64,000 nucleotides of DNA. Source: Paludibacteraceae bacterium (GTDB taxonomy: Bacteria; Bacteroidota; Bacteroidia; Bacteroidales; Paludibacteraceae). Shown in pieces: positions 1 through 64,000 of this stretch. Both the position numbers and the translations under genes were made by a program. Below the pieces are notes generated by a model. It made no database searches. It saw only the letters and a list, made by a program, of their open reading frames with translations, and had not been told where the DNA came from. Where the stretch lies: the NCBI GenBank assembly GCA_017444065.1, contig JAFSXJ010000018.1, positions 1,778 through 65,777 of the forward strand. Direction: 5' to 3'. Within the stretch, counting starts at the first letter, position 1; every line of letters begins with the position of its first letter.

Positions 1-924
1 CGGCTTTTCGGCTTCCTCCGTATGATTCGTTTGCATCACTTCAGCTTCCGTATCCTCAATGGCACCTTCCTGTTCGGCTATCAAGTCTTCGTAGAACAAG
101 GCATGTGCGAACTGCTGGATGGGCACGAACACGAACTGCAGCACCAGCATCACCAGCAGGCAGAGCAGCCCGATACCGGTGAATAATCCCCAACGCTCAG
201 CGAACGTGCTACCCATCAGGCGTATCATCTCCTCCGACGAATCGGATGTGAGCGCAGCAGCATTGCCGCTCAGCGCAGCAGGTATGACCAGCGCAATCAC
301 AAATATCATCAGCAGCACCCACAGCACCATGATTGGGCCGATCAGTATCTCCAGATCCACAACGAAGAGCTGCCACTTGTGCCCCTCTGTCAGCTGCGAG
401 CAACGCCTGGTCAGTTGCCATACCGACTCATCGGGATGATCACTCGCCAAGAGCGGAAGCATCGTTGCCACCGCATATACCCAGACGATGGCAAACACAC
501 TTATACCTATCGCCATCAGCGCAATGCAGAACTTCCACCCGAGGCCAATCTCGAGGTTCGATGCTTGGTTGAGGATCTGCGATACGATCGACGGCCATAC
601 CATCATCACACTCACCGCCAAAGCTCGCGCATAACCGACCTGAAGGTCAGCTTTCGTCACCGACTGACCGCGCCTCATCGCCAAGAAGCACACAGGGACA
701 TAATAGTACAACAGCCCGATAGTAAACAGAACAGCCAATGCCGCCAAAACGGTGTACCATAGTCCGAACTTCGGATGGGAGGACATAAGCGCCAAACCCG
801 GCGCGATAAGGATCATCGCCACAATCATTGCCGCGAACTGAAGGGCCATCACAACCGACGAATCCCTGACATGCGACTTCCACAAGTTCCAACCTCCGGA
901 AAAATACTGAGATGTGAGTTTCAT
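1..924 (-). CDS. polytopic membrane protein of unknown function; C-terminal end lies beyond the window start
   Basis: Absent from the ORF track because there is no stop inside the window. Hand check: the reverse-strand frame starting at ATG (cat 922-924) has no stop codon down to position 1 (308 codons). Translation begins MKLTSQYFSGGWNLWKSHVRD and contains several long hydrophobic runs (AAMIVAMILIAPGLAL, LAALAVLFTIGLLYYY, ILIGPIMVLWVLLMIFVIALVIPAAL, GLFTGIGLLCLLVMLVLQFVFV). Confidence 0.6.
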   Translation of the reverse strand, partial: MKLTSQYFSGGWNLWKSHVRDSSVVMALQFAAMIVAMILIAPGLALMSSHPKFGLWYTVLAALAVLFTIGLLYYYVPVCFLAMRRGQSVTKADLQVGYARALAVSVMMVWPSIVSQILNQASNLEIGLGWKFCIALMAIGISVFAIVWVYAVATMLPLLASDHPDESVWQLTRRCSQLTEGHKWQLFVVDLEILIGPIMVLWVLLMIFVIALVIPAALSGNAAALTSDSSEEMIRLMGSTFAERWGLFTGIGLLCLLVMLVLQFVFVPIQQFAHALFYEDLIAEQEGAIEDTEAEVMQTNHTEEAEKP

Positions 925-1049
925 AAGTTGATTACGATGTTTGGGGTATTTGGTTTGTTTTTATTGCACTTCCGTGAGACTACGTTCTTGAGCACCTATT
1001 TCGTTGACAAATATTGAGAACAAGATAATTAATATACTTTTACACGAGT

Positions 1050-1613
1050 TTAGTCCAGTTTGAATATTGTGGTATCAATAGTACATTGAAAACGGTCAAG
1101 GCGTTCATCGCTTTTTCGAAAAGTCCATCTCCATGGACACGGGATGCTATTCGTTGAATCTCTTCCTCCGGGAATAAAGACCTCATTTGTTTTTGGGGTT
1201 AAGAATTGCTCCCATGTATAAGTTTTCTGCGTTTCTCTGTTGGTCAGTTTGGAGATTATCCAGCACTTATTACTATGATTGATATAATAATTATCCACAT
1301 AATCAACGGGCATCCAAAAAGGACCGATAGCCGTTTGATTATTAAGTACAAAAAACAAGTCAACTGAATCTGTCTGCAGCTTGCCAAGGTTAATTATAGT
1401 GGAATCACATTGATATACGTGTATAATGGGGGCACGCGTTATGGCATTGTAGGCATATTCGCCCCATTTTACAACTATTTCCATGTTCCATGACTGATTG
1501 GTCGAATCAGACAGTACAAACAGCTGTGTTGTGGTTACGGGGTCTTGCTTGGCACAAGATATACACACGGTTACCAATAAGAATATAGTCGTAATTCTTA
1601 ATATTCTATTCAT
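1050..1613 (-). CDS. hypothetical lipoprotein
   Basis: 187-aa ORF. N-terminal signal peptide with a lipobox-like LVTVCISC. Sits in a visibly AT-rich stretch between GC-rich genes. No family recognised. Confidence 0.55.
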   Translation of the reverse strand: MNRILRITTIFLLVTVCISCAKQDPVTTTQLFVLSDSTNQSWNMEIVVKWGEYAYNAITRAPIIHVYQCDSTIINLGKLQTDSVDLFFVLNNQTAIGPFWMPVDYVDNYYINHSNKCWIISKLTNRETQKTYTWEQFLTPKTNEVFIPGGRDSTNSIPCPWRWTFRKSDERLDRFQCTIDTTIFKLD

Positions 1614-1693
1614 GGTAGATAAGTATTTATTGTACCGTTTTAAGAGGGCGAACAGTAATGGCGTTATCTTTTCCTTTCATTCGGTATATTTTG

Positions 1694-1701
1694 CAAAGAT
1701 A
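1694..1701 (-). promoter_or_regulatory. candidate Bacteroidetes -7 promoter box (TATCTTTG on the minus strand) for the lipoprotein gene
   Basis: Plus strand reads CAAAGATA, whose reverse complement TATCTTTG matches TAnnTTTG. It lies about 80 nt upstream of the ATG at 1613 and mirrors the box at 1796-1803. Confidence 0.3.
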
Positions 1702-1795
1702 CAACAATTATTTCACTTTTGCAAATCCGTATGCACTTTTTTTATTCTACACACTACATTTTTTCAAAAAATTTGCAGAAACGGAAAAAAAGTCG

Positions 1796-1803
1796 TATCT
1801 TTG
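1796..1803 (+). promoter_or_regulatory. candidate Bacteroidetes -7 promoter box TATCTTTG
   Basis: Matches TAnnTTTG about 58 nt upstream of the ATG at 1861. Confidence 0.3.
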
Positions 1804-1860
1804 CACTCGGTTTTTCAAAGAATCCAAAACAAATTGGGTTATTTAGGCATATTTTCAGAA

Positions 1861-3249
1861 ATGAAGCGCTACGTATCCATATTACTCTTTCTTGCCATGA
1901 CCTGTCTTGCGGGTTATGGTCAGAGCGCCAGGCAGGCCGATGACCTGTTCAATGCGCGTGAGTACGCCAAGGCGCGCACTATCTACGACGCATTGCTGCG
2001 CAAGCAGCCCGCGCATCCGCTGTACCTCTACCGTGCCGCACGGTGCGCACAGGAGACGGGCGACCTGACGGCGGCGGAGGACCTGTTCATCAAGGCAGGC
2101 ACGAAGTATCCGCTCAGGAACTTCTTCCTCGGCGAACTGTACTTCGGGCAGTGGCGTATGCCGGAGGCGCTGGCGGCATACGAAGCCGTGCTGCCCTCCA
2201 TCGACGAACAGAACGAGCGTTACCCCATCGTAATGAAGCACATGGCCGAGGCGCAGGTCATCGCCCGATACCTGAAGCACGTTTCCCGCATTGAGGTGCT
2301 GGGCGTACAGCGCGTGGCTAAATCGGACATGCTCGGCGCATACACCCTGAGCGAAGAGTGCGGCATACTGCGTCTGGACTCACTCGGCAGTTCGTTCACC
2401 ACCCAGCGAGGTGACCGCAGGTACTTCAGCGTGCGCGACAGCGGTCGCACCATGCTCGTCAGCCAGCAGAGGTTGCTGCAGGACTGGGAGGAGCCCGACA
2501 CACTGCGTGCGACCATCAACAGCGGCAACACCACGAACTACCCGTTCGTGCTCACCGACGGTGCGACACTATACTTCGCCTCCGACCGCGAGGGTGGACT
2601 GGGAGGACTGGACATATACATGACGCGCTACAACGCCGCTCTGGGCGAGTGGCTGCCGGCAGAGAACATCGGCATGCCATACAACTCACCCGCGGACGAC
2701 TACCTCTACGTAGCCGACGAGCACGCCAATACAGCGTACTTCGCCACGAACAGGCACTGCACGGGCACCGACTCCGTCGAAGTTTATCAGGTCGTGCTCA
2801 GCGAACGCACGTTCCTCAAGGGGCTGGCACACGACGAACTTGTAGCACTCGCACGACTCGACAGCCTCATCACACCCACCCTGCCCGATATCGTCACACC
2901 TGCCCCTGCCGCACCGGTCATGCCGACTGTGCCGACAGCACCAAAAACCGCCCATGACGGCGATTCTATCTTCTTCGTGCTCAACGATTCGCATATCTAC
3001 ACCAGCCTTGACGACTTCCGCAGCGACACGGCACGGGTGCTCTACGAGCAGTACATGCGCATGCAGCAGACACAGCAGCAGGCGATGGAGATGCTTGACA
3101 GCCTCCGGCAGCAGTACTATCAGGCAAACGACGCCACACGGGCGTCACTCAAGGCACGTATCCCTATTCTCTCCGGCGAGATTGACAAGCGCAAACGCAC
3201 CCTCCACGACACCCTCTCGCAGATCCGTTCGCTTGAGGCGCAACACTGA
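1861..3249 (+). CDS. secreted TPR plus PD40 (TolB-like beta-propeller repeat) protein with a C-terminal coiled coil
   Basis: ORF 1498-3249, but the signal peptide MKRYVSILLFLAMTCLAGYGQ starts at ATG 1861, and the upstream extension overlaps the divergent gene and promoter. Has TPR-like helices (AREYAKARTIYDALLRKQP...) and a PD40-type repeat (YFASDREGGLGGLDIYM). The Q-rich C-terminus looks like a coiled coil. Confidence 0.7.
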   Translation: MKRYVSILLFLAMTCLAGYGQSARQADDLFNAREYAKARTIYDALLRKQPAHPLYLYRAARCAQETGDLTAAEDLFIKAGTKYPLRNFFLGELYFGQWRMPEALAAYEAVLPSIDEQNERYPIVMKHMAEAQVIARYLKHVSRIEVLGVQRVAKSDMLGAYTLSEECGILRLDSLGSSFTTQRGDRRYFSVRDSGRTMLVSQQRLLQDWEEPDTLRATINSGNTTNYPFVLTDGATLYFASDREGGLGGLDIYMTRYNAALGEWLPAENIGMPYNSPADDYLYVADEHANTAYFATNRHCTGTDSVEVYQVVLSERTFLKGLAHDELVALARLDSLITPTLPDIVTPAPAAPVMPTVPTAPKTAHDGDSIFFVLNDSHIYTSLDDFRSDTARVLYEQYMRMQQTQQQAMEMLDSLRQQYYQANDATRASLKARIPILSGEIDKRKRTLHDTLSQIRSLEAQH

Positions 3250-3258
3250 CAGCAAACA

Positions 3259-3306
3259 CATACAACAAGGGGAGTGTGGCTACTGGCACACTCCCCTTGT
3301 TGTATG
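3259..3306. terminator. bidirectional hairpin terminator between convergent genes
   Basis: Perfect 20-bp stem, 3259-3278 CATACAACAAGGGGAGTGTG pairing with 3287-3306 CACACTCCCCTTGTTGTATG, with an 8-nt loop. Lies between the stops at 3249 (+) and 3415 (-). Confidence 0.6.
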
Positions 3307-3414
3307 GTGACAAAAATCCATTGATCAATAACAAGTTCGAGGTTTTGTCGGGGTCTAATCGGAGGCGAACCCGAGGCAAACCGAGGTTTAATCGGAGTCC
3401 GACAAGAATCCCCG

Positions 3415-4197
3415 TCAGTACATTATCCCTTCAATCCAATTGACGAAACGCGTAGGCAGGATCCTGTTCAGCAGGCAGAAGCACTTGTACGCCAGTCCGC
3501 CCACATAGTACGGCGACGGACTGCGGCGTGTGGCCATCTTGTAGAACAACTGCGCCATCTGCTCCGGACGCATGCCGTTCTGCTCGTCCTTCTCCATGGC
3601 GGCTACCGCCTTGTTCACATTCAGATAGACATCCGCTCCCTTGTCCGACTTGTCGCGCGCCGCGGTGAAGCCTGTAGCCACATCGCCCGGCATGAGGAAC
3701 CCCACATGTATGTTGAACCCGCGCACCTCGTTCGCCAATGCCAGAGCCATCGCATTGATGGCGGCTTTTGATGCGGAGTAGAACGCCTGATAGGGCACCG
3801 GCAGCACCGCTGCCACCGACGAGGTGAACAGTATCCGTCCCTCCTTGCGCTCACGCATGGCAGGCAGCACTGCCTGCACGATGTTCACCGCACCGAAGAA
3901 GTTCACATCCATCTGCCGCTTGGCGTCCTCAGGTGCCGTGAACTCGATAGCTCCCGATATGCCGTAGCCGGCATTGGAGATGAGCACATCGATGCTCTCC
4001 GCCTGACGGAGCACCTCCGCCACCGCCTGACCGACAGACTCAGGCAGGGTGACATCGCAGTCGATATGCACAATACCGTCATGGCTCTCGCCGTGACGGC
4101 TGAGCTCGAACACACGCCAGCCCTTCCCACGGAAAAGGTTAGCCGTAGCCAACCCTATGCCCGAACTGCCTCCGGTTATGACTAAGGTCCTGTTCAA
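3415..4197 (-). CDS. short-chain dehydrogenase/reductase (SDR); candidate 3-ketosphinganine reductase
   Basis: TGGSSGIG cofactor motif, NAG-type ISNAGYG, and catalytic YSASKAA (YxxxK). Lies 12 nt downstream of spt on the same strand. Confidence 0.85.
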   Translation of the reverse strand: MNRTLVITGGSSGIGLATANLFRGKGWRVFELSRHGESHDGIVHIDCDVTLPESVGQAVAEVLRQAESIDVLISNAGYGISGAIEFTAPEDAKRQMDVNFFGAVNIVQAVLPAMRERKEGRILFTSSVAAVLPVPYQAFYSASKAAINAMALALANEVRGFNIHVGFLMPGDVATGFTAARDKSDKGADVYLNVNKAVAAMEKDEQNGMRPEQMAQLFYKMATRRSPSPYYVGGLAYKCFCLLNRILPTRFVNWIEGIMY

Positions 4198-4209
4198 ATC
4201 GGAAGAATA

Positions 4210-5397
4210 TTATTGCTTGGGGATTTTCACGCCTTGCTTGAGCACCTTGGCAATGATTGCCGTAGCCTCGTCAATCACCGGCTCGGTATGCGTGGCCATC
4301 AGCGTGGTGCGCAGCAGGCACTCGCCCTCGACACATGCCGGAGCAATCACCGGATTGACATACACGCCTGCCTCGAACATCGCATGACCGAAGTACAGGG
4401 TATCCAGCGTATTGTAGGTAAAGATAGGCACGATAGGCGTCGGTGCCTCAATGATCTTCACGTCGTTGGCAATCAACTGCTTGCGGAAGTACGAAGCGAT
4501 ATGGTTCAGCCGCTCGGGACGCGTGTTGTCCTCAATCAGGCGGTGAAGCGCCGTGAGGGTAGTAGCCGTGGATGCCGGCGTCATACTGGCTGAGAAGATG
4601 AACGGACGCGACACATGGCGCACATAGTCCGCCACACGGTGCGAGGTCAGCATACAGCCGCCGATCGATGCCAGCGACTTCGAGAACGTAAGCATGGTTA
4701 TATCCACCTTGTCGGTCAGCCCGAAGTGCGAAGCCGTACCGCGGCCGCCCTTGCCCAGCACACCGAAACCGTGGGCGTCATCCACCATCACGCGGGCACC
4801 GTACTTCTCCGCCAGCCGGCATATCTCCGGCAGCTTGCATATATCGCCGCGCATCGAGAACACCCCGTCGGTAATAATCAGCTTGCCCGCACTCTCGGGA
4901 ATAGACTGCAGCTTGGCTTCCAAATCTGCCATATCCGAGTGCTTGTAACGGAGCACCGTGGCGTACGACAGGCGGCAGGCATCATAGATGGACGCATGGT
5001 TCTCGCGGTCGTTGAGGATATAATCCGACTTGCCGCAGATGGCTGAGATGATTGCCAGATTGGTCTGGAATCCTGTGGAGCAGCACATCGCCTCCTCGTA
5101 GCCCGTGAACTCCGCCAGCTCCTTCTCCAACTGCAGATGCAGGTCGAGCGTGCCGTTCAGGAATCGGCTGCCCGAGCAACCGGTACCGTACTTCTCCAAG
5201 GCTTTGATGCCGGCCTCGACGACGGTCTCGTCTTCGGTAAAGCCCAGGTAGTTGTTGCTACCCAGCATGATCATCCGTTTGCCTTCCATGGTCACCACTG
5301 CACCCTGACGCGACTCAAGGCAGTGGAAATAGGGGTAGATACCCAAATCACGAACTTTGTTCAACAAATCAAAGTTACACTTGTCAAATAAATCCAT
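4210..5397 (-). CDS. spt: serine palmitoyltransferase (alpha-oxoamine synthase family, PLP-dependent)
   Basis: 395 aa. Strong resemblance to Bacteroides/Porphyromonas SPT as I remember it (GSNNYLGF, GCSGSRFLNGTLDLHLQLEKELA, DDAHG, FSKSLASIGG with the PLP lysine). Confidence 0.85.
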   Translation of the reverse strand: MDLFDKCNFDLLNKVRDLGIYPYFHCLESRQGAVVTMEGKRMIMLGSNNYLGFTEDETVVEAGIKALEKYGTGCSGSRFLNGTLDLHLQLEKELAEFTGYEEAMCCSTGFQTNLAIISAICGKSDYILNDRENHASIYDACRLSYATVLRYKHSDMADLEAKLQSIPESAGKLIITDGVFSMRGDICKLPEICRLAEKYGARVMVDDAHGFGVLGKGGRGTASHFGLTDKVDITMLTFSKSLASIGGCMLTSHRVADYVRHVSRPFIFSASMTPASTATTLTALHRLIEDNTRPERLNHIASYFRKQLIANDVKIIEAPTPIVPIFTYNTLDTLYFGHAMFEAGVYVNPVIAPACVEGECLLRTTLMATHTEPVIDEATAIIAKVLKQGVKIPKQ

Positions 5398-5602
5398 AGG
5401 CTATATGTTATTGATAGCGTTGTCACCCTATTCGGGTGGTCGCACATTTATGCAATTTACAATCTGCTTGCAAATGTACGAAAAAAAAATGATATATGCA
5501 ACTATCCCGTTATTTTTTATGCAAATTTGTGCATTTTTTATCCGTCGGGCACATTTTTTGTAGTATTTTGCACGTATTTTTTGAACAAATTATCGAAATA
5601 CT

Positions 5603-6154
5603 ATGATATACCGTATTGCATTTTCGTGCGACGAAGTCAATCGTTTCCGTCGCGTGTTTGAGGCTGACAGTGATGCCACGTTTCTTGACCTGCACAAGGC
5701 ACTGCTGGAGTCGGTCGGTTTTCCTGACGACCAGATGACCTCGTTCTTCACCTGCAACGACCGTTGGGAGAAAGAGCAGGAGGTCACACTCGTTGAGATG
5801 GGCGACAGCTTTGACAGCGAGACCATGGTCATGGAGCAGACCCGACTGAGCGACCTGCTGACCGAACAGGGGCAACGGCTCATATACATCTTCGACCCGA
5901 TGTTCGAGCGCTGCTTCTTCGGCAACCTGAAAGAGATCAAGCCCGGGCACATGACCGGCGTGGAATGTATGGAGAACATCGGCCAGCCGCCCAAGCAACT
6001 GGAGACGGAGGACAATCTGGACGCTATACTCGGCAAGGACGGCAAGGGCGATCTGGACCTCGATGAGGACTTCTACGGCTCGGGCTACGACGACGGAGAC
6101 ATCGATGCCGAAGGATTCCAGGACCTCTCCTTCGACGACGGAACCATGTTTTAG
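5603..6154 (+). CDS. conserved hypothetical protein with an acidic C-terminus (possibly pRiA4b ORF-3-like fold)
   Basis: 183-aa ORF with coding-like composition, divergent from spt. The segment FLDLHKALLESVGFPDDQMTSFF weakly recalls the PRiA4b ORF-3 family. The C-terminus is D/E-rich. Confidence 0.55.
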   Translation: MIYRIAFSCDEVNRFRRVFEADSDATFLDLHKALLESVGFPDDQMTSFFTCNDRWEKEQEVTLVEMGDSFDSETMVMEQTRLSDLLTEQGQRLIYIFDPMFERCFFGNLKEIKPGHMTGVECMENIGQPPKQLETEDNLDAILGKDGKGDLDLDEDFYGSGYDDGDIDAEGFQDLSFDDGTMF

Positions 6155-6214
6155 ACCGCTGCGCTCAAAGAATTGTCGTTGAGTGAGCATAGCGAACGGC
6201 CTTTCTACTAACTT

Positions 6215-7165
6215 ATGCACAAACTGCTCGTAATATGCGGACCGACGGCTGCCGGTAAGACGGAGTATGCGCTCCGTCTGGCGGAGCAATGGGGTGTACC
6301 CATACTCAACGCCGACTCGCGGCAGATATTCCGTGACCTGCCCATCGGCACTGCCGCACCGACCGCTGAGGAGCAACAGCGCGCAAAGCACTTCTTCGTC
6401 GGTACGCACAGCCTCAACGAGACCTACAACGCCGGCATGTTCGAGCGCGATGCCCTGGCTGTCCTTAAGGACCTTAGTGACCTTAGAGACCTTAGTGACC
6501 CTAAGGACCCTAAAGCCCCTGACTCCGAACGCCCGATAGCTATCCTCTCCGGCGGCAGCATGCTCTACATCGAAGCCGTATGCAAGGGGCTGGACGACAT
6601 ACCATCCGTTCCTGATAACATCCGCCGCGAGGTGCAAGAACTCTACACCGCACAGGGCTTGGAGGCACTGCAGCAAGCCGTACAGCAGGCGGACCCCGAT
6701 TACTGGCAGCAGGTGGACCAGCGCAACCCGCAACGGCTGATGCACTGCCTGGAGGTTTGCCGCACAACGGGAGGCACCTACTCCGCCCTGCGGCTGCGAA
6801 ATCAACAGGCAGTCGCCGACAAGCAGCACGCAGCAGAGCGCCCCTTCGCAATCGAGCGACAACTCATCACCCGTCCGCGCGAGGAACTGTACGAACGCAT
6901 CAACGCACGCGTGCTGAAGATGATTGAGCAGGGACTGGTGGACGAAGCCGACCGCGCGTTCCGCATGACCATTGGCGACAACTACCGCTCCATGACGTTC
7001 GACGAGGCGTTCAGCCGCCTGCCGAACAGCCTGCGTACCGTAGGCTATCAGGAGCTGCTGCCGCACCTGCTCGGGCTATGCACACTCGTCGAGGCTGTCA
7101 CGCAGATTCAGACCAACACACGCCACTACGCCAAACGGCAGATGACATGGTGGCGTAACCGATAA
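6215..7165 (+). CDS. miaA: tRNA dimethylallyltransferase
   Basis: P-loop GPTAAGKT, ILNADSRQIFRDLPIGTAAP, and the C-terminal YAKRQMTWWR motif typical of MiaA. Confidence 0.9.
   Translation: MHKLLVICGPTAAGKTEYALRLAEQWGVPILNADSRQIFRDLPIGTAAPTAEEQQRAKHFFVGTHSLNETYNAGMFERDALAVLKDLSDLRDLSDPKDPKAPDSERPIAILSGGSMLYIEAVCKGLDDIPSVPDNIRREVQELYTAQGLEALQQAVQQADPDYWQQVDQRNPQRLMHCLEVCRTTGGTYSALRLRNQQAVADKQHAAERPFAIERQLITRPREELYERINARVLKMIEQGLVDEADRAFRMTIGDNYRSMTFDEAFSRLPNSLRTVGYQELLPHLLGLCTLVEAVTQIQTNTRHYAKRQMTWWRNR
6461..6523. repeat. in-frame 9-bp tandem repeat inside miaA
   Basis: gtccttaag gaccttagt gaccttaga gaccttagt gaccctaag gaccctaaa gcccctgac. About 6-7 units, encoding VLKDLSDLRDLSDPKDPKAPD. Confidence 0.85.
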
Positions 7166-7184
7166 ACAAGTCAAACAGGATTAT

Positions 7185-8285
7185 ATGAAAAAACTGTCAA
7201 TCATCTTCAGCCTTGCCGTCCTGCTGGCAGGCTGCACCAACAAACCGGCAGCCCCGAAGCAAGCCGAATGGGCAAAAGGCGCCGACCTGAGCTGGCTCAG
7301 CGAGATGGAGCACGACGGCATGCTCTTCTACAGTGCCGACAGCATGAGCAGCACCGACCACGAACGCGCATCACAGGACTGTATCACCCTGCTCAGCGAG
7401 ATGGGCATGAACGCCGTGCGCCTGCGCGTGTGGGTGAACCACAGCACAGGCTGGAGCAACCTGCCGGACATGCTCGGACTGGCTCAGCGCGTGGCGAAAG
7501 AGGGACTGCGCCTGATGGTGGATATCCACTACTCGGACTTCTTCGCCGACCCGAACCACCAGACCATCCCCGAAGCATGGCATGCGTACGACTACGAGGC
7601 GATGCTTGAGGCGGTACGCAACCACACACTGGAGGTGCTGACAGCGCTGAAGGACGCAGGCGTTGAGCCCGAGTGGGTGCAGATAGGCAACGAGACGCCC
7701 AACGGCATGCTATGGCCTATGGGCAAGGTGAGCAGTGACCTGTCAGATGCCGGCAATCAGCAGGCATGGGACCGCTATGCAGGTTTCACCGCAGCAGGCT
7801 ACAAGGCGGCGAAAGAGGTGTTCCCGGACATCACCGTCATCGTGCATGTGGATAACGCCTACGAGCGTCGCGACTGGTTCTGGCAGGCAATGAAGGAGCA
7901 TGGCGGGATGTGGGACATGATTGGCCTGTCGCACTACCCGATGATGAGCGCATGGAACGGAGGCAAGACATGGCAGGAGATGAACGACCTGGCGGAGACG
8001 AACATCCGCCGGCTCATCAGCGACTGGCAATGCCCTGTCATGGTGGCGGAGATAGGCATGTTCAGCGGCAACCCGCAGTCCGACACCGTGATGGCGGATT
8101 TCGTCCGTCGCGCCACTGCCATCGACTCCTGCGCAGGCATCTTCTACTGGGAGCCTGAGTGCTACGGAGGATGGCGGCCCGCGGAGTATATCCCTCTCGG
8201 CTGGGGCAGCTATGATATGGGGGCCTTCACCGATGACGGTTGTCCATCGAGCGTATTGGAAACACTATTCGCCAGTGAGAAATAG
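7185..8285 (+). CDS. GH53 arabinogalactan endo-beta-1,4-galactanase, lipoprotein
   Basis: Signal peptide plus lipobox LLAGC. GH53-like blocks GADLSWLSEME, NAVRLRVWVNH, DIHYSDFFADPNHQ, WVQIGNE and VAEIG. Confidence 0.8.
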   Translation: MKKLSIIFSLAVLLAGCTNKPAAPKQAEWAKGADLSWLSEMEHDGMLFYSADSMSSTDHERASQDCITLLSEMGMNAVRLRVWVNHSTGWSNLPDMLGLAQRVAKEGLRLMVDIHYSDFFADPNHQTIPEAWHAYDYEAMLEAVRNHTLEVLTALKDAGVEPEWVQIGNETPNGMLWPMGKVSSDLSDAGNQQAWDRYAGFTAAGYKAAKEVFPDITVIVHVDNAYERRDWFWQAMKEHGGMWDMIGLSHYPMMSAWNGGKTWQEMNDLAETNIRRLISDWQCPVMVAEIGMFSGNPQSDTVMADFVRRATAIDSCAGIFYWEPECYGGWRPAEYIPLGWGSYDMGAFTDDGCPSSVLETLFASEK

Positions 8286-8337
8286 GCCGCACAGCAGATC
8301 GACAAAGGTCGGCCAATCTTGGCCAACAGCAAAAAAG

Positions 8338-8371
8338 AACGGGGTTATCAGTTCGGCTGATAAACCCCGTT
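8338..8371. terminator. bidirectional hairpin terminator (galactanase / CDF transporter)
   Basis: AACGGGGTTATCAG-ttcgg-CTGATAAACCCCGTT, about 14 bp with one bulge, preceded by an A6 run. Overlaps the last codons of the minus-strand CDF gene. Confidence 0.5.
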
Positions 8372-9277
8372 TACTTTGAGTGGCTCGAGGTGGATGGTGA
8401 TGAGAGTATCCGCGCCGAAGCGCTCGCGCAACCGTTGCTCCAGCAGCATACTGTGCTGATGCGCCTCGTAGAGCGACACACTGCCGCGCATCCTCAGGTG
8501 CATCTCTATCGAATAGACGCTGCCCACACGGCGCGTACGCAGGTGGTGCATCTCGCTCATGTCGCTGTCGGCATTGACGATCTCACCTATCTGCTGCTCC
8601 ACCTCTTCCGGCAGGCTCTTCTCCAGCAGGTCCTGCACCGCATCATACAGCAGCTTCGCCGCCGTGACGATGATGAAGATGCTGACGAGCACCGCCGCTA
8701 TCGGGTCGAGTATAGCCCATCGTCCGCCTAACAGCAGTGCGCCGCCGATGCCAAACGCCGTCGCCACCGACGACAGGGCATCGGTACGATGATGCCAGGA
8801 ATTGGCCTTGAGCGCCGACGAATCCACGCGTTTGGCAACAGCAACAGTCAGCCAATACACCGTCTCCTTCGCCACTATACTGATGAGCGCCGCCCAAAGG
8901 GCTATACGACCGGGTATGACCAATTGTTCGCCTTGCAGGGCTGCTATAATCTTCTCCACCCCTTCGACCAGCAAGATACCGCCTGCAGCCAACAGGGCGA
9001 TTGCCACGATAGCAGTGGCCAGTGTCTCGTACTTGCCGTGACCGTACGGGTGGTCGGTGTCCGCCGGACGGCTGCTGAGCTTGACGAACAGCAGCACGAC
9101 AAAGTCCGTCAGCAGGTCGCTGAGCGAATGCACGGCATCGGCAATCATCGCCGTCGAGGCGCCCAGCACACCGGCAACGAACTTCAGCACGGTCAGCAGC
9201 ACATTGACCACACTGCCAAGGATGGTTATACGGTAAATCTCTTTCTCCCGCGAGGGAGCAGATGCGTGTTGATGCAT
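8348..9277 (-). CDS. cation diffusion facilitator (CDF) family metal efflux transporter
   Basis: 309 aa with six hydrophobic segments, HSLSDLLTD and HHRTDALSS motifs, and a C-terminal cytoplasmic domain. Confidence 0.85.
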   Translation of the reverse strand: MHQHASAPSREKEIYRITILGSVVNVLLTVLKFVAGVLGASTAMIADAVHSLSDLLTDFVVLLFVKLSSRPADTDHPYGHGKYETLATAIVAIALLAAGGILLVEGVEKIIAALQGEQLVIPGRIALWAALISIVAKETVYWLTVAVAKRVDSSALKANSWHHRTDALSSVATAFGIGGALLLGGRWAILDPIAAVLVSIFIIVTAAKLLYDAVQDLLEKSLPEEVEQQIGEIVNADSDMSEMHHLRTRRVGSVYSIEMHLRMRGSVSLYEAHQHSMLLEQRLRERFGADTLITIHLEPLKVNGVYQPN

Positions 9278-9400
9278 TTTATTGATAATGGTAGATGATT
9301 GTTGGTAATTGTTGCTTTACCTGGTCGTCAGCGAGTTGTCGGCGGTCACAAAACAAGCGTCCTTTCGGGCGCTTGTTTTGTAATCATGCCTGACAAAGGG

Positions 9401-12400
9401 TTACTTAACCACGAGCTTAGCGTGATATTCGCCCTTGCTGTCGGTCAGACGGACGAGGTAGATACCTGCAGCCGGCATGCCCGGGAGGACAACCTGACCG
9501 GTGGTGAACTGCTGCTTGTAAGCCACAGCACCCGTAGCGGTGATCACCTCAACCTCAGCATTGCTGAACTGACCGAGTACGCGTACATTCTCACCTACGC
9601 CAACCGGGTTCGGCGTCACAGCGAGGGTGTTCGCAAAGATGTCATCAACACCGTCTGCGTTATCCACGTTGATAACCACCGTTGCCTCACCGCAACCGAG
9701 GGTAATGCTACGTGTGTAAACGCCGCGCTCTGTACCCTGCGGCAACAACTCGATACCATTGAGGACGTACGGCAACCTGTCAGAAGCGATGGTGTCGTAA
9801 ATCTCAAAGGTCTGAGCCTCGGTCGGTTGAGCTACCATCAAGTGGAGCGTTACAATCGAGTCGCAGCCATAGACGGTCTTCTGCTCCGACGGATAATCAC
9901 CCGCCTTCGACAGACCGGCGAATACGCCGCTGTTATATACCTCACCCTGGCAGATAGTTCCGCGGATGATAGTACTTACATTCGGCACATTCTTAATCTC
10001 TACCGCTATAACGCTATCGCATCCCATAGCATTCTGGATGGTGTCGGTGTAAACACCGGCCTCCTTCAGTTCAGGATACTTAGCCGAGAAGTTGTATGTA
10101 GCACCCGGGCAGAGGAATACTTCCTCAGTCTCACCTACCAGAATCGGAGCTACCGTCAGGTAAAGTGTTACTATACTGTCACAACCATTCGACGCCGCGC
10201 CATAGAGCGTATCGGTCTTGATGGTGTTGGTGTAATACTTCTTGTCATTGAACTCGAAGTACGAACCTTGACAGATGGTCTTCTCAACAATCTCACGTTG
10301 CTTAGCAAGCACGGTAAGTGTGAGCGTAGCAACCGAGTCGCACGTGTTGGTTCCTTGGAGTTTGCGACGATATACACCGCTCTTCGGCTGCGAAATCTCG
10401 AAGTCATTGAGCATGTATGTCTCGCCCTCACACAAGGACTCCTCAAACGTTGTCTCAGTCATACCGGTTACGGTCAACTCCATACGAGCGAGCTTATCCT
10501 TCTCGTCATCCTTGGTTGCCTGAGTGAACTTCTCATATAGGGTTGTCTTCCCAACCTTGAGGTTCTTAGCATCAATAGTGAAGTTGTCATCCTCATACTC
10601 AGTCCACTCGCAGACGGATTCAGCATACTCAGCTTTGGTGTAATAGTTGAGTTGTACATTATCCAAATACAAGTAACCGTTAACCGTGGTGTGATATACA
10701 TCCGTACCGAACATGATGCGGATAACTTGACCGTTGTACTTGCTCATGTCAATCGACCAGCGAGTACCCTTCTTCAAGTTCGAGATAGCACTGAACGGAT
10801 AATCACAACCGGCAGTCGTACCCCAAACGGTGCGATTCTCCTCCGGATAGGTCAGACCTCCATCGGTTGAAACAAGTACCATGAAGAATACACTATCCTC
10901 TTGAGCCAACGCCTTGTTGGGAATCGTCATGTCGAACGACAGAGCAATACTATCAGCCGAAGCGACATCACTCAGGTCAATCTGCGGCGTAGCCAGCCAA
11001 CGTTTCCAACTACCCATCAGATAAGATGACATATACGGACCGTACATATTATCGTCATCAGGACTGGACTTGCGCTCCCAACTATTGGTGTTAGTTGCAC
11101 GCATGTCGGCATAGTTGTACAACGACCAGTTAGCCGGTACTGTACGTTGCGCGCTGAATTGCTCCGTGAAGCGGATTGTGTAAAGCGTCGTGAACGACTT
11201 CTCTGCAAACTCCGACTCTTGTTGCTCAGAGCAGATGTGCTTAACGCGTACGAAGTACTCAGTAGCAGGCTTGAGATCCGTCAAGGTCTGCGAGAGAGCC
11301 TGAATGGTATCAGAGAATACCACCTTCGTTGTATCTTCAAAGTCCTTATCCGTACTTACCTCAACAAAGAAGTTCTCCACGCCTTTCGGGATAGTCCAGT
11401 TAACCGTGGCCGAAGTCTTAGTGATTTCGTTTACGGTAATGGAACTTATCTCCGTACAAGTCTCTGCATCGATGATTGAGAGTTCATCAATATAGAAGTA
11501 ACTTGCAGCTGCCGGCTTCGGGGCCAAGAAGGCAATAAACTCACCACCCTTGTAGTTCTTGAGATCAAGGATGTACTCTTGCCAATAATAGTTATTGGCC
11601 TCGCAGGAATCCTTAGACAGATTACTCTCCTTCAAGACAGGCCATACGTGGTCGTACGTAATCGTATCGACAGGCACGAAGGTCTCCAGATTGTTCGGAT
11701 CGCTCATCGTACCAACAACCAACTCACGCAGATAACCGTTATTGACGGCGTTCAAGAACGTCTTGTTGGTACTATTGAACGTCTTATTGAACCTTGCGGC
11801 ACGGCCATAGAAATGAAGGATTGTACTATCACGGTTGACATCAAGCGGTGGCAATACGGCGTATGCATTGTAGTTCGATGTAGAGGTATAGAACTGCAAA
11901 GCACGATCGCTGGTTGTCATAGTTTCTTCTTTTGCCAGGATAACAGAAGCTGTATTTGCAGCAGCCTGCGGGAAGTACGAATATGAGGTACCTGCACCAA
12001 GAACTGAAATCCAGCATTCAGGAATCTTAATTGTAGAAGTACCGGCTTTTTGGTCAACCAACTTATCCGAGAAGCTCCATGTTGCATGCTCCTTGTCGTA
12101 CGGATCACAATCGGTTGTGAACTCAACTGAAACCTCTGCACTCTCTTCTGATTCGCTACATACTTTCTTTACTTTGAAGATATAGGAAGTATTAGCGAGA
12201 AGCGTATCATTACTGTACGCACGCTCAGTAACGGTGTCACGGATAACTTGCGCCTCGTTCTTTGTTGTCGAGAGCAAGATTGCCCATTCACCCTCACCGA
12301 GTTGCCACGAGAACTTTGCGGCATGTGCACCAAGCGAATCCAATTCTAGACGGTTAGGCGTATGACATACGCTACCAGCCTCGCGGAAGTCGATTTGGTC

Positions 12401-15400
12401 AATCCAAACATTATTGGAGTTGCCATACTCAGACAAGAATGTGATGTATTTGCCTTCGCCGATGCCCTTCAGAGGAACAGAGATCTCATTCCAGAACTCA
12501 TTTCCGGAAGCATCTTCCGAAGCTTTAGCTGTTGAGCTACTGAGAGCAGGTAACTGAATGTCAGCCAATTCAATGAAAGTCTCAATCTTATCCGGATCAG
12601 TAACATAACCTACCTTAATAGCACGTGGATAGGCAGCTGTAGCATACGTACCGCTGGTGGCTGCACTCGAGGAAATAGTCAGAGCACATAAGCGAGCCCA
12701 GAAGTGCAATTCCTTGTCTTCGAGATTACCGTTAATCTGAGGCATGATTGCATACGCGCCATCGCTGTTGTTCGTCGATGACACGAACGACTGGATATAC
12801 AACGCACCATTACGAGCTACTTTCTGTCGGCCATAAGAAGTTGTAACAGCCAAGGTTGTAGTATTGACAGCATTGAACTGCAATTTAGGAATGTAAGATG
12901 CAGATGTAGCATACTTGCTGCCTACCGTCCAGCCAAGCGGCAGGAGGTTACCGGTCGTTTGCGAAACGTAGTTATTCTGCCTATCAAAGTCCCAGGAAGC
13001 ATCAGCAAGATCTACAACATAACGTGTAGCGAGGATAGTTCCAGCAGACCAGTTGGAGGTCTTACCGGCACCATCATTGGCGCGCACGTAGAAGTCATAT
13101 TGCTTGTTGCTGTCGAGACCGGTAATCTCCAGCGTATCTTTGTCGGTAGTAACAATCGTTACATCTGCCAAAGCGCCACCGGCTTCGATATATCCTACAT
13201 CAACCTTCGGAGCATTGAAGCGGTTCGTCCATGTAACAGTGATGGAGTTCTTCGACGAAGCGACACCTTTCACTGCATTCGGAGCATACAAACCAACAGC
13301 TTTCTCGACATAGAGGTTGTCAATGTTCATATAGCTGGAAGCGGATGCATACGGATACAAGATAGCAATATACTTGCCTTGTGCCCCCTTCATCGGCACG
13401 GAAATCTCCTCCCACCAATCATTGCCACGCGGGTCTTCATCAGTAAAGATAGTATCCTTTGCAGAGAGAACCGGTGCCAATTCAAAAGCATCAATCAGTT
13501 GGAAACTATTAATATCCGTCGGATTGCTTACTGTACCTATTTGGATAACACGTTGGTTCGTAACTTTCTGATAACGTGTAGATGGATCACCTGTTGTGGT
13601 TACGCCTGTCGGCTGGAAGTTCGGAATTTGTTTATCTTTTGTTCCTATACCGGACGTCATCATACGAGCTTGGAAACGAATCTGAACGGTATCCAGATCT
13701 ACCGGTGCATTAGCTATATTATCATATAAAACAGGTAATACTACAAATGCGCTATCGTTAGCAGCACTATAAGCTTGCATATACAACGCACGCGTGTGAC
13801 TAGCATCATGATCGTACGAGTAAGCATATACTGCGGTAGCTGCAGTCGGGTCTTGACGCACATACGGGTAATACGATGCACCTGTTCCCTTACCCAGACC
13901 GGAAATCCAGCCTTCGTGAATCTTATAGCTGGTACTATTACCCGGCGTCATCTCAGTCGGTTCAGCCTCGAAGTCAGTGAAGAACGGATAAACAGCCGTA
14001 TTGAGGGTCTTCATGGTAAGCGGACCTACCCAGAAGCTGACATCGCCGTTACCACAGTTGGCACGCACGTAGAGGTCATATTCCGTCTTGGGCTGCAAAC
14101 CTCCCACCAGTGCAGTGGTCTTATCAACCGTGGCAGCAGGAATAGTATTCGCGTCCGGCACTTCGCCCTTCGTCATAGCCACTACATCCCAGTTGGACGC
14201 AATCGTATCCGTCCATGAGAAGCCAAGTGAGTTCAGTTCGCGTGCAGCAGCAACAAGTGCCTCTGGCTTCTTACATGTAGCATCCGGCTCTACCGACATA
14301 TTGTCGATATAGAAACCGTACTTGGTTGTATTCGAGTAAGTAGTGTAACTAGAATTAGCTCTTAATACGATATACTGCTCTCCGTTGACTGCTTCTGACA
14401 ACTTACGCTGATATTGTTTCCAGGTATTGTTTGCACTAGAAGTAATTTTTTCTACGACTTCATCTACCCAAATAACAGTATTGAGTATTGAATCTAAATT
14501 CTCAGCATTGGAAGCAACACCTATTCTCAAGGTATCAACGTACGTAGAGCTATACGTATAATGCTTGTAGTCGAAAGCAAGGATAGCATTCGAAAGGTCA
14601 GCATCAAAGCGCGGAAGAACAGTATAAGATGCGACCGTCTTCGAGCCACCGATATACAAGCCACCTACACCGTCCTTCTTGGCAGAGTTATACACGGTCG
14701 GAGTTATACAATCCGCACCTACCGTACCATCGCTACCGAATGCGCCCCAACATTGAGGAGTATTCTTGTAACTCGTAGAAGACGAGCCCTTGTCAAAGTT
14801 CTCACTCCATGGCAATTTCTGCGAAGGCGGACACTCCGTCGTGAACTGACGCCAGTTAGACCACGGGCTGTAGTTCTCGCCATACTTTGCACGAACCTTT
14901 ACATAGTAGGTCTTAAGCATAACGAGGTTACTCATTAGTACAGAATCAGCATTGACTGCTATCGGAGTTGCAGATGCGAGCGAAGTCAGTTTATCAGAAT
15001 ATGCATACTCGTAACTATCTGCCTTGGTGTTCTCCCAACGTAACTTGATAGCGTTCTCGCCTATCGAATCAGCCCAGATCTCCAACGGTTCAAGATAAGC
15101 AGAGATGGAATCGAAATAGATGTTGTCCAACTCAATCTTGTTAGAATTCTCACCGGACTCACTGATAAACATAACGAACCGGCCAAAGTCTTCGTTGTAG
15201 TCACCTTCATATTCGTTGAAACGAACAGTATATGCCTCATGGTCATCTGCATCTGCTGCCATCTTGAATTTGATCACATTCAATGGCACAAACGTAGACA
15301 AATCTTCCGGATTGGTAATAATACCTACCGTTACCTCATTGAGAGGATACGAAGCCGTGCTGTTCCATGCATCGAAAGTAACTTGCAGATATTGGAGACT

Positions 15401-18400
15401 ATCAATATTCAACTGAGGAGCAATAGTGTATGCACCATCAGTAGAAGCTGAACTATTGATAAGCTGTATGTGCCCGTTCAGGATGTTGTGTGTACCGGAT
15501 CCCTTGCGATCACCGAATTTCCAGCAGCCATCATCTGAGCCGGAGAAGCTCTCAGCTTTGTCTCCATTGCTACCGAAGCTATCAATATCACGAGCAGTAC
15601 AGATGGTCTTGAAGCCAAGTGGTGCAGACCATTCGCCATATACATCTTCTCCACATACGGCACGGAGATATACATAATATTGAACATTAGCCTCTATAGC
15701 AGCATCAGCAAGCTCAAATGGGTTAACCTCAATCAAGCTATCCAATACGATGCTCTCATCATGTGCAGCCAGCTGTCCTGCGGTTAGATTATTCTTCGTA
15801 GAAACCACAAACTGCCATTTCGCTGCATCTTTCTTATACCATGAGAATGTAGCGCCATTATGCTTAATGTCCTTTACCTTGATATTGAATACTTTCTCGC
15901 AATCAGGCAACTCTTTTACTTCTACATCATCAATCATGTAGTAGTGATTTGTAACCGGTTTGTAGAAGGCCAAATAGTTACCTTGACCTGCATACGAGGA
16001 GAGGTTTACAATATGCTCCTTATAGTCCATACCGGTCACCGTAAAGGTATAAACCGTATCGAAGGTTGCTATGTCATTTGGATCAGACATGACACCGACG
16101 TACAAAGTATCATCCACATACGAACTGATACCGCGGATATAGAACGACATCTGAAGCAATTTCAAGTCTTTCTCCAAACGTGGGAGTGCGGCATACATCG
16201 AGTCTTTGATAGAAGAATAACCGAGTTGCAAATAGACGTTTCCGCTATGTGCTGAACTGCTACTATTATATGCATGCGGATAGTAATAGGTGGAACTCGG
16301 TGCAGAGCCACTACCACTTGACGAATACTTCACTTGCGGAATTGTCCAACAATTCGGAGCCTCCGGCAAATTGGTATTTGTCGGAGCATCCTCAAAGCCT
16401 TCCTTATACGGAATCAACTCGAACGGAGCGCACTGCGTCTTAACGGTAAAGATATCCGACGGAGCTTTCTTCGCACCCACTAAGGTTGTGATCTGATACG
16501 TATAAGTCGTATGCGGCTTGAGGTTGTCAATAGTAAACTTATTGGTTTTGACCGTATCGCGGACAAAGAGTGCTTCATTCTCCCAAACCTCCGATATTGC
16601 CACAGCCCACTCGGTCATACCATTGGCATCCCAAGTGATAGTGATGGAACTATCGGCTGCGACAGCCTCCACATTGAGCGGTTTGATGCAATCATCGAGC
16701 GCGCTGATGGTTACGTCATCAATATTACCATAAGCCAATTTACCGGCAATCGTATTCGGACCATCCACCAGACGAATTGCAATATATCGAGCGTCACCCT
16801 TGTAATTCAAAAAGATCACCTCGCCTTTCTTCCATACGCCATCCTGCGCATCGTTATATTCCTTTATGAGTTCAAACGTGGCCGTATCCTGCGGGTCGGT
16901 CATGACACCTACTTGATAATACGGTTGTGAGTAGCCGGAACCCATAGCGTCCTTATAGTAGAACGTGAACATCTTGTTTTGCACACTATCCAACTGCGGG
17001 AATACAGCATACGGGCTGAAACTATTGCGTTTGTTGAGGTGATACGAATAACTACCACCATGCGCATTGGATTCAGTCGAACCATTTCGATAACCGTCTG
17101 CATAGTGGAACACATGCGAGATTATACCATCTACCAAGTATCCCAATGTTCCCGGAGTTTGGCTGGTATAATCCCAAATCTCCTCGTAACTATAGGTCGG
17201 TTTAGTCTCAAAATCCCAGGTCTTAGGCAACGCTGCTGAAGACAACGAGTTTGGCATCATATACTTCTGTGCATACGACCATTCGCTCTTCTCCTCGCCA
17301 TTAACTGCCTGTACGTAAACACGAATCCACTTACCCTCCATGTTGGTAAGTGTTACCAAGGTATCCTTAATTGCAGCAGGGATGTTTTCATACTTAACAA
17401 GGATATTGGCCGGTTTAAGTTTATCTACTTCTTCCGTTTTTACATCCGATACTATGAGATTCCATGATGTAGCATTAATGAGTGAAGGCTCGACTACAAT
17501 AGTAGTAGGAGTAAAATCTTTTACCTTGATATCCACCGGACGAGCAACTTCTTTCAGGGAGCCTATAGTAACTTCGTCCACAAAGAAAAGCAATTGCTCT
17601 TCAAAATCAGCCGCAAAAGCAATATACTTACCATTTCCGGTATATTTATCAAACTTAACGCGGAAGAAATCAAACTTGTACTTATTGATTGCATAGCATG
17701 TATCAACCGGTACAAACGTAGAATAATCCGCTGGGTTATCCATGACGCCGACAATAATACCGGAAGCATAATGCTCGGTAGCACTATACTCTCTGTCATA
17801 AAGATAAGGAGTTCCCCAGAAGTCCACATAGGCATCCTGAATGCGGTCGATATCTATCTCCGGCGAAGCGGCGTATGCATACTCTCCTGCCGGGAGAACC
17901 TTCGCATTAATAGCCGCAGCAAACTCCAATGCAGGAGTAGCGTTAGGGGAATAGTTCTTCCATGATGTTTCCACGCGGTAGTTAGTGAGATACGGAATAG
18001 CCCTCATCGTAACACCGTCACTCTCACGCATACTTGTACCATACGTCCAGTTTGGTGCCTGTGAAGGATTGTCCTTGTTATAAGGTGCATCAAAATGCTC
18101 TACGAAAGGCAACTGGACTTTGTTAAGCGTTTTTATCTCTGCACCGACCCATTGGCCTTCCAAAGCAGGGCAATACGCCTTGACATAAATGTAGTATGAC
18201 GTGTTGATATCCAGATTCTTCAGGGTGTCAACAAAGTCATACACAAATGCATGACGGATGATAGCCGTATCAGCCCAATCCACTTCCTCAACTGAAGTGT
18301 AAAGCTTTTTGGATACGACCACTTCAAACGAGTCGGTATCCAAGCTACCGCCCCATTCGATGATCGCCTCATCACCGGAAAGCGAACGAGCATGGATATC

Positions 18401-18976
18401 TCGTGCATCTTCGCAGACAATGTCCGGACGCACAATGATGTCATCCAGCACGATACCACGGCCGAAACGGTCAGTGCCTTCAAAAGCGATCTGATACGTT
18501 TTGCTGTTGTAGGCATCCAGATAGATGGTATCCGCCTGCCATTTAGTAATCTTCTGGTCATACTCGGCAATCTGCACCCAACGACTATCCGCCGACACGC
18601 GGTAATACACCTTGAGTACATCAACGTCACCAAGACGTTGTTGCTGGGCATGAGAGAAGATAAGCATCGGCTGCACCGTCAGAACCGAAAGGTCCATTGC
18701 CGGCGAGACAAGTTTGGTCACAAAGCCTTGCGTCTGCGATGAGGTGTTACGCAACGCAACGCGACCCTTACCTTCTGCCGCTCCCTGGGGATAAGTCAAC
18801 TCGCCCTGTTCAACTATCCAGTCCTGTGCGCCAAACACAGACTCGGTAGTCCAACCTTCGGGCAATGCTGTACCTTCCTCAAAAGTGGCATGCAGCACAT
18901 AGAGATCTTCTTTGGCTGCAAACGTTGCTAAAGAAATCAACATCATAAGCAACGTTGTGAGTAAAGTTTTCTTCAT
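9401..18976 (-). CDS. giant (3191 aa) modular T9SS-secreted surface protein/adhesin
   Basis: Signal peptide MKKTLLTTLLMMLISLATFA. About nine repeated units, each an FN3-like segment (ending in motifs such as WSAPLGFKTIC, WRQFTTEC, FTVKTQC) plus a ~200-250-aa jelly-roll-like segment (choice-of-anchor-J/MAM-like). Five Cys-containing ~45-50-aa modules fall at about 9647-10444. Type-A-like T9SS CTD: VTPNPVGVGENVRV...GIYLVRLTDSKGEYHAKLVVK. Confidence 0.9.
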   Translation of the reverse strand: MKKTLLTTLLMMLISLATFAAKEDLYVLHATFEEGTALPEGWTTESVFGAQDWIVEQGELTYPQGAAEGKGRVALRNTSSQTQGFVTKLVSPAMDLSVLTVQPMLIFSHAQQQRLGDVDVLKVYYRVSADSRWVQIAEYDQKITKWQADTIYLDAYNSKTYQIAFEGTDRFGRGIVLDDIIVRPDIVCEDARDIHARSLSGDEAIIEWGGSLDTDSFEVVVSKKLYTSVEEVDWADTAIIRHAFVYDFVDTLKNLDINTSYYIYVKAYCPALEGQWVGAEIKTLNKVQLPFVEHFDAPYNKDNPSQAPNWTYGTSMRESDGVTMRAIPYLTNYRVETSWKNYSPNATPALEFAAAINAKVLPAGEYAYAASPEIDIDRIQDAYVDFWGTPYLYDREYSATEHYASGIIVGVMDNPADYSTFVPVDTCYAINKYKFDFFRVKFDKYTGNGKYIAFAADFEEQLLFFVDEVTIGSLKEVARPVDIKVKDFTPTTIVVEPSLINATSWNLIVSDVKTEEVDKLKPANILVKYENIPAAIKDTLVTLTNMEGKWIRVYVQAVNGEEKSEWSYAQKYMMPNSLSSAALPKTWDFETKPTYSYEEIWDYTSQTPGTLGYLVDGIISHVFHYADGYRNGSTESNAHGGSYSYHLNKRNSFSPYAVFPQLDSVQNKMFTFYYKDAMGSGYSQPYYQVGVMTDPQDTATFELIKEYNDAQDGVWKKGEVIFLNYKGDARYIAIRLVDGPNTIAGKLAYGNIDDVTISALDDCIKPLNVEAVAADSSITITWDANGMTEWAVAISEVWENEALFVRDTVKTNKFTIDNLKPHTTYTYQITTLVGAKKAPSDIFTVKTQCAPFELIPYKEGFEDAPTNTNLPEAPNCWTIPQVKYSSSGSGSAPSSTYYYPHAYNSSSSAHSGNVYLQLGYSSIKDSMYAALPRLEKDLKLLQMSFYIRGISSYVDDTLYVGVMSDPNDIATFDTVYTFTVTGMDYKEHIVNLSSYAGQGNYLAFYKPVTNHYYMIDDVEVKELPDCEKVFNIKVKDIKHNGATFSWYKKDAAKWQFVVSTKNNLTAGQLAAHDESIVLDSLIEVNPFELADAAIEANVQYYVYLRAVCGEDVYGEWSAPLGFKTICTARDIDSFGSNGDKAESFSGSDDGCWKFGDRKGSGTHNILNGHIQLINSSASTDGAYTIAPQLNIDSLQYLQVTFDAWNSTASYPLNEVTVGIITNPEDLSTFVPLNVIKFKMAADADDHEAYTVRFNEYEGDYNEDFGRFVMFISESGENSNKIELDNIYFDSISAYLEPLEIWADSIGENAIKLRWENTKADSYEYAYSDKLTSLASATPIAVNADSVLMSNLVMLKTYYVKVRAKYGENYSPWSNWRQFTTECPPSQKLPWSENFDKGSSSTSYKNTPQCWGAFGSDGTVGADCITPTVYNSAKKDGVGGLYIGGSKTVASYTVLPRFDADLSNAILAFDYKHYTYSSTYVDTLRIGVASNAENLDSILNTVIWVDEVVEKITSSANNTWKQYQRKLSEAVNGEQYIVLRANSSYTTYSNTTKYGFYIDNMSVEPDATCKKPEALVAAARELNSLGFSWTDTIASNWDVVAMTKGEVPDANTIPAATVDKTTALVGGLQPKTEYDLYVRANCGNGDVSFWVGPLTMKTLNTAVYPFFTDFEAEPTEMTPGNSTSYKIHEGWISGLGKGTGASYYPYVRQDPTAATAVYAYSYDHDASHTRALYMQAYSAANDSAFVVLPVLYDNIANAPVDLDTVQIRFQARMMTSGIGTKDKQIPNFQPTGVTTTGDPSTRYQKVTNQRVIQIGTVSNPTDINSFQLIDAFELAPVLSAKDTIFTDEDPRGNDWWEEISVPMKGAQGKYIAILYPYASASSYMNIDNLYVEKAVGLYAPNAVKGVASSKNSITVTWTNRFNAPKVDVGYIEAGGALADVTIVTTDKDTLEITGLDSNKQYDFYVRANDGAGKTSNWSAGTILATRYVVDLADASWDFDRQNNYVSQTTGNLLPLGWTVGSKYATSASYIPKLQFNAVNTTTLAVTTSYGRQKVARNGALYIQSFVSSTNNSDGAYAIMPQINGNLEDKELHFWARLCALTISSSAATSGTYATAAYPRAIKVGYVTDPDKIETFIELADIQLPALSSSTAKASEDASGNEFWNEISVPLKGIGEGKYITFLSEYGNSNNVWIDQIDFREAGSVCHTPNRLELDSLGAHAAKFSWQLGEGEWAILLSTTKNEAQVIRDTVTERAYSNDTLLANTSYIFKVKKVCSESEESAEVSVEFTTDCDPYDKEHATWSFSDKLVDQKAGTSTIKIPECWISVLGAGTSYSYFPQAAANTASVILAKEETMTTSDRALQFYTSTSNYNAYAVLPPLDVNRDSTILHFYGRAARFNKTFNSTNKTFLNAVNNGYLRELVVGTMSDPNNLETFVPVDTITYDHVWPVLKESNLSKDSCEANNYYWQEYILDLKNYKGGEFIAFLAPKPAAASYFYIDELSIIDAETCTEISSITVNEITKTSATVNWTIPKGVENFFVEVSTDKDFEDTTKVVFSDTIQALSQTLTDLKPATEYFVRVKHICSEQQESEFAEKSFTTLYTIRFTEQFSAQRTVPANWSLYNYADMRATNTNSWERKSSPDDDNMYGPYMSSYLMGSWKRWLATPQIDLSDVASADSIALSFDMTIPNKALAQEDSVFFMVLVSTDGGLTYPEENRTVWGTTAGCDYPFSAISNLKKGTRWSIDMSKYNGQVIRIMFGTDVYHTTVNGYLYLDNVQLNYYTKAEYAESVCEWTEYEDDNFTIDAKNLKVGKTTLYEKFTQATKDDEKDKLARMELTVTGMTETTFEESLCEGETYMLNDFEISQPKSGVYRRKLQGTNTCDSVATLTLTVLAKQREIVEKTICQGSYFEFNDKKYYTNTIKTDTLYGAASNGCDSIVTLYLTVAPILVGETEEVFLCPGATYNFSAKYPELKEAGVYTDTIQNAMGCDSVIAVEIKNVPNVSTIIRGTICQGEVYNSGVFAGLSKAGDYPSEQKTVYGCDSIVTLHLMVAQPTEAQTFEIYDTIASDRLPYVLNGIELLPQGTERGVYTRSITLGCGEATVVINVDNADGVDDIFANTLAVTPNPVGVGENVRVLGQFSNAEVEVITATGAVAYKQQFTTGQVVLPGMPAAGIYLVRLTDSKGEYHAKLVVK

Positions 18977-19047
18977 ACCTTAAAGATTTAGTTAATAATA
19001 TAATGAACTCCTTTTTGAGTTTTCTATCTGATAGGGCAATCGTCCCA

Positions 19048-19974
19048 TTATTTCCAACACATACAATGCTTCGGCTTGGGCGTAACATCAAATAACACCG
19101 TCAACCTCAGTCCCACACGGATTCGCTGCACCTCAGCATCCGTAAGCGGAGTATCCAGCATACTATTGAAGCGAATATTCTCCTTCACATCCTCCTGAGA
19201 TTGCAAATACGGCGACTTGTTCACTGCCGAGTAATCCACCAACTGTGTAGCATCACGCTCATCGAACTGCGCGAGCGGCAGGTCGTAACCAAAATATACT
19301 CCTGCCCGCATGCGCACTTTCTTGGCGTTAAGTGGTATATTCACGCCGACTTCAGCCTCCAATGCCATCTCATTGGTGGCGGAGCGCATTGTACCGGTTC
19401 CGCTATACTCGTCCTCCGACCAAAAGCCGTAGTACGGTGCGTCACGGAACGGCTCGATGAAACGATCATACTCGCCTTGCACGTACATACGCGTGTGCGT
19501 TCCTATTTCATTCATTAGCGGCTTGATGCGCAGCGAAGCGCCTACGCCTACATACACGTAGTCACCGAACTGATACCCCACCTGTAGAGGAATGAGGAGA
19601 CGCAACTGACGCTGCTGCTCAGCATAATCGCTGTAGTTATATCGGTACACATGCGCTTCGCCCGTACGGTCCACACGCCCGAAGGCGTCTGTATATGTAT
19701 CCAACGCAGTATTGGTCAAAATATAATCAGCACCAAAGCCTACATTGAAGAAGAATCCTCCCGTACGCAATTCGTACATCAGGTGTCCTCCACCGCCTCC
19801 ACCGGCTTTGAGGATGATGTTGTCACTGCCCGGCAGGGCATTCGCCTCAACACCTGTCAGACTCAAACCTACCCAATGTGATACCGTCGCAGACTTATAT
19901 TGGCGCGGTGCAGCCACTGACAATCCTGCCAGCAGCAATGCGAATAGCATTATATATACACGTCTCCTGTTCAT
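19048..19974 (-). CDS. outer-membrane beta-barrel protein, paralogue of the N-terminal half of the 599-aa OmpA-family protein
   Basis: The ORF track gives 19048-20106, but the signal peptide MNRRRVYIMLFALLLAGLSVAAP starts at ATG 19974. That ATG overlaps the upstream stop (ATGA, 19971-19974). Alternating beta-strand pattern and a poly-Gly loop GGGGGG. Confidence 0.7.
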   Translation of the reverse strand: MNRRRVYIMLFALLLAGLSVAAPRQYKSATVSHWVGLSLTGVEANALPGSDNIILKAGGGGGGHLMYELRTGGFFFNVGFGADYILTNTALDTYTDAFGRVDRTGEAHVYRYNYSDYAEQQRQLRLLIPLQVGYQFGDYVYVGVGASLRIKPLMNEIGTHTRMYVQGEYDRFIEPFRDAPYYGFWSEDEYSGTGTMRSATNEMALEAEVGVNIPLNAKKVRMRAGVYFGYDLPLAQFDERDATQLVDYSAVNKSPYLQSQEDVKENIRFNSMLDTPLTDAEVQRIRVGLRLTVLFDVTPKPKHCMCWK

Positions 19975-22900
19975 TGTATCACAATCTTTACTGCCTGACG
20001 AGTAGCCGGGCGAACGAGGATATATACACCAGGTGTAGTTACAACCGGTCTGTCGTTTGTCACGGACTGCATAATCACGCGCCCCATAACATCCAACAAC
20101 ATCCATTCGCCATCATCCGCAATGGTTACATCTTCAACGCCAGCCAAGCCTCCATTATATACAATCGGGCAAGCCGTAACCGTTACCCCATCTGTAGAGC
20201 GCGTAAGGACGGCAACATATTGTGCACCCAAATCCTCTTCTCCGACAACGAGGTACGACTCATTGGCGCCACGTATCAATTGGCCATTTCGATACCACTG
20301 ATACCCATTAAACTCATACCCTCCATTATATTTGTCGTTCAGCAGCGCAATTATACCATCTTTTTGTGCGATGATGGATGCCGGATAATTTACCACAACA
20401 ACCACCGGCACGTCTGGCACTGGGCAACGCGGCGTGCCCAGTTGTAGTATGGCAGGATAATAGCCCGGAGTCACATTTTCCGGCAAGTCTACCCGCACCT
20501 CATCATCTGCGCCGAAAGCATAGACTGAATCAAAGCCCGCACTACTTGCAGATGCATCAAACAATAAGTGAATACTATCCAAACGCCCTTGAACAACTTG
20601 CAATGGTAATACAACCGCAGTTTGGTCTCCACATACGGCAAATGTGTCAGCCAATTCAATGATAACTCTGGGCTCCACGTTCAGCGTTAGCGTAACTATA
20701 CTATCCAATCCCCATTGGTTAGTCAGGATAACCGTATAAGTTCCTGATTCGGTAAATGTCTTGCCGCCAACCTCATACGCCCCTCCCTGACATAATGAAT
20801 CGGTTTGATCGAAATAGCGCTCGTGGATATACACATGTACCAACTCTTCACATCCGTTGTCAATGTACATCGTATCGAACTGATATGGATTCCAATATAC
20901 CTTACCGTCATATACCGAGCCGACAGACAAATGCACCTCTCGTTCAGGCAGGCCAACATCAGCCAGCTCTATACGGATTTGTTTTGTTGCAAAACAAGTT
21001 GTATCCCTTCCATTCAGATAAGCGTACAATGTAGCCACATATACGCCACCTGTATCCGGATAGATATGCGATACATACTCTTCATCAAGGGCAGACTGTG
21101 TACCATCGCCAAAATCCCATAACACGTGATCTACTCCTTCGCTACGCGTGAATGTCCGTTCTGAAACTTGATTCTTATAGTACACGCACGACGTGTTGTG
21201 GAAAGTCACCTCATTCTGACATTGCACTACACGCGATGTTGCTTCAGCCTCAGCCACGGGGAAACGCGGAATGCCGCAAGCCTCCATGGTGTAATAGCAA
21301 TTGCCATTCGACTTGGAGATAACATCCACATGATAGGTGGCCGTATCCATCGGCTCAATGGTAAAGGTCTGGTTACGTGAAAGGATTGTACCAGGTTTCG
21401 ACGGCAAATACCAAGCATAATTGAACCCTGATGGAGCGGTAAAAGTAGTTGTCGGATTATCTTCTCCGCAGTTCTGGCCGGACATCTCGCCCGATTCGCA
21501 ATCAAGTGTAAAATAGGCATAAGCTCCGTGTGCCGACATCTTACAACCGGTTATCATCAGACGCACCGTAATAGTCTGCCCCACATAGTCACGCAGGTTG
21601 ACGGCCATCTCGGTCCAGTCTTTCCAAGTAATAGTTTCACTATTATATTGGGTACTCTTCCAACCTGAATTAGCAGCACCGGCAACAAAATCTGCCAAAC
21701 CGCAATTGTGCTCCAATGCACGACCGTTAGCCAACACTTCCAGTTTAAAGGTCGGGTTGTCCTGCGGCTCATGAGGTGCCGGAAGCACAACGGCATATCG
21801 AATCTTCAGAATTGCCTTGTCACCGGTCGGCACATGATATTTATACTCGCATGCTGCGCCAAAAGTAGGTGCATAGCGCCCTAGACGAACAGATGCTATC
21901 GCATCCTCCGGCTTAGTTAGCAATGTGCCATCCGTATAAGGGTCACGCTCACCCGGCACATAATGCAATGTGTGTAGTGAGTTGTCGTAATCCGCATAAC
22001 CGAAATCCACCACTTGCGGACTACCCAGAGGTACATCTTTTGTGCCGACGCGACACGTTTGGGTACTCAAGTCCATATAATCGATGCAACGTACACCTTT
22101 ATGGAACATAAAGAAACTATATTTCACATATTGCCCGACGCCCTCTTCATTCGTGCAATGCGAGCGAACATATACATCATGGAATCCTTCCGACAAATTG
22201 TACAATGTTACACGCGGCAGACGCAAGTCTGATTCTGCACGCCACTGCCCGGTCTGATAATCATACGACCGCACATCAAACACCGATGCGCCATTCTTGC
22301 TCCATTCAATTGTGGCACTGGCATCCTTATTTATCTTATGCTTAAAGTTGGATGGCAACGGGCAACTTCCCTTGGTCACAATCTCTATATTGTCAATGCA
22401 AGCCGATGGTAGCGCTGCACTGCCACGCGTGCTGAACCATACGAAAACCAGTTTACGGGTTTGCTCCTCCTGCAATGAGAGTTCTATATGCCCTAAATCC
22501 CACGAAGAGGCGCCATGGAAGCAATCTGCTAATACATAATCTTCCTCCTTTGCCCAATTGGGTAGGTCGGCAGTAGCTTTATTGGAGTTGGTTACAACAT
22601 CTGTAGGCACCCACAGGATATAGAATCCTTCTTCGCCCGACCGTTTGCCGTTGCAACGCCAATCGAAGAAGAAATCGTATTCTCCGGCAGGTATCGTTAA
22701 TTCACGATAGGAAACAACAAACATCGTCTGCTCTGCCGAGTACGTCGCATCGTTTCCGTCAGTGGATATATACAAACCATATTCGGCATCCGGAGCATGA
22801 TTACCAGGCGCACCAATATACCATTTGTTGATGCAACTTGCACCCTGTTTGCCCACATTCAACATCCACTGAGCGCGCTCTGCTTCATCCTCAAAGTCAC

Positions 22901-22976
22901 ATTGATACACAATTTGTGCAACCGCCGGTACAGACAGCAGAATAAGCAATGCTATGTATAAATACTTTCGCAACAT
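19971..22976 (-). CDS. T9SS-sorted multidomain surface protein (about 1001 aa), paralogue of 24786-27968
   Basis: The ORF starts at TTG 22982; the likely ATG is at 22976 (MLRKYLYIALLILLSVPAVAQ). N-terminal jelly-roll-like domain, FN3, a central domain ending YAYFTLDCESGEM, a PKD-like segment (WDFGDGTQ), Cys modules (CQGGAYEV...LDSIVTLTLNV), and a C-terminal sorting-like tail (GVYILVRPATRQAVKIVIQ). Confidence 0.85.
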   Translation of the reverse strand: MLRKYLYIALLILLSVPAVAQIVYQCDFEDEAERAQWMLNVGKQGASCINKWYIGAPGNHAPDAEYGLYISTDGNDATYSAEQTMFVVSYRELTIPAGEYDFFFDWRCNGKRSGEEGFYILWVPTDVVTNSNKATADLPNWAKEEDYVLADCFHGASSWDLGHIELSLQEEQTRKLVFVWFSTRGSAALPSACIDNIEIVTKGSCPLPSNFKHKINKDASATIEWSKNGASVFDVRSYDYQTGQWRAESDLRLPRVTLYNLSEGFHDVYVRSHCTNEEGVGQYVKYSFFMFHKGVRCIDYMDLSTQTCRVGTKDVPLGSPQVVDFGYADYDNSLHTLHYVPGERDPYTDGTLLTKPEDAIASVRLGRYAPTFGAACEYKYHVPTGDKAILKIRYAVVLPAPHEPQDNPTFKLEVLANGRALEHNCGLADFVAGAANSGWKSTQYNSETITWKDWTEMAVNLRDYVGQTITVRLMITGCKMSAHGAYAYFTLDCESGEMSGQNCGEDNPTTTFTAPSGFNYAWYLPSKPGTILSRNQTFTIEPMDTATYHVDVISKSNGNCYYTMEACGIPRFPVAEAEATSRVVQCQNEVTFHNTSCVYYKNQVSERTFTRSEGVDHVLWDFGDGTQSALDEEYVSHIYPDTGGVYVATLYAYLNGRDTTCFATKQIRIELADVGLPEREVHLSVGSVYDGKVYWNPYQFDTMYIDNGCEELVHVYIHERYFDQTDSLCQGGAYEVGGKTFTESGTYTVILTNQWGLDSIVTLTLNVEPRVIIELADTFAVCGDQTAVVLPLQVVQGRLDSIHLLFDASASSAGFDSVYAFGADDEVRVDLPENVTPGYYPAILQLGTPRCPVPDVPVVVVVNYPASIIAQKDGIIALLNDKYNGGYEFNGYQWYRNGQLIRGANESYLVVGEEDLGAQYVAVLTRSTDGVTVTACPIVYNGGLAGVEDVTIADDGEWMLLDVMGRVIMQSVTNDRPVVTTPGVYILVRPATRQAVKIVIQ

Positions 22977-22983
22977 TTCCAAT

Positions 22984-24783
22984 TTACAATATTACAAACT
23001 CTACACGGCGGTTTTGTGCACGACCTTCCTCTGTGTCGTTGGTAGCGATAGGTTCGGTCTTACCCTTGCCTTCCGCCTCGATGCGGTCAGCCTTTATACC
23101 ACGGCGTATCAGGTCGTCACGCACGCTGTTGGCACGTTGCTCTGACAGGCTTTGGTTGAAGCGGTCGGTACCCACGTTGTCGGTATGACCGGTAATCTTG
23201 ATACGCATTTCAGGATACTCGACGAGCAAGTTGTACAGGTTCTGCAGTTCCGGCTCGGACTCCGGCAGGATGATTGCTCTGTTCGTAGCAAAGAACAAGT
23301 TGCGCAGTACGATCGGCTTCTTCTTGATAATAGGCTCCAAGCGATAGGTCACCTCACCGCCGATATCCGCTATCTTCTCGGTAACGGTAATATGATCCGT
23401 TGCCTTGATGCGGATACTAATCGGCAAGTTGATCGGCAAGTGCTGCTGCGCATAGCCTGTTATCGAATCGGTTCTGACGGTAGCAATCGTCTTCTTCTCC
23501 GCCGTGTTGGTGAACGTCACTTCAGCTGCCAATAGCGAGTCTGTCTTGGCGTCGCGCACATAGAAGCGGAAATCCGGACGCGGCGTCAGGCGCAGCGACA
23601 TAGTATCACCCCATTCGCCATGCTCCATCGATGCATCCGAAGCTATATAATCCGGATGCGTAACGTGCAGGTCGTACGAACCGGCATTCATCTTCGCCAC
23701 CATCGCGCCCTTGGCATTCGTAGCACGGCGGATAGTGCGGGGTTTCTTAGCATCGGTCTGCGTCATCGCCACAGTAGCCGAAGCTATACCCTTATCCGTA
23801 TTCTCATCACGTACAAATACCACCATTGTCGGCTTGGCCGGCTTGGGTTGCTGGGGTTTGTTCATCTGCAGCAAGGCGGTGAACTTCACGCCGACCAACA
23901 AACTGTTCAACCCGCCATTAGCCCAATACGAGGTGTGCAGCGAACGACTGGATATGCCATTCTCATCCACAATAGCCATCGGACCTTCCTGCGGCTGTCC
24001 CATACTGAGTATGCCATAGTCGGCAAACACCGCGGCACGTATATGAAGCGGGTACTTGCGAGCATTGTTGCGGTCATTCCAGTCCTTGCTCATCAAGCCG
24101 TTGATATTCACTCCCACCTCGGCACTGACTGCCACATCCAGACCGTAGCCTACCTTACCCTTTTGGGTGTATGGCGCATCGGTGACCGTACCGTGACTTA
24201 TATCGTGCCAATTGGGATCCTGTGCATCATTATCCGTGATGGTTGTCGTATAGGTGCCCTTCTGGCTGTAGGTGCCCAGTACCGTGTATCCGGCTTTCGC
24301 TCCAGCCAGAAAGTACCACGTATCCCATCGTCCACCCAACATGAGCGGGACCATTGCCTGCCCTACCACATGATTCTCGCGGAACGGACTACCGAACGTG
24401 TAGTTCATCGTCTGATTGTAACCATCCGCCATCAATGCCACATGGTAAGCCGAAGGGAATGTTACCTTATCCATCGAACTGAAGAGACGGAACTCTGCAC
24501 CGGCATCCAAGATGAAATGGTCGTAACGGTATTCATATCCCACACCCAGCAGGCCACCACCGCCTCCGGCAAACTTGTTATACTCGTAGGAGTTAACCAA
24601 ACCGCTATAGCTAGCACCGCCCCAGAAAGCTACGTGGTGGATGTTACGCGTGGCGCCTTTCCATGTCTTGGCAGAAGACGTTTTACTGCCCGACGATTTC
24701 TTTGCCGGTGCTGCTGTAAGCGTTTGGCTAAACAGCAAGCATATACCAAGTATGTAACAGATACTCCTCTTCATGCTCATCAT
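22984..24783 (-). CDS. OmpA-family outer-membrane protein: N-terminal beta-barrel, carboxypeptidase-regulatory-like domains, C-terminal OmpA peptidoglycan-binding domain
   Basis: Signal peptide. The barrel region is paralogous to 19048-19974 (GGGGG loop, AEVGVNI). Ig-like segments (VRDENTDKGIASATV..., FYVRDAKTDSLLAAEV). OmpA_C motifs (NLFFATNRAIIL, TGHTDNVGTDRFNQSLSEQRA, NRRVEFVIL). Alternative ATGs at 24780 and 24774. Confidence 0.85.
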   Translation of the reverse strand: MMSMKRSICYILGICLLFSQTLTAAPAKKSSGSKTSSAKTWKGATRNIHHVAFWGGASYSGLVNSYEYNKFAGGGGGLLGVGYEYRYDHFILDAGAEFRLFSSMDKVTFPSAYHVALMADGYNQTMNYTFGSPFRENHVVGQAMVPLMLGGRWDTWYFLAGAKAGYTVLGTYSQKGTYTTTITDNDAQDPNWHDISHGTVTDAPYTQKGKVGYGLDVAVSAEVGVNINGLMSKDWNDRNNARKYPLHIRAAVFADYGILSMGQPQEGPMAIVDENGISSRSLHTSYWANGGLNSLLVGVKFTALLQMNKPQQPKPAKPTMVVFVRDENTDKGIASATVAMTQTDAKKPRTIRRATNAKGAMVAKMNAGSYDLHVTHPDYIASDASMEHGEWGDTMSLRLTPRPDFRFYVRDAKTDSLLAAEVTFTNTAEKKTIATVRTDSITGYAQQHLPINLPISIRIKATDHITVTEKIADIGGEVTYRLEPIIKKKPIVLRNLFFATNRAIILPESEPELQNLYNLLVEYPEMRIKITGHTDNVGTDRFNQSLSEQRANSVRDDLIRRGIKADRIEAEGKGKTEPIATNDTEEGRAQNRRVEFVIL

Positions 24784-24785
24784 CC

Positions 24786-27700
24786 CTAATCTATTACACC
24801 TACACGGCAGACACGCGTCTCGCCTCCAATTGTTACTTGCACGACATATAACCCAGCCGGCACATTCATCACGACTTCGTTTGCCCCTTCTTTCAGGTCG
24901 ATGGTTGTCACCACATCGCCAAAGGTATTCACGATGGTTGCCGTAGCCGGAGCACTAACCATAATCGTCAGCTTGCCGCCCGATTGAACGGGTGAGGGGT
25001 AAACATACACGACTACTCTATCCTCTTCGCGAACAGGGCGGAACGGACATGTTACCACCGTCTCACCGTTATGCACACGAGTCATCTCAAGATGATACGT
25101 AGCCTCCGGGTCTAAACCTTGGGCTTCATACAAGTATGATAACGTTGCCCCTTCGATAGGCTCGTTATCCTTAAACCATTGGTAGTTCTCGAATATATGG
25201 GTAACAGAATCGGTCTCCAATGCACTGAAGTTCTTAAGCGAAAGCACATCATCCCAACGCTGATATACCCAACCCGGCATACATACACTTACTTGCGCCT
25301 CACGCAACACTGAGCAACCAAAGTCATTGAAGAACTCCAACTCAAAGGAGCCGCCATTCAAGCCTGTTATCGAATCAGCAGTTTGTGGATAACCTCCGTT
25401 AACGGTGTAATAATCAAACCCTTCTCCATCGATATAGATAGCACCGGAACTTGGATTGTCATCCATCTCGCGGACACGCACTTCAGGCTTGATTGAATCC
25501 AGCACGGTTACATTCCACTTGCAGACCGAATCGCAATCATATATATTTTTGTAGAACACAGGGAATACATCAGAGTATGAGTATTTGTACCTTTGACCGT
25601 CAATAATTAACGGTGTTTCAGCACAGACTATTGTATCCCCTACAAATCCCTCATAGACAGGGTTGACTGTCAGATTCAAAGACACAATACTATCGCAGCC
25701 GGCAATAGTCTTCAAACTATCCGTATACACGCCGGTCATTCCTGCATAATAACGGCCGAATACAACATACTCACCATCGCATATTGAGCCGTTGACAGTA
25801 ATACTTGTATCACCAATCGCAGGTATATCAATATAGCCTGTTATCTCATCGGAACAACGGCCTTCTGCTATTGAAGAAACCAATTTTACAGGGAAGCGGC
25901 CGCCCTCCAACGGATACGTCACAACAGGATTCTTATCTGCACCGACTTGACCATTGCCAAAGTCCCACTCATACTCATCGCACGGCTGATCGTAGTGATA
26001 CTCTACCACATCATTGTACTTGGTCATGATGTGGCTTTTATTCTTGAACTTTACCCTGTTCCTACAATCCGAAGGCGCATATTCCCAATCAAACGCAGCA
26101 ATCGGGAAACGTGGACGAGCAGACGAATAGAGGTCAAAACCGCAAGACTCTTCCTCCAAATATGTCAGGTGGCAACGATAAGTGGATGTATCTGATGCCG
26201 CAACCAACAGCGTCTGACCATTATTGGCCAGCCGGGTCTCAGGCACCACATTATTCGCCGAGTCAAACCATTGATACGCAAAGCCATCCGGTGCAGCTAT
26301 TGACATCTCTGCATCATCGCCACAACTTGTTCCGACAATGCGCGCAGCAGCGCAATCAAGCGTAAAGTAAGCGTAGCCATAGTGACCGCCCCAATCACAG
26401 TCGTACGTTGTAAGACGAACCGTAAGGGTATCACCGTTCCAATCTTTACCATCCTCTGTTTCTCCAAGATTCAAGCCAATGGTTGTCCAGTCCTTCCAAG
26501 TTACCATATTGTAACCGCTACCCTCCGTATGCCATCCTTCACGCATTGCATCTGCATAAAAATCCGCAAAGCCGCAAGTCGGGCTGATTAGTTCACCATC
26601 ACTGCCAATGATTTCCAAAGTAAAACGAGGCTGATCTTTCAATGTATGTTGCGGATCTTCCATCACCACAGCGTAGCGAACGAGCAAAATTGCAGCATTC
26701 TCAGTATCAACAGCATACTTGAATGACAAGCTTTCAGCTTGCGCCCCTACATTCCAGTTGCCCAAACGGACGGAAGCTAATGCGCCTTCCGGAACCATTA
26801 GCAACTTACCACGAGTACGAGGATCAGTCACATCCGGCTCCCAATTGACCACATGACGAGAGTACTTGTCATCGTTGCCATAATCAATAACCCCCACACT
26901 TTCATACGGATTGGCATATGTGCCATAGGTAGCCAGTACATTCGGGTTGTTCTCAAGATGTACATAATCGATGCAATGACGGTCGGGATAATAAACCGCG
27001 AATGAGTTCAAATATGTATAAGCACTATAGTTTGCTCCGTTATCATCATAGCAAACGCCCCGCACTCGTATATCATACGCGCCTTCCTCGACACCTTCAA
27101 TGATGAAGGTCTTGTCTTCCACTCCGGATTGAACCTGCCACTTATTGCGGCCATATTTACGATACTCAACAATATACTCCTCACTACCACCTTCCCATTT
27201 CACAATAACAGAATCACCGATTATATCTGCGGAGACGGAGCGAGGTTTGGAACACACCCTGGTAGTAATCTGAATATTATCCACGCAAGCTCCTATCGCC
27301 GACATTGTTGTATCGCGATTACTATTCTGCCAAACGAAGAAAAGACGTAATGTGCGGGTTCCATTTGAAGAAAACTGGAAAGACGTATTCTTCCATTTCG
27401 AAACGCCACGCACACGCAAAAGCCCCTTACCCTCCTGAGAAACATACGTCATTAGGTTTTCGGGCATCAAAGTCGTAGGACCACCTACCATTTCAGCCGC
27501 CGTCGAAGGGCAGACTCCGGCCGACAGTATGGCATCCGGCGCACCTATGCATCGGAAATCAAAGGTGCAATCATACTGCCCGGCAGGCAGAGTAAATTCA
27601 CGGTAGAGATACTGCATATTTGTGGTTGTGGCAAAGTTAGCATCTTCACCACCATTCGTGGAGATATACGCAGAACGCTTACCATCACTATGCGTTGCTT

Positions 27701-27968
27701 TTCCAACCACCCATTGGTCTTTCAACTGGTCTGTACCCTCTCCGGGATTGAATACCCAGTTAGCCAACTCCGCCGACTCCGACTCTTCAAAACTGAATGC
27801 ATACGGAACGCTAATGGCTGTTTGACCATACACGGATATACAAAAAAAGGACAGACATGCCACCAGCACAGCACAAGCGCTGCGGCGTGAACGCAGAAAT
27901 TGTCCTCTATGTAACTCGATATTTTGCATTATTTTATTCATCACTAAAAAAGCCATACTAATACTCAT
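24786..27968 (-). CDS. T9SS-sorted multidomain surface protein (1060 aa), first gene of the operon
   Basis: Signal peptide ending FFCISVYGQ; several in-frame ATGs (27968, 27956, 27941, 27929) leave the start uncertain. Same architecture as 19971-22976: central domain ending YAYFTLDCAAARI, PKD-like WDFGNGQ, Cys modules CDGEYVVF...GCDSIVSLNLTV. Type-A-like CTD: VYPSPVQSGGKLTI...GLYVVQVTIGGETRVCRVGVID. Confidence 0.85.
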   Translation of the reverse strand: MSISMAFLVMNKIMQNIELHRGQFLRSRRSACAVLVACLSFFCISVYGQTAISVPYAFSFEESESAELANWVFNPGEGTDQLKDQWVVGKATHSDGKRSAYISTNGGEDANFATTTNMQYLYREFTLPAGQYDCTFDFRCIGAPDAILSAGVCPSTAAEMVGGPTTLMPENLMTYVSQEGKGLLRVRGVSKWKNTSFQFSSNGTRTLRLFFVWQNSNRDTTMSAIGACVDNIQITTRVCSKPRSVSADIIGDSVIVKWEGGSEEYIVEYRKYGRNKWQVQSGVEDKTFIIEGVEEGAYDIRVRGVCYDDNGANYSAYTYLNSFAVYYPDRHCIDYVHLENNPNVLATYGTYANPYESVGVIDYGNDDKYSRHVVNWEPDVTDPRTRGKLLMVPEGALASVRLGNWNVGAQAESLSFKYAVDTENAAILLVRYAVVMEDPQHTLKDQPRFTLEIIGSDGELISPTCGFADFYADAMREGWHTEGSGYNMVTWKDWTTIGLNLGETEDGKDWNGDTLTVRLTTYDCDWGGHYGYAYFTLDCAAARIVGTSCGDDAEMSIAAPDGFAYQWFDSANNVVPETRLANNGQTLLVAASDTSTYRCHLTYLEEESCGFDLYSSARPRFPIAAFDWEYAPSDCRNRVKFKNKSHIMTKYNDVVEYHYDQPCDEYEWDFGNGQVGADKNPVVTYPLEGGRFPVKLVSSIAEGRCSDEITGYIDIPAIGDTSITVNGSICDGEYVVFGRYYAGMTGVYTDSLKTIAGCDSIVSLNLTVNPVYEGFVGDTIVCAETPLIIDGQRYKYSYSDVFPVFYKNIYDCDSVCKWNVTVLDSIKPEVRVREMDDNPSSGAIYIDGEGFDYYTVNGGYPQTADSITGLNGGSFELEFFNDFGCSVLREAQVSVCMPGWVYQRWDDVLSLKNFSALETDSVTHIFENYQWFKDNEPIEGATLSYLYEAQGLDPEATYHLEMTRVHNGETVVTCPFRPVREEDRVVVYVYPSPVQSGGKLTIMVSAPATATIVNTFGDVVTTIDLKEGANEVVMNVPAGLYVVQVTIGGETRVCRVGVID

Positions 27969-28025
27969 TAGTAAAAGATTTAGGTTAAGGCGACAAAAAC
28001 CGCGGCAAAGTTACGTAAAATTTCC

Positions 28026-28033
28026 CAAAATTA
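28026..28033 (-). promoter_or_regulatory. candidate -7 promoter box (TAATTTTG on the minus strand) for the T9SS-cargo operon
   Basis: Plus strand reads CAAAATTA, whose reverse complement matches TAnnTTTG. About 58 nt upstream of ATG 27968. Confidence 0.3.
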
Positions 28034-28162
28034 CAACTTTTTGACTCCAAAAATCGCGATTTTCATACATTTTATCACACAAACATAGCATTTTATATTC
28101 ATTTTGCGCATGTGCGATGGATGTTTCACGGCAAAATATTTGCATATTTCAATAATTTTTCG

Positions 28163-28170
28163 TACCTTTG
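28163..28170 (+). promoter_or_regulatory. candidate -7 promoter box TACCTTTG immediately upstream of ubiE/menG (very short or absent leader)
   Basis: TAnnTTTG match ending 6 nt before ATG 28177. This argues against the TTG 28168 start in the ORF track. Confidence 0.3.
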
Positions 28171-28176
28171 CAGTCG

Positions 28177-28890
28177 ATGGATAACAAAAAACAACATATC
28201 GGTGAGGAGAAGCAGCATATCGGGCAGTTGTTCGACCGGATAGCGGGGACATACGACGGGTTGAACCACCTGCTGTCGCTGAACATCGACCGTCGGTGGA
28301 GGCGAAAAGCGGTCAAGCTGTTACGGCCGGCGGCGAATGTGCTGGATGTGGCTATCGGGACAGCTGATTTGACGATTGAACTGCTAAAGCAAGGCAAAGC
28401 GAAGCAGATAACGGGCATCGACCTGAGCCGGCAGATGATGGCGATAGGCGAAAAGAAAGCAGCCAAATTTGGCTGCTCTGACAAGATCCGCTTCGACTAC
28501 GGCAGTGCGCAACAGATGCCGTACGCCGACAACTCGTTCGATGCCGTGACCTGCGCCTACGGCGTCAGGAACTTCGCGAATATGGACGAAGGGCTAAAAG
28601 AGATGCACCGCGTGCTGCGAACGGAAGGAGAGCTGATGATACTGGAGTTCTCCTACCCGACTCGTCCGCTTATCCGTTGGGCGTACGACCTGTACTTCTC
28701 GCACATCCTGCCATTTGTGGGCAATCTATTCAGCCGCGACAAAGGCGCGTACTCGTACCTCAACCGTTCGGTGAAGACCTTTCCCTACGGCGAAGCGTTC
28801 TGCCGGCACTTGCAGGAAGCGGGATTCAGGGACATTGCCTGCCAGCCGCTGACATTCGGCATAACGACCATTTATCGGGCGAAGAAGTAG
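28177..28890 (+). CDS. ubiE: demethylmenaquinone methyltransferase (UbiE/MenG family)
   Basis: IGQLFDRIAGTYDGLNHLLSLNIDRRWRR, SAM motif LDVAIGTADL, and YGVRNF. Start set at ATG 28177. Confidence 0.85.
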   Translation: MDNKKQHIGEEKQHIGQLFDRIAGTYDGLNHLLSLNIDRRWRRKAVKLLRPAANVLDVAIGTADLTIELLKQGKAKQITGIDLSRQMMAIGEKKAAKFGCSDKIRFDYGSAQQMPYADNSFDAVTCAYGVRNFANMDEGLKEMHRVLRTEGELMILEFSYPTRPLIRWAYDLYFSHILPFVGNLFSRDKGAYSYLNRSVKTFPYGEAFCRHLQEAGFRDIACQPLTFGITTIYRAKK

Positions 28891-28921
28891 CGCGACAGAG
28901 CAGCCAAGTTCGGCTGCTTTT

Positions 28922-31027
28922 TTATAGGCGCACCTCAATTGCCATCGTTCCCCACGCGCCGGGCATGAGGAGCGAGCCGTAGTCGTAGTAGTGGCGGTTC
29001 GTCATGTTCGTGCACTCGGCAGATATTTTGACGCGTTCGTTCTGCCAATAGACAGAGCCATCCAACAGTAATACAGGCTTATACGAGGTCACTATACCTT
29101 CCGCTGAGGTGTAGTCGCCTTCGCGTTTCTGCCAGCGCAGCGTCCACGACGCAGCCAGCACGCCGGTCTTCTTCGGCTCGCGCGACACCCAGATGCCGTG
29201 CTCTATTCCGAACACCAATTTATGACTCAGGTAGTCCAAGTATCGCGACTGCACCTCGTGCAAGTCGAGGTCAAGCCATGTGTACGCATAACTCACTTTC
29301 ACCTGCCTGAGCCACTCGGCCAACAGCCTGTGGCTGACGGCTGACGGCCTATATACCGCGGTCAGTTCGGTGCCGGCGCTGTTGATGCGCTGCTGGTTCA
29401 TGGCGTGGTACGGGCGGCGCGTGTCAGTCGGGACGTACACCCAGTCGATGATATCCGTTCCGCGGCGATACCAGGCATCGGCAGTGAGACTCAAGCCCTT
29501 GTAATCATATGTGCCGCCGAGTGAGAACGTCCACATCTTTTCCGGCTTCAGGTCTTTGCTGCCGAGCTGGTTGCCTGCGTCGTAGTTAAGGTCGGTGAAC
29601 GTGGGCATCCTGACCCCGCGCAGCGCGTTCAGATAGACCGAACTGCCGGGCAGATACTCGTACCCGATATTTGCGCCGCAGGTGTAGTGGTTGCCGAAGT
29701 AGGTGTTATAGATGCCGCTCACGCCGAGCGAGGCGTTGAGCCGGTCGTAGTGAAACGTCTGCCGGGCGAAGTATGTCAGGTTCACGCGGTTGGTGTCGCC
29801 GAGGTTCGTCGAGCGGATGTTCTCGTTGCGCAGTTCGATGCCGGCGGTTGTCGTCCCGAGCCACGAGATGTACGCGCCTTGCAGTCCGGCGGCAGCGGTC
29901 TGCAGCAGATGGGTGTTGCTGCCTGCGGGTTGTCCTCGATGCCACTCGTAGTGGTCATAGTTCGCGCGGTAGGCGGCTTTTGTTTCGAGGCTCCACGCTC
30001 CCCAATGATGCTTGTAGCGCGCCGAGCCGAAGGCTGTCCGCGTGGCATCGGACTGGTCGGTGCTGCCGCCGTAGAACAGTCCCGCACCGGCATCCTTGTA
30101 CTGCGCGCCGACCTGCACATCCAGGCCGCGCCAGCGCGTCTGCAGATAGATGTTCGCCCAGCGGCAGCCGTTGTTCACGAGTGCCTCGCGTTCCTTATCC
30201 GAGGGCGCAGGCGCGTAGTACCCGTCCGAGCGCGAGTACTCCGCCGAGGCGTTGACCTGCCATTCGCCCGACTGCCACGAGCCGGCAGCAGAAGGCTGAC
30301 AGAAGCCGTTCATGCCTGCCGCGAGTTTGAGTGCCAAGGGCAAGCGGCTAACCGCTACCGGCTGTGGCGCAGTCGTCACGATGTTCACCCCGTCCTGCAG
30401 CACCTCGATGCGTTCGATGAGCATCGGCGACACGGGCAGATGCAACGAGTAGTGTCCGGTCTGCGCGTCATTGACGGGGATACCGTTGAGCAGCACCTGC
30501 ACCTGGTCGAACGTGCCGCCGCGCATCGACAGGTCGCATTGCGCACCGTTCGCACCGCGCTTGCGCAGATCGAGCCCCGGCAGGTACTGGAATATATCCG
30601 CCACGGTGGTCACAGGCAGAGCGGCTATCTCGTTGCGCGAGACAGTGGATACCAGTCGGTAGGTGTTGGATTGAAGTTCAGCCTTGTCTGCAACCACCAA
30701 CACTTCCTGAACACTAAATTGCCGGTGGACGGAGGACTGACTCTGTGCGGTATCGGCGGTAGCGACGGAAACACCAACAGCTTCCGTCTCGTCCGCACTG
30801 TCCGCACAACCTCCCTGATCGCTTGCGAACGCAAGACTTGCGGGCGTCATCAGCAGTATGGCGAGCACAGCGGCTTTGCCGGCCTTGAGCAACTCAAGGT
30901 TGGCTACCGCGCCGCGGACGCGCCCGATGGTCACCTCGCGGTGCATCGAGCAGAACGCGGCGTAACCCTTGCGGCTCAACCGCTTGAAACGCAGACGCCG
31001 ACGACGAAAAAAAAGGTTTGTTCTCAT
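28922..31027 (-). CDS. TonB-dependent receptor
   Basis: Plug-domain motifs (DIFQYLPGLDLRKRG, SMRGGTFDQVQVLLNGIPVND) followed by a long beta-barrel. The N-terminus is unusually long and basic, so an internal start (MHREV...) is possible. Confidence 0.8.
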   Translation of the reverse strand: MRTNLFFRRRRLRFKRLSRKGYAAFCSMHREVTIGRVRGAVANLELLKAGKAAVLAILLMTPASLAFASDQGGCADSADETEAVGVSVATADTAQSQSSVHRQFSVQEVLVVADKAELQSNTYRLVSTVSRNEIAALPVTTVADIFQYLPGLDLRKRGANGAQCDLSMRGGTFDQVQVLLNGIPVNDAQTGHYSLHLPVSPMLIERIEVLQDGVNIVTTAPQPVAVSRLPLALKLAAGMNGFCQPSAAGSWQSGEWQVNASAEYSRSDGYYAPAPSDKEREALVNNGCRWANIYLQTRWRGLDVQVGAQYKDAGAGLFYGGSTDQSDATRTAFGSARYKHHWGAWSLETKAAYRANYDHYEWHRGQPAGSNTHLLQTAAAGLQGAYISWLGTTTAGIELRNENIRSTNLGDTNRVNLTYFARQTFHYDRLNASLGVSGIYNTYFGNHYTCGANIGYEYLPGSSVYLNALRGVRMPTFTDLNYDAGNQLGSKDLKPEKMWTFSLGGTYDYKGLSLTADAWYRRGTDIIDWVYVPTDTRRPYHAMNQQRINSAGTELTAVYRPSAVSHRLLAEWLRQVKVSYAYTWLDLDLHEVQSRYLDYLSHKLVFGIEHGIWVSREPKKTGVLAASWTLRWQKREGDYTSAEGIVTSYKPVLLLDGSVYWQNERVKISAECTNMTNRHYYDYGSLLMPGAWGTMAIEVRL

Positions 31028-31078
31028 GTGTCAAACATCAAAAACGGGTGCAAAGATACGGAAAATTTCTGACATTTG

Positions 31079-31086
31079 CAAATTTA
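31079..31086 (-). promoter_or_regulatory. candidate -7 promoter box (TAAATTTG on the minus strand) for the TonB-dependent receptor
   Basis: Plus strand reads CAAATTTA, whose reverse complement matches TAnnTTTG. About 52 nt upstream of ATG 31027. Confidence 0.3.
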
Positions 31087-31214
31087 GGCGGAGATTTTTT
31101 TGCAAGCATGTTACGTGTGGCACGATTTTTGCAGGTATAATATATGCATAAATCTGCAGCATCCGGCAGACAGTCTTTCACTTATGTCATGGTGAAGTGA
31201 CGGGAATCTCCCTG

Positions 31215-31254
31215 TAATCACACTCTAATCACAAAGAAACGACCCTGTAATCAC
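31215..31254. promoter_or_regulatory. three helically phased TAATCAC direct repeats (possible regulator binding sites)
   Basis: TAATCAC at 31215-31221, 31226-31232 and 31248-31254, with start-to-start spacing of 11 and 22 bp. Two are embedded in CCCTGTAATCAC. A related CCCTGTAATTGA lies at 31454-31465. Confidence 0.3.
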
Positions 31255-31407
31255 CCGGTTAGGTATCGACTCCGGGTCGAGTCAATGTCGGATAATATCC
31301 GACGGAAGGAACAATATGGAGAGGGTAAATTGCGGCTACAAAGGACAATATTTATTGAGAAAAACAAATTTTATTGCAAAATATTTGCAAATGTCATTTT
31401 TTTTTTG

Positions 31408-31415
31408 TATATTTG
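31408..31415 (+). promoter_or_regulatory. candidate -7 promoter box TATATTTG for the kinase / nucleotidyltransferase operon
   Basis: TAnnTTTG match about 52 nt upstream of ATG 31467. Confidence 0.3.
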
Positions 31416-31466
31416 CATGTTTTTTGCGAATCGTAATATTAATCATAATATTAGACCCTGTAATTG

Positions 31467-33014
31467 ATGCTACTATCACAACTATTCACACAAGCCACAG
31501 GCAAGAAGGCCGGCGAGCAGGTCGCCCTGACCGCGTCAGGCAGTAACAGGCGTTATTACCGTATCTTCAGCGATGACAAAGAAGTGTCGCTGATAGGCGT
31601 TCAAGGCACGTCGCGGGACGAGAACCACGCGTTCCTGACGATGGACAAACATTTCCTGAGTAAAGGTCTGAACGTGCCGCGCGTATTGGCGGTGAGCGAC
31701 GACGAGATGGCTTACGTCCAGGAGGACCTGGGCGACATGCTGCTGTTCAACTACATAGCCGAAGGCCGGAAGACCGGCGTGTTCTGCGAGAGCGAGAAAG
31801 GGATGCTTCGTCAGACCATCCGCGCTCTGGCACGGTTCCAGGTAGTGGGTGCCGAGGATTTTGATTTCCGCGTGTGCTACCCGCAGCCGGAGTTCAACCT
31901 GAGGAGCATCCGCTGGGACCTGAACTACTTCAAGTACTGCTTCCTGAAAGCCACAGGGCTGGAGTTCCAGGAGGACAAGCTGGAGAACGAATTCGAGCGG
32001 CTGGCGTATATCCTGCTGCAGCAGAAGAAGATGAACGCCTTCATGTACCGCGACTTCCAGAGCCGCAATGTCATGGTCGCCTTCGGCAATCGGGTCGCAC
32101 CGATGGCACCGGGTGCCATAAAAGCGACCGATGCCTCGGCTTCTCCCCAAAACAACGTTGCACGTTCTTTCGGTGACCCCAATAAAGAGGGAGAGCCAGT
32201 GCCGTACTTCATTGATTTCCAAGGCGGAAGGAAAGGTCCGGTGTATTACGACGTGGCATCGTTCCTATGGCAGGCGAAGGCGAACTTCCACGATGAGCTG
32301 CGTAACGAACTGATAGGCGAGTATCTGGACGAGCTGGGCAAGTACATGGAGGTGGACAAACAGGAGTTCTACAACACGCTGCGGCACTTCGTTCTGTTTA
32401 GGACGATGCAGGTGTTGGGCGCGTACGGTTTCCGCGGATACTTCGAGAAGAAGCCGCACTTCCTGCAATCGATTCCGTTTGCGATAGAGAACCTTAGGCG
32501 CCTGCTGAAGAACTCGGCGGACGATTATCCGTACCTCATCGAGGTGCTGCACGAGATGACGGAGATGAAGCAGTTCAAGGAGGTGGGTGTAAGAAAGCCG
32601 CTGGTGGTGAAGGTGTATTCGTTCTCGTACAAGAAAGGCATTCCTGCCGATGACAGCGGCAACGGCGGCGGCTTCGTGTTCGACTGCCGCGCTGTGAACA
32701 ACCCTGGCAAGTACGAACGCTACACGTACTTCACGGGAATGGACGAGCCGGTGATAAAGTTCCTGGAGCAGGACGGCGAGATTCTGCCGCTGCTGGATTC
32801 GGCATACAAGCTCGTTGACGCGAGCGTGAAGCGGTACATCGACCGCGGGTTCCGCAACCTGATGGTCAGCTTCGGCTGCACGGGCGGTCAGCACCGTTCG
32901 GTCTATGCGGCAGAGAAGATGGCGGAGCACCTGAACACGAAGTTCGGCGGAGAGGTGCGGCTCATCCACCGTGAGCAGAACGTAGAACGCACACTGGAGG
33001 AGCGCGAGAAATGA
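31467..33014 (+). CDS. APH-fold sugar kinase (AmgK-like anomeric MurNAc/GlcNAc kinase) fused to a RapZ C-terminal-like domain
   Basis: Kinase motifs YRDFQSRNVMV and FIDFQGGRKGPVYYDVASFL. The C-terminal ~140 aa resembles the RapZ/YvcJ C-domain (FDCRAVNNPG, LMVSFGCTGGQHRSVYAAEKMAEHL). The track start TTG 31464 is followed by ATG 31467. Overlaps the next gene by 4 nt. Confidence 0.75.
   Translation: MLLSQLFTQATGKKAGEQVALTASGSNRRYYRIFSDDKEVSLIGVQGTSRDENHAFLTMDKHFLSKGLNVPRVLAVSDDEMAYVQEDLGDMLLFNYIAEGRKTGVFCESEKGMLRQTIRALARFQVVGAEDFDFRVCYPQPEFNLRSIRWDLNYFKYCFLKATGLEFQEDKLENEFERLAYILLQQKKMNAFMYRDFQSRNVMVAFGNRVAPMAPGAIKATDASASPQNNVARSFGDPNKEGEPVPYFIDFQGGRKGPVYYDVASFLWQAKANFHDELRNELIGEYLDELGKYMEVDKQEFYNTLRHFVLFRTMQVLGAYGFRGYFEKKPHFLQSIPFAIENLRRLLKNSADDYPYLIEVLHEMTEMKQFKEVGVRKPLVVKVYSFSYKKGIPADDSGNGGGFVFDCRAVNNPGKYERYTYFTGMDEPVIKFLEQDGEILPLLDSAYKLVDASVKRYIDRGFRNLMVSFGCTGGQHRSVYAAEKMAEHLNTKFGGEVRLIHREQNVERTLEEREK
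32088..32189. repeat. structured ~100-bp repeat, copy 1 (in-frame inside the kinase gene)
   Basis: 102 bp, gap-free alignment to 33296-33397. Hairpin ATGGCACC-G-GGTGCCAT at 32103-32119, plus CTCCCCAAAAC and TTTCGGTGACCCCA blocks. Confidence 0.8.
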
Positions 33015-33871
33015 AAGCGATGATTTTTGCTGCGGGACTGGGGACACGTCTCAAGCCGCTGACCGATACGATGCCGAAAGCCTTGCTGCCGCTGGCAGGC
33101 AAGACGTTGCTGCAATGGCAGATTGAGCGGCTGCAGGCTGTCGGCATAACGGAGATAGTGGTGAACATCCACCACTTGGGGCAGCAGATTATCGACTACC
33201 TCAACGCCCACGACGGATTCGGCTGCACGGTGCAGATAAGCGATGAACGCGAGTCGCTGCTTGAAACAGGAGGCGGCTTACTGCGTGCCTTCGACAATCA
33301 GGTCGCACCGATGGCGCAAAGCACCATAAAAGCGACTGATGTCTCGTCACTTCCCCACCACGACCTTGTAGGTCGCGTCGGGGACCCCATGAATGAGCCG
33401 GTGCTGGTTTGCAATGTGGATATATTGTCGAACATCGACCTCGGGCAGCTGATAGCGGCGCACAGGCCTGACGACCTGGCAACGGTGGTGGTGTCGAACC
33501 GCGAGACGCAGCGGTACCTTCTGTTTTCCGGCGAGGGCGAGTTGCGCGGCTGGACGAACAAGAAGACGGGCGAGTACCGTCCGGCAAGTGCAGCCACGGA
33601 AGACCTGGTGCCGATGGCATTCTCGGGAATGCAGATTGTAGAGCCGGCGTTCTTCCGTGAACTAAGACAGACGCAGGCGGAGAAAGGCGAGAAGTTCTCG
33701 CTGATTGACGCCTACCTTTCGATTGTAACGCGGCAAGCGGGCACCATCCGTGCCTTCGTGCCGCGATACTATAAGATGATGGATGTGGGGAAGATTGACC
33801 AATTAGAGGACGCAGAACGCTTCGCTGAGCGTTTGGCAAACAACACTAACGGATGGTGCCCTGCACCATAA
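33011..33871 (+). CDS. sugar-1-phosphate nucleotidyltransferase (MurU-like)
   Basis: N-terminal MIFAAGLGTRLKPLTDTMPKALLPLAGK (G-x-G-T-R-L signature). Translationally coupled to the kinase gene (ATGA overlap). Confidence 0.8.
   Translation: MKAMIFAAGLGTRLKPLTDTMPKALLPLAGKTLLQWQIERLQAVGITEIVVNIHHLGQQIIDYLNAHDGFGCTVQISDERESLLETGGGLLRAFDNQVAPMAQSTIKATDVSSLPHHDLVGRVGDPMNEPVLVCNVDILSNIDLGQLIAAHRPDDLATVVVSNRETQRYLLFSGEGELRGWTNKKTGEYRPASAATEDLVPMAFSGMQIVEPAFFRELRQTQAEKGEKFSLIDAYLSIVTRQAGTIRAFVPRYYKMMDVGKIDQLEDAERFAERLANNTNGWCPAP
33296..33397. repeat. structured ~100-bp repeat, copy 2 (in-frame inside the nucleotidyltransferase gene)
   Basis: Same length and same codon phase as copy 1, roughly 70% identical by hand alignment. 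Encodes NQVAPMAQSTIKATDVSSLPHHDLVGRVGDPMNE. Confidence 0.8.
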
Positions 33872-33932
33872 ACCTCGTTGTTGCCTCCGCTCTCCCCAAA
33901 ACCAATCCAAGATTGCTTTCGGGGACCCCATC
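33851..33932. repeat. structured repeat, copy 3 (straddles the stop codon of the nucleotidyltransferase gene and the intergenic region)
   Basis: Hairpin ATGGTGC-CCT-GCACCAT followed by AA, which forms the TAA stop at 33869-33871. CTCCCCAAAAC and TTTCGGGGACCCCA blocks are shared with copy 1. Confidence 0.65.
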
Positions 33933-33948
33933 AAAAAAGTAAAAAAAG

Positions 33949-34881
33949 ATGTTAGGAGTAATCATTAATCCGAAATCAGGCAAGAAAGCCTACCGCATGC
34001 AGCGGATGTACCTGTGGAACCTGTTGCGCGAGCGCAAGATACCCTATGAGTTCCGCGTAACCAAATATGCCGCGCACGCCACCGAACTGGCGCGTGAACT
34101 GGTGGAAGACTTCAGTTGCGACGAGATACTCGTCATCGGCGGCGACGGCACGTTGTCGGAGACGCTGAACGGCATCATGCGCGCGAAGATTTCCGCCGAG
34201 CAGCGCCGTCAGATCAAACTCGGTCTCATGCCGCGCGGCACAGGCAACGACTGGGGACGCTACTGGAACCTGACGAAGAACTACCGCCAGGCGATTGAGC
34301 GCTTCCTGTCGGGCGAAGGACATCCGTTGGACGTGGGCTGCGTGACCTACTGGCGCAACCACATCGAGCATCACCGGTACTTCATCAACTCTGTGGGTTT
34401 CGGCGTTGACCCGCTCTGCTGCCAGAAAGCCGAGAAGCTGAAGTACTACCTCGGTTCGCACCACGTGAACTACCTGTTCGGACTGATAGGTGCCGTTGTA
34501 CAGCAGAAACCTATCCCGATGCAGCTCATCGTCGATGGCGAGGTGCTGGTGGATGAAGGGCTGTTCACGATGAACGTGGGCAACGGTCCGTTCTCCGGCG
34601 GCGGCATACGCCAGAACCCCGAAGCCGACCCGCAGGACGGCGTGTTCCATGCGATGTTTGTTTGCAAACCGACGTTGATACAGATCATCAAAGCGCTGCC
34701 GAACCTGTTCAACGGCAAGCTGACCGAACTGCCGTTCATCCATGCGTACAAAGGCAAGGACATCCGCATGGAGACCGATGAGCATCTGATGTTCGAGGCG
34801 GACGGTATCCTGCACGATGTGATGGGACCGACGGAGATTCACTGCATCCACCATGCGTTGCAGTTTAAGGTGAAGATGTAG
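33949..34881 (+). CDS. diacylglycerol-kinase-family lipid kinase (YegS/BmrU-like)
   Basis: GGDGTLSETLNG motif and MPRGTGNDW. 310 aa, a typical length. Confidence 0.8.
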   Translation: MLGVIINPKSGKKAYRMQRMYLWNLLRERKIPYEFRVTKYAAHATELARELVEDFSCDEILVIGGDGTLSETLNGIMRAKISAEQRRQIKLGLMPRGTGNDWGRYWNLTKNYRQAIERFLSGEGHPLDVGCVTYWRNHIEHHRYFINSVGFGVDPLCCQKAEKLKYYLGSHHVNYLFGLIGAVVQQKPIPMQLIVDGEVLVDEGLFTMNVGNGPFSGGGIRQNPEADPQDGVFHAMFVCKPTLIQIIKALPNLFNGKLTELPFIHAYKGKDIRMETDEHLMFEADGILHDVMGPTEIHCIHHALQFKVKM

Positions 34882-34908
34882 ATGACAATTGATAATTGAC
34901 AATTGACA
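34882..34908. repeat. heptamer tandem array TTGAYAA x4 at the lipid kinase/rsmH junction
   Basis: atgacaa ttgataa ttgacaa ttgaca, directly upstream of and overlapping the possible rsmH starts. Confidence 0.7.
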
Positions 34909-35840
34909 TTTTAGTGGAAGAGCAAGTTTATCATATTCCTGCGATGCTGAATGAGGTACTTGACGGGTTGCAGATTGCCCCTCACAAGCCACAGGTGTTC
35001 GTTGACGCCACGTTCGGCGGCGGCGGACACAGCAGGGGTATCATCGAGCGCATGGGCAAGGACTCACGGCTCTACGGCATCGACCAGGACCTTGACGCCT
35101 ATGCCAATCGCATTGACGACGAGCGGTTCACATTCATAAGGAGTAACTTCCGCTACGTGGCGAACTTCATGGATTACTACGGCGTGACGCAGGCGGACGG
35201 CATATTGGCAGACTTAGGTGTGAGTTTCCACCACTTCGACGCTGCCGAACGGGGATTCTCTTTCCGCTACGACGCGCTGCTGGACATGCGCATGAACAAC
35301 AGGCAGAGACTGTCGGCAAAAGATATAGTCAACACCTATGCGGAGGAAGACCTGGCGCGTGTGCTATACCTCTACGGCGAGTTCCGCGACTCGCGTTCGC
35401 TGGCGCAGCAGATTGTCCGCAAGCGTTCAGCCCAGGCGATAGAGACGACCCAGCAACTGCTTGACAGCGTCCGTCTGCGCGACAAGCAGGATGCTGCACG
35501 ACTGTTCCAGGCACTGCGTATCGAGGTGAACGACGAACTGGGGGCATTGCGTGAACTGCTGGAAGCCTCCACGCAACTGCTGGCACCGGGCGGAAGGCTG
35601 GTCATCCTCACCTACCATTCGCTGGAGGACCGCATCGTCAAGAACTTCATGCGATCGGGCAACACCGAAGGCACGATAGAGAAGGATTTCTATGGTAACC
35701 CGCTTACCCCCTTCAAGGTGATTGAGAAAGGGCGCACCGCCTCAACCGAAGAAGTGGAGCGCAACCCGAGAGCCCGCAGCGCCAAACTGCGCATTGCGGA
35801 AAAGACCGCTTCGCTGAAAGAACAAAGACCGTTTCACTAA
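34896..35840 (+). CDS. rsmH: 16S rRNA (cytosine1402-N4)-methyltransferase
   Basis: YHIPAMLNEVLDGL, TFGGGGHS, ILADLGVSFHHFD and SLEDRIVKNF. Start uncertain: TTG 34896 or GTG 34914. Confidence 0.9.
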   Translation: MTIDILVEEQVYHIPAMLNEVLDGLQIAPHKPQVFVDATFGGGGHSRGIIERMGKDSRLYGIDQDLDAYANRIDDERFTFIRSNFRYVANFMDYYGVTQADGILADLGVSFHHFDAAERGFSFRYDALLDMRMNNRQRLSAKDIVNTYAEEDLARVLYLYGEFRDSRSLAQQIVRKRSAQAIETTQQLLDSVRLRDKQDAARLFQALRIEVNDELGALRELLEASTQLLAPGGRLVILTYHSLEDRIVKNFMRSGNTEGTIEKDFYGNPLTPFKVIEKGRTASTEEVERNPRARSAKLRIAEKTASLKEQRPFH

Positions 35841-35857
35841 AAGAAAAAAGACTGCTA

Positions 35858-36175
35858 ATGGACAAGCGACTGACTTTACTGCAAAAAATTCTGAACGGAG
35901 ATATCTTCCGCAACGAGAAAGTGGCACAGCAATACCGGCTGCTGGCACTGATTGGCGTGTACATCTTCGTGAGCATACTGATGGGCTTCATCTCCGAATG
36001 GCAATACGTACGAATCGGCTCGCTGAAGAAAGAGCTGCAGGACGCGCGCAACGAAGAACTGACCATCAGTTCCGAACTGGTGAACAGCACCCGTCAGTCA
36101 GCCGTCGCCCGTTCGCTACGCGAGAACGGCAGCACGCTGCGCGAACCCAATACGCCCGTCATTGTAATAAAATAG
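35858..36175 (+). CDS. FtsL-like cell division protein (Bacteroidetes type)
   Basis: 105 aa, a single TM segment (LLALIGVYIFVSILMGFI) followed by a coiled coil. The position between rsmH and the PBP gene is canonical. Confidence 0.7.
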   Translation: MDKRLTLLQKILNGDIFRNEKVAQQYRLLALIGVYIFVSILMGFISEWQYVRIGSLKKELQDARNEELTISSELVNSTRQSAVARSLRENGSTLREPNTPVIVIK

Positions 36176-36208
36176 ACCGCTATCGCTTCTACCAATAAAA
36201 CAAACATT

Positions 36209-38053
36209 ATGCCTGACCACAGACAAAATACTATCTTCCGGTTTGCGATTGTCTTTCTGCTGATAACAGCGGGCTTTGTGGCTGTGCTGGTGCATATCAT
36301 GCGCATCCAGTGGTTCCAGCGCGACATATGGATGCAGATGGTGAAGACGCAGAAGCCCGTTGAGAAAGTCATTGACCCGCAGCGCGGAAATATCCTCGAC
36401 TGCGAGGGACGTCTGCTCGCCAGCAGTATCCCCGGATACTACGTATATATGGACACCCGTGTGCCGGCGCTTCACCAAGGCGGCGATACGCTGTTCTACC
36501 GGTATGTGGACAGCATAGCCATCGGACTGAACCGTATCCTGCCCGAGAAGACTGCCGCCGAGTACCGCGCGATGATGGTCAAATCGTTCAACAAACGCAA
36601 CGGCAAGAACGCCAAAGGCCAGCAACGCGAGAACGGCACCTACCTCAAGCTCTGCCCGCACCGCGTATCGTTCATCCAGAAGCGAGAGATAGAAAAGCTT
36701 CCGCTCTTCCGCCGCGGCTACTATAAGTCGGGCATTCAGTTTGTTGACGCACCGCAACGCAAGAAACCTTTCGAATCGTTGGCTTCGCGTACCATAGGCA
36801 GCATTCTCGCCAACGGCAAAGGCAATGCCGGACTGGAAAAGACTTTCGAGACCGACCTGCACGGCATTGACGGTTTGTCGTTGCGCGAACGCATGGGCGG
36901 GCAATGGCAGTACGTGCCGGTGAAGGAGGCTGTCAACGGCTACGATCTGGTCACCACGCTTGACGCCAACCTGCTGGACATAACGGAGACGGCGCTCCGC
37001 AGTTGCCTGGAGCGCACACAGGCGGACTGGGGATGCTGCATACTGATGGAAGTACAATCCGGCAAGATTCGCGCCATCTGTAACCTCGACCGCAACACCG
37101 ACGGCACCTACAGCGAGAAAGCCAACCACGCAGTGACGCGCGTTGAGCCCGGCTCCACATTCAAGACCATAGCGATGATGGCGGCACTGGATGACGGCAA
37201 GGCGGAGCTGACGGACACCTTTCAGGTGTATTATAACGGTTGGACATACCACGACGCCCTACACCGCGACGCGCACCCCAGGGATACAGTCTATACCCTG
37301 CGTAGTGCACTGGCGGTATCGTCGAACATTGCATTCGCCAAACTGATTACCCAAAGCTACGACAAGAAAGCCTCGAAGTTCGTGGACAAACTCCAGAGCA
37401 TGGGTATTCGCGACAGCGTCTATTCGGAGATTCCCGGCGCACAGAAGCCACGTATCGATATTCCCAACGATGCCGTGACCCTATCGCGTATGGCGTACGG
37501 CTACTCGGTGGAACTTACTCCCATGCAGATACTCACGTTCTATAATGGCATAGCCAACGACGGCAGAATGATACGCCCGTATCTGGTTGAGCGAGTCATG
37601 GACGGCGACGAGGTCATCCGCACCTTTGATACCGAGACACTCAAGAGCAGCATGTGCCGTAACAGCACACTCCGCGACATACGACAGTCCTTGCACGATG
37701 TGGTGTGGGACAATAATCTCGGCACAGCATCCGTGCGTACGTGGGCAGGCAAGGTGGCGGACTACAAGGCGCAATCGAAACGTGTGCACATTGCCGGCAA
37801 GACCGGTACGGCACAACTCTTCCGCAACGGACGTTACCAATCGCGCGAACACCGCATGACCTTTGTCGGCTACTTCCCTGAAGAGAAGCCGCAATACACA
37901 TGCCTGTGCATGGTCGAGTTCCCGAAGACCTACGGCTACGATGCCGGTTATGATTGCGGCGGTGTGGTCCGACAGATTGCCGAGAAGACCATTGTCTATA
38001 CCGGACACTACGTTATCAAAGGCGACAGCCTCGTTTACGAGAAAAACAAATAA
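36209..38053 (+). CDS. ftsI: penicillin-binding protein, class B transpeptidase (FtsI/PBP3-like)
   Basis: N-terminal TM anchor, SxxK (GSTFKTI), SxN (VSSNIAF) and KTG (GKTGTAQ). Confidence 0.9.
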   Translation: MPDHRQNTIFRFAIVFLLITAGFVAVLVHIMRIQWFQRDIWMQMVKTQKPVEKVIDPQRGNILDCEGRLLASSIPGYYVYMDTRVPALHQGGDTLFYRYVDSIAIGLNRILPEKTAAEYRAMMVKSFNKRNGKNAKGQQRENGTYLKLCPHRVSFIQKREIEKLPLFRRGYYKSGIQFVDAPQRKKPFESLASRTIGSILANGKGNAGLEKTFETDLHGIDGLSLRERMGGQWQYVPVKEAVNGYDLVTTLDANLLDITETALRSCLERTQADWGCCILMEVQSGKIRAICNLDRNTDGTYSEKANHAVTRVEPGSTFKTIAMMAALDDGKAELTDTFQVYYNGWTYHDALHRDAHPRDTVYTLRSALAVSSNIAFAKLITQSYDKKASKFVDKLQSMGIRDSVYSEIPGAQKPRIDIPNDAVTLSRMAYGYSVELTPMQILTFYNGIANDGRMIRPYLVERVMDGDEVIRTFDTETLKSSMCRNSTLRDIRQSLHDVVWDNNLGTASVRTWAGKVADYKAQSKRVHIAGKTGTAQLFRNGRYQSREHRMTFVGYFPEEKPQYTCLCMVEFPKTYGYDAGYDCGGVVRQIAEKTIVYTGHYVIKGDSLVYEKNK

Positions 38054-38091
38054 CTGCATCAGTCAAGTTTGGCTGATCAAACAACACACAT

Positions 38092-39546
38092 ATGATACTA
38101 TCTGATTTATTAACTGCCATCGAGCCACTACGCGTCATTGGGCGCACGGACATTGACGTTCACGCCATCCAATTCGACTCACGCAAGGTCGAAGCCGGTG
38201 ACCTCTTCGTCGCACAAGCCGGTACGGCTGTTGACGGGCACACATTCATCCCTTCCTGTATAGAGAAAGGTGCTCGTGTCATCGTCCTCGACAACCCCGA
38301 CTACCTGCCTCAGCAGCCGTCCGCCGATGTGACCTGCGTGCTCGTCAAGAGTTCCGAGGAAGCACTCGGCCGCCTTGCCCATCATTGGTACGGTCGCCCG
38401 AGCGAGCACTTGACGCTGGTCGGCGTCACCGGCACCAACGGCAAGACCACCATCGCCACGCTGCTGTATAATATGGTGCGTGCCATGGGGCACAAGGCAG
38501 GATTGCTCTCCACCGTCGTCTATTATGTGGACGGTCAGGCGTTCCCTTCCACGCACACCACACCCGACGCTCTTGCGCTCAACGCCCTGCTGGCGCAGAT
38601 GGTTGAGGCAGGCTGCGAGTACGCGTTCATGGAGGTCAGCAGCCACTCGATAGCGCAGGAGCGTATAGCCGGACTGCAGTTCGCCGGAGCGATGTTCACC
38701 AATCTTACGCGTGACCATATCGACTACCACAAGACCTTCGACAACTACCGCGACACGAAGAAGCGCCTCTTCGACAACCTCGGCAAGAACGCCTTTGCCG
38801 TCACCAATGCCGATGACAAGAACGGCCTCGTCATGACGCAGAACACCCGCGCGAAGGTCTATACCTACTCTACGCAGACGATGGCGGACCACCGCGGCAA
38901 GATATTGGAGGAGGGTTTTGACGGCATGCTGCTCAGCATCGACGGGCAGGAGGTGTTTGTGCCGCTCGTCGGACGGTTCAATGTCAGCAACCTGCTGTGC
39001 ATCTACAGCGCCGCTTTGTGTCTGGGCTTTGACAAGCTCGAAGTCCTGCGCGTACTCAGTGCCCTCAAACCCGTCAACGGACGCTTTGAGACCATCCGCT
39101 CGCCCAAAGGCTGGACGGCGATTGTCGATTATGCCCACACGCCCGATGCAGTGGATAATGTCATCCAGACCATCCGTGAGATAAAGAAAGCCACAAACAA
39201 GCTGATAACGGTTGTCGGCTGCGGCGGCAACCGCGACAAAGGCAAACGCCCGATGATGGCGCAGATCGCCAAGCGCGGCAGCGAGCAGCTCATCCTCACC
39301 TCTGACAACCCCCGTGACGAAGAGCCGCGCGACATCCTCAGCGACATGACTGCCGGTCTGACCGAAGACGAGCTCCGCAGCACCCTTGTGATAGAGGACC
39401 GTGCTGCGGCTATCCAGACCGCCTGCACCCTGGCGCAGTCCGGCGATGTCATCCTCGTTGCCGGCAAGGGGCATGAGGACTACCAGATCATCAAAGGCGT
39501 GAAGCACCACTTCGACGATCACGAGCAAGTACGCAAGTACATCTGA
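38092..39546 (+). CDS. murE: UDP-N-acetylmuramoyl-L-alanyl-D-glutamate--2,6-diaminopimelate ligase
   Basis: GVTGTNGKTT P-loop, the DNPR motif (LTSDNPRDEEP), and the dcw position after the PBP gene. Confidence 0.9.
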   Translation: MILSDLLTAIEPLRVIGRTDIDVHAIQFDSRKVEAGDLFVAQAGTAVDGHTFIPSCIEKGARVIVLDNPDYLPQQPSADVTCVLVKSSEEALGRLAHHWYGRPSEHLTLVGVTGTNGKTTIATLLYNMVRAMGHKAGLLSTVVYYVDGQAFPSTHTTPDALALNALLAQMVEAGCEYAFMEVSSHSIAQERIAGLQFAGAMFTNLTRDHIDYHKTFDNYRDTKKRLFDNLGKNAFAVTNADDKNGLVMTQNTRAKVYTYSTQTMADHRGKILEEGFDGMLLSIDGQEVFVPLVGRFNVSNLLCIYSAALCLGFDKLEVLRVLSALKPVNGRFETIRSPKGWTAIVDYAHTPDAVDNVIQTIREIKKATNKLITVVGCGGNRDKGKRPMMAQIAKRGSEQLILTSDNPRDEEPRDILSDMTAGLTEDELRSTLVIEDRAAAIQTACTLAQSGDVILVAGKGHEDYQIIKGVKHHFDDHEQVRKYI

Positions 39547-39648
39547 TTGACGTCGGGGCAACCGTCCCCGAATCGTATACCCTTGCTATACCTTTAGGTT
39601 CTCCCACCGACCGATGACCGGGAGACGATTGAACAAAACACAGGAGTT

Positions 39649-40854
39649 ATGACAGATATTGAGAAGAATAATCAGGACATTATCCCGTTGTCCCAAGCAG
39701 TTGAAGCGATTAAAACCGCTATTCTGCAAGGGCAGTATGAAGCCAATAAAGGTGTCAACCGCATCCAGTTGGCTGTCTATTTTGCTATTGGCAAATATCT
39801 CTCCAAGAACACACGCAACTTGGAATATGGTGCCGGTGCCATCAAGGCTATCAGCGACAAAATACATAAAGACCTACCCGGTTTGCGTGGCTATTCGGCT
39901 AGTAACCTCAAAAATATGCGTCGTTTCTATGAAGAGTGGATATTATTAGATGCTGAAAATCAAAACATTCAACAATCGCCAATCGCAATTGGCGAATCTT
40001 CTCAAGAATCGACAATCGCGGTTGGCGATTTACAAGACACACAAAATCAGATAGATATATATCGCGCTATCTGTGTGCCCAATATCACAGAATTTCCTGT
40101 AGATGATTTCTTTGCTGTGCCTTTCACCCATCATATCCGGATCATCGAGAAGACCAAAGACCTTGAGGCACGTTACTACTATATCCATCGCACGGCCGTA
40201 GAAAAACTCTCTGTTGATGCGCTTGAGAGATTAATCAGGCAGCAGGCTTACGAGAAACGGGAGCAGATACCGAATAATTTCCGCCAAACGCTATCCGGTT
40301 CGGCACTGGCACGCAAGGCGGTAATGATGTTCAAGGATTCATACCAATTGGACTTCATCAATACGGAGCAGATTGGAGAACGCGACAAACAGGATGTGGA
40401 TGAAAAAGAGGTGGAACAGCAGATTATTCATAATATCAAGCAGTTCATCATGACGTTCGGGCAGGATTTCACCTTTGTCGGCAATCAGTACCATCTGGAG
40501 ATTTACGGAGAGGACTTCTTCCCTGATTTGATTTTCTTCAACCGCGAACTGAATGCGTTAGTGGTCGTAGAACTGAAGATCGGTGAATTCAAACCGAGTT
40601 ATTTGGGCACCCTGACGGCTTACCTTCAGATTCTGGATACTAAGGTGCGCAAGCCGCACGAGAACCCGTCTATCGGTATCGTCCTCTGCAAATCGGCTAA
40701 TAAGCAGTTTGTTGAATTTGTTATTCAAAAATTCGACAGCCCGATGGGAGTAGCCACTTATACGACAGCCGCCGATATGCCCGAAGAACTCCGCAAAGCT
40801 CTGCCCGACATGGACGAACTGAAACGTATCATGGCAAAAGAAGGCGAAAAATAG
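39649..40854 (+). CDS. DUF1016/YhcG-family PD-(D/E)xK nuclease domain protein
   Basis: 401 aa. The C-terminal PDLIFFNRELNALVVVELKIGEF is a D...ELK nuclease motif. The N-terminal helical domain is typical of YhcG-like proteins. Confidence 0.75.
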   Translation: MTDIEKNNQDIIPLSQAVEAIKTAILQGQYEANKGVNRIQLAVYFAIGKYLSKNTRNLEYGAGAIKAISDKIHKDLPGLRGYSASNLKNMRRFYEEWILLDAENQNIQQSPIAIGESSQESTIAVGDLQDTQNQIDIYRAICVPNITEFPVDDFFAVPFTHHIRIIEKTKDLEARYYYIHRTAVEKLSVDALERLIRQQAYEKREQIPNNFRQTLSGSALARKAVMMFKDSYQLDFINTEQIGERDKQDVDEKEVEQQIIHNIKQFIMTFGQDFTFVGNQYHLEIYGEDFFPDLIFFNRELNALVVVELKIGEFKPSYLGTLTAYLQILDTKVRKPHENPSIGIVLCKSANKQFVEFVIQKFDSPMGVATYTTAADMPEELRKALPDMDELKRIMAKEGEK

Positions 40855-40885
40855 GTTTTGAAATAATCGTTCCAAAGGACAAGAA

Positions 40886-40995
40886 CACTTGTGTTTGCCA
40901 TTTGAATATTGCAATATCGCGGAAAAAGAAAGAATCTGAGATGTTCCTTGGAGCCTGTGACAAGATATAGCACTATGTTGCGGTAATTTTGCAAG
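40886..40995. repeat. ~110-bp direct repeat R1, copy 1 (upstream of the KilA-N gene; contains TAATTTTG at 40984-40991)
   Basis: Aligns with 42097-42205. The 24-mer GTGACAAGATATAGCACTATGTTG is identical in both copies. Confidence 0.8.
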
Positions 40996-41074
40996 TGATT
41001 TCCCGAGACGGGTGATTGGCAGAGGAGCAAATGAAGATAAAGTGGTCGAATTTGACCACATAAATGATAAAGCT

Positions 41075-41899
41075 ATGGCGGTAAGAAAGATTAACATTGA
41101 TGAGTCGGAGATTTCCGTTATCTTCGGCATGCACGATGATGATTATATCTGCTTGACCGATATGGTCAAAGCAGGAGATAATAGCGATCGGACTAATATA
41201 GTTATTCAGAACTGGATGCGTCGCAAGGATACTATCTCATATCTAGGCGTGTGGGAAAATCTGCATAATCCGAATTTTAAAAGCATCGAATTCGATGCAA
41301 TTAGAAATGCATCCGGTACTAACCGTTTTATTCTTACAGCTAAAGAATGGATTGAGCGAACCAATGCAATCGGTATTATTGCTAAAAGTGGACGCTATGG
41401 AGGCACGTATGCCCATAAGGACATTGCGTATCACTTTGGAATGTGGCTTTCCCCGGAATTCAACCTGCTTGTTGTTAAAGAGTTCCAACGGCTGAAAGAG
41501 GAAGAGCAGAAGGCACTTGGCTGGTCAGCAAAGCGTGAGTTGGCTAAGATCAACTATCATATCCATACGGACGCCATCAAAGCCAATCTTGTGCCGCAGG
41601 AGATTGATACATACCACCGTTCGCTTATCTATGCCAACGAAGCCGATGTACTCAATGTGGCGTTGTTCGGAATGACAGCCAAAGAGTGGCGTGACGCGCA
41701 TCCGGATGACAAAGGCAATATCCGCGATTACGCGACCATCAATCAGTTGATTTGCTTGAGTAACATGGAGAACCTGAATGCGGTCTTTATCAACGAAGGC
41801 ATGCCGCAACAGGAACGCCTGCACAAACTCAACCAGATTGCCATTCAGCAAATGACAGTGTTGGAGAATGTTGAATCAAGGAAAATCTTAAACGCATAA
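41075..41899 (+). CDS. KilA-N domain-containing protein
   Basis: ICLTDMVKAG...IQNWMRRKDTISYLGVWE...GGTYAHKDIAYHFGMWLSPEF is typical KilA-N. Start moved to ATG 41075 (MAVRKINIDE); the track start at 41012 is non-ATG and lies immediately after repeat R1. Confidence 0.75.
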   Translation: MAVRKINIDESEISVIFGMHDDDYICLTDMVKAGDNSDRTNIVIQNWMRRKDTISYLGVWENLHNPNFKSIEFDAIRNASGTNRFILTAKEWIERTNAIGIIAKSGRYGGTYAHKDIAYHFGMWLSPEFNLLVVKEFQRLKEEEQKALGWSAKRELAKINYHIHTDAIKANLVPQEIDTYHRSLIYANEADVLNVALFGMTAKEWRDAHPDDKGNIRDYATINQLICLSNMENLNAVFINEGMPQQERLHKLNQIAIQQMTVLENVESRKILNA

Positions 41900-42096
41900 A
41901 TACGCGAACAAAACCAAGCGAAAGAAAAGGTGCTAAAGAAAAAATAAACAAAGCGGCATCGTCAAATAGAGTAAAAGTAATCAAAAAAAAATAGAGTAAA
42001 CCCTACGATTAGCCCGACGAGGATTTGGAAAGAGCCTGACAGGGATAGGCAAACAGCCATCAAATAGAGAGTGAAAGGACGATGCGAGAGATGACA

Positions 42097-42205
42097 CACT
42101 TGTTTGCTATTTGCATGTTACAATATTGAGGAAAAAGAAACAATAAAAGATGTTTTTGGGGGATAGTGACAAGATATAGCACTATGTTGTTGTAATTTTG
42201 CATTG
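42097..42205. repeat. ~110-bp direct repeat R1, copy 2 (upstream of the GNAT-fusion gene; contains TAATTTTG at 42193-42200)
   Basis: See copy 1. About 80% identity by hand alignment, with one 1-nt gap. Confidence 0.8.
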
Positions 42206-42298
42206 AGAAATAAAAAAAGCACGGACATTAGTAAAAAAATCTAATTAGTTTCGCATATTATACATACCATAGCACAAAATAATGCAGAATAAATTACA

Positions 42299-43372
42299 AT
42301 GAATATGGATAATCTTACATTAAAACCGTTTTCGGGAATCGAATTGAAAGACCATTTCTTCGATTCATTGCGGGACAATTATGAAGGCTTTGATAAGTGG
42401 TTCCAGAGCAAAGCGCAATCAGGCGCAAAAGCTCTTGTATACTACGACAATTCATTGCTAAAGGATTTCCTATATCTGAAAGATGAAAACGAAGAGTTGC
42501 AATTAGATGGAAAAACATTACCTGCACAAAAGCGACTTAAAGTCGGGACCTTCAAGATTGAGCGCAGAGGCACTAATCGGGGAGAACGCTTTATGAAACG
42601 GATTCTTGACGTCGCGATTCAATACGGCTTTCCGGAAATTTATGTAACTATGTTTGATGACACAGACGAGTTAATGCATTTGCGCCATTTCTTTGAAACA
42701 TATGGTTTTTCTGAAATCGGTAGGAAATCACATCCCAATGGACGTAGTGAGAGCGTGCTCCTTCGAGACATGACAAAACACATAGGCAATATTGTTACTA
42801 ACTATCCGTTCGTTAATATGCTATCTGGCAACAAATATCTACTTTCAATAAAGCCGGAGTTTCATACTAAATTGTTTCCGGATTCTATTCTGCAAACAGA
42901 GCGATATAGTATTCTGCAAGATGTTAGCCCTACCAATAGTATTAACAAGATTTATATATGTTGGATGCATGGCGTGCAAAGTTTGAAGCCACTTGATAAA
43001 GTGATTATTTACAGGACTTCTGACGGAAAGGGGTATGCCATATACCGAAGTGTCGCCACATCTGTATGCACGGTCTCTGAAGTTAAAACGGTAAATGATT
43101 TTACTGATATTGACGATTTTATACGATATGTCAACAAGTATAGTGTATTTAAAGAGCATGACTTGCGATACTGGTACAATGTTAAGCCAAATTTTGTCGT
43201 AATAAAGATGCTATATAACATTGCATTTCAAAAGAAAGTTATTCGGAAAGACATAATAGAGCAAGCAGGTATACCATCAGATGCATACTGGGGCTTCCAA
43301 CAACTAAATAATGAACAATTTAATCAACTGTTAACTTTAGGTAACGCAGATGGACGCTATATTGTCAATTAA
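42299..43372 (+). CDS. GNAT-like acetyltransferase fused to a C-terminal ASCH/PUA-like domain
   Basis: The N-terminal ~165 aa has a GNAT core pattern (KVGTFKIERRGTNRGERFMKRILDVAIQYGFPEIYVTMF...LRHFFETYGFSEIG). The C-terminal ~190 aa starts YLLSIKPEFHTKLF, echoing the ILSIKPVYANQIL start of the downstream ASCH protein. Confidence 0.55.
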   Translation: MNMDNLTLKPFSGIELKDHFFDSLRDNYEGFDKWFQSKAQSGAKALVYYDNSLLKDFLYLKDENEELQLDGKTLPAQKRLKVGTFKIERRGTNRGERFMKRILDVAIQYGFPEIYVTMFDDTDELMHLRHFFETYGFSEIGRKSHPNGRSESVLLRDMTKHIGNIVTNYPFVNMLSGNKYLLSIKPEFHTKLFPDSILQTERYSILQDVSPTNSINKIYICWMHGVQSLKPLDKVIIYRTSDGKGYAIYRSVATSVCTVSEVKTVNDFTDIDDFIRYVNKYSVFKEHDLRYWYNVKPNFVVIKMLYNIAFQKKVIRKDIIEQAGIPSDAYWGFQQLNNEQFNQLLTLGNADGRYIVN

Positions 43373-43733
43373 ACCCGTTTATGCCAATCAGATATTGGCA
43401 GGGACGAAGAAAGTTGAATTTCGCAAGCGGAGATTCAAAGAGGATGTACGTAGAGTGTATATCTATTCCTCTATGCCGGTTAAGCAGATTGTGGGGTATT
43501 TTACTTTTTCCACAATCGACGAAGACACTCCCGCCAATTTGTGGAATAAATACAAAGAGATTGGCGGTATAGCTCATGATGATTTCTTTGGCTATTATGC
43601 GAATAATGTTTCCGGATGTGCGCTGGTTATAAAATCAGTCACCTCATTCAAGAAAGGTAAGAGCCCGAATGATTTTATAGATGATTTTGTTCCTCCGCAA
43701 TCTTATGTTTATTTAGATACGACTGCAGATTGA
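43350..43733 (+). CDS. ASCH domain protein
   Basis: 127 aa. MDAILSIKPVYANQILAGTKKVEFRKRRF is a classic ASCH N-terminus. Overlaps the upstream gene by 23 nt. Confidence 0.7.
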   Translation: MDAILSIKPVYANQILAGTKKVEFRKRRFKEDVRRVYIYSSMPVKQIVGYFTFSTIDEDTPANLWNKYKEIGGIAHDDFFGYYANNVSGCALVIKSVTSFKKGKSPNDFIDDFVPPQSYVYLDTTAD

Positions 43734-43795
43734 CGAACGAAGCTAAAAGAAGCGGAAGAAAAAGAAATATATGAAACACATAATATAAAAGTAGT

Positions 43796-44596
43796 ATGGA
43801 AGATGAAAAAGAAATAGCAAAAGTTGCACTGCCTGAATTATTCAAAGGGGGAATGCAGGTTGTGTCTCAATTTTATAAAGATTTAGCACAACCAACAATA
43901 CAAACCATTGGCAAGACTTTGAATACCACTTTTGAGTTTGCTACAATTCCAGCATTAGCATTAGGATTTGCAACAGAGAAAGTCCGATTGAATTTTGCTA
44001 AAAGGCTTGAAGAGTACAAGAAAAAACTTGACAAAGTCCCAGAAGAAGATAGATGTGTTGTGGAGCCAGAGATAGGAGAGCCTATTATTCGTAATTTGAT
44101 GAATACTACTAATAATCAAATTGCAGATTTATTCACGACCTTATTAACTAATGCCTCGAATATCAAAACGCTGGATAAAGCCCATCCTAAATTTGCACAG
44201 ATAGTCTTAAATCTAACTCCAGACGAAGCAAAAATAATCCAATATTTACAAGACAAAGACGAGGTTTATTATGTAGATTTTAGAGGAAAATTTGAAAAAG
44301 GAGATGGTTTTTATACTTGGGAGTCGTATGTGACAATATTGCCTGATGAAATTAAATTTGATTACTCCGAAAATTGCAATGCGTATATATCGAACTTGAT
44401 TAGTTTGGGTATATTATTAGATAAGTCAGGAACATTCAAAATGAATGATACTATATACAAAAAAATTGAGAGTATCCATAAACCAAGATTGGAAAAACAA
44501 TTAGTTCCTAATATGTTTACCAAAATTACTACAAAAAGGAGTTATTTGCAAGTAACAGATTTCGGACGATTGTTTATTGATGCTTGCATATCATGA
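43796..44596 (+). CDS. Abi-alpha (DUF4393) abortive-infection-like protein
   Basis: YKDLAQPTIQTIGKTL, KKLDKVPEEDRCVVEPEIGEPIIRNL, DLFTTLLTNAS, HPKFAQIVLNLTPDEAKIIQYL. Matches the Abi-alpha pattern as I remember it. Confidence 0.6.
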   Translation: MEDEKEIAKVALPELFKGGMQVVSQFYKDLAQPTIQTIGKTLNTTFEFATIPALALGFATEKVRLNFAKRLEEYKKKLDKVPEEDRCVVEPEIGEPIIRNLMNTTNNQIADLFTTLLTNASNIKTLDKAHPKFAQIVLNLTPDEAKIIQYLQDKDEVYYVDFRGKFEKGDGFYTWESYVTILPDEIKFDYSENCNAYISNLISLGILLDKSGTFKMNDTIYKKIESIHKPRLEKQLVPNMFTKITTKRSYLQVTDFGRLFIDACIS

Positions 44597-44632
44597 TATA
44601 ATATTATCCACGACAAATAATAAAAATAGCAT

Positions 44633-46750
44633 ATGACTTTCACAGAAGCCAAACAAAGATTTGACAGCCAATTTGGCACAGCAACCGAGTTTACTGATTT
44701 TTTGCCGGAACATTTGACATTGGGTAAGAAAACAGGACTCCGTAAGACCAATGGAACGAAGAACGAGCAGTACTATAAATGGCAGTGCCTTTCTGCCATA
44801 GTAGATGCCGGTTTGTTTCCAAAAGACCTTATGGGTACAGAGGTGCATTTTCCGAAAGGTAACAAGTCTTCCGCTGCTCTCAAATTGGATGCCGCTGTTT
44901 TTGACGATGCTTCATGGTTTGACCATTACCAAGACTATCACACCAACAATAATGCAGAGGCTCTTGATTGGCTCCGCAAACATCTTGTTGTTGCTATGGA
45001 GTTTAAGAAAGAGGACAACAAGAATATTGCAGAAGTTTGGGACAAGCAACTTAAAGCCTATATGAAAGAGTCGGAAGCGGCTTTCTGTTTGGGCATCCTA
45101 TATGATACCGAACGCCTTTATCTATTTCGCAAATACAAAGGTAAACTCCTAAGATATAGCGAAGAGTATAATATGAAAGGCGAAGATAGCGGAACTAAAG
45201 AGTTATCGCTACATCTCCCAGATCCGTATAGAAACATTCCAACCCTTGAATATATACTAACTTATGAAGAAAGCAAGCAAATAGATAGAAGTCGCAGGGG
45301 AATTGTAAAATTGGATGTTATCTCCGGCTTGCAATCTACACAAATTAGCGATGCCATGTCAGCTATTTTGCGCACGTTGGATAAGATGGGTATGGTTAAT
45401 CAAAAAGGATTTGAAATTCTCATACAGATATTGTCATTAAAGATTTTCGATGAAAAACGGAATGAACGGAATTACCACCGAACTTTAGATTTCTATTTAT
45501 CCGAAAAGGAAAAGTCTTTTAACTCATTAGCAGATGCCGGTGTCCAATCTTTGATAACACGTATAAAAAATCTACTTCATGAAGCAAGTGGTGATTATTA
45601 TCGCATCCTATCTAATAATACGCTTGATTTCCGAAATGAGAAACATATCCATGTGCTGATTGAGGTTATAAAGCAATTCCAAGATTATTCTTTCGTGCGT
45701 TCACAGAAAACGGACTTATATCAGATGGTGTTCTATAAATTTGCAGGAGAGTTTGCCAAAGACCAACATGCACAATTTGTTACGCCCCTTCCGATGATTG
45801 AATTTCTTGTTAATATTGTCAATCCTCGAAACGGAGAAAGTGTCATCGATCCAACAGTTGGAATAGCAGACTTTCTTTCTGTTTCCTACGTCAATTCCAA
45901 CAGCAAGTTAGATGACAAAAATATCTTCGGTATGGATATTGACGAGCAGATGGTAATGCTTGCTACATTAAATATGCTGCTCAATGGTGACGGAAATGCC
46001 AAGATTATTGCTCAGGTGGATGGATATGGCTCATTACTGACAAAATTTGATAAAACGGGAGAACCTATTCAGTTAGTGCCGAGTACTAACAAAAATGGTA
46101 ATTGGGATAACCGTCCGGATAATAAAGAACTTAAGAAGTTTGACGTTGTTCTTACTAATCCGCCTTTTGGCGAGGATCGTGCTTTTGTTCCTGCAAACGA
46201 TCAGGCCAAAGAGATTATACAATGCTATGAGCTGTGGAATCAATACGGGCAAGGCAAGATAGACTTGGGCATCGCTTTCTTGGAAAACGCATACCATATT
46301 CTTAAAGAAAACGGGCGAATGGGTATCGTGTTGTCTAATTCTATTGCAAGTATTGACTCACACCAAATAGCTCGTAAGTGGATGATGGATAAGATGCGAA
46401 TTGTGGCACTTTTCGATATGCCGGCTAATGTGTTTGCAGAAACAGGAGTAAACACCACGATTATTGTTGCCTATAAGCCTAAACCGGCAGAACTAAAGCG
46501 GTTGAAAGAAAAAGGATATGAGATTTTTGTGCGTGATATTCATAAAGTCGGCTACGAAGTCAAGACAAGCAAACGCGTTAAGTACTTTGCTCCCACCTAC
46601 AAAATCAACTATGAGACATTTGAAACAGAAATTGACAAAGAAGGAAATCCTGTTATAGATGAGGATTTTACTTCAACAGTTGCTGATTTCAAACAGTGGT
46701 GTTTGCGCCAAGAGAAAACATTACAGGATTTATTCATTAAGGCAAAATAA
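44633..46750 (+). CDS. N6-adenine DNA methyltransferase with an N-terminal PD-(D/E)xK (HSDR_N-like) nuclease domain; BcgI-A-like type IIB/IIG R-M subunit
   Basis: Candidate nuclease motif LKLDAAVFDD ... VVAMEFKKED. Gamma-class MTase motifs: FVTPLPMIEFLVNIV, VIDPTVGIADFL (motif I) and LTNPPFG (motif IV). Confidence 0.65.
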   Translation: MTFTEAKQRFDSQFGTATEFTDFLPEHLTLGKKTGLRKTNGTKNEQYYKWQCLSAIVDAGLFPKDLMGTEVHFPKGNKSSAALKLDAAVFDDASWFDHYQDYHTNNNAEALDWLRKHLVVAMEFKKEDNKNIAEVWDKQLKAYMKESEAAFCLGILYDTERLYLFRKYKGKLLRYSEEYNMKGEDSGTKELSLHLPDPYRNIPTLEYILTYEESKQIDRSRRGIVKLDVISGLQSTQISDAMSAILRTLDKMGMVNQKGFEILIQILSLKIFDEKRNERNYHRTLDFYLSEKEKSFNSLADAGVQSLITRIKNLLHEASGDYYRILSNNTLDFRNEKHIHVLIEVIKQFQDYSFVRSQKTDLYQMVFYKFAGEFAKDQHAQFVTPLPMIEFLVNIVNPRNGESVIDPTVGIADFLSVSYVNSNSKLDDKNIFGMDIDEQMVMLATLNMLLNGDGNAKIIAQVDGYGSLLTKFDKTGEPIQLVPSTNKNGNWDNRPDNKELKKFDVVLTNPPFGEDRAFVPANDQAKEIIQCYELWNQYGQGKIDLGIAFLENAYHILKENGRMGIVLSNSIASIDSHQIARKWMMDKMRIVALFDMPANVFAETGVNTTIIVAYKPKPAELKRLKEKGYEIFVRDIHKVGYEVKTSKRVKYFAPTYKINYETFETEIDKEGNPVIDEDFTSTVADFKQWCLRQEKTLQDLFIKAK

Positions 46751-46753
46751 GGT

Positions 46754-48244
46754 ATGAACAGATACGTACGTACTCCTGACGCCGTTTCATATAATGAGGT
46801 AGTTAACAGCCAATATAAGCTGTCATCTTCCTTATTCCTGAAATTGGTCATGCCCAATGCCAATAGTAAAAAACTTGCAGATTTCTTGTCTCGCAAATTA
46901 AATAGAACTGATTTGGGCGTAGAAGTCGGATCTTTAAGCTATATTGATAAATCCCCAAAATATTTTTTGCGGACGAAAGCATTACAAGACTATTCGTACA
47001 TTCCGGAACTTACTTCGGAAACAATGCTACCAATATTGCCGAAGGATTTTGTAAACATGCATTTGAGAAAGGGCGATGTCGTTATTTCAAAGGACAGCAA
47101 TATTGGAGAAGTTGTTATCTTGGAAAAAGATTATCCTGATTGTATGCTGTCGGGAGCCTTATATAAACTGCCGCTTAAAGAAGAATGGAAATATTATTTG
47201 TTGGCGTTTATTAAGCATGATATTTTTAGAGAACAATTAAATGCAATTGTGCCTAAAGGTGCTACTATAAGACATGCCAAAACACTATTTCTTGATTGCG
47301 TGATTCCGCTTCCAAATAATAATGCAGAGAATGTAATAAAATACGTCTCAATATTAACGGAAGCAATTATTAATAAGCAAGTCCTCATAAAACAACGCCA
47401 CGCAGAAATACTACGTTTGATAGATGAAGAATTGTACAATAATCAAAAAGAGGCAACATTTACATATCAACTACCGACGTTGAAAGATTTGCAGGAAGTT
47501 GGAAGATTAGATACAGGCTTATATTCTTCTGTTTTTAAAGAAAGTATTAATTTGATACATTCATATTCGGGGGGATATAAAAACAACATTTATGCATTAG
47601 GTTATAAACTGAATCGCGGACAAAATTTGCAAGAATCTAATATCGGAAAAAGTATATATTCTGATAAAAGTCATGACCATTTTTATACTTTGGCGTTACC
47701 TACTTATTTTTCAGAATATGGTACGATTAATAAAACAATATATTTGGGTAACCCAAACAAATTAAAAACTTTATCACAAGGAGAGATTGTTTTTGGTGCG
47801 GAAGCGACATTTAGAGGATTTGTTGTTTGTGATAAAAAAGACAAATGCATTACAAATATACATGGCATAACTATTTCAAATAATGGTAATCTTATCCAAA
47901 GTATATTTGTGAAAAGTTTTTTAGACTATCTAGTAAGACGCGGAGTAATTGATGCTGTAAAAGTTGGTGGTCATGGTGGTAGTTTTGCTCAAAAATATTG
48001 GGATATTATACCTTTTCCGAATTTCCCAGAAAGCAAGCAGAAAGAGATAGCTGCTTTATATCATAATCCGCAAGAATATCAATCAAGCGATTGCACGCTT
48101 GCTAACTTCCTCGTATATGACGATTCCTATAATTCCACTGCCGGTATCTATGAACTTGACAAGACAGCGAAACATTTTCAGCAACTCCTCAGCCAAGCAA
48201 TTGATGATATTGTAAACGACCGAGAAGTAGTGATTAGATTATAA
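46754..48244 (+). CDS. restriction-modification specificity (S) subunit with two target-recognition domains
   Basis: 3 nt after the MTase gene. Two halves each end in a conserved S-subunit-like block (CVIPLPNNNAENVIKYVSILTEAIINKQ and IIPFPNFPESKQKEIAALY) followed by helical spacers. Confidence 0.6.
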   Translation: MNRYVRTPDAVSYNEVVNSQYKLSSSLFLKLVMPNANSKKLADFLSRKLNRTDLGVEVGSLSYIDKSPKYFLRTKALQDYSYIPELTSETMLPILPKDFVNMHLRKGDVVISKDSNIGEVVILEKDYPDCMLSGALYKLPLKEEWKYYLLAFIKHDIFREQLNAIVPKGATIRHAKTLFLDCVIPLPNNNAENVIKYVSILTEAIINKQVLIKQRHAEILRLIDEELYNNQKEATFTYQLPTLKDLQEVGRLDTGLYSSVFKESINLIHSYSGGYKNNIYALGYKLNRGQNLQESNIGKSIYSDKSHDHFYTLALPTYFSEYGTINKTIYLGNPNKLKTLSQGEIVFGAEATFRGFVVCDKKDKCITNIHGITISNNGNLIQSIFVKSFLDYLVRRGVIDAVKVGGHGGSFAQKYWDIIPFPNFPESKQKEIAALYHNPQEYQSSDCTLANFLVYDDSYNSTAGIYELDKTAKHFQQLLSQAIDDIVNDREVVIRL

Positions 48245-48247
48245 GTT

Positions 48248-49180
48248 ATGGACTTTTATAGTAAGAATAGTTATTCTTTAGATGATATAAAGTACCTTAT
48301 AAATAATGAGGTTGAAGAAAATATACACCTTGATTATAAGGCTGCTGGGGCATTGGCAAAGGATGACAAGAAACGCGTGGAAATCACTAAAGATGTTTCG
48401 GCATTTGCCAATTCAGATGGTGGCATTATTGTTTATGGTATTGCAGAATATGACCACAGACCCAAAGAGATAAGTCCCATAGATGGCCGAATATATACTA
48501 AAGAATGGTTGGAAAATGTCATACACCTAATTCAGCCGAGAATAGAGGGGCTAAAAATATATCCTATAAGAATTGGTGATTTAGAGAAATCAATATATAT
48601 CGTGCAAATACCAAAGAGCGATAGTGCTCCGCACATGGCGAATAATCATTGTTACTATGGGCGTAAAAATTTTCAATCACTTCCGTTAAAAGATTATGAA
48701 GTTAAAGAATTGTATAATCGAGTGTCTATCCCAAAACTATTGATTGATAATTGTGCGTTCTATGTGGAGGAAGAAAATCGAGATACAATAACATATCATT
48801 TAGCGGCAGCAGTAATTAATCATGGAAAACGCGCATGTGAGTCATATAAATTTAACTTTTATATTAATAATGCTCAATATTGCGATATATCATATAGGAC
48901 TTTAGAAGAGAAGAACGCTTATACCCTTTTGGAGCACAATAGAATTAAACTTAGTTCTTGTTCGCAAGCGCCAATATATCCCACAGAACATTTAGATATG
49001 GGACATTTCCGTATAACTGTCAAAAAAAGATATAAAGAATTGTTCCTGTATAATCTTGTAATAGAACTGATGCTTTTTTATGGAAGTGAAAAGGAGAACT
49101 TGGCTTTTGTCCCTTTAACAGGAGAATTCATAGAAGAACGCGATAAAATTACCAAATTACTTATGGAAAAGGATTTGTGA
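48248..49180 (+). CDS. AlbA_2 (Schlafen-like putative DNA-binding) domain protein with an unknown C-terminal domain
   Basis: EENIHLDYKAAGAL...ITKDVSAFANSDGGIIVYGI...IYIVQIPKSDSAPH matches the AlbA_2 pattern. The C-terminal ~150 aa is unassigned. Confidence 0.55.
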   Translation: MDFYSKNSYSLDDIKYLINNEVEENIHLDYKAAGALAKDDKKRVEITKDVSAFANSDGGIIVYGIAEYDHRPKEISPIDGRIYTKEWLENVIHLIQPRIEGLKIYPIRIGDLEKSIYIVQIPKSDSAPHMANNHCYYGRKNFQSLPLKDYEVKELYNRVSIPKLLIDNCAFYVEEENRDTITYHLAAAVINHGKRACESYKFNFYINNAQYCDISYRTLEEKNAYTLLEHNRIKLSSCSQAPIYPTEHLDMGHFRITVKKRYKELFLYNLVIELMLFYGSEKENLAFVPLTGEFIEERDKITKLLMEKDL

Positions 49181-50013
49181 TTATGGGCAAAACAGTTACA
49201 ACATATTTGATTGACGGAGATCCGAAAGGGACTCAGTATGTGTTTGTCAGCAATAAGATTTGCCAGATGTATGTAATTCCGCGTTCAAACCTTTCTATTT
49301 TGAATGAGCGACAAGAGTTGCAGACACCGGCATTTTATATTCTGCTTGGTGAAGATGAAGCTACTAAGCCCAAAGCATATATCGGAGAGACCGAGAATTT
49401 CCGCGAGCGAGTAAAAGACCACGACAGCAAGAAAGCGTTTTGGCAAAAGGCGTTGCTGTTTATTTCCAAAGACGCAGCAATGACCAAAGCTGATGTGCAA
49501 TACTTGGAGCATCGAGCCATTGCGGAAGCGAAGGTCTCGAATACGTTTGTGCTGAATGAGAATAAGCAGACACCTAAAGCCCCCAATCTTCCCGAGTATA
49601 GAAAGGATGATATGGAAGGATTCTTTGAAGATGTGAAATTTCTCACATCGTTCATCGGTTGCAATATCTTTGATATGGTCAAACCGAAAAATGAACATTT
49701 ATTTTATACAAAGGGGCGTGGCTGTGATGCGAAGGGCTTTTATAACTCCAATGGATTTACCGTTTTGAAAGGCAGTATTGTTGCCGATTCGTCTGTTCCA
49801 TCGTTTACATGGAAAGAGAAAAGGAAGCGTCTAATCAAAGATTACACTATTAATGATAGTGGTAAATTGGTCTTGGAATCAGATAAAACATTCTCCAGCC
49901 CGAGCACTGCAGCGGATTTCTGCATAGGCAGCAGTAATAATGGCTGGCTTGTATGGAAGGACCAAGACGGTCAGACTTTGGATGCAGTATATAGAAAACA
50001 GTTAGAAGAATAA
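49177..50013 (+). CDS. GIY-YIG nuclease with a C-terminal DUF4357 domain
   Basis: FYILLGEDEATKPKAYIGETENFRERVKDH (GIY-YIG core) and the C-terminal FSSPSTAADFCIGSSNNGWLVWKDQDGQTL (DUF4357 signature). GTG 49177 overlaps the upstream TGA; an alternative ATG is at 49183. Confidence 0.7.
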   Translation: MIMGKTVTTYLIDGDPKGTQYVFVSNKICQMYVIPRSNLSILNERQELQTPAFYILLGEDEATKPKAYIGETENFRERVKDHDSKKAFWQKALLFISKDAAMTKADVQYLEHRAIAEAKVSNTFVLNENKQTPKAPNLPEYRKDDMEGFFEDVKFLTSFIGCNIFDMVKPKNEHLFYTKGRGCDAKGFYNSNGFTVLKGSIVADSSVPSFTWKEKRKRLIKDYTINDSGKLVLESDKTFSSPSTAADFCIGSSNNGWLVWKDQDGQTLDAVYRKQLEE

Positions 50014-50079
50014 ATAAAGCGCCCCCTCTCTGCTTTCAATCGAGCCAATAATCCAAACAGAAAGAGAAAGCAGAAACAG
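50014..50079. repeat. ~65-bp direct repeat r, copy 1 (immediately after the GIY-YIG stop codon)
   Basis: ATAAAGCGccCcCTCTcTGCTTtCAA...CAATAATCCAAACAGAAaGA... aligns with 55561-55626. Confidence 0.7.
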
Positions 50080-50124
50080 TATTGCAGAAAATAGAAATAT
50101 TAACATCATAAATAGAATGATAAG

Positions 50125-51134
50125 ATGAACTCGAGTGAACAATCAAAAGGAGAGATTGTAATTTACCAGGCAGAAGATGGAAAGGTCGCGATAGATGTTG
50201 TCCTTTCTGATGAAACAGTATGGGTAACACAGGAACAGATGTCTCTTCTATTCGGTAAAGCAACATCAACCATCAACGAACATATTAAGAATATTTTTGC
50301 GGAAGGAGAACTTGAAAAAGAAAAGGTCACACACAAATTCGGGATTTCCGAATTTATGCACAAAGCGCCATATTACTATAATCTTGACGTAATTATTTCT
50401 GTCGGTTATCATGTTCATTCTGTGCAGGGTACACGTTTCCGCCAGTGGGCGACTCAACGAATTCGCGAGTATATATTAAAAGGGTATACACTTGATGACG
50501 AAAGGTTAAAAGGTAATGGCGGACGATACTTCCGTGAACTGCTCCAGCGAATTCGTGACATACGCAGCAGTGAGCGTAATATGTATCAGCAGGTGACGGA
50601 TATATATGCTACAGCCATTGATTATGACCCGAAGGCTGAAATTACGCGCCAGTTCTTTGCTACTATTCAGAACAAGATGCACTATGCAGCTCATGAACAT
50701 ACTGCTGCTGAAGTCGTTTATGACCGAGTGGACAACGAAAAACCCATGCTCGGTATGACCAATTTTAAGGGGAACTATATCACGAAAGATGATATTATCA
50801 TTGCGAAGACTATTTAACAGAAGTGGAGTTGCAGCGTCTTAATCTGCTTGTTTCGCAATTCTTCGATTATGCTGAATTGCAGGCAATGGAGGCACATCCG
50901 ATGACGATGCATGAATGGATAGAAGAGTTGGACAGAGTGTTGCAGAACAACTGCCGTCCGATATTGTCCGGCAGTGGTTCTATCAGCCATCAGCAAGCAC
51001 TTGAAAAAGCGGAACAGGAGTACACCACTTATCGTCAGCGGGAACTGAGTCTGTTGGAATCGGATTACGACCGTGCCGTACGACAATTATCTTTGTTTAG
51101 TGGCGCAAATGACCAACTGACAGGAGAGAAATAA
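50125..51134 (+). pseudogene. rhuM: RhuM-family virulence/Fic-associated protein gene, disrupted by a 1-nt frameshift
   Basis: ORFs 50125-50817 (IVIYQAEDGKVAIDVVLSDETVWVTQEQMSLLFGKATSTINEHIKNIFAEGEL) and 50823-51134 are the N- and C-terminal parts of one RhuM-like protein. Shifting frame near 50803-50808 (gcgaagac) restores ...IIIAK-DYLTEVELQRLNLLVSQF... Confidence 0.7.
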
Positions 51135-51190
51135 AAAAACTTGCATTTTGAGTGATAGATTTTGACATCGTTCATACACATATATAGCAC

Positions 51191-51991
51191 ATGAAAATAT
51201 CGCAATCACCACATATCCAGTTTGTCAGTGACATGCACTTGGAGTTTGCAGAGAACCGCGCGTACCTCAAGAATCATCCGTTGGAAGTGACGGGTGACGT
51301 TCTGCTGGTGGCAGGCGATTCGGCGTATTTGGATTTGCCGGAGTCCGGACAAGACACATACGTGCAGTATAAGTTTTGGGACTGGGCAAGTGAGCATTAC
51401 AAACAAGTCATCGTGTGTCTTGGCAACCATGATTTCTACGGCTACTATGATTTGGCTACCATGCCGGACGGTTATTGCAAGGAAATCCGCCGCAATGTGC
51501 ATGCCTATTACAATTCGGTTGTACGTTTGCAGGATATAGACATCATTGTTTCTACATTATGGGCACATATAGAGCCGTTTAATGCTTATCAAACGGAGAA
51601 AGGCGTCAGTGACTTTTATCGGATTATGTACAATGGTCATCGCCTGACGGCTGATGATTTCAATAATGAGCATGAACGTTGTTTGGACTTCATTACAACG
51701 GCAGTAAAAGAGAGCAAGGCACGGACCAAAATCGTTCTCACTCACCATGTGCCGACGCAGTTTTGCACTGCAGCAGAATTTATCGGCAGTATAATCAACG
51801 GTGCTTTTACGGTTGAGTTGGGCAAGTATATTGCTGATTCGGGTATCGATTATTGGATTTACGGACACTCGCATCGTAATATTGATGCTCAAATTGGTGA
51901 TACGCAAATACTCTCTAATCAATTGGGGTATATTTCGCATGGAGAGCATATCCGCAACGGCTTTAATCCTTCAAGATATTTGGAAATATAA
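51191..51991 (+). CDS. calcineurin-like metallophosphoesterase
   Basis: FVSDMHLE, LLVAGDSAY, LGNHDFYG and GHSH motifs. Confidence 0.8.
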   Translation: MKISQSPHIQFVSDMHLEFAENRAYLKNHPLEVTGDVLLVAGDSAYLDLPESGQDTYVQYKFWDWASEHYKQVIVCLGNHDFYGYYDLATMPDGYCKEIRRNVHAYYNSVVRLQDIDIIVSTLWAHIEPFNAYQTEKGVSDFYRIMYNGHRLTADDFNNEHERCLDFITTAVKESKARTKIVLTHHVPTQFCTAAEFIGSIINGAFTVELGKYIADSGIDYWIYGHSHRNIDAQIGDTQILSNQLGYISHGEHIRNGFNPSRYLEI

Positions 51992-52022
51992 AACCAACAG
52001 AGAAGAATAGAAAACACTGAAT

Positions 52023-52523
52023 ATGGCACAGCGTTTACAAATACGTAAAGCGACGATGGTGGACATTCCGCGGATCATCAACTTGCTGCATCAGGTGAAC
52101 ATGGTGCATCATCAGTTACGTCCCGACCTGTTCAAGCCGCACACGACCAAGTACAATGACAAGGAACTGGCTGCCATGATGGAGACAGAACAGCAACCTA
52201 TATTCGTGTTTGATGACGGCACGGTGTCGGGCTATGTGTTCTGTCAGATTCAGGAAGTACGGGATGACCTGCTTCTGCAAGACCGCAAGACATTGTATAT
52301 TGATGACCTGTGCGTTGACGAGACAGCCCGCGGAAAGCATATCGGACGGCAGCTGTTCGACTATGTGCGTGAGTATGCTCTGACTATTGGATGTCATGCC
52401 ATTACACTCAATGTTTGGGAAGGCAACGATACAGCTCTGCGTTTCTACCAGAATATCGGCATGCAGGTGCAAAAAACATCCATGGAGTTAAAACTAAATG
52501 AACTCCACATAAAAACAAAATAG
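52023..52523 (+). CDS. GNAT family N-acetyltransferase
   Basis: 166 aa. LYIDDLCVDETARGKHIGRQLFDYVREYA...ITLNVWEGNDTALRFYQNIGM. Confidence 0.8.
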   Translation: MAQRLQIRKATMVDIPRIINLLHQVNMVHHQLRPDLFKPHTTKYNDKELAAMMETEQQPIFVFDDGTVSGYVFCQIQEVRDDLLLQDRKTLYIDDLCVDETARGKHIGRQLFDYVREYALTIGCHAITLNVWEGNDTALRFYQNIGMQVQKTSMELKLNELHIKTK

Positions 52524-52527
52524 AACT

Positions 52528-52638
52528 ATGGCAAACGAATCTATCATAAAACTGTTCGAGGACAAGAAAATACGTATTGTCTGGAACGAAGAGAAAGAGC
52601 AAGAACAGCATGGAGATACTGACAGACAGTTTGCATAA
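52528..52638 (+). pseudogene. truncated N-terminal fragment of a Bro-N/DinD-like gene (36-codon remnant)
   Basis: Hand translation: MANESIIKLFEDKKIRIVWNEEKEQ then unrelated EQHGDTDRQFA*. The first 25 aa resemble N-termini of Bacteroidales Bro-N-type proteins (..FE..KIR.VWD.EKE.WYFS..). The remnant runs into the start of the next gene in another frame. Confidence 0.4.
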
Positions 52639-55564
52639 GATTGCGTACGCGACGGATGCAAGTGTGTATCGCGAGATACCGTACGGCGTGACATATCCGA
52701 TGAACGAGGAAGACTTGAGTTCGCTCATCGGTGAGGCGCGTCGTCTCGGAACCAGTATCATCGCTCGTGCCGGTGGAACGTCTATTGCCGGTCAGGTGGT
52801 GGGAAAAGGTATCGTGGCTGATGTCAGTCGGCATATGCACCGCATTCTGGAAATCAACGACGAGAAACGCTATGCATGGGTGGAACCGGGTGTCGTGCGC
52901 GATGAACTGAACATCGCCTGCAAGCCTTACGGGTTGTTCTTCAGCCCGGAGACATCGACGTCCAACCGTTGCTGTATCGGCGGCATGGCGGGAAATAACT
53001 CCTGCGGCATGCACTCGCTGATATACGGCAGTACACGTCCGCATGTGTTGGAAGCAGACGGCATATTGTCGGACGGGAGCAAAGCGCATTTCGCGGAATA
53101 CACTATCGCCGAACTGGAAGAGCGGTTCGGTCAGGAGTTCTGGGATAAGAATGAGACAGTTAGCGGCTTGGAGGAGAAGATTTATGCGCAGTTGATACGC
53201 TGGGCGTTGGACGAAGATACGCGGACACTGATAGCCGACACGTATCCCGACAAGGAGCTGACGCGACGGAGTTGCGGTTATGCCATCGACGAGGTGATAG
53301 AAGGCCTGTGCAACGCGTCCAAGCCGCTGCGTGAACGGACAATCAACCTTTGTCGCCTGATAGCCGGAAGTGAAGGCACACTGGCGTTGCTGTCCCGTAT
53401 CAAAGTGTCGCTGGATCCGTTGCCACCGAAAGAGGTGATGGTTGTTTGTGCGCATTGCACGAGTCTGGATGCGGCTTTTGAGGCGAACCTGATTGCGCTT
53501 GCTCATCATCCTACCGCCGTGGAACTGATGGACGGAGAGATCATCGAACTAAGTCGTCAGAATGCCGATTTCAGACTGCAGCATATCGACTTTGTCAAGG
53601 GCAATCCTCCGGCATTGCTGATTGCAGAGTTGCGCAGCGAGACGCGCGAGGCGATGGACCGTCAGGCAGAAAAGATGGAGAACGCACTGTCAGCCGGCGG
53701 ATTAGTGACCTGTTGCACCCGTGTGTATGGAAACGAAGTGGCGAAAGTGTGGAATCTGCGCAAGGCCGGATTGGGAATCTTAAACAGCATGTCGGGTGAC
53801 GCCAAGCCGACCGGAGTGATAGAGGACACAGCAGTGTCGGCGAAGCGGCTACCGGCGTATATGCGTGATTTTCGTGCGATGCTGGAGCGGCTGGGTGCGT
53901 CGTGCGTGTTCTACGGACATATCAGTACCGGTGAGTTGCATCTGCGACCGATACTGAACCTGAAGACAGAAGAAGGCAAGCGTCTGTTCCGCCAGATTGC
54001 CCATGAGACGACATTGCTGGTTCGCAAGCATCGCGGCACTATCAGCGGAGAGCATGGCGACGGACGCTTGCGTGGAGAGTTCATCCCGCTGCAGTATGGA
54101 GAACGGACGTATGAGTTGATGCGCGCAGTGAAGCGATGCTGGGATCCGGATACCATTCTCAATCCTCATAAGATTGTTGATACACCGCGTATGGATGCGT
54201 GTCTGCGTGTAGACAAGTCGCTGCCGGGCAATGAGCTACTGTGCCGCGTGGAGCAATGCAACGGAGCAGGAGACTGTCGTAAGTCTGCGGTGACAGGTGG
54301 CACGATGTGTCCGGCATATAAGGTGAGCGGCGATGAACTGCAATCCACTCGCGCCAGGGCGAATGTGCTGCGGGAGTGGCTGCAAACAAACCGCTTCGCC
54401 AGAAGAGCCGAGACCGCTTCGCTAAAGGAACAAGGACTTATCAGTGAAAGCGAATTGAAGGAAGTGCTGTCTTCCTGTCTGGCATGCAAAGCATGCAAGC
54501 GGGAGTGTCCGTCCGGCGTGGATATGACGCGGCTGCGTGCAGAGGTGCTGCAGAAACTGTATGACCGGGAAGGGACTCCGCTACGGACATGGATGGTGGC
54601 GCATAACGGCGACATTCAGCGACTTGGAGCACTGATGCCGAGTGTGTATAACCGGTTCGCAAGCAATCGGTGGACATCGGCCGTACTGAAAAAGATTGTC
54701 GGATTTGCACCGGAACGGAGTATTCCTGAAGTGAAGGTTTTTCGAGATCGCGAGATCATGGGATTGCAAGATTACGAGGCAGCACAACGTCAGGTGTATC
54801 TCTTCCTCGATGAGTTCACGCGTTATCAGGAGCCGGAACTGGCAGAGACGTTCGTCCGGCTGATGAACAGGCTGGGGTATGAAGTGATTATTCCGAGACA
54901 TACTGAGAGCGGACGTGCGGCAATCTCGAAGGGTTGTTTGCATTCGGCAAGAAAGTACGCACAGAAGAATATCCGTTTGCTCAAGGACTTGATTAGTAAC
55001 GAAACTCCGCTGGTCGGAACTGAGCCGTCGTGTATCCTGTCTTTCCGCGATGAATATCCTGATATAGTGGGAGATGCGCATCGTGAAGCGGCTACAAGGC
55101 TGGCACAGAACTGCATGCTCTTTGATGAGTTTATGATGCGGGAGGTGGCATCCGGACGGATAACAGCGGAGCTGTTCAGCGATATGCGGGCAGAGATATG
55201 GTTGCACGGCCATTGCCATCAGAAAGCATTAGTGGGCGTGGAGAAAACGGCTGCATTGCTGGCTTTGCCGAAGAACGCGATAGTGCATGTCATTCCCTCG
55301 GGATGTTGCGGTATGGCTGGATCGTTCGGCTACGAGAAAGCCCATTATCGCACTTCAATAGCCATCGGGGAGATGATACTCTTCCCTGCGGTGCGGGAGG
55401 CTGTGCAACGGAATAGCGTGGAGCGTCCCGTGTTCATCGCGGCACCGGGCATCTCCTGTCGCACCCAGATAAAGGACGGGACGGGCATCCGGGCACTGCA
55501 CCCGATAGAGATACTATATCGGATGCTGCCATCGACCGACAGGTCAAATACAGAAACAGAATAA
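52610..55564 (+). CDS. FAD-linked oxidase fused to Fe-S and CCG domains (YdiJ-like, D-2-hydroxyacid dehydrogenase family)
   Basis: FAD-binding ARAGGTSIAGQ. Cys clusters CNGAGDCRK and CLACKACKRECPSGVD. C-terminal PSGCCGMAGSFGYE. Start set at ATG 52610 (MEILTDSL). GC looks host-like. Confidence 0.8.
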   Translation: MEILTDSLHKIAYATDASVYREIPYGVTYPMNEEDLSSLIGEARRLGTSIIARAGGTSIAGQVVGKGIVADVSRHMHRILEINDEKRYAWVEPGVVRDELNIACKPYGLFFSPETSTSNRCCIGGMAGNNSCGMHSLIYGSTRPHVLEADGILSDGSKAHFAEYTIAELEERFGQEFWDKNETVSGLEEKIYAQLIRWALDEDTRTLIADTYPDKELTRRSCGYAIDEVIEGLCNASKPLRERTINLCRLIAGSEGTLALLSRIKVSLDPLPPKEVMVVCAHCTSLDAAFEANLIALAHHPTAVELMDGEIIELSRQNADFRLQHIDFVKGNPPALLIAELRSETREAMDRQAEKMENALSAGGLVTCCTRVYGNEVAKVWNLRKAGLGILNSMSGDAKPTGVIEDTAVSAKRLPAYMRDFRAMLERLGASCVFYGHISTGELHLRPILNLKTEEGKRLFRQIAHETTLLVRKHRGTISGEHGDGRLRGEFIPLQYGERTYELMRAVKRCWDPDTILNPHKIVDTPRMDACLRVDKSLPGNELLCRVEQCNGAGDCRKSAVTGGTMCPAYKVSGDELQSTRARANVLREWLQTNRFARRAETASLKEQGLISESELKEVLSSCLACKACKRECPSGVDMTRLRAEVLQKLYDREGTPLRTWMVAHNGDIQRLGALMPSVYNRFASNRWTSAVLKKIVGFAPERSIPEVKVFRDREIMGLQDYEAAQRQVYLFLDEFTRYQEPELAETFVRLMNRLGYEVIIPRHTESGRAAISKGCLHSARKYAQKNIRLLKDLISNETPLVGTEPSCILSFRDEYPDIVGDAHREAATRLAQNCMLFDEFMMREVASGRITAELFSDMRAEIWLHGHCHQKALVGVEKTAALLALPKNAIVHVIPSGCCGMAGSFGYEKAHYRTSIAIGEMILFPAVREAVQRNSVERPVFIAAPGISCRTQIKDGTGIRALHPIEILYRMLPSTDRSNTETE

Positions 55565-55626
55565 AGCGGACACTCTCCGCTTCCAAAGGAACAATAATCC
55601 AAACAGAACGAACAGAAAGAAAACAA
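55561..55626. repeat. ~65-bp direct repeat r, copy 2 (immediately after the ydiJ-like stop, upstream of mraY)
   Basis: ATAAAGCGgaCaCTCTcCGCTTcCAA...CAATAATCCAAACAGAAcGA...; see 50014-50079. Confidence 0.7.
55564..55582 (+). terminator. hairpin after the ydiJ-like gene
   Basis: AAGCGGA-cactc-TCCGCTT, a perfect 7-bp stem. The corresponding part of repeat copy 1 is degenerate. Confidence 0.4.
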
Positions 55627-55639
55627 AATAACAAACACA

Positions 55640-56911
55640 ATGCTATACTATCTTTTTACAACATTCAACGACGTGCTTGGAGCACGATTGTTTACGTACA
55701 TCTCTTTCCGTGCGATTGTGGCAGCTGTGCTGGCGTTCTTCGTGAGCGTGTGGTTCGGCAAGCGGTTCATCGCCCTGCTCAAGCGCAAGCACATCAGCGA
55801 GCAGCAGCGCGACGAGAAGATCGACCCGTTCAACGTAGCCAAGAAAGGCGTGCCGACCATGGGCGGCGTGGTGCTCATCGTAGCCACCGTACTGCCGGTG
55901 CTCATCATGGGCAACCTGAGTAACATTTACCTTTGGCTGATGCTTATCACAACGCTTATTTTAGGCGTGTTAGGCTTTGCGGATGACTACATCAAGACTT
56001 TCCGCCACAACAAGGACGGCTTGAACGGCTGGGTAAAGATCATCGGGCAGGTGACGCTCGGACTGATTGTCGGTCTGACGCTGCGTTATGCGCCGATGAC
56101 CACGATGAACGAGACGGTCACCGTTCACTACGAGAACAACGTCCGCGTGGTGGAGAAATCGCCGGAGGTCAAGTCCACGCGCACGACCATCCCGTTCGTC
56201 AAGAACCACAACGCCAACTATGCGGATATGTTCTCCTTCCTGGGTGACGAGATGAAGTACCGCGCAGGCTGGATCTTCTTCGTGCTGCTGACGGTGTTCG
56301 TCGTGGCGGCGGTGAGCAACGGCGCTAACCTCAACGACGGCATGGACGGCATGTGTGCGGGTAACAGTGCGCTCATCGGCGTCGCGCTGATTGTGTTAGC
56401 CTACGTGTCGGGTAACACGATGTTAGCCGACTACTTCGATGTGATGTACATCCCCGGCAGCGAGGAGCTCGTGGTGTTCCTCGGCGCGTTCGTCGGCGCA
56501 CTGGTAGGATTCCTGTGGTTCAACGGTTTTCCGGCGCAGATCTTCATGGGCGATACGGGCAGCCTGACTATCGGCGGCATCATCGGCGTGTGTGCCGTGA
56601 TCATCCACAAGGAGCTGCTGGTGCCGATACTGTGCGGTGTGTTCCTTATGGAGAGCGTGAGCGTGATATTGCAGACGCAGGTGTATAAGTTCAGCAAGAA
56701 GCGCGGCAGCCGTGTGCGCGTGTTCAAGCGTGCGCCGTTGCACGACCATTTCCGCACGTCGGTGGAGCAGGTGCTGAAGAACGACCCGACCTGCCGCATC
56801 CTGTGCAAGGGCGGCAGCGAGCTGCACCACGAGACAAAGATTGTCCTCCGCTTCTGCATCGTCACCCTGCTGCTCGCTGCGTTTACTATACTGACTCTTA
56901 AAATCCGTTAA
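55640..56911 (+). CDS. mraY: phospho-N-acetylmuramoyl-pentapeptide transferase
   Basis: Polytopic membrane protein with GFADDYIK, GANLNDGMDG and IFMGDTGSL motifs. Confidence 0.9.
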   Translation: MLYYLFTTFNDVLGARLFTYISFRAIVAAVLAFFVSVWFGKRFIALLKRKHISEQQRDEKIDPFNVAKKGVPTMGGVVLIVATVLPVLIMGNLSNIYLWLMLITTLILGVLGFADDYIKTFRHNKDGLNGWVKIIGQVTLGLIVGLTLRYAPMTTMNETVTVHYENNVRVVEKSPEVKSTRTTIPFVKNHNANYADMFSFLGDEMKYRAGWIFFVLLTVFVVAAVSNGANLNDGMDGMCAGNSALIGVALIVLAYVSGNTMLADYFDVMYIPGSEELVVFLGAFVGALVGFLWFNGFPAQIFMGDTGSLTIGGIIGVCAVIIHKELLVPILCGVFLMESVSVILQTQVYKFSKKRGSRVRVFKRAPLHDHFRTSVEQVLKNDPTCRILCKGGSELHHETKIVLRFCIVTLLLAAFTILTLKIR

Positions 56912-56913
56912 TC

Positions 56914-58323
56914 ATGAAACGAATGGTTATACTCGGTGCCGGAGAAAGCGGCGTGGGTGCGGCTATATTGGCAAAAGTGAAAGGCTATGACGTGTTCGTC
57001 AGCGACATGGGCGCAATCAAACCCCACTATGCCGTACTGCTCGACCAGCATGGCATATCCTGCGAGAGCGGGAAACATACTGCAGAGCTCATTCTAAATG
57101 CAGATGAGGTCGTCAAGTCGCCCGGCATACCTGACAGTGCACCGATGGTGAAGGCACTAATAGAACAAGGCACGCCGATTATCTCGGAGATAGAGTTTGC
57201 AGCGCGCTACACGAATGCGAAGATGATCTGCATCACCGGTTCGAACGGCAAAACGACCACCACCTCGCTCATCTACGACATGCTTCGCCGTGCCGGGCTG
57301 GATGTCGGGCTGGCAGGGAACATAGGCAACTCGCTTGCGCTCCAGGTGGCGCAGCAGGATCATGCGTACTATGTGATCGAGCTGTCGTCGTTCCAACTGG
57401 ACAACATGTACGATTTCCGCGCGGATATAGCTATCCTGCTGAACATAACGCCTGACCACCTCGACCGCTACAACTACGAGTTCCAGAACTACATTGATGC
57501 GAAGATGCGTATTACACGCAACCAGCGTGACGAAGATGCACTGATCTACTGGAGCGGTGACCCTGTTTTGGACCGCGAGATTGCAAAGCTTCGACCGACA
57601 GCGACGCTCTACCCGTTTGGTGACAGACCCACCCCGCCCATCCCTCATAGGGAGGGAGAGAATAATCAGCCGGTGGCGAATGTCGCGTACGTGGAGAAGG
57701 GGAAGATGGTGGTGAAAGCTTTTGAACCGATAGAGCTGCCCGTGGAGTTGCTGTCATTAAAAGGCAAACACAACCAGTACAACTCAATGGCTGCAGCTAT
57801 CACGGCACAATTATTGCATATCAAGAACGATGTAATCCGCGAGAGCCTGACGCAGTTTGAAGGTGTGGAGCATCGGTTGCAATATGTGGCAACGGTTCGC
57901 GGTGTGCGGTGGATCAATGACAGCAAGGCTACGAACGTCAACTCCTGCTGGTACGCGCTGGAAGCCATGACCACGCCCACCGTGCTTATCCTCGGCGGCA
58001 AGGACAAAGGCAATGACTACAGCGAGATAGACGAACTGGTGAAGCAGAAGTGCCATACATTGGTGTTCATGGGACTGCATAACGAGAAACTGGTAGAGCA
58101 TTTCTCGGCTTTAGGCTACCGTCCGGCAGAAAGCGGAGCTGAGTGTGGCGGCGACAAGCGCTACATTGACACCCACACGCTGGCGGATGCCGTGCAGGCT
58201 TGCTACGATGCTGCACATGACGGCGACACCGTGCTGCTAAGTCCATGCTGTGCAAGCTTCGACCTGTTCAAGTCTTACGAGGACCGTGGCGAGCAGTTCA
58301 TGAAGGCAGTGAGAGAGATTTGA
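56914..58323 (+). CDS. murD: UDP-N-acetylmuramoylalanine--D-glutamate ligase
   Basis: VILGAGESGVGAA, ITGSNGKTTT and LLSPCCASFDLFKSYEDRG. Lies 2 nt after mraY. Confidence 0.9.
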   Translation: MKRMVILGAGESGVGAAILAKVKGYDVFVSDMGAIKPHYAVLLDQHGISCESGKHTAELILNADEVVKSPGIPDSAPMVKALIEQGTPIISEIEFAARYTNAKMICITGSNGKTTTTSLIYDMLRRAGLDVGLAGNIGNSLALQVAQQDHAYYVIELSSFQLDNMYDFRADIAILLNITPDHLDRYNYEFQNYIDAKMRITRNQRDEDALIYWSGDPVLDREIAKLRPTATLYPFGDRPTPPIPHREGENNQPVANVAYVEKGKMVVKAFEPIELPVELLSLKGKHNQYNSMAAAITAQLLHIKNDVIRESLTQFEGVEHRLQYVATVRGVRWINDSKATNVNSCWYALEAMTTPTVLILGGKDKGNDYSEIDELVKQKCHTLVFMGLHNEKLVEHFSALGYRPAESGAECGGDKRYIDTHTLADAVQACYDAAHDGDTVLLSPCCASFDLFKSYEDRGEQFMKAVREI

Positions 58324-58360
58324 TATTGGATAATTGATAATTGATAAATGACAATTAATA
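58324..58360. repeat. heptamer tandem array TTGATAA-like x5 at the murD/ftsW junction
   Basis: tattggataa ttgataa ttgataa atgacaa ttaata. Same motif family as 34882-34908. Confidence 0.7.
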
Positions 58361-59616
58361 TGGAGCACCCGAATATTATTGACTTCGTCAAGCGCAAACT
58401 CAAGTATGTGGACAAGACCTACTGGACGGTGTTCATCCTGCTGGTGGTGTTTGCGGTGATTGAACTATTCTCGGCAGCAAGCACTCTGACCTTCAAGACC
58501 GGCAGTCTGCTTGGTCCGGTATGGCATCAGGTTAAGTTCATTCTGGTCGGTGCAATCATCATTTTTGTGGTACAGCTTTTTCCGTCGAAGTACGCCCGCT
58601 ACGCCGGTTATGCGTGTATGGGAGTAGCGGCAGTCTGCCTGTATCTGATGCTTATCCCTGGCAACCCGTTCGTGAGCAACATCAACAATGCCGAGCGGTG
58701 GTTCAAGATATTAGGTGTCAGTTTCCAACCCTCGGAGTTGGCCAAGTTAGGTCTGATTGTCGTGGTAGCCGACCGCCTGTCGCAGGCTCATACGGATGAG
58801 GAACTGGTGAAGGAGTTCTATCGCACGCTGGCAATATCGGCTGTCATCATCTTACCTATCATGCTCGGCAACCTCTCCACGGCATTGCTGCTGGCGGGAG
58901 TAATCTTCCTGATGTGGTTTCTGGCTCATGTGCCATGGAAATATCTGGTCAGCATCGTAGGTATTGCGGCTATCCTGCTCGTATCAGGATACTTTATCGT
59001 TGAATACGGTTATGTACGCGCCCATCGTCAGTTAGGCGGTCCGTTCAAGCGCGCTATCACATGGGTAGGACGTGTGGATGACTTCATTGCCAACAAGAGC
59101 GGCGATGCAGGTGATGACGATGACAACTACCAGCGTCTGCACGCGACCTTAGCCGTCGCACGCGGCGGAGCCAGTCCGTTAGGTGTGTTGCCGGGAAACA
59201 GCGAGGAACGGAACTTCCTGCCGCTGGCATATGCCGATTATATCTTCGCAATCATTGTAGAGGAAACGGGATTGATAGGCGCGTTTGCGCTCATTATCCT
59301 GTATGTGGTAATTCTTTTCCGAGCGTGCTACACGTCATCGAAATACGCCGACTACGGTGCCATGCTCATGGTCATGGGTCTGGCGCTGATGCTCACCACG
59401 CAAGCCTTTGTTTCGATGGCTGTGGCGGTGGGTATGGGACCTGTGACCGGTCAGCCTCTACCGATGGTGACGCGTGGCGGCACATCGGTACTGGTCACAA
59501 GCCTGTACTTCGCCATCCTGATGTGCGTGAGCCGCGAGCAAAACGAGATGCAGGCACAGATTGACCAGTCACGTATTGATTCATATCAAGATGTGCCTGA
59601 AGTACAGGTCGACTGA
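58348..59616 (+). CDS. ftsW: FtsW/RodA/SpoVE-family peptidoglycan glycosyltransferase
   Basis: Multi-TM protein with ERWFKILGVSFQPSELAKL and TGQPLPMVTRGGTS. Alternative start at ATG 58360. Confidence 0.88.
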   Translation: MTINMEHPNIIDFVKRKLKYVDKTYWTVFILLVVFAVIELFSAASTLTFKTGSLLGPVWHQVKFILVGAIIIFVVQLFPSKYARYAGYACMGVAAVCLYLMLIPGNPFVSNINNAERWFKILGVSFQPSELAKLGLIVVVADRLSQAHTDEELVKEFYRTLAISAVIILPIMLGNLSTALLLAGVIFLMWFLAHVPWKYLVSIVGIAAILLVSGYFIVEYGYVRAHRQLGGPFKRAITWVGRVDDFIANKSGDAGDDDDNYQRLHATLAVARGGASPLGVLPGNSEERNFLPLAYADYIFAIIVEETGLIGAFALIILYVVILFRACYTSSKYADYGAMLMVMGLALMLTTQAFVSMAVAVGMGPVTGQPLPMVTRGGTSVLVTSLYFAILMCVSREQNEMQAQIDQSRIDSYQDVPEVQVD

Positions 59617-59622
59617 TTGCTC

Positions 59623-62343
59623 TTAGGATTTGTTTCCGACCAGGGCACTGATCTCGCTCAGTTTGTTCAGTGCCTCCAATGGCGTAAGAGAGTTGATATC
59701 GAGACTCTTCAGTTCATCACGTATCTGCTCAAGAACAGGGTCGTCCAGTTGGAAGAAACTGAGTTGCATCCCCTCGCGCGTCTGCCCGATACCCGATATG
59801 GGCTTGGATGATAGACCGCTAACGCTGTTAGATGTTTGACCGCTGTCGCTATCAGATGCCGGACTGCTGACGCCTGCCGCATCACTCTCGAGTTGCTTTA
59901 GGATAACGTTCGCACGCTGGATGATACTCTCAGGCATACCGGCTATCTTCGCCACATGGATACCGAAGCTGTGCTCGCTGCCGCCGCGGACGAGTTTGCG
60001 GAGGAAGATGACCTTGTTGTTTACCTCGCGCACAGATACATTATAATTACGTATGCGCGCGAAGGAGGCTTCCATCTCGTTGAGTTCGTGGTAGTGGGTT
60101 GCGAACAGGGTCTTGGCGTGGCACTTGTTCTCATGTATATACTCCACTATCGCCCAGGCTATACTGATACCATCGTAGGTGGAGGTGCCTCGGCCGAGTT
60201 CGTCGAAGAGCACCAGACTGCGTTCACTCAGGTTATTGAGGATGCTTGCCGCTTCGTTCATCTCGACCATGAATGTCGATTCGCCTTGCGAGATATTGTC
60301 GCTGGCACCCACACGCGTGAAAATCTTATCGACTATACCTATTGACGCGCTCTCTGCGGGCACAAACGAGCCCATCTGCGCCATCAGAACGATGAGGGCA
60401 GTCTGACGCAGCAGAGCTGATTTACCGGCCATGTTCGGACCGGTGATAATGATTATCTGCTGACCGCTGTTATCCAGCAGCACGTCGTTGGCTATATACT
60501 GTTCGCCCATCGGCATGTTCTTCTCTATCACCGGATGTCGGCCCTGACGGATATCAATCACGAGACTGTCGTTGATGTCCGGACAGATATACTTGTTCTC
60601 TGCCGCTGTTGCCGCGAAGCTGAGCAGGCAGTCGAGTTGTGCCGCCACGTGAGCATCGGTCTGCATAGCTGGCACATATTCCACCATAGCCAGCATCAAC
60701 TCGTTGTACAGGCGAACCTCAATCGACTCTATGCGCTCGTCAGCAGCAAGTATCTTCTGCTCAAACTCTTTGAGTTCAGGAGTTATATACCGTTCGGCAT
60801 TGACGAGCGTCTGTTTGCGGATCCACTCTTCGGGTACGCTGTCCTTGAAGGTGTTCCTGACCTCCAGATAGTAGCCGAACACGTTATTGAAACCTACTTT
60901 CAGGCTGCTTATACCTGTTCGTTCCACCTCGCGCTGACAGATACGTTCAATCGCCTCGCGGCTGTGGTCACGCAGTTCGCGCAGTTCGTCCAGTTCGTCG
61001 TCCACTCCGGAGGCTATGGTGTTCGGACGTCCCTGTGCCAAGGGCGGGTCAGGTACAATCTGCCGAATGATACGCTCACGCATTTCTGTGCAGAGACTGA
61101 TGTTCTCACCAAGGCTGTTCAGATAACTGTTGTTCTCCGCTTGTTCGCATATATGCTTGACCGGCTGCAAAGCACCCAAGGCGTTGCCGAGTTGAACCAT
61201 CTCACGCGGACCTATACGCCCTGTACTGATCTTGCTTACCGTGCGCTCCATGTCCTGAAGTTGGCTGAGGCTCTCGCGAATCGTCTCGCGCTGGTCGGGA
61301 TGACGGAAGAAGTATTCGACCACGGACTGACGATTGCGTATCGGTCGTACCTCTTTAAGTGGGAAGGTCAGCCAGCGGTAGAGCATACGCGCGCCCATAG
61401 GAGTTACAGTCTTATCCAGTATGTCGTACAGCGTCAGACTGTCGTCAGTCTGTCGGTGCAGCAATTCCAGGTTGCGGATAGTAAACTGATCTAACCACAC
61501 ATACTTGTCCGTCTCCAGACGGCTCAAAGGATGAATATGCCTGGTTTGCAGGTGCTGCGTTATATCCAGATAGTGCAGTATTCCCGCTGCTGCAACCACG
61601 CCGTCGGGCACACCCGTAACGCCGAAGCCTTTGAGATTGGTGGTCTCAAACTGCTTGCGCAGCCGTTCCTCTGCAGTCGTGGGGTTGAGCATCCAGTCCT
61701 CCAGTTCAAAGGTGAAATATTTGGTTCCGAACAGCCGCTCGAACTCTGCCCGCTTGCCGCGGAGGAACAACACCTCTTTCGGCGCGAACTTTGTAAGCAG
61801 CGTGGCGATATAATCCGACGTGCCTTGTGCCACCAGATACTCGCCCGTAGATAGGTCTAGCAGCGATATACCTATACTCGTTTTGGCGAAATGCAGGCAG
61901 CAGAGCCAGTTGTTCTCTTTCTGCCCGAAGCTGGCGTCGTTGTAACTGGCACCCGGCGTAACCAGCTCCGTCACACCGCGCTGCACCAGACCTTTGGCAA
62001 GCTTGGGGTCTTCGAGCTGGTCGCAGATAGCCACACGCATGCCGGCACGCACCAACTTGGGCAAGTAGGTGTCCAATGCGTGGAACGGAAAGCCTGCCAT
62101 AGCCGTGCTGTCCACTGCACCGCCACCGTTGTTGCGCTTGGTGAGAGTGATATTCAGTATCTTTGCCGCACGAATGGCATCCTCGGCGTAGGTCTCATAG
62201 AAGTCTCCGCAGCGAAACAGCAGCAGTGCGTCGGGGTACTGCTCCTTGATACTGCGGAACTGCTTCATCATAGGTGTTAAACCATTTACCATTTTGTCAT
62301 TTACCATTTTATCATTTATTTGGCTATTGAACGATTTGGTCAT
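59623..62343 (-). CDS. mutS: DNA mismatch repair protein MutS
   Basis: [28 protein letters not shown], Walker [35 protein letters not shown]. The N-terminal 25 aa include a [10 protein letters not shown] repeat, so the true start may be slightly internal. Confidence 0.9.
62281..62318. repeat. 15-bp tandem repeat in the 5' end of mutS
   Basis: ttaccattttgtcat / ttaccattttatcat plus a partial unit. Encodes [10 protein letters not shown] on the minus strand. Confidence 0.7.
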
Positions 62344-64000
62344 TTACTGGAAATCTATTGCCAATTTGATGTTATAGCGTCTGCCGGTGAGGTAGTTGGG
62401 GCTTGCCCACTGGTTGCCGTCCACGTCACTGACCCAGAAATACGAGTTGACGTTCCGCCAGTCCACCAGATTGAACACCTCAAAGCCTATCGTCCATTGC
62501 TTGATATGCTTGGCCTTCTTCATGTACGCATAGTTATGCGCATTGCTCACGTGCGTCAAGCCAAGGTCAATGCGCCGGTAGTCGGGCATACGCCCTTGGC
62601 CGCGCAAAGCTATGCTACGTGGTGCACCGTAAGGCAGTCCCTCGCTCCACACGAACTTGAGGTGAGCGTGCAGTTGCGGCAATTGCGGCAGGTAGTCCTG
62701 GAAGAACATCGCAAACTGATAACGCTGCTCTTGCGGTGCGTGCAGCCAGCCAAGTTCAGGATGAGTGAGCAACTGCTCTCGCGAACGCATGGTGGAGAAA
62801 CTGATCCAGCTGTCTGCACCCGGCACCAGTTCGCCGTAGAGCTTGAGGTCCAGACCAATCGTATAACCGCGTACATCGTTCGTGCCCGAGTAACGGACGC
62901 GCACATTGTCGACCGTGTAACTTGTTCCGCGGTCCATGTACTTGGCGTACGCCTCGGCCGTCAGTTTGAACGGGCGTCCCATGGCGCGGAAGTAATAATC
63001 CGTGCCGAACACAAGTTGCGTGGTGCGTGCCGCCTTCAGCTTATCGTTCAGGTGGATGCGTGTGATGCCGAAATTGTCCGTCAGTGTATCACGCATCTCC
63101 TTGTAGAACGGCGCCTGATAGTACAGACCTGTGGCTATACGGAAACTGATGTCGCGTTTCCAGCCCGGGATGATGACCACCGAGGCACGTGGCGATACAA
63201 GCACCTCGTTGTTGAAGCTCCACCAGTGCAGGCGTGCGCCGCCGGTGAGTATAATCTTCGCGTTGTCCGTATGCCAGGTATAGGAGTCCTGCAAATACGC
63301 CTGCACACGTCCGCTGAGCATCGAGGTGTCTGAGCGCATGGCGTAGTAGAGTTCCATGCCCTGTTCGGTGTGCGGCAAGGAGTAGCCGGCACTATCGCGC
63401 CACTCCCACTCGTTGATGCGGTCGGTAATCTTCTCCACCTGCCCGCTCACGCCCCAGCAGAGTTTGTTCGCGTCATGTGCCCATTCGCCTGTATGCTGCA
63501 AGGTCGCCACTCCGGCTGTCAGGGTGTTGCGCGCATGCTCGTGATAGATACCCTTGCCGAGTACAGTGGCGGTCTCGGTTGTTTCTGATGAGATGACCTG
63601 CCCGTCATAACCGTGACCTGTCTCCGAGCCGTCCATCGGGTGGTCGCTGAGGATATACTCGCCCTGTATGTCGTAGGTCTCGCGTTCGTTGGTGTAGAAC
63701 CCACTTGCATCAAAACCTATCTTCACTTCGGGTGATACATGTCCGCTGACGCTCAATGCGCCAAAGGCTGTCTGGAAGAGATCCTGCTCCTGACCGTCGT
63801 AGTAGATGGTCAGGTTTCGCGCAGTCTGCATCGTGCCGAACGACGAAGACATACTGTCCGGCGTAAAGCCGTAGGAGTTGAGACTGTAGTTGGCAAGGAA
63901 GGCTATTGTCCAGTCGGTTTGGCGGTTGAGCCGCCAGGTCATGTGTGTCTGGTAATCCAGGAAGTGCGGCCGGTAGTTGCCCTTCGTCTGGAGTGAGCCG
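62344..64000 (-). CDS. TonB-dependent receptor, C-terminal barrel part; N-terminus lies beyond the window end
   Basis: The track shows 62344-63942, but the frame stays open to position 64000 (hand check). Has the beta-barrel strand pattern typical of TonB-dependent receptors. Its stop codon directly abuts the mutS start codon. Confidence 0.75.
   Translation of the reverse strand, partial: GSLQTKGNYRPHFLDYQTHMTWRLNRQTDWTIAFLANYSLNSYGFTPDSMSSSFGTMQTARNLTIYYDGQEQDLFQTAFGALSVSGHVSPEVKIGFDASGFYTNERETYDIQGEYILSDHPMDGSETGHGYDGQVISSETTETATVLGKGIYHEHARNTLTAGVATLQHTGEWAHDANKLCWGVSGQVEKITDRINEWEWRDSAGYSLPHTEQGMELYYAMRSDTSMLSGRVQAYLQDSYTWHTDNAKIILTGGARLHWWSFNNEVLVSPRASVVIIPGWKRDISFRIATGLYYQAPFYKEMRDTLTDNFGITRIHLNDKLKAARTTQLVFGTDYYFRAMGRPFKLTAEAYAKYMDRGTSYTVDNVRVRYSGTNDVRGYTIGLDLKLYGELVPGADSWISFSTMRSREQLLTHPELGWLHAPQEQRYQFAMFFQDYLPQLPQLHAHLKFVWSEGLPYGAPRSIALRGQGRMPDYRRIDLGLTHVSNAHNYAYMKKAKHIKQWTIGFEVFNLVDWRNVNSYFWVSDVDGNQWASPNYLTGRRYNIKLAIDFQ

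Follow-up and report, generated by a model that had tools for sequence, protein, structure and literature searches.

Why does an operon that encodes three large predicted T9SS cargo proteins also encode two outer-membrane barrels, and do the barrels serve the cargo? In the current view of the T9SS, type-A cargo depends on PorV and A-LPS and dedicated barrels exist for type-B cargo only; in the usual course PorU cleaves type-A C-terminal sorting domains (CTDs) and the cargo becomes linked to A-LPS. The operon lies in a 64,000-nucleotide stretch of DNA that was analysed as a whole (hereafter, the window). An open reading frame check of the window bore out the layout given by the initial annotation, with five co-directional minus-strand genes in the order cargo-1, OmpA-barrel, cargo-2, barrel-2 and giant (Table 1). 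In transcription order, gaps of 2 nt and 7 nt flank the OmpA-barrel gene, the start of barrel-2 overlaps the stop of cargo-2 by 4 nt (ATGA), and 71 nt separate barrel-2 from the giant. The region upstream of cargo-1 contains a candidate promoter at TAACTTTG, which matches the Bacteroides -7 box, whose consensus is TAnnTTTG. Scans for sigma-70 promoters and terminators at the operon ends were uninformative, as expected for Bacteroidales, an Rfam scan of the window gave no matches, and none of the T9SS core genes (SprA/Sov, PorK/L/M/N, PorV, PorU) lies within the 64-kb window. The closest relatives proved to be Paludibacteraceae of the rumen and MAGs of uncultured Bacteroidales, placing the host among Paludibacteraceae-like gut/rumen Bacteroidales and not in Prevotellaceae, the taxon originally put forward for comparison.

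Table 1 Features of the five-gene operon and its upstream region (nucleotide positions in the window; aa, residues of the encoded protein)
Feature	Position	Strand	Description
Cargo-1	24786-27968	minus	1060 aa; N to C: signal peptide, jelly-roll, FN3-like, central beta-sandwich, PKD-like, Cys modules, C-terminal module, type-A CTD
Cargo-1 passenger region	25629-27824	minus	aa ~49-780; horizontally exchanged cassette
Cargo-1 central domain	26334-26981	minus	aa ~330-545; CBM/MAM-like beta-sandwich
Cargo-1 C-terminal module	24789-25601	minus	aa ~790-1060; pre-CTD segment and type-A CTD
Cargo-1 type-A CTD	24810-25004	minus	aa 989-1053
OmpA-barrel	22984-24783	minus	599 aa
OmpA-barrel beta-barrel part	23854-24783	minus	aa 1-310
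OmpA-barrel Pro/Lys linker			between beta-barrel and CRD-like region
OmpA-barrel CRD-like region	23344-23829	minus	aa ~319-480
OmpA-barrel OmpA_C domain	23008-23295	minus	aa 497-592; peptidoglycan-binding domain
Cargo-2	19971-22982	minus	1003 aa from TTG; 1001 aa from ATG at 22976
Cargo-2 passenger	20703-22910	minus	aa ~25-760
Cargo-2 C-terminal module	19974-20645	minus	aa ~780-1003
Cargo-2 truncated type-A-like CTD		minus	aa ~946-1003; end of C-terminal module
Barrel-2	19048-19974	minus	308 aa; stand-alone beta-barrel paralogue; AF2 pLDDT 88.3
Barrel-2 CxC tail	19057-19065		C304/C306, invariant
Giant	9401-18976	minus	3191 aa; MAM, five choice-of-anchor-J domains, four FN3, Cys modules, type-A CTD
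Giant passenger	10277-18904	minus	aa ~25-2900; type switches together with cargo-1 and cargo-2 passengers
Giant type-A CTD	9404-9619	minus	aa 3120-3191
Intergenic region upstream of cargo-1	27969-28167	minus	ends at divergent methyltransferase gene
Candidate -7 box	28006-28013		TAACTTTG; in region upstream of cargo-1, read from sequence
UbiE-type methyltransferase gene	28168-28890	plus	divergent from cargo-1

Cargo-1 and cargo-2 are paralogous over most of their length, as had been proposed: in a BLASTP alignment of 802 aa they share 31% identity (E 5e-87), the likeness stopping near residue 790. The pre-CTD segment of cargo-1 carries a QRWDD..LKN / YQWF motif. In cargo-2 the PKD model passed and the choice-of-anchor J model (NF038128) scored 20.6 bits against a cut-off of 30; in the giant the latter was above cut-off, at 159.4 bits over five stretches. 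A phmmer search of cargo-1 against the PDB returned a marginal match in the PKD region and nothing else. The central domain of the cargos, left unassigned by the initial annotation, is a real conserved module with homologues, and an AF2 model of the cargo-1 copy (pLDDT 86.3, pTM 0.86) matched CBM61 (2xom, TMt 0.61), CBM27, CBM11 and MAM structures in Foldseek. The domain is not specific to the operon, occurring also directly after the signal peptide in other proteins, and on pig-gut contigs a central-domain protein adjoins a CHU_C-bearing ORF, with no barrel nearby. Inside the window, 1 kb from the operon, is a gene for a GH53 galactanase; no other lineage has the same flanks, and a conserved link between this gene and the CBM61-like domain was rejected on that ground.

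All three large proteins had been described as ending in type-A-like CTDs. The type-A model TIGR04183 (cut-off 23 bits) was passed by cargo-1 (29.2 bits) and the giant (36.1 bits), and found no match in the cargo-2 of the window. Cargo-2 orthologues fell short of the cut-off, with 19.4 and 21.9 bits over profile positions 17/22-72, and in hhalign the cargo-2 CTD profile matched those of cargo-1 and the giant (E 1e-4 and 2.5e-4) just over their last ~55 residues, so that the first two strands are missing. The description thus held for two of the proteins, and the cargo-2 CTD, judged from these profiles, appears to be type-A-like but truncated. TIGR04183 also matched 20 of 31 diverse cargo and giant C-termini of related loci (E <= 0.01). 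The type-B CTD (TIGR04131 / CHU_C), for which a search had been suggested, was found neither in the three large proteins nor in these 31 C-termini.

BLASTP between the OmpA-barrel and barrel-2 was weak (E 0.015); hhalign of their profiles gave a probability of 99.9% (E 6.6e-36, 275 columns) and aligned the poly-Gly, AEVGVNI and VG[VL][KR][FL]T blocks of both, upholding the claim that the two are paralogues. Their supposed likeness to PorP/SprF did not hold: neither barrel matched TIGR03519 / PF11751 at E <= 0.01, and 22 barrel-family members compared with Pfam/NCBIfam gave no PorP/SprF match at E <= 1. Membership of PorV or PorQ was likewise ruled out, as no model matched. PorQ and PorV are 14-stranded, FadL-like barrels; a Foldseek search of the PDB with the barrel model gave as its best matches generic small barrels of 8-12 strands (TMq <= 0.34), and with FadL/TodX at a probability of 0.33-0.38 and TM of ~0.18 a PorV/PorQ/FadL-like fold was rejected. 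A barrel-family profile search of PDB sequences found nothing. DUF7849 (PF25233) reached at best 20.4 bits against 27, over 52 of 192 profile positions, with weak matches in 16 of the 22 family members and none in more distant ones.

The barrels belong to a large, unmodelled and undescribed family of about 1,600 clusters. We define this CxC-tail family by a ~300-aa barrel, by its poly-Gly, AEVG and VG[VL][KR][FL]T blocks, and by a C-x(1-2)-C motif that closely follows the last strand. In the OmpA-barrel, the N-terminal barrel is ~280 residues long and probably has 10-12 strands. The C-x(1-2)-C fell within the last 60 aa in all 139 short representatives and 6-9 residues past the last strand in 88 of the 89 with a matched last-strand pattern; barrel-2 has it. 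The OmpA-barrel fits the family profile yet has no such tail, and no Cys at all in its mature form; CRD-like and OmpA_C domains take the tail's place. Most of the family stands alone, often in housekeeping contexts without cargo (L003, L025, L066, L073, L080), and this, with a fold search that gave generic barrels only, counts against a role as cargo platform.

The OmpA_C domain confirmed the peptidoglycan tether that the initial annotation had foreseen, scoring 79.2 bits against PF00691 (cut-off 27.2), matching solved peptidoglycan-binding domains in the PDB at up to E 1.7e-21 and keeping the NxxLSxxRAxxV motif intact. The CRD-like region scored 25.6 bits against CarboxypepD_reg (PF13620; gathering score 32.3) over residues 322-383, and this domain is on record for several OmpA-barrel orthologues. 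Membership of PorE was rejected: its model (NF052230) scored 86.5 bits against a cut-off of 600, aligning with the OmpA_C part alone, and the full TPR-WD40-CRD-OmpA_C architecture is not present.

The same parts occur together in about 70 loci of rumen and gut Bacteroidales. Close barrel homologues all lie in the same five-gene order in varied genomic neighbourhoods; this order recurs in L001-L007, 14 GTDB species loci and L029, with differing flanking genes. Of 36 OmpA-fused barrels that are more distant and come with 1 kb or more of upstream sequence, 34 share their cluster with a cargo-like gene, and the linkage persists across at least eight gene orders, down to ~28-30% barrel identity. 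With C for cargo, O for OmpA-barrel, B for barrel and G for giant, the orders seen include C-O-C-B-G, G-C-B-O, G-C-C-B-O, G-C-O-B, C-C-O-G, G-C-O and C-O-B. One cargo precedes both barrels as G-C-B-O in L058, L059, L069, L074 and L075 and as G-C-O-B in L071, and two cargos precede one barrel as C-C-O-G in L036 and L038 and as C-C-O in L068. Wherever one or both barrels occur with cargo, the first barrel gene comes immediately after the cargo gene or genes, and start/stop overlaps or few-nt gaps between cargo and barrel are kept among loci. This synteny bears out the expected linkage and supports the view that the barrels are not randomly placed porins. The tandem cargo-plus-barrel duplication that the initial annotation saw is present here but is merely one arrangement, permuted in other lineages, and because the order is permuted and a single cargo can precede both barrels, barrels and cargos do not correspond one to one.

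We analysed co-variation among segments of the operon as distance correlations over 16 loci. The barrels and the cargo C-terminal parts, which we call the chassis, inter-correlate at r 0.5-0.93, the three N-terminal passengers at r 0.92-0.95, and chassis and passengers with each other at only about 0-0.3, with Mantel p-values that are approximate because only about six close-chassis pairs exist and these are phylogenetically non-independent. Coupling of the barrels to the cargos is limited to the C-terminal parts, the correlation with the bulk of the cargo being about 0.1: the cargo-1 C-terminal module correlates with the OmpA-barrel at r 0.80-0.83 and with its own N-terminal part at 0.27, and the cargo-2 C-terminal part with its own N-terminal part at 0.06. 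Cargo-1 passengers share 25-65% identity between loci whose barrels are 95-98% identical, and 73-85% between loci of the same type with distant barrels. Close-chassis pairs have flanks that are 85-95% identical in nucleotides and passengers with little or no DNA similarity, and in five close pairs the cargo-1 breakpoints fall at residues ~780-800. The CTD of the giant also tracks the chassis, though it lies 9 kb from the barrels. Rate variation in place of exchange was rejected as the source of the incongruence between cargo and barrel, since the flanks agree with the chassis; it is also contradicted by same-type giant passengers of up to 83-84% identity in the same pairs whose OmpA_C-bearing proteins share 51-55%. 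What tracks the genome is thus the barrels together with the C-terminal part of each large protein (~220-270 aa in cargo-1 and cargo-2, mainly the CTD in the giant), and the three passenger regions have been swapped between species together, as sets. This mosaic inheritance is new here, and the set-wise swapping suggests that the exposed parts are under diversifying selection and that the three passengers fit one another.

We propose, with somewhat better than even confidence, that the operon encodes one multi-component cell-surface system of gut/rumen Bacteroidales, as opposed to two cargo-barrel pairs independent of each other. The three proteins exported through Sec and the T9SS, the two ~1000-aa paralogues and the giant, built of glycan-binding-like beta-sandwiches, FN3/PKD and Cys modules, would form the exposed ligand-binding part, and the two paralogous barrels the membrane platform, one binding peptidoglycan through its predicted periplasmic CRD-like and OmpA_C extension and the other carrying a presumably periplasmic CxC tail. 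The platform would hold the secreted proteins or hand them on by way of the pre-CTD segment and CTD that make up their conserved C-terminal modules, so that a vertically inherited chassis bears passenger cassettes, replaced between species three at a time in matched sets. What is observed is the gene content, the paralogy, the identity of the domains, the conserved linkage and the mosaic inheritance; we infer from these that cargo and barrel bind physically and that the barrels act as anchors or shuttles. The C-terminal modules adjoin the barrel genes, so their co-inheritance could reflect linkage or recombination arms and not function; tracking by the giant CTD from 9 kb away fits vertical inheritance of everything but the passengers as well as it fits binding; and PorU cleavage and A-LPS attachment, the usual fate of type-A CTDs, require no barrel, which counts against a platform.

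The earlier suggestion that each barrel is the cognate partner of its neighbouring cargo stands as regards linkage and co-variation of the C-terminal modules; it fails in that the relation is not one to one and the passengers are uncoupled. Its stricter form, in which two independent, duplicated pairs (cargo-1 with the OmpA-barrel, cargo-2 with barrel-2) each consist of a barrel that exports or anchors its upstream cargo alone and the giant follows the standard pathway, we regard as unlikely but the most serious competitor. Each cargo gene is followed immediately by a barrel gene, after a 2-nt gap or with a 4-nt overlap, the distant L026 retains the order of cargo then OmpA-barrel, and the cargo-1 C-terminal part has a partial r of 0.78 with the OmpA-barrel given barrel-2 and of -0.18 with barrel-2 given the OmpA-barrel. 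Between L007 and L018, moreover, the cargo-2 C-terminal part and barrel-2 have been replaced jointly, while the cargo-1 C-terminal part and the OmpA-barrel are still 93-98% identical, an exchange that speaks for the multi-component reading as well. Adjacency alone, however, would predict such a pairwise signal, the two barrels co-vary (r 0.81), the cargo-2 C-terminal part is linked to both of them (partial r 0.53 and 0.42), and other lineages combine one cargo with both barrels or two cargos with one.

The type-A CTDs would also suit barrels that act as transient, PorV-like carriers and not as stable anchors, with cargos that end A-LPS-linked or released, and cognate shuttle barrels are known T9SS logic (PMC12618676). 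We consider this improbable: the barrels lack similarity to PorV, PorP and FadL-like barrels, all type-A CTDs are reported to use PorV (PMC12618676), and a barrel tethered to peptidoglycan by OmpA_C is ill suited to shuttling. Less probable still is a general envelope role for OmpA-like barrels that have no specific partnership with the surface proteins in whose operon they lie; the mostly stand-alone family, its members amid housekeeping genes, the uncoupling of barrels from passengers and a barrel pair without any cargo in L040 speak for it, but the linkage and translational overlaps described above are conserved while the neighbourhoods beyond the module differ. A glycan capture-and-uptake device, in which CBM-like surface proteins feed ligands to the barrels as channels, would account for the central domain and the nearby GH53 gene but is very improbable, given flanks (GH53 included) that are not conserved at other loci, small barrels without plug or TonB box, and an OmpA_C tether and fibre-like giant that point to adhesion or structure.

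Within the multi-component reading, we tentatively put forward, at rather less than even confidence, a new mounting for T9SS type-A cargo: a pair of CxC-tail-family barrels, one anchored to peptidoglycan, would hold the giant and accessory proteins non-covalently by their C-terminal modules, and the chassis would permit exchange of co-adapted passenger sets, a built-in means of adhesin or antigen replacement in gut Bacteroidales. If the barrels do hold type-A cargo, the division between type-A and type-B cargo is incomplete, and ~1,600 unannotated clusters of outer-membrane proteins gain a first functional context. The cargo C-terminal parts are marked as the candidate barrel-binding region in cargo-1 and cargo-2, and the chassis-and-cassette pattern offers a concrete, testable account of how the largest surface proteins diversify in uncultured Bacteroidales of the rumen and gut.

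The literature yielded nothing specific on this operon, DUF7849 or the T9SS of Paludibacteraceae, and comparison is with better-studied systems, of which the PorE-PorP-PG1035 and SprF-SprB complexes are precedents (PMC9143113). The platform proposed here would parallel PorP and PorE with the type-B cargo PG1035, SprF with SprB, and PorQ with PorZ. The sprCDBF operon of Flavobacterium johnsoniae (PMC9143113, PMC12618676) likewise joins a giant adhesin, accessory proteins and an outer-membrane barrel, with a cargo gene directly upstream of the barrel gene, and cognate PorP/SprF barrels of type-B cargo have a proposed role in secretion and anchoring (PMC9143113, PMC12618676); unlike it, the present operon has a non-PorP/SprF barrel family, type-A in place of type-B CTDs, and two paralogous barrels, one of them fused to OmpA_C. 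PorE-PorP-PG1035 of Porphyromonas gingivalis (PMC9143113, PMC7192894) shares the outer-membrane barrel, the CRD and OmpA_C module and the surface cargo, whereas here barrel, CRD-like region and OmpA_C form a single polypeptide without TPR or WD40. The initial annotation held that barrel coupling had not been described for type-A CTD cargo, which was too strong: uncleaved type-A-like CTDs are retained on barrels in PorU-PorV and PorZ-PorQ (PMC10202324). Those type-A-like CTD proteins are held at the surface on a barrel through the uncleaved CTD (PMC10202324, PMC10947112), but their barrels are PorV-like, a FadL type that matches the barrel here only weakly, and they are machinery components, whereas the genes here are cargo-linked and vary between lineages. 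Autotransporters and two-partner systems also combine diversifying, recombining N-terminal passengers with a conserved C-terminal anchor and barrel; here, by contrast, export is by the T9SS, the barrel is a separate gene and change affects three non-contiguous passengers at once. Bacteroidota OmpA-family proteins, finally, share the N-terminal barrel and C-terminal OmpA_C with its intact motif, but the barrel here is of the CxC-tail family and not the 8-stranded OmpA membrane domain.

Comparison of the window with homologous loci in other genomes and metagenomes showed that putative surface proteins with T9SS type-A C-terminal sorting domains (CTDs) and two paralogous predicted outer-membrane barrels, one of them apparently peptidoglycan-binding, belong to a conserved multi-gene module, inherited, as far as sequence can tell, as a chassis with exchangeable passengers. 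In the window the module occupies five consecutive minus-strand ORFs at 9401–27968, whose junctions (2 nt, 7 nt, a 4-nt ATGA overlap and 71 nt) match those of the initial annotation, and all five products have signal-peptide-like N-termini. GC content is 0.45–0.50 in the operon versus 0.55–0.60 in its flanks, where a UbiE-type methyltransferase gene (28168–28890) lies divergently upstream and a cation-efflux gene downstream. The ~200-bp intergenic region upstream of the operon contains TAACTTTG, which fits the Bacteroides −7 box.

Table. Genes of the operon, by window position.
Gene	Position	Strand	Product
cargo-1	24786–27968	minus	1060 aa, ORF
OmpA-fused barrel	22984–24783	minus	599 aa, ORF
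cargo-2	19971–22982	minus	1003 aa from TTG, or 1001 aa from ATG at 22976
barrel-2	19048–19974	minus	308 aa, ORF
giant	9401–18976	minus	3191 aa, ORF

Elsewhere in the window, a plus-strand division/cell-wall cluster (34896–59616; mraW, PBP/ftsI, murE ... mraY, murD, ftsW) is interrupted by genes inserted between murE and mraY. A low-GC island (~39649–52000; 0.35–0.44 versus ~0.55) makes up the first ~12 kb of this insert and carries defence-type genes (YhcG PDDEXK nuclease, KilA-N, Abi_alpha, Eco57I-like N6 methylase, Schlafen/AlbA_2, DUF4357/RAMA and RhuM), and a metallophosphoesterase gene and a FAD-oxidase/4Fe-4S gene lie between the island and mraY.

The secreted proteins cargo-1 and cargo-2 are 31% identical across 802 aa (E = 5e-87), which bears out their proposed paralogy over most of their length; the similarity stops near aa 790, beyond which only a YQW[FY] module and the tail are still similar. 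Cargo-1 has a PKD-like segment and a TIGR04183 type-A sorting domain (29.2 bits; cut-off 23), cargo-2 has a PKD match above cut-off and a choice-of-anchor-J match below threshold, and the giant has MAM, five choice-of-anchor-J and four FN3 domains and TIGR04183 at 36.1 bits. Type-A-like CTDs had been assigned to all three proteins; the assignment held for cargo-1 and the giant, but a TIGR04183 scan of the window cargo-2 C-terminus gave no match, and its orthologues score 19–22 bits, one (at locus L004) with a full-length CTD. Aligned with the CTD profiles of cargo-1 and the giant, the cargo-2 C-terminal profile covers only their last ~55 residues and lacks the first two strands, a loss that marks the tail as a predicted truncated type-A-like CTD. 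Among 31 diverse cargo and giant C-termini from related loci, 20 matched TIGR04183 and none a type-B CTD. At loci L049, L050, L052, L063 (cargo-1 orthologues), L067 and L071, some cargo proteins end in a ~25-aa motif like ‘..IIENQQLIILRNNVRYNAQG..’, with no NCBIfam match, in place of the type-A CTD. The C-terminal sorting/anchor module itself seems to be exchangeable between lineages.

The unassigned central domain of the cargo proteins (cargo-1 aa ~330–545) is a conserved module that in other proteins directly follows the signal peptide. Its single-chain AlphaFold2 model is a beta-sandwich (pLDDT 86.3, pTM 0.86) resembling the carbohydrate-binding modules CBM61 (2xom, TMt 0.61), CBM27 and CBM11 as well as MAM domains. 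This predicted CBM/MAM-like fold, alongside the choice-of-anchor-J/MAM, FN3 and PKD content, fits ligand- or glycan-binding surface proteins, not enzymes. In pig-gut contigs (L022:10001–15460) the same beta-sandwich directly follows a signal peptide; the ORFs there overlap in series, the last of them encodes a CHU_C (type-B CTD) protein, and no barrel gene is nearby. This passenger module is thus not confined to a type-A context. A gene for a GH53 endo-beta-1,4-galactanase (7185–8285, plus strand) is located ~1 kb away from the operon, and the top fold match of the central domain, CBM61, binds beta-1,4-galactan. This pairing is probably coincidental, because the flanks are not conserved in other loci.

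The OmpA-fused barrel contains an OmpA_C domain (79 bits, aa 497–592) and a sub-threshold CRD-like match; in the domain scan its first ~310 residues matched no model, and the stand-alone barrel-2 matched none beyond a weak, partial DUF7849. The two proteins are barely detectable as relatives by BLASTP (E = 0.015); profiles of their orthologues align over 275 columns (probability 99.9%, E = 6.6e-36), confirming the paralogy that had been proposed from shared sequence blocks, all of which are real. AlphaFold2 modeled barrel-2 (single chain, 22-sequence alignment) as a confident beta-barrel (pLDDT 88.3, pTM 0.75), and Foldseek against the PDB returned only generic small barrels (Legionella Dot/Icm porins, OpcA, the OmpA membrane domain and Ail; TMq ≤ 0.34), FadL-type barrels matching poorly. 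In Pfam and NCBIfam scans at E ≤ 1, none of 22 members of the family matched a PorP/SprF, PorV, PorQ or other T9SS model. Among 1.84 billion cluster representatives, 1,623 matched the barrel profile at E ≤ 1e-3 and 728 of these reached E ≤ 1e-10, with lengths of 260–450 aa in nearly all of the 150 matches listed.

Every short, stand-alone family representative examined (139/139) has a C-x(1-2)-C motif in its last 60 aa, placed 6–9 residues past the last strand in 88 of the 89 with a matchable last-strand pattern; in barrel-2 the cysteines are C304 and C306 (nt 19057–19065), both invariant. At the position of this tail, the OmpA-fused barrel carries a Pro/Lys linker, CRD-like domains and OmpA_C, the CxC motif is absent, and the mature form contains no cysteine. 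Both termini of an outer-membrane barrel are periplasmic, and the CxC tail and the OmpA_C extension would therefore lie in the same compartment. Two length classes of the OmpA-fused barrel occur, long (~600 aa) and short (~520 aa), with one CRD-like repeat accounting for the difference (L007, L018 and several other proteins compared with window 23344–23829).

Synteny supported the suspected linkage of barrels to cargo genes in other genomes. All close barrel-2 homologues examined (43–92% identity) share the five-gene order of the window operon irrespective of their flanks, as do all 14 loci found in GTDB species representatives, which are rumen Paludibacteraceae or uncultured Bacteroidales MAGs. 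A metagenome scan with the profile of the barrel domain of the OmpA-fused barrel yielded 54 loci from rumen and animal-gut samples, in which genes were called as stop-to-stop ORFs and classified by BLASTP against the window proteins; where 1 kb or more of sequence upstream of an OmpA-fused barrel was present, the cluster contained a cargo-like gene in 34 of 36 cases.

Table. Gene orders at homologous loci (C, ~1000-aa cargo; O, OmpA-fused barrel; B, CxC barrel; G, giant).
Order	Loci
C-O-C-B-G	window type
G-C-B-O	L058, L059, L069, L074, L075
G-C-C-B-O	L067
G-C-O-B	L071
C-C-O-G	L036, L038
G-C-O	L044
C-O-B	L051, L056
C-C-O	L068
B-G	L077
B-O alone	L040

Where an arrangement holds a barrel gene, one or more cargo genes immediately precede the first such gene, often with stop–start codon overlaps, and the giant gene stands at either end. 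The tandem duplication of cargo–barrel pairs in the initial annotation is present in the window-type order, but the varied orders make it only one solution, and the barrel-to-cargo ratio is not 1:1. Retention of the gene set through so many rearrangements is strong evidence, at the level of gene order, for a shared function. More distant stand-alone CxC barrels occur in housekeeping contexts without cargo (L003, L025, L066, L073, L080). On a pocket-mouse gut contig, a five-gene operon (L049:6605–20881, plus strand) adjoins a second, divergent mini-system (L049:2–5935, minus strand) in which two cargo-like genes precede a 297-aa CxC barrel.

Pairwise segment distances over 16 complete loci, in which pairs are non-independent, form two uncorrelated blocks. 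The passenger block (r = 0.92–0.95 among these non-independent pairs) comprises the N-terminal regions of cargo-1 (~770 aa), cargo-2 (~760 aa) and the giant (~2,850 aa); the chassis block (r = 0.5–0.93) comprises the two barrels, the CRD and OmpA_C parts, the C-terminal ~220–270 aa of cargo-1 and cargo-2, and the giant CTD. Between blocks r is about 0–0.3, and the cargo-2 C-part correlates with its own N-part at r = 0.06. Individual loci show the same mosaic: in L001, L019 and L020 the OmpA-fused barrels are 95–98% and the cargo C-parts 91–97% identical, with giants of three different types (35–39%); L010 and L017 share 98% identical barrels and 37% identical giants; and the window and L016 share a passenger type (giant 83%), with OmpA-fused barrels 51% and giant CTDs 24% identical. 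In five close pairs, breakpoints map to aa ~780–800 of cargo-1 and ~740–780 of cargo-2, coinciding with the end of cargo-1/cargo-2 paralogy. Because flanking DNA is 85–95% identical in close-chassis pairs, the chassis is the vertically inherited part and the passengers are the parts replaced. In the window, GC3 is 0.57–0.64 in the barrels and the giant C-end and 0.45–0.49 in the passengers, and is low in the C-parts of cargo-1 and cargo-2 too.

Passenger types, five in total, are concordant across all three proteins in 16/16 loci. That three non-contiguous passengers change in concert suggests that they must match one another, for example through co-assembly or one ligand class. We propose that the barrels would form a platform in the envelope, which would retain the secreted proteins or pass them on via their C-terminal modules. 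Between L007 and L018, a single replaced tract spans the cargo-2 C-part and barrel-2 together, leaving the cargo-1 C-part and the OmpA-fused barrel intact. Alternatively, the chassis segments may simply be crossover sites, with C-parts and barrels co-inherited through adjacency; the giant CTD, which tracks the chassis though far from any barrel gene, fits this reading as well as binding, and these data cannot separate the two.

Literature searches on the operon and on DUF7849 found nothing. Apparently new are the barrel family, the single polypeptide in which it is fused to CRD-like and OmpA_C domains, the systematic association of the family with type-A adhesin-like cargo, and the chassis-and-cassette mode of evolution. 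The earlier claim that no such coupling had been described for type-A CTD proteins was too strong, since PorU and PorZ remain on PorV and PorQ with their CTDs retained (PMC10202324). Judged by the defining models of the PorP/SprF, PorV/PorQ and PorE families, the operon barrels lie outside these families. In function, the proposed platform would resemble PorP and PorE with PG1035, SprF with SprB (PMC9143113, PMC12618676) and PorQ with PorZ (PMC10202324), and by analogy the module probably works most like the cargo–barrel partnerships of PorP/SprF, PorV/PorQ and PorE.

Follow-up and report, generated by a model that had tools for sequence, protein, structure and literature searches.

A small structured repeat in three copies within a peptidoglycan-recycling operon and its dispersed family in rumen and gut Paludibacteraceae-like Bacteroidales

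The operon and its three repeat copies

The window analysed here, the whole 64-kb stretch of Paludibacteraceae DNA, carries a peptidoglycan-recycling (cell-wall-recycling) operon in which three copies of one short repeat sit, all on one strand and within 1.85 kb (Table 1); an nhmmer search of the 64-kb window returned no fourth copy. A repeat search of the window aligned 32079-32189 with 33287-33397 without gaps at 75% identity over 111 nt, and the block TCGGKGACCCCA occurs three times in the window against 0.32 expected, a count reached by none of 100 shuffles. The original prediction of three copies, with an ungapped alignment between the first two, is thereby borne out. The 102-bp units that it described are real copies, but the core boundaries, which we set by family-wide alignment, begin ~10 nt farther upstream in copies 1 and 2, and copy 3 starts at 33828 rather than at 33851. 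In copy 1, the A/T-rich and GGG conserved tail extends to ~32192. Copies 1 and 2 share the same codon phase and copy 3 stands in a different one, as had been read from the letters. The family-wide alignment places copy 3 in another subfamily than the first two copies, which differ from each other in the type of their 3' hairpin. The operon promoter belongs to a repeat family of the window (D5), and no copy of the element adjoins it, in contrast to 12 other sites of the element family.

Table 1. Coordinates of the operon features within the window
Feature	Position	Strand	Description
Operon promoter	31384-31415	+	Bacteroidetes-type, read from the sequence; TTTG at 31384-31387, TATATTTG at 31408-31415
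Host gene 1	31464-33014	+	516-aa APH-fold (AmgK-like) kinase fused to a RapZ/PapZ C-terminal-like domain
Copy 1	32078-32181	+	104-nt core, in frame within the kinase gene; encodes AFGNRVAPMAPGAIKATDASASPQNNVARSFGDP
Copy 1 apical hairpin	32103-32119		ATGGCAC/GTGCCAT
Host gene 2	33011-33871	+	286-aa nucleotidyltransferase (NT), homologue of MurU (N-acetylmuramate alpha-1-phosphate uridylyltransferase)
Copy 2	33286-33389	+	104-nt core, in frame within the MurU-like NT gene; encodes AFDNQVAPMAQSTIKATDVSSLPHHDLVGRVGDP
Copy 3	33828-33930	+	103-nt core with CTAAC/AAAAC-type stems; spans the NT gene 3' end
NT gene stop codon	33869-33871		TAA, supplied by copy 3
Next gene, start codon	33949		ATG

Predicted consequences for the encoded enzymes

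Both host reading frames remain open, and family motifs flank each insert on either side. The kinase insert corresponds to residues ~206-241 and falls after the catalytic-loop motif DFQSRN and before the motif IDFQGG, while in the MurU homologue the insert corresponds to residues ~93-128, where the alignment with PDB entries 4y7t and 8hhd breaks (at residue 94), and the tail derived from copy 3 to residues 274-286. AlphaFold2 predicts the host folds with confidence outside the inserts, with the fold retained and the inserts placed between secondary-structure elements; its pLDDT is below 50 for kinase residues 208-241, which are flanked by strands 202-206 and 244-248, and for residues 97-126 and 282-286 of the MurU homologue. 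On these models both inserts are predicted to be disordered surface loops, in line with the loop location that had been expected. The predicted insert and tail peptides include VAPMAPGAIK, ATDASASPQNNVAR, and the C-terminal ...NNTNGWCPAP. The 34 residues originally thought to be added to each protein overstate the change: relative to the closest insert-free orthologues, the net gain is 30 aa in the kinase (516 vs 486) and 28 aa in the NT loop, the shortfall reflecting the loss of a few native codons from the loops. Copy 3, as had been proposed, gives the NT gene its 13 final codons (R-L-A-N-N-T-N-G-W-C-P-A-P) and its stop codon, and the remainder of that copy falls within the spacer preceding the next gene.

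In any one of the six frames, 12-22 of 32 copies contain no stop codon. Because most frames of this GC-rich unit are without stops, an insertion into loop-coding DNA that tolerates it could be read through. The product in either host enzyme, the kinase or the MurU homologue, would then be a disordered surface loop of ~30 aa, and at the 3' end of the MurU gene copy 3 would have replaced the native C-terminus, with its CATAAA block as the source of the stop codon.

The segments might alternatively be ancestral loops of the two enzyme families, conserved at the protein level, as could be suggested by the similar peptides in one phase and by the kinase and NT loops, which are both length-variable across orthologues. 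However, orthologues with 85-96% protein identity lack the inserts, and among cluster representatives no more than 4 of 104 for the kinase and 4 of 120 for the MurU-like protein carry a full copy; the peptides of copies 1 and 2 are ~53% identical, against 75% for their DNA; copy 3 is in another frame; most members of the family are non-coding; and AlphaFold2 assigns the inserts no structure. We give an ancestral origin, which had been named at the outset as one of two threats to the insertion reading, virtually no credence, and the orthologue alignments refute it.

Architecture and fold of the unit

The unit is ~104 nt long, or up to ~115 nt when the A/T-rich and GGG tail is counted, and has the fixed ends CGC[G/C]TTCGGCAA ... 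TCGGGGACCCCA, which enclose a long 5' hairpin and a shorter 3' hairpin. In the consensus structure of 31 pairs, 92.8% of cells are paired; sliding the partners lowers this to 30-46%. Its covariation score is 0.421 against 0.127 for shuffles (reached by 0 of 500), 20 of the 31 pairs having changed on both sides. Both the apical hairpin of copy 1 and the pairing between CTCCCCAAAAC and TTTCGGGGA, which the original prediction had picked out, are part of this structure, and the three window copies each fold better than their own shuffles (z = -2.7 to -4.8). Among pair cells, 935 are Watson-Crick, 18 G.U, and 29 A.C, so that wobble is rare, and the G.U and A.C counts show no preference for either strand as the strand of function. 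There are no terminal inverted repeats (TIRs), the left end (CGCGTTCGGCAA) being unmatched by the reverse complement of the right end (TGGGGTCCCCGA). GTAG is found at neither end, and (C/T)GTC occurs only at the foot of the 3' hairpin, in many copies, together with a ...CCA tail. A search of Rfam with positions 30500-35000 (E <= 1) gave no match to the element and just two chance-level matches elsewhere in the region. A template/variable pair of a diversity-generating retroelement was also considered and rejected, the differences between copies 1 and 2 being, by eye, not adenine-specific.

Presence among relatives and extent of the family

The presence or absence of each window copy is independent across close relatives. 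Copy 1 is shared by the window and locus L034 only and is absent from L001 and from the closest loci, L033 and L002 (89% DNA identity); copy 2 is shared by the window with L001, has diverged in L004 and L005, and is missing from both L002 and L033; copy 3 recurs in L007 and L008 (P0004) and is lacking in L001, L002, and L033. The copy in L034 is 92% identical, within a gene that is only 82% identical, whereas the same kinase site in L035 and L036 holds different variants, with cores 62% and 68% identical in genes 86% and 81% identical. Decayed remnants are found in P0169 (AYGDRVAPTAQ...) and in the NT loop of L006 (TGCCTTTGGCAA). Filled and empty sites compared among the window, L001, L002, and L033-L036 reveal no target-site duplication (TSD), with a few native bases replaced, and the flanks of 68 copies contain no direct repeats.

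Pattern scans and nhmmer together define a dispersed family of ~100 copies at ~70 distinct sites. Exact pattern matches number 24 in species-representative genomes, of which 23 are in Bacteroidales/Paludibacteraceae metagenome-assembled genomes (MAGs), on both strands and many contigs, and 52 in metagenomes, with none in viral contigs; nhmmer gives 103 matches, nearly all full length, across 630 kb of DNA, in ~71 flank clusters. Nearly all copies come from rumen or gut Bacteroidales and Paludibacteraceae MAGs and metagenomes, and the number per genome looks low, with at most 7 exact pattern matches in any species-representative MAG. Copies cluster in loci besides the window operon. In-gene copies are rare (~4 of ~68 distinct sites), the secure ones being only the two in the window operon. 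Two other candidates, L019 and L085, proved to be naive ORF overcalls and are really 5'-UTR copies right after a promoter. A peptide-profile search for in-frame copies, which yielded 24 prefilter candidates and 6 matches that were 52-75-aa ORF calls, missed the window's own two proteins and is therefore useless for counting in-gene copies.

These data bear on a purely local origin of the similarity, by duplication or by gene conversion from one neighbouring gene to the other without any dispersed family, which would fit three copies within 1.85 kb on one strand and an otherwise empty 62 kb, and for which clustering elsewhere may also be cited. Against it stand the ~100 copies elsewhere in unrelated contexts, by which it is refuted; the different subfamily of copy 3 and the unlike 3' hairpin types of copies 1 and 2; and the independent coming and going of copies in relatives. 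The further copies that the original prediction had proposed to look for exist, so local gene conversion is not needed, and we hold it to be barely credible. What we consider quite likely instead is that a small dispersed repeat, non-coding, non-autonomous, and specific to one clade of rumen and gut Paludibacteraceae-like Bacteroidales, has inserted independently to give each of the three segments.

Genomic context of the copies

Most copies lie between genes and close to promoters. Counted by site, 38 have their downstream gene on the same strand and 11 do not (50 against 14 by copy), and for 22 of the 50 the start codon is no more than 60 nt away; divergent regions hold 15 copies and convergent regions none. 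At 12 sites, base 1 follows the end of the sigma-ABfr -7 box TAnnTTTG at a distance of exactly 4 nt, which places the element at approximately the transcription start with a leader of normal length downstream (for the Bacteroidetes promoter consensus and leader lengths, see PMC7366714). Base 1 adjoins a tRNA gene boundary at 8 sites: at 5 it lies 1-2 nt past the 3' end of a same-strand tRNA, and at 3 the element is 2-4 nt from the 5' end of an opposite-strand tRNA. Base 1 may also adjoin a preceding copy, 3 nt away. Several copies occupy orthologous positions in different MAGs, as do those upstream of cstA in L026 and L031, and the downstream genes are functionally unrelated (tyrS, cstA, an MMPL transporter, OMP, GH53, and tuf).

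Such a distribution could also arise if the unit were mainly a functional structured RNA, either a 5'-terminal stem-loop that stabilises or regulates mRNAs or a small RNA processed from transcripts, and persisted for that reason, with the in-gene copies as by-products. This would agree with the same-strand bias and the closeness to start codons, with base 1 near the transcription start at the -7-box sites, with the 5 post-tRNA sites, where processing would make base 1 an RNA 5' end, and with the orthologous positions kept across MAGs; it is at variance with the unrelated downstream genes, with the antisense copies between co-directional genes (9 sites with 11 copies, against 17 sites with 18 copies in sense), with the abutment of opposite-strand tRNA 5' ends, with G.U pairs as rare as A.C mismatches, unlike typical functional RNAs, with the absence of an Rfam match, and with the occurrence of copies inside genes and of arrays in which different variants follow one another head to tail. 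Nor does the element consistently accompany a single gene family or pathway or match a curated RNA family, either of which would be expected of a cis-regulatory RNA or riboswitch. We judge a mainly RNA-level function to be rather unlikely; it is compatible with mobility and competes mainly on why the copies persist.

Spread through an RNA intermediate, in which leader RNA is retro-copied, would account for the coincidence of base 1 with RNA 5' ends, both at the 12 -7-box sites and at the 5 tRNA 3' ends, and would be consistent with defined ends that lack TIRs and TSDs. It is nonetheless very unlikely in our estimation, as it does not accommodate the opposite-strand tRNA 5' abutment, no reverse transcriptase was found in the examined flanks and no A-tail on the element, and the covariation is dominated by Watson-Crick pairs; furthermore, a retro-copy brings no promoter, and many independent promoter-abutting copies are therefore not predicted.

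Comparison with known repeat families

That selfish palindromic repeats can colonise coding sequences in frame is textbook knowledge for Rickettsia; outside that genus it is, as far as we know, poorly documented. Rickettsia palindromic elements (RPEs) of ~100-150 bp were reportedly described in frame inside unrelated genes by Ogata et al. in 2000, and in R. conorii nearly half of the RPE copies are intragenic. We found no description of such colonisation in Bacteroidales in the available literature. RPEs are small palindromic non-coding repeats that lie in frame in unrelated genes, where the extra peptide is tolerated by the fold, and are also found between genes (PMC10969869). The present element resembles them in lying in frame within two genes whose protein fold is preserved according to AlphaFold2 predictions, but it occurs in another phylum, is mostly intergenic and strongly promoter- or tRNA-proximal, and seems to have far fewer copies per genome; homology to RPEs is unlikely given the difference in phylum. 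The family thus extends the Rickettsia type of in-frame insertion to free-living gut and rumen anaerobes and to peptidoglycan-recycling enzymes, in which particular surface loops are hit repeatedly; it offers a natural test of enzyme tolerance to loop insertions and could serve as a marker in population-genetic studies of uncultured rumen Paludibacteraceae at strain level.

The IS200/IS605-derived palindrome-associated elements (PATEs) lack TIRs and TSDs, carry hairpins near both ends, and insert with an orientation bias, and IS200/IS605-type elements insert 3' of a fixed 4-5-nt target. The element shares with PATEs the missing TIRs and TSDs, the hairpins near both ends, and the orientation bias, but has a weak preference for T at position -1 in place of a fixed target, and no TnpA/TnpB with matching ends was identified. 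Correia/NEMIS and ERIC repeats are often co-transcribed, lie in 5' leaders, and can affect mRNA processing or stability; they have TIRs, to which Correia adds a TA duplication, and we know of no report that they abut transcription starts or tRNA ends with nucleotide precision. They are similar to the element in size and leader location, and the TIRs are theirs alone. These repeats of Neisseria (Correia/NEMIS) and of enterobacteria (ERIC) are structured, ~100-150 bp long, and occasionally intragenic (PMC10969869).

REPs, for their part, are 20-40-bp single stem-loops tagged GTAG or CGTC at one end that are clustered, occasionally within genes, and without TIRs or TSDs; REPs and REPINs are thought to move as folded single-stranded DNA by means of HUH/Y1 transposases (RAYT), and REPs are mostly found downstream of genes, between unidirectional or convergent ORFs (PMC3733652). 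The element is likewise structured, clustered, free of TIRs and TSDs, and occasionally in genes, and its (C/T)GTC and ...CCA tail recall CGTC-class REPs. It differs in its ~104-nt length, its two different hairpins, its fixed non-palindromic ends, and its genomic bias (convergent 0, divergent 15, same-strand downstream gene for 50 of 64 copies), and no RAYT gene turned up near any copy among the 20 neighbouring genes scanned in 8-14-kb flanks. As regards MITEs, the element is small, non-coding, multi-copy, and polymorphic, and has neither TIRs nor TSDs. The original description of a MITE/REP-like structured repeat in surface loops is accordingly right as to structure, dispersal, and the predicted loops, but the element is neither a classical MITE, lacking TIRs and TSDs, nor a classical REP, being too long and showing the wrong genomic bias.

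Proposed mode of spread and choice of site

Returning to independent insertion of a dispersed repeat, we infer mobility from the distribution of the copies, no autonomous partner having been identified. Signs of repeated insertion are provided by an array in which three different variants stand head to tail, joined by exactly AAT, with a 3'-end fragment nested in an apical loop. We tentatively suggest that movement takes place at the DNA level and in trans. The enzyme would recognise single-stranded DNA in folded form and could be an HUH/Y1-type transposase, of the kind invoked for IS200/IS605 derivatives and REPs, or some other recombinase guided by structure; insertion would favour the boundaries of transcription units and tRNA genes. 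Counted in favour of the insertion reading is pairing at the DNA rather than the RNA level, wobble being rare and neither strand favoured. Counted against it are the lack of TIRs, TSDs, a fixed target, or a transposase in 20 neighbours, the low number of copies per genome, unusual for REP/RPE-type families, and the sense bias with a start at ~+1 of promoters, which could reflect a role at the RNA level. Among the 20 neighbouring genes scanned in 8-14-kb flanks there was no transposase or recombinase, including Y1 transposase and RAYT.

A more far-reaching proposal, which we regard as improbable, is that the mechanism reads the boundaries of transcription and RNA-gene units at single-nucleotide resolution, making this a promoter- and tRNA-targeted mobile element whose in-gene copies in the operon are off-target events. 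If the abutment of promoters and tRNA genes did reflect targeting, it would represent a new mode of site choice for a bacterial mobile element, and such a boundary-reading element would be previously undescribed and functionally comparable to the targeting of yeast Ty3/Tf1.

In the flanks of 68 copies there is no fixed target tetranucleotide; position -1 is T in 35 of the 68, and positions -2 to -5 show weak preferences only. Homology-guided capture, in which empty sites would resemble the element ends, gained little support, the kinase and NT loop sites being unremarkable; only the copy-3 site ranks high in this respect (5th of ~2,300 positions in L033). Insertion 3' of any hairpin was not supported (42% of upstream flanks vs 34% of controls, p = 0.12), and the shift in upstream-flank folding energy relative to controls is small (p = 0.025).

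Three copies of a dispersed repeat

A repeat search of the window paired 32079-32189 with 33287-33397 (111 nt, 75% identity, no gaps), a three-way alignment added a third copy near 33830-33932, and the block TCGGKGACCCCA has three occurrences where 0.32 are expected, a count reached in 0 of 100 shuffles. The three copies of the original prediction are thus real, although their cores start further upstream than it had placed them, by about 10 nt for copies 1 and 2 and by 23 nt for copy 3; nhmmer with profiles built from the copies found no fourth in the 64 kb window. As had been proposed, copies 1 and 2, in the AmgK-like kinase and the MurU-like nucleotidyltransferase (NT), are read in one codon phase; copy 3 is in a different one and supplies the final 13 codons of the NT (RLANNTNGWCPAP) and its TAA stop at 33869-33871. 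The subfamily of copy 3 differs from that of copies 1 and 2, which themselves differ in the type of their 3' hairpin.

Coordinates of the element copies, their host genes and other features
Feature	Sequence	Position	Strand	Remark
Kinase ORF	window	31464-33014	+	516 aa
Copy 1 core	window	32078-32181	+	family-wide alignment
NT ORF	window	33011-33871	+	286 aa
Copy 2 core	window	33286-33389	+	family-wide alignment
Copy 3 core	window	33828-33930	+	family-wide alignment
tRNA cluster	locus L047	963-1792	-	Thr-TGT, Tyr, Gly, Thr-GGT; upstream of tuf
Head-to-tail array	locus L055	871-1221	-	three variants
murE	window	38092-39546
AT-rich island	window	39649-55600		~16 kb
KilA-N gene	window	41012-41899
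Presumed mraY	window	55640-56911		423 aa
109-nt repeat pair	window	40885-40993 / 42094-42202		80% identity, spacing 1209
AAAGACCGCTTCGCTGAAAGAAC-like repeat	window	35800-35876 / 54385-54438		61-76% identity
49-nt repeat	window	28124-28172 / 31369-31417		78% identity

A search pattern of three invariant blocks (CATAAA N16-25 TCCCCA N12-24 TCGGKGRCCCCA) matched exactly 24 times among one-genome-per-species representatives, on both strands of many contigs, all in rumen/gut Bacteroidales or Paludibacteraceae MAGs bar one partial match, with at most 7 in one MAG (UBA1180); metagenome contigs gave 52 matches and viral contigs none. Across 630 kb of collected DNA, nhmmer returned 103 matches, nearly all full length, and 94 good copies clustered by flank similarity into about 71 sites. 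Local gene conversion between the two neighbouring genes is excluded as the origin of the repeat by these dispersed sites and by the exact matches in other genomes and metagenomes. Our literature search found no description of the element, nor of any Paludibacteraceae repeat family.

Insertion history

The NT loop from GGGLLxA to PxLVCNVD has 9 residues in 69 of the 120 closest cluster representatives, and the full element-derived segment is found in only four (P0001, P0002, P0006, P0012); the kinase segment is present in 4 of 104 (P0127, P0130, P0137, P0149), and the closest kinase representatives, P0128 and P0132, 96% identical outside the insert, have the short loop APSKENPDE. These distributions dispose of the segments as ancestral loops and identify them as lineage-specific insertions, as originally suspected. 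When orthologous operons are aligned at the DNA level, the presence of each window copy varies independently: copy 1 recurs in locus L034 and is absent from L033, L002 and L001; copy 2 recurs in L001, is diverged in L004 and L005, and is absent from L002 and L033; and copy 3 recurs in L007/L008 and is absent from L001, L002 and L033. The three probably represent independent events.

At the kinase site, the histories of element and gene disagree: in L034 the gene is 82% identical to that of the window and the element core 92% identical to copy 1, and L035 and L036, with genes at 86% and 81%, carry other variants at the same left junction, with cores at 62% and 68%. Simple vertical inheritance would not produce this mismatch; the sequences point to a hotspot of recurrent insertion or copy replacement. 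Decayed remnants persist in the P0169 kinase loop (AYGDRVAPTAQSANPEDGV) and the L006 NT loop (TGCCTTTGGCAA), and the length of both loops differs between orthologues, with unrelated inserts in other lineages.

Those of the kinase loop (P0168, P0184, P0205, P0170, P0174-P0197, P0204) include PLHKFENLKISKFEDSKLPDSKSSNLQILKSSND, repeats of SNQKSEFRNQNSEINEQE and, within P0204, an internally duplicated segment, ELVPYFIDFQGG...HPDLRE; a few of these inserts may belong to other repeat families. Insert-variant NT orthologues are P0039, P0053 and P0111-P0118; some lineages have 20-30-aa inserts in a second loop, after TGE(Y/V)RP (LTPNPIGVSARNTQRGDLTTNPL; LVSSLNILPPTGEADLQAKPTYQ), and some a further insert type in the first (TSSLTSLPLEGESEG).

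Host proteins

The AmgK/MurU pathway is established in Pseudomonas and Tannerella. The NT, of which an exact record exists under "MAG: Paludibacteraceae bacterium", is a MurU homologue whose top PDB matches (4y7t and 8hhd, "N-acetylmuramate alpha-1-phosphate uridylyltransferase") align locally up to residue 94, where the insert starts, and the kinase combines an APH-type domain with a C-terminal RapZ/PapZ-like domain, its designation as AmgK-like being suggested by fold and by position beside the MurU homologue. AlphaFold2 placed both inserts in loops of pLDDT <50 between secondary-structure elements, as expected: NT residues 97-126 between helix 85-94 and strand 131-135 (120-sequence alignment, mean pLDDT 86), and kinase residues 208-241 between strands 202-206 and 244-248 (mean pLDDT 72), in the turn joining the DFQSRN and IDFQGG motifs. 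The copy-3 tail of the NT, residues 282-286, also has pLDDT <50. Stop codons are missing from each of the six reading frames in 12-22 of 32 copies, and this, with the low-pLDDT, length-variable loops, would explain how the element can sit in genes; both inserts are probably translated, the two enzymes being read through them.

Element anatomy and probable mobility

The element begins with CGC[G/C]TTCGGCAA and ends with TCGGGGACCCCA, past which many copies, including copy 1, have 8-10 nt more of conserved sequence, A/T-rich and then GGG. RNAalifold, applied to 32 copies, gives a predicted fold of two hairpins: the 5' hairpin is long and has the apical stem ATGssGC/GCssCAT, and the 3' hairpin is closed by TCCCC/GGGGA. 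Over 31 pairs, inner stem included, 92.8% of cells are paired (30-46% with slid partners), covariation scores 0.421, compared with 0.127 for shuffles (0 of 500 as high), and 20 pairs show two-sided changes (columns 13-59: CG 11, UA 8, AU 7, GC 5), which bears out the claim of a structured repeat. Pairing is dominated by Watson-Crick cells (935), with few G.U (18) or A.C (29), and since the latter two are roughly balanced, no strand is favoured; in this respect the element looks more like a palindrome in DNA than like most functional RNAs. Rfam, searched at E ≤ 1 over 30500-35000, has no family matching the element.

Terminal inverted repeats are absent from the element ends, and target-site duplications from the filled and empty sites and copy flanks compared. 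Together with hairpins near both ends and Watson-Crick-dominated covariation, this raises the tentative possibility that the element would move as folded single-stranded DNA, through an enzyme of the HUH/Y1 type or another guided by structure. Restricted to a clade and strongly structured, the repeat has defined ends, is polymorphic for insertion, and occurs also as remnants and as nested or arrayed copies; we infer that it is, or formerly was, mobile and non-autonomous.

Rickettsia palindromic elements insert in frame (PMC10969869), and in this the element is functionally alike; REP/REPIN, Correia and ERIC elements are similar in general terms. The label MITE/REP-like stands for a structured non-autonomous repeat, but not in the strict sense: unlike a classical MITE, the element has neither terminal inverted repeats nor target-site duplication, and it differs from REP (PMC3733652) in length, architecture and an opposite genomic bias, and from IS200/IS605-type systems in having no fixed target. 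With these refinements, the reading of in-frame structured-repeat insertion is supported.

Genomic placement

By codon-usage coding score, clear in-CDS copies occur only at the kinase and NT sites; with two borderline copies in the N-terminal part of a DUF3987 protein (L016), about 4 of ~68 distinct sites are in genes, making such copies the exception within the family. Intergenic copies have a same-strand downstream gene in 50 of 64 cases (38 of 49 sites), 22 of these 50 lying ≤60 nt from the start codon; divergent gene pairs enclose 15 copies and convergent pairs none, and between co-directional genes there are 18 sense and 11 antisense copies. The downstream genes are unrelated (tyrS, cstA, MMPL transporter, OMP, GH53, tuf).

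In 19 of 93 copies, against 0.65% of random positions, a sigma-ABfr -7 box (TAnnTTTG) has its last base no more than 14 nt ahead of base 1, the element's first base; in 14 copies (12 sites) the distance is exactly 4 nt. Given the spacing from -7 box to transcription start in Bacteroidetes promoters, base 1 at these sites lies at about the transcription start, and the spacer to the start codon then fits a normal Bacteroides leader. The -7 consensus and the median leader of 32 nt have been published (PMC7366714).

Base 1 also lies on the same strand 1-2 nt past the 3' end of 6 of the 31 tRNA genes in the 630 kb; these include three of the four clustered tRNAs in L047, each followed at 1-2 nt by a copy or partial copy. 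A further three copies lie 2-4 nt from the 5' end of a tRNA on the opposite strand. The abutment to promoters and tRNAs is the part of the finding that could prove new. Copies may persist where harm is small, namely at transcript starts, in tRNA spacers and in surface loops; the main rival, that they are kept as 5'-terminal stem-loop modules acting at the RNA level, seems to us rather unlikely, and would not conflict with mobility of the element.

The L055 array sets three different variants head to tail, each joint exactly AAT, with an intrinsic terminator after them; nested within the apical loop of the first is a ~40-nt fragment similar to the 3' hairpin of the element itself. L066 shows a simple tandem duplication. 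A general rule of insertion just after a hairpin found no support (42% vs 34%, p = 0.12), and resemblance of empty sites to element ends was unsupported except at the copy-3 site.

Other features of the window

An AT-rich island breaks the dcw cluster between murE and the presumed mraY, carrying a YhcG/DUF1016 PDDEXK nuclease, a KilA-N protein, Abi-alpha, an Eco57I-like N6 methylase and more ORFs. Since mraY directly follows murE in L002 and a different island (Fic/RhuM) occupies the junction in L006, defence-type cargo apparently integrates at murE-mraY as a hotspot. Within the island, a 109-nt direct repeat pair unrelated to the element brackets the KilA-N gene, its spacing being close to that of the element copies by coincidence. 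The short AAAGACCGCTTCGCTGAAAGAAC-like direct repeat, with its first copy at the rsmH/ftsL junction, may represent a further small repeat or a chance similarity, and the 49-nt repeat, upstream of two divergent or neighbouring genes, is the clade's extended promoter consensus (TTTGCAAAT...TAnnTTTGCA).

Follow-up and report, generated by a model that had tools for sequence, protein, structure and literature searches.

The locus described here raises two questions: what is done by a gene that appears to join an acetyltransferase to a nucleic-acid reader domain and runs into the gene of a stand-alone ASCH protein, and is such a pair new? The two genes lie in a stretch of 64,000 nucleotides from a Paludibacteraceae bacterium, the whole of which is called the window below. 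An earlier note on this DNA had read them as a candidate toxin-antitoxin or defence pair with an architecture that it did not recognise from any named system.

Two overlapping genes in a low-GC island

Gene 1 (42299..43372) is an open reading frame of 357 aa encoding the GNAT-EVE fusion (PDC-M11A or GevT-like), and gene 2 (43350..43733, 127 aa) encodes the stand-alone ASCH protein (PDC-M11B or GevA-like); these genes and all other features given here are on the forward (+) strand. The two reading frames share 23 nt, ATGGACGCTATATTGTCAATTAA (43350..43372), in which the TAA stop codon of gene 1 spans the Ile-Lys codons of the conserved SIKP motif of gene 2. This overlap, already noted at first reading, was confirmed by the reading frames and the shared sequence, and it suggests that translation of the two genes is coupled. 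Only the start of gene 1 was corrected. In a 72-sequence alignment M3 is the first residue in 97% of the homologues, and a 100%-identical database protein (P0001) has 355 aa, which makes the ATG at 42305 the probable true start, for a product of 355 aa.

Both genes are held in a low-GC stretch between about 39.6 and 52 kb (0.32-0.45, against ~0.55 in the flanks). A tentative promoter element, TAATTTTG (42193..42200), is found ~100 nt upstream of gene 1 within a 400-nt AT-rich spacer, and fits the Bacteroidetes -7 promoter motif, TAnnTTTG. As a promoter it is weak evidence, because TAnnTTTG is common in the AT-rich island, and the window as a whole holds 49 copies where 32 +/- 5.5 would be expected. 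A scan for sigma-70 promoters and terminators, which is uninformative for Bacteroidetes, gave counts at chance expectation.

Folds and conserved residues of the two proteins

The N-terminal half of gene 1 (residues 1-165, 42299..42793) was assigned as a GNAT acetyltransferase domain, in agreement with the earlier note, from the Pfam matches of its homologues and from profile, Foldseek and PHROG comparisons. Pfam gave no match on the window protein itself; Acetyltransf_1 matches 15 of the 72 homologues, with a best E-value of 6.8e-9. The 'acetyltransferase' PHROG 13728 matches residues 9-138 at 3.7e-22, and PHROG 6345 matches gene 1 at 4.8e-128. When a profile of the N-half was compared with PDB sequences, PaiA (1tiq, 2.3e-4) and Naa50 (1.6e-3) were found, and a partial motif A of gene 1, R90-G91-T92-N93-R94-G95, aligns with the QKHGLG acetyl-CoA loop of PaiA. 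An AlphaFold model of gene 1 built on the alignment (pLDDT 94.2, pTM 0.91) retrieved from the PDB, by Foldseek, the GNATs SbzI, PaiA, Naa10/50 and Ard1 (E ~4e-6), so that an acetyltransferase fold was indeed found. PaiA, SbzI and Naa10/50 are the nearest GNATs to gene 1, and its 100%-identical NCBI protein, from a Paludibacteraceae MAG, is labelled 'N-acetyltransferase'. Invariant positions of the domain in the 72-sequence alignment are W34, E63, K81, K86, Y115, G136 and E151. The helices of the acceptor site are highly conserved, which suggests that the enzyme is active.

The C-terminal half (residues 166-357, 42794..43369) is predicted, from Foldseek and conservation, to be a PUA-like domain of EVE/ASCH type that reads nucleic acids or modified bases. 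Its conserved residues are P170, H189, N213, K217, Y219, D233, Y238 and R239, and it does not carry the GxKxxExR motif. Pfam EVE (PF01878) matches 2 of the 72 homologues (best 1.6e-4) and the window protein has no Pfam match; a profile of the C-half against PDB sequences likewise found nothing meaningful. In the full gene 1 model this half resembles ZmASCH, with a TM score of 0.73-0.78 normalised to ZmASCH. Modelled alone (pLDDT 88.3), it again has ZmASCH as its best PDB match (TM 0.74), followed by the EVE proteins 2ar1, THYN1 (5j3e) and 1zce, then by the N-domain of McrB (5e-4) and, more weakly, by YqfB. The THYN1 structure 5j3e is bound to 5mC DNA. As modelled, the C-half thus has a PUA-like fold between the ASCH and EVE classes, and its sub-class is ambiguous because ZmASCH (1.3e-6) outranks the EVE proteins (2e-5 to 8e-5).

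The match to ZmASCH bears out the ASCH-like character that had been ascribed to this half. It had also been said to mirror gene 2, starting from a similar 'LSIKP' segment. At the level of the fold this likeness is real, since both the C-half and gene 2 resemble ZmASCH, but as sequence homology it is not significant: the probability that hhalign assigned to the two was no higher than 3-6%, and we rejected a relation by sequence.

Gene 2 is an ASCH protein, as had been proposed. It matches ZmASCH (5GUS) over its full length with an E-value of 2.6e-10, and ZmASCH is its nearest studied relative. Against Pfam ASCH the protein reaches 20.2 bits, narrowly missing the cut-off of 21.2, and it has no other Pfam match; several homologues carry a precomputed PF04266 match. 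The ASCH octapeptide of the GKER class, G18-T-K20-K-V-E23-F-R25 (43401..43424), was located in an alignment of 37 homologues, in all of which G18, K20, E23 and R25 (GxKxxExR) are invariant. The residues Y47, K53 and S128, which bind nucleic acid in the cleft of ZmASCH, correspond to Y39, K45 and S118 in gene 2.

Linkage, spread and context of the pair

The family of gene 1 is large: when a library clustered at 50% identity was searched, 1,290 representative clusters matched at E<=1e-3. Co-occurrence with the ASCH gene was surveyed in the window and related loci, gathered by single-protein scans, and the ASCH gene was present in 79/79. It lies directly downstream on the same strand in 78 of them and is convergent in the remaining one (L079). 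The loci are mainly close or redundant relatives and are not independent samples, because many are near-identical E. coli prophages. The pairing of gene 1 with the ASCH gene is far beyond chance.

The overlap is kept as well. Among the 78 tandem pairs, 58 overlap by 23 nt and 19 by 29 nt; 14 of these 19, all from Bacteroidales, have an extra upstream ATG and an internal ATG that still gives 23, and the other 5 have their stop codon displaced by 6 nt downstream. In the remaining pair (L045) gene 1 is cut short at its end, and 148 nt separate it from the ASCH gene. A 23-nt overlap is also annotated in E. coli PhiR47_2, Salmonella SopEPhi, Lactobacillus Lj965 and the archaeal virus psiM100.

The family thus spans bacteria and an archaeal virus. 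Relatives of the pair occur in prophages and viral contigs, and tblastn found homologues in 16 phage records. The E. coli version is present in 275 of 5,426 complete genomes (5%) and is always chromosomal. In the lambdoid phage PhiR47_2 the pair directly follows cI, which we take to be the position of rexAB in lambda, and in the P2-like SopEPhi it stands between a homologue of replication gene A and the portal gene. In the E. coli, Salmonella and Lactobacillus prophages there are no restriction-modification (RM) genes next to it. GNAT-EVE and ASCH pairs ride on prophages and also, as in the window, on defence islands.

In the Bacteroidales defence island of the window, methyltransferase and specificity genes lie directly downstream of the pair. 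Its neighbours include DUF1016/YhcG, KilA-N, Abi_alpha, a methyltransferase and an S subunit, and further Schlafen/AlbA_2, GIY-YIG-DUF4357 and RhuM. Of the related Bacteroidales loci sampled, 5/6 likewise have RM or defence genes beside the pair, encoding methyltransferases, type I-like or PLD-type restriction proteins, or Ppl/mad3-like proteins. Downstream of the pair, genes of methyltransferase, specificity-subunit or restriction type are present in the window and in five other loci (L002, L005, L007, L015 and L016). Close Bacteroidales relatives keep the pair only, and not the Abi_alpha, methyltransferase and specificity genes found downstream in the window. Since nothing but the pair is kept among these relatives, it stands as a self-contained cassette rather than at the head of a fixed operon. 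The earlier placing of the pair at the head of a defence operon holds insofar as the genes downstream are usually RM or defence genes, but those genes vary among close relatives, and a conserved operon in which gene 1 precedes Abi_alpha and the methyltransferase was rejected for the same variation.

Several architectural variants were found. The GNAT-EVE protein is preceded by a TIR domain in one (P0214), by PIN in two (P0261, L087) and by DUF4365 in another (L084). Two more join the ASCH domain itself to the chain, as ASCH-PIN-GNAT-EVE (P0275) and PIN-GNAT-EVE-ASCH (P0279), and in both the octapeptide is kept. Swappable effector-type heads, here TIR, PIN and DUF4365, are typical of defence systems. 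The covalent ASCH-GNAT-EVE fusions tie the two proteins together functionally, and are a poor fit with an antitoxin that is freely degraded.

Proposed function of the pair and comparison with known systems

Taken together, these observations lead us to read the window pair as a member of a GNAT-EVE and ASCH family that acts as a toxin-antitoxin-like cassette, in which an acetyl mark made by the first protein would be kept in check by the ASCH protein. We give this reading a probability of roughly 55%. According to it, the reader domain would direct the GNAT domain to its substrate in nucleic acid, be it tRNA, aminoacyl-tRNA or a nucleobase; the GNAT domain would acetylate this substrate with acetyl-CoA, and growth would stop. 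The co-translated ASCH protein would restrain GNAT-EVE, most likely because it hydrolyses the acetyl mark or itself occupies the nucleic acid concerned. The balance between the two proteins may then be upset when a phage infects the cell, resulting in abortive infection or superinfection exclusion. In favour of this reading are the matches to PDC-M11 and the identity to GevT/GevA that are described below, the folds, the invariance of the motif, the linkage in 79/79 loci, the fusions and the defence context. Against it are the weak activity of ZmASCH, the covalent fusions of ASCH to the toxin, and the preference for a DNA-binding or regulatory role in the passages of Bell, Wolf and Koonin 2020 (PMC7641849) that deal with these proteins.

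ASCH proteins remove ac4C from tRNA, and in TthASCH, EOLA1 and TRIP4 the K and E of the octapeptide are essential for this removal (bioRxiv 10.64898/2026.02.27.708502). The invariance of G18, K20, E23 and R25 in gene 2, with K and E being catalytic in the ASCH deacetylases, gives some support, at the level of sequence, to the idea of gene 2 as an eraser. With this in mind one may tentatively consider, as possible, a reversible acetyl-mark system, where GNAT-EVE writes an N-acetyl mark (for example ac4C-like) and the ASCH protein erases it as an amidohydrolase. Either RNA or DNA could bear the mark, with the reader domain of gene 1 selecting the sites. The system would be an acetylation counterpart of DarTG for abortive infection, and the TIR, PIN and DUF4365 heads would supply it with additional effectors.

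ZmASCH itself was first reported as a Mg-dependent ssRNA ribonuclease. It does not act on free ac4C, its effect in vivo is not significant, and its removal of ac4C is confined to purified tRNA in vitro. This activity, weak or absent outside purified tRNA, speaks for a classical type II module, in which the ASCH protein binds the GNAT-EVE toxin directly or represses the operon, with no enzymatic reversal. Such a module is somewhat unlikely. The tight coupling over 23 nt fits the stoichiometric complex that it calls for, and in the passages of Bell et al. 2020 (PMC7641849) on these operons it is suggested that the ASCH protein binds DNA and may regulate, with HTH-ASCH fusions being reported. However, a pure binding partner would not need the octapeptide, and the invariance of its catalytic-type G, K, E and R in 37 homologues, together with their retention in the fused variants, therefore counts against pure binding.

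The ribonuclease activity of ZmASCH, which gene 2 could share through its conserved cleft residues, also allows the roles to be reversed or divided: the ASCH protein would be an RNA-cleaving effector, GNAT-EVE a sensor or regulator, and the variant heads the effectors, a role that their position on the GNAT-EVE protein would suit. We consider this unlikely, since the GNAT-EVE protein is the one named as toxin in GenBank PV340567.1 and the conservation of the GNAT acceptor-site helices suggests an active enzyme. Orphan ASCH genes without such a partner, like that of ZmASCH, also exist, and an ASCH protein is therefore evidently tolerated alone.

It is similarly doubtful that the pair is an RM accessory or epigenetic conflict module, whose reader would see modified DNA and whose GNAT domain would acetylate a DNA base, acting together with the RM genes beside it or, when carried by a phage, countering the RM of the host. 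Both of these proposals are reported in the relevant passages of Bell et al. 2020 (PMC7641849), where the acetylation of a DNA base is attributed to Iyer et al. 2013. The likeness of the C-half to DNA-bound THYN1 and to the McrB N-domain would agree with such a module, as would the RM-type genes that follow the pair in the window and five other loci. Yet these genes differ in type and are not conserved with the pair, which in the prophages of E. coli, Salmonella and Lactobacillus has none beside it. A housekeeping pair that writes and erases ac4C in RNA with no role in conflict, conceivable because ASCH proteins do remove ac4C from tRNA, is very improbable given the low-GC island among defence genes, the relatives in prophages and viral contigs and the patchy distribution in E. 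coli, and the known ac4C writers are TmcA/NAT10-type enzymes, not members of the gene 1 family.

Returning to the reading as a toxin-antitoxin-like cassette, the locus in the window matters little in itself, since it adds a further copy to a candidate system that is already catalogued. The GNAT-EVE and ASCH family is nevertheless worth experiments, as it is large (1,290 clusters) and found in 5% of complete E. coli genomes. Should the ASCH partner prove to erase the mark enzymatically, ac4C deacetylation, a chemistry newly reported for ASCH proteins, would be tied to phage defence through this family.

The architecture has in fact been described and catalogued already, so the statement that it is unrecognised was wrong. 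Gene 1 matches PDLC04418 of PADLOC (PDC-M11A) at 1.7e-127 over residues 5-357, and gene 2 matches PDLC04425 (PDC-M11B) at 1.6e-46 over residues 1-125. Both window proteins fit the candidate PDC-M11 (A+B) of PADLOC-DB v2 at full length, with no difference in sequence that would set them apart. To our knowledge, the PDC entries of PADLOC are candidates without experimental validation.

In their passages on EVE domains, Bell, Wolf and Koonin 2020 (PMC7641849) treat '(PIN)-GNAT-EVE' fusions as an EVE cluster of their own, crediting the first description to Iyer et al. 2013. There, almost all of the operons are said to encode an ASCH protein, for which a DNA-binding or regulatory role is favoured, and often an AAA_17 ATPase, and they are predicted to be toxin-antitoxin systems in virus-host conflict. 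The fusion, the ASCH gene and the prophage and defence contexts are the same in our loci, and the AAA_17 gene is also present in two of them (L079 and L085). PIN-less GNAT-EVE is described in these passages as not associated with RM systems, whereas the PIN-less copy in the window and its close relatives precede RM genes, a slight departure. PIN is also the sole N-terminal fusion that the passages name, and TIR and DUF4365 versions were found here.

In the GenBank record PV340567.1 (Escherichia phage PhiR47_2) a protein of 357 aa is labelled 'GevT toxin' and one of 125 aa 'GevA antitoxin'; gene 1 is 42% identical to the former and gene 2 37% to the latter, and the 23-nt overlap is the same. 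This pair is prophage-borne beside cI in E. coli, and its toxin and antitoxin roles are stated in the GenBank record alone. Literature searches found neither a publication behind the name GevTA nor an experimental paper on the GNAT-EVE and ASCH system, and a 2025 review of RM mentions ASCH and EVE in general terms only; nor did the literature searched yield a mechanism for the family. The reading of the two genes as a candidate toxin-antitoxin or defence pair agrees with PDC-M11, with the Bell et al. passages (PMC7641849) and with the GevT/GevA labels, while the supposed lack of any named match is contradicted by the same three.

The type II systems of GNAT and RHH proteins (TacAT, AtaRT, KacAT, ItaRT) have in common with the window pair a GNAT-fold toxin in a two-gene module, and both may plausibly work by acetylating aminoacyl-tRNA. 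They differ in that the partner in the window is an ASCH protein and not RHH/DUF1778, and in that gene 1 adds a reader domain. Structures of TacT/AtaT type were absent from the best 50 Foldseek matches and from 20 profile matches to PDB sequences. Membership of the TacT/AtaT toxin family was accordingly rejected, on the partner as well as on the absence of such toxins from these structural and profile matches.

DarTG is composed of an ADP-ribosyltransferase and a macrodomain. It may offer an analogy, its toxin modifying nucleic acid and its antitoxin removing the mark enzymatically, although the folds are unrelated to those of the window pair. For gene 2, the ASCH ac4C amidohydrolases YqfB and TthASCH were compared alongside ZmASCH (5GUS/5GUQ), which has in common with it the fold, the GKER octapeptide and the cleft residues. 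ZmASCH was considered as a possible operon partner of a GNAT-EVE protein and rejected as such, the gene upstream of it encoding an unrelated secreted protein with no match to the gene 1 profile. ZmASCH is thus an orphan gene.

Position of the island within the cell-division cluster

The dcw (cell-division) cluster of the window is interrupted at 39600-55600 by the low-GC defence island, which is accompanied there by two further genes, one for a metallophosphoesterase and one for an FAD-oxidase/Fe-S protein. The island is preceded by ftsI (36209-38053) and then murE (38092-39546), and followed by mraY (55640-56911) and murD (56914-58323). Neither tRNA genes nor an integrase were seen in the window between 38 and 56 kb.

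Genes downstream of the GNAT-EVE/ASCH pair

The pair is followed, after 62 nt, by an Abi_alpha gene (43796-44596; PF14337 at 5.4e-38, PDC-S47 at 4.2e-84), which is not conserved alongside it in relatives. The closely spaced genes at 44633-50013 form an RM-like module encoding a 705-aa N6 methyltransferase (top PADLOC match mad2), a 496-aa S-subunit-like protein (weak mad5 match), a Schlafen/AlbA_2 protein and a GIY-YIG + DUF4357/RAMA protein (PDC-S14). An HsdR-type subunit is absent from this module, and the GIY-YIG protein could be its nuclease. In the RhuM-family gene that follows (PDC-S05, 50125-51134), a stop codon separates two ORFs, at 50125-50817 and 50823-51134, covering profile positions 18-169 and 176-248, respectively. 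Either pseudogene formation or an error in the assembly probably accounts for the split.

The ASCH protein and related loci elsewhere

Gene 2, the ASCH gene of the pair (43350-43733), aligns at 5.6e-10 with positions 192-296 of the NCBIfam profile PRK12279, titled '50S ribosomal protein L22/unknown domain fusion protein'. Some organisms therefore have ASCH domains of the gene 2 type joined to ribosomal protein L22.

In the Lactobacillus prophage Lj965 (locus L010, 3313-5408), the GNAT-EVE/ASCH pair comes directly after four phage genes for tRNAs (Ser, Glu, Tyr and Phe), an arrangement that could be of interest if the toxin acts on tRNA. Another related locus (L085, 3354-4917) carries an ASCH gene with 52% identity to gene 2, followed by an AAA_17 gene, and has no GNAT-EVE gene; the other strand encodes only a PIN fragment of 145 aa. 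The locus may be a decayed PIN-GNAT-EVE locus.

N-terminal variants of GNAT-EVE

Many close homologues of gene 1 (~58% identity; P0070-P0118, 443-451 aa, for example P0082) bear an N-terminal extension of ~90 aa, for which Pfam gives no match. Other GNAT-EVE proteins carry a TIR domain (TIR-GNAT-EVE, homologue P0214) or DUF4365 (DUF4365-GNAT-EVE, locus L084, 2316-3995) at the N-terminus. In the passages of Bell 2020 (PMC7641849) consulted, the only N-terminal fusion partner named for GNAT-EVE is PIN.
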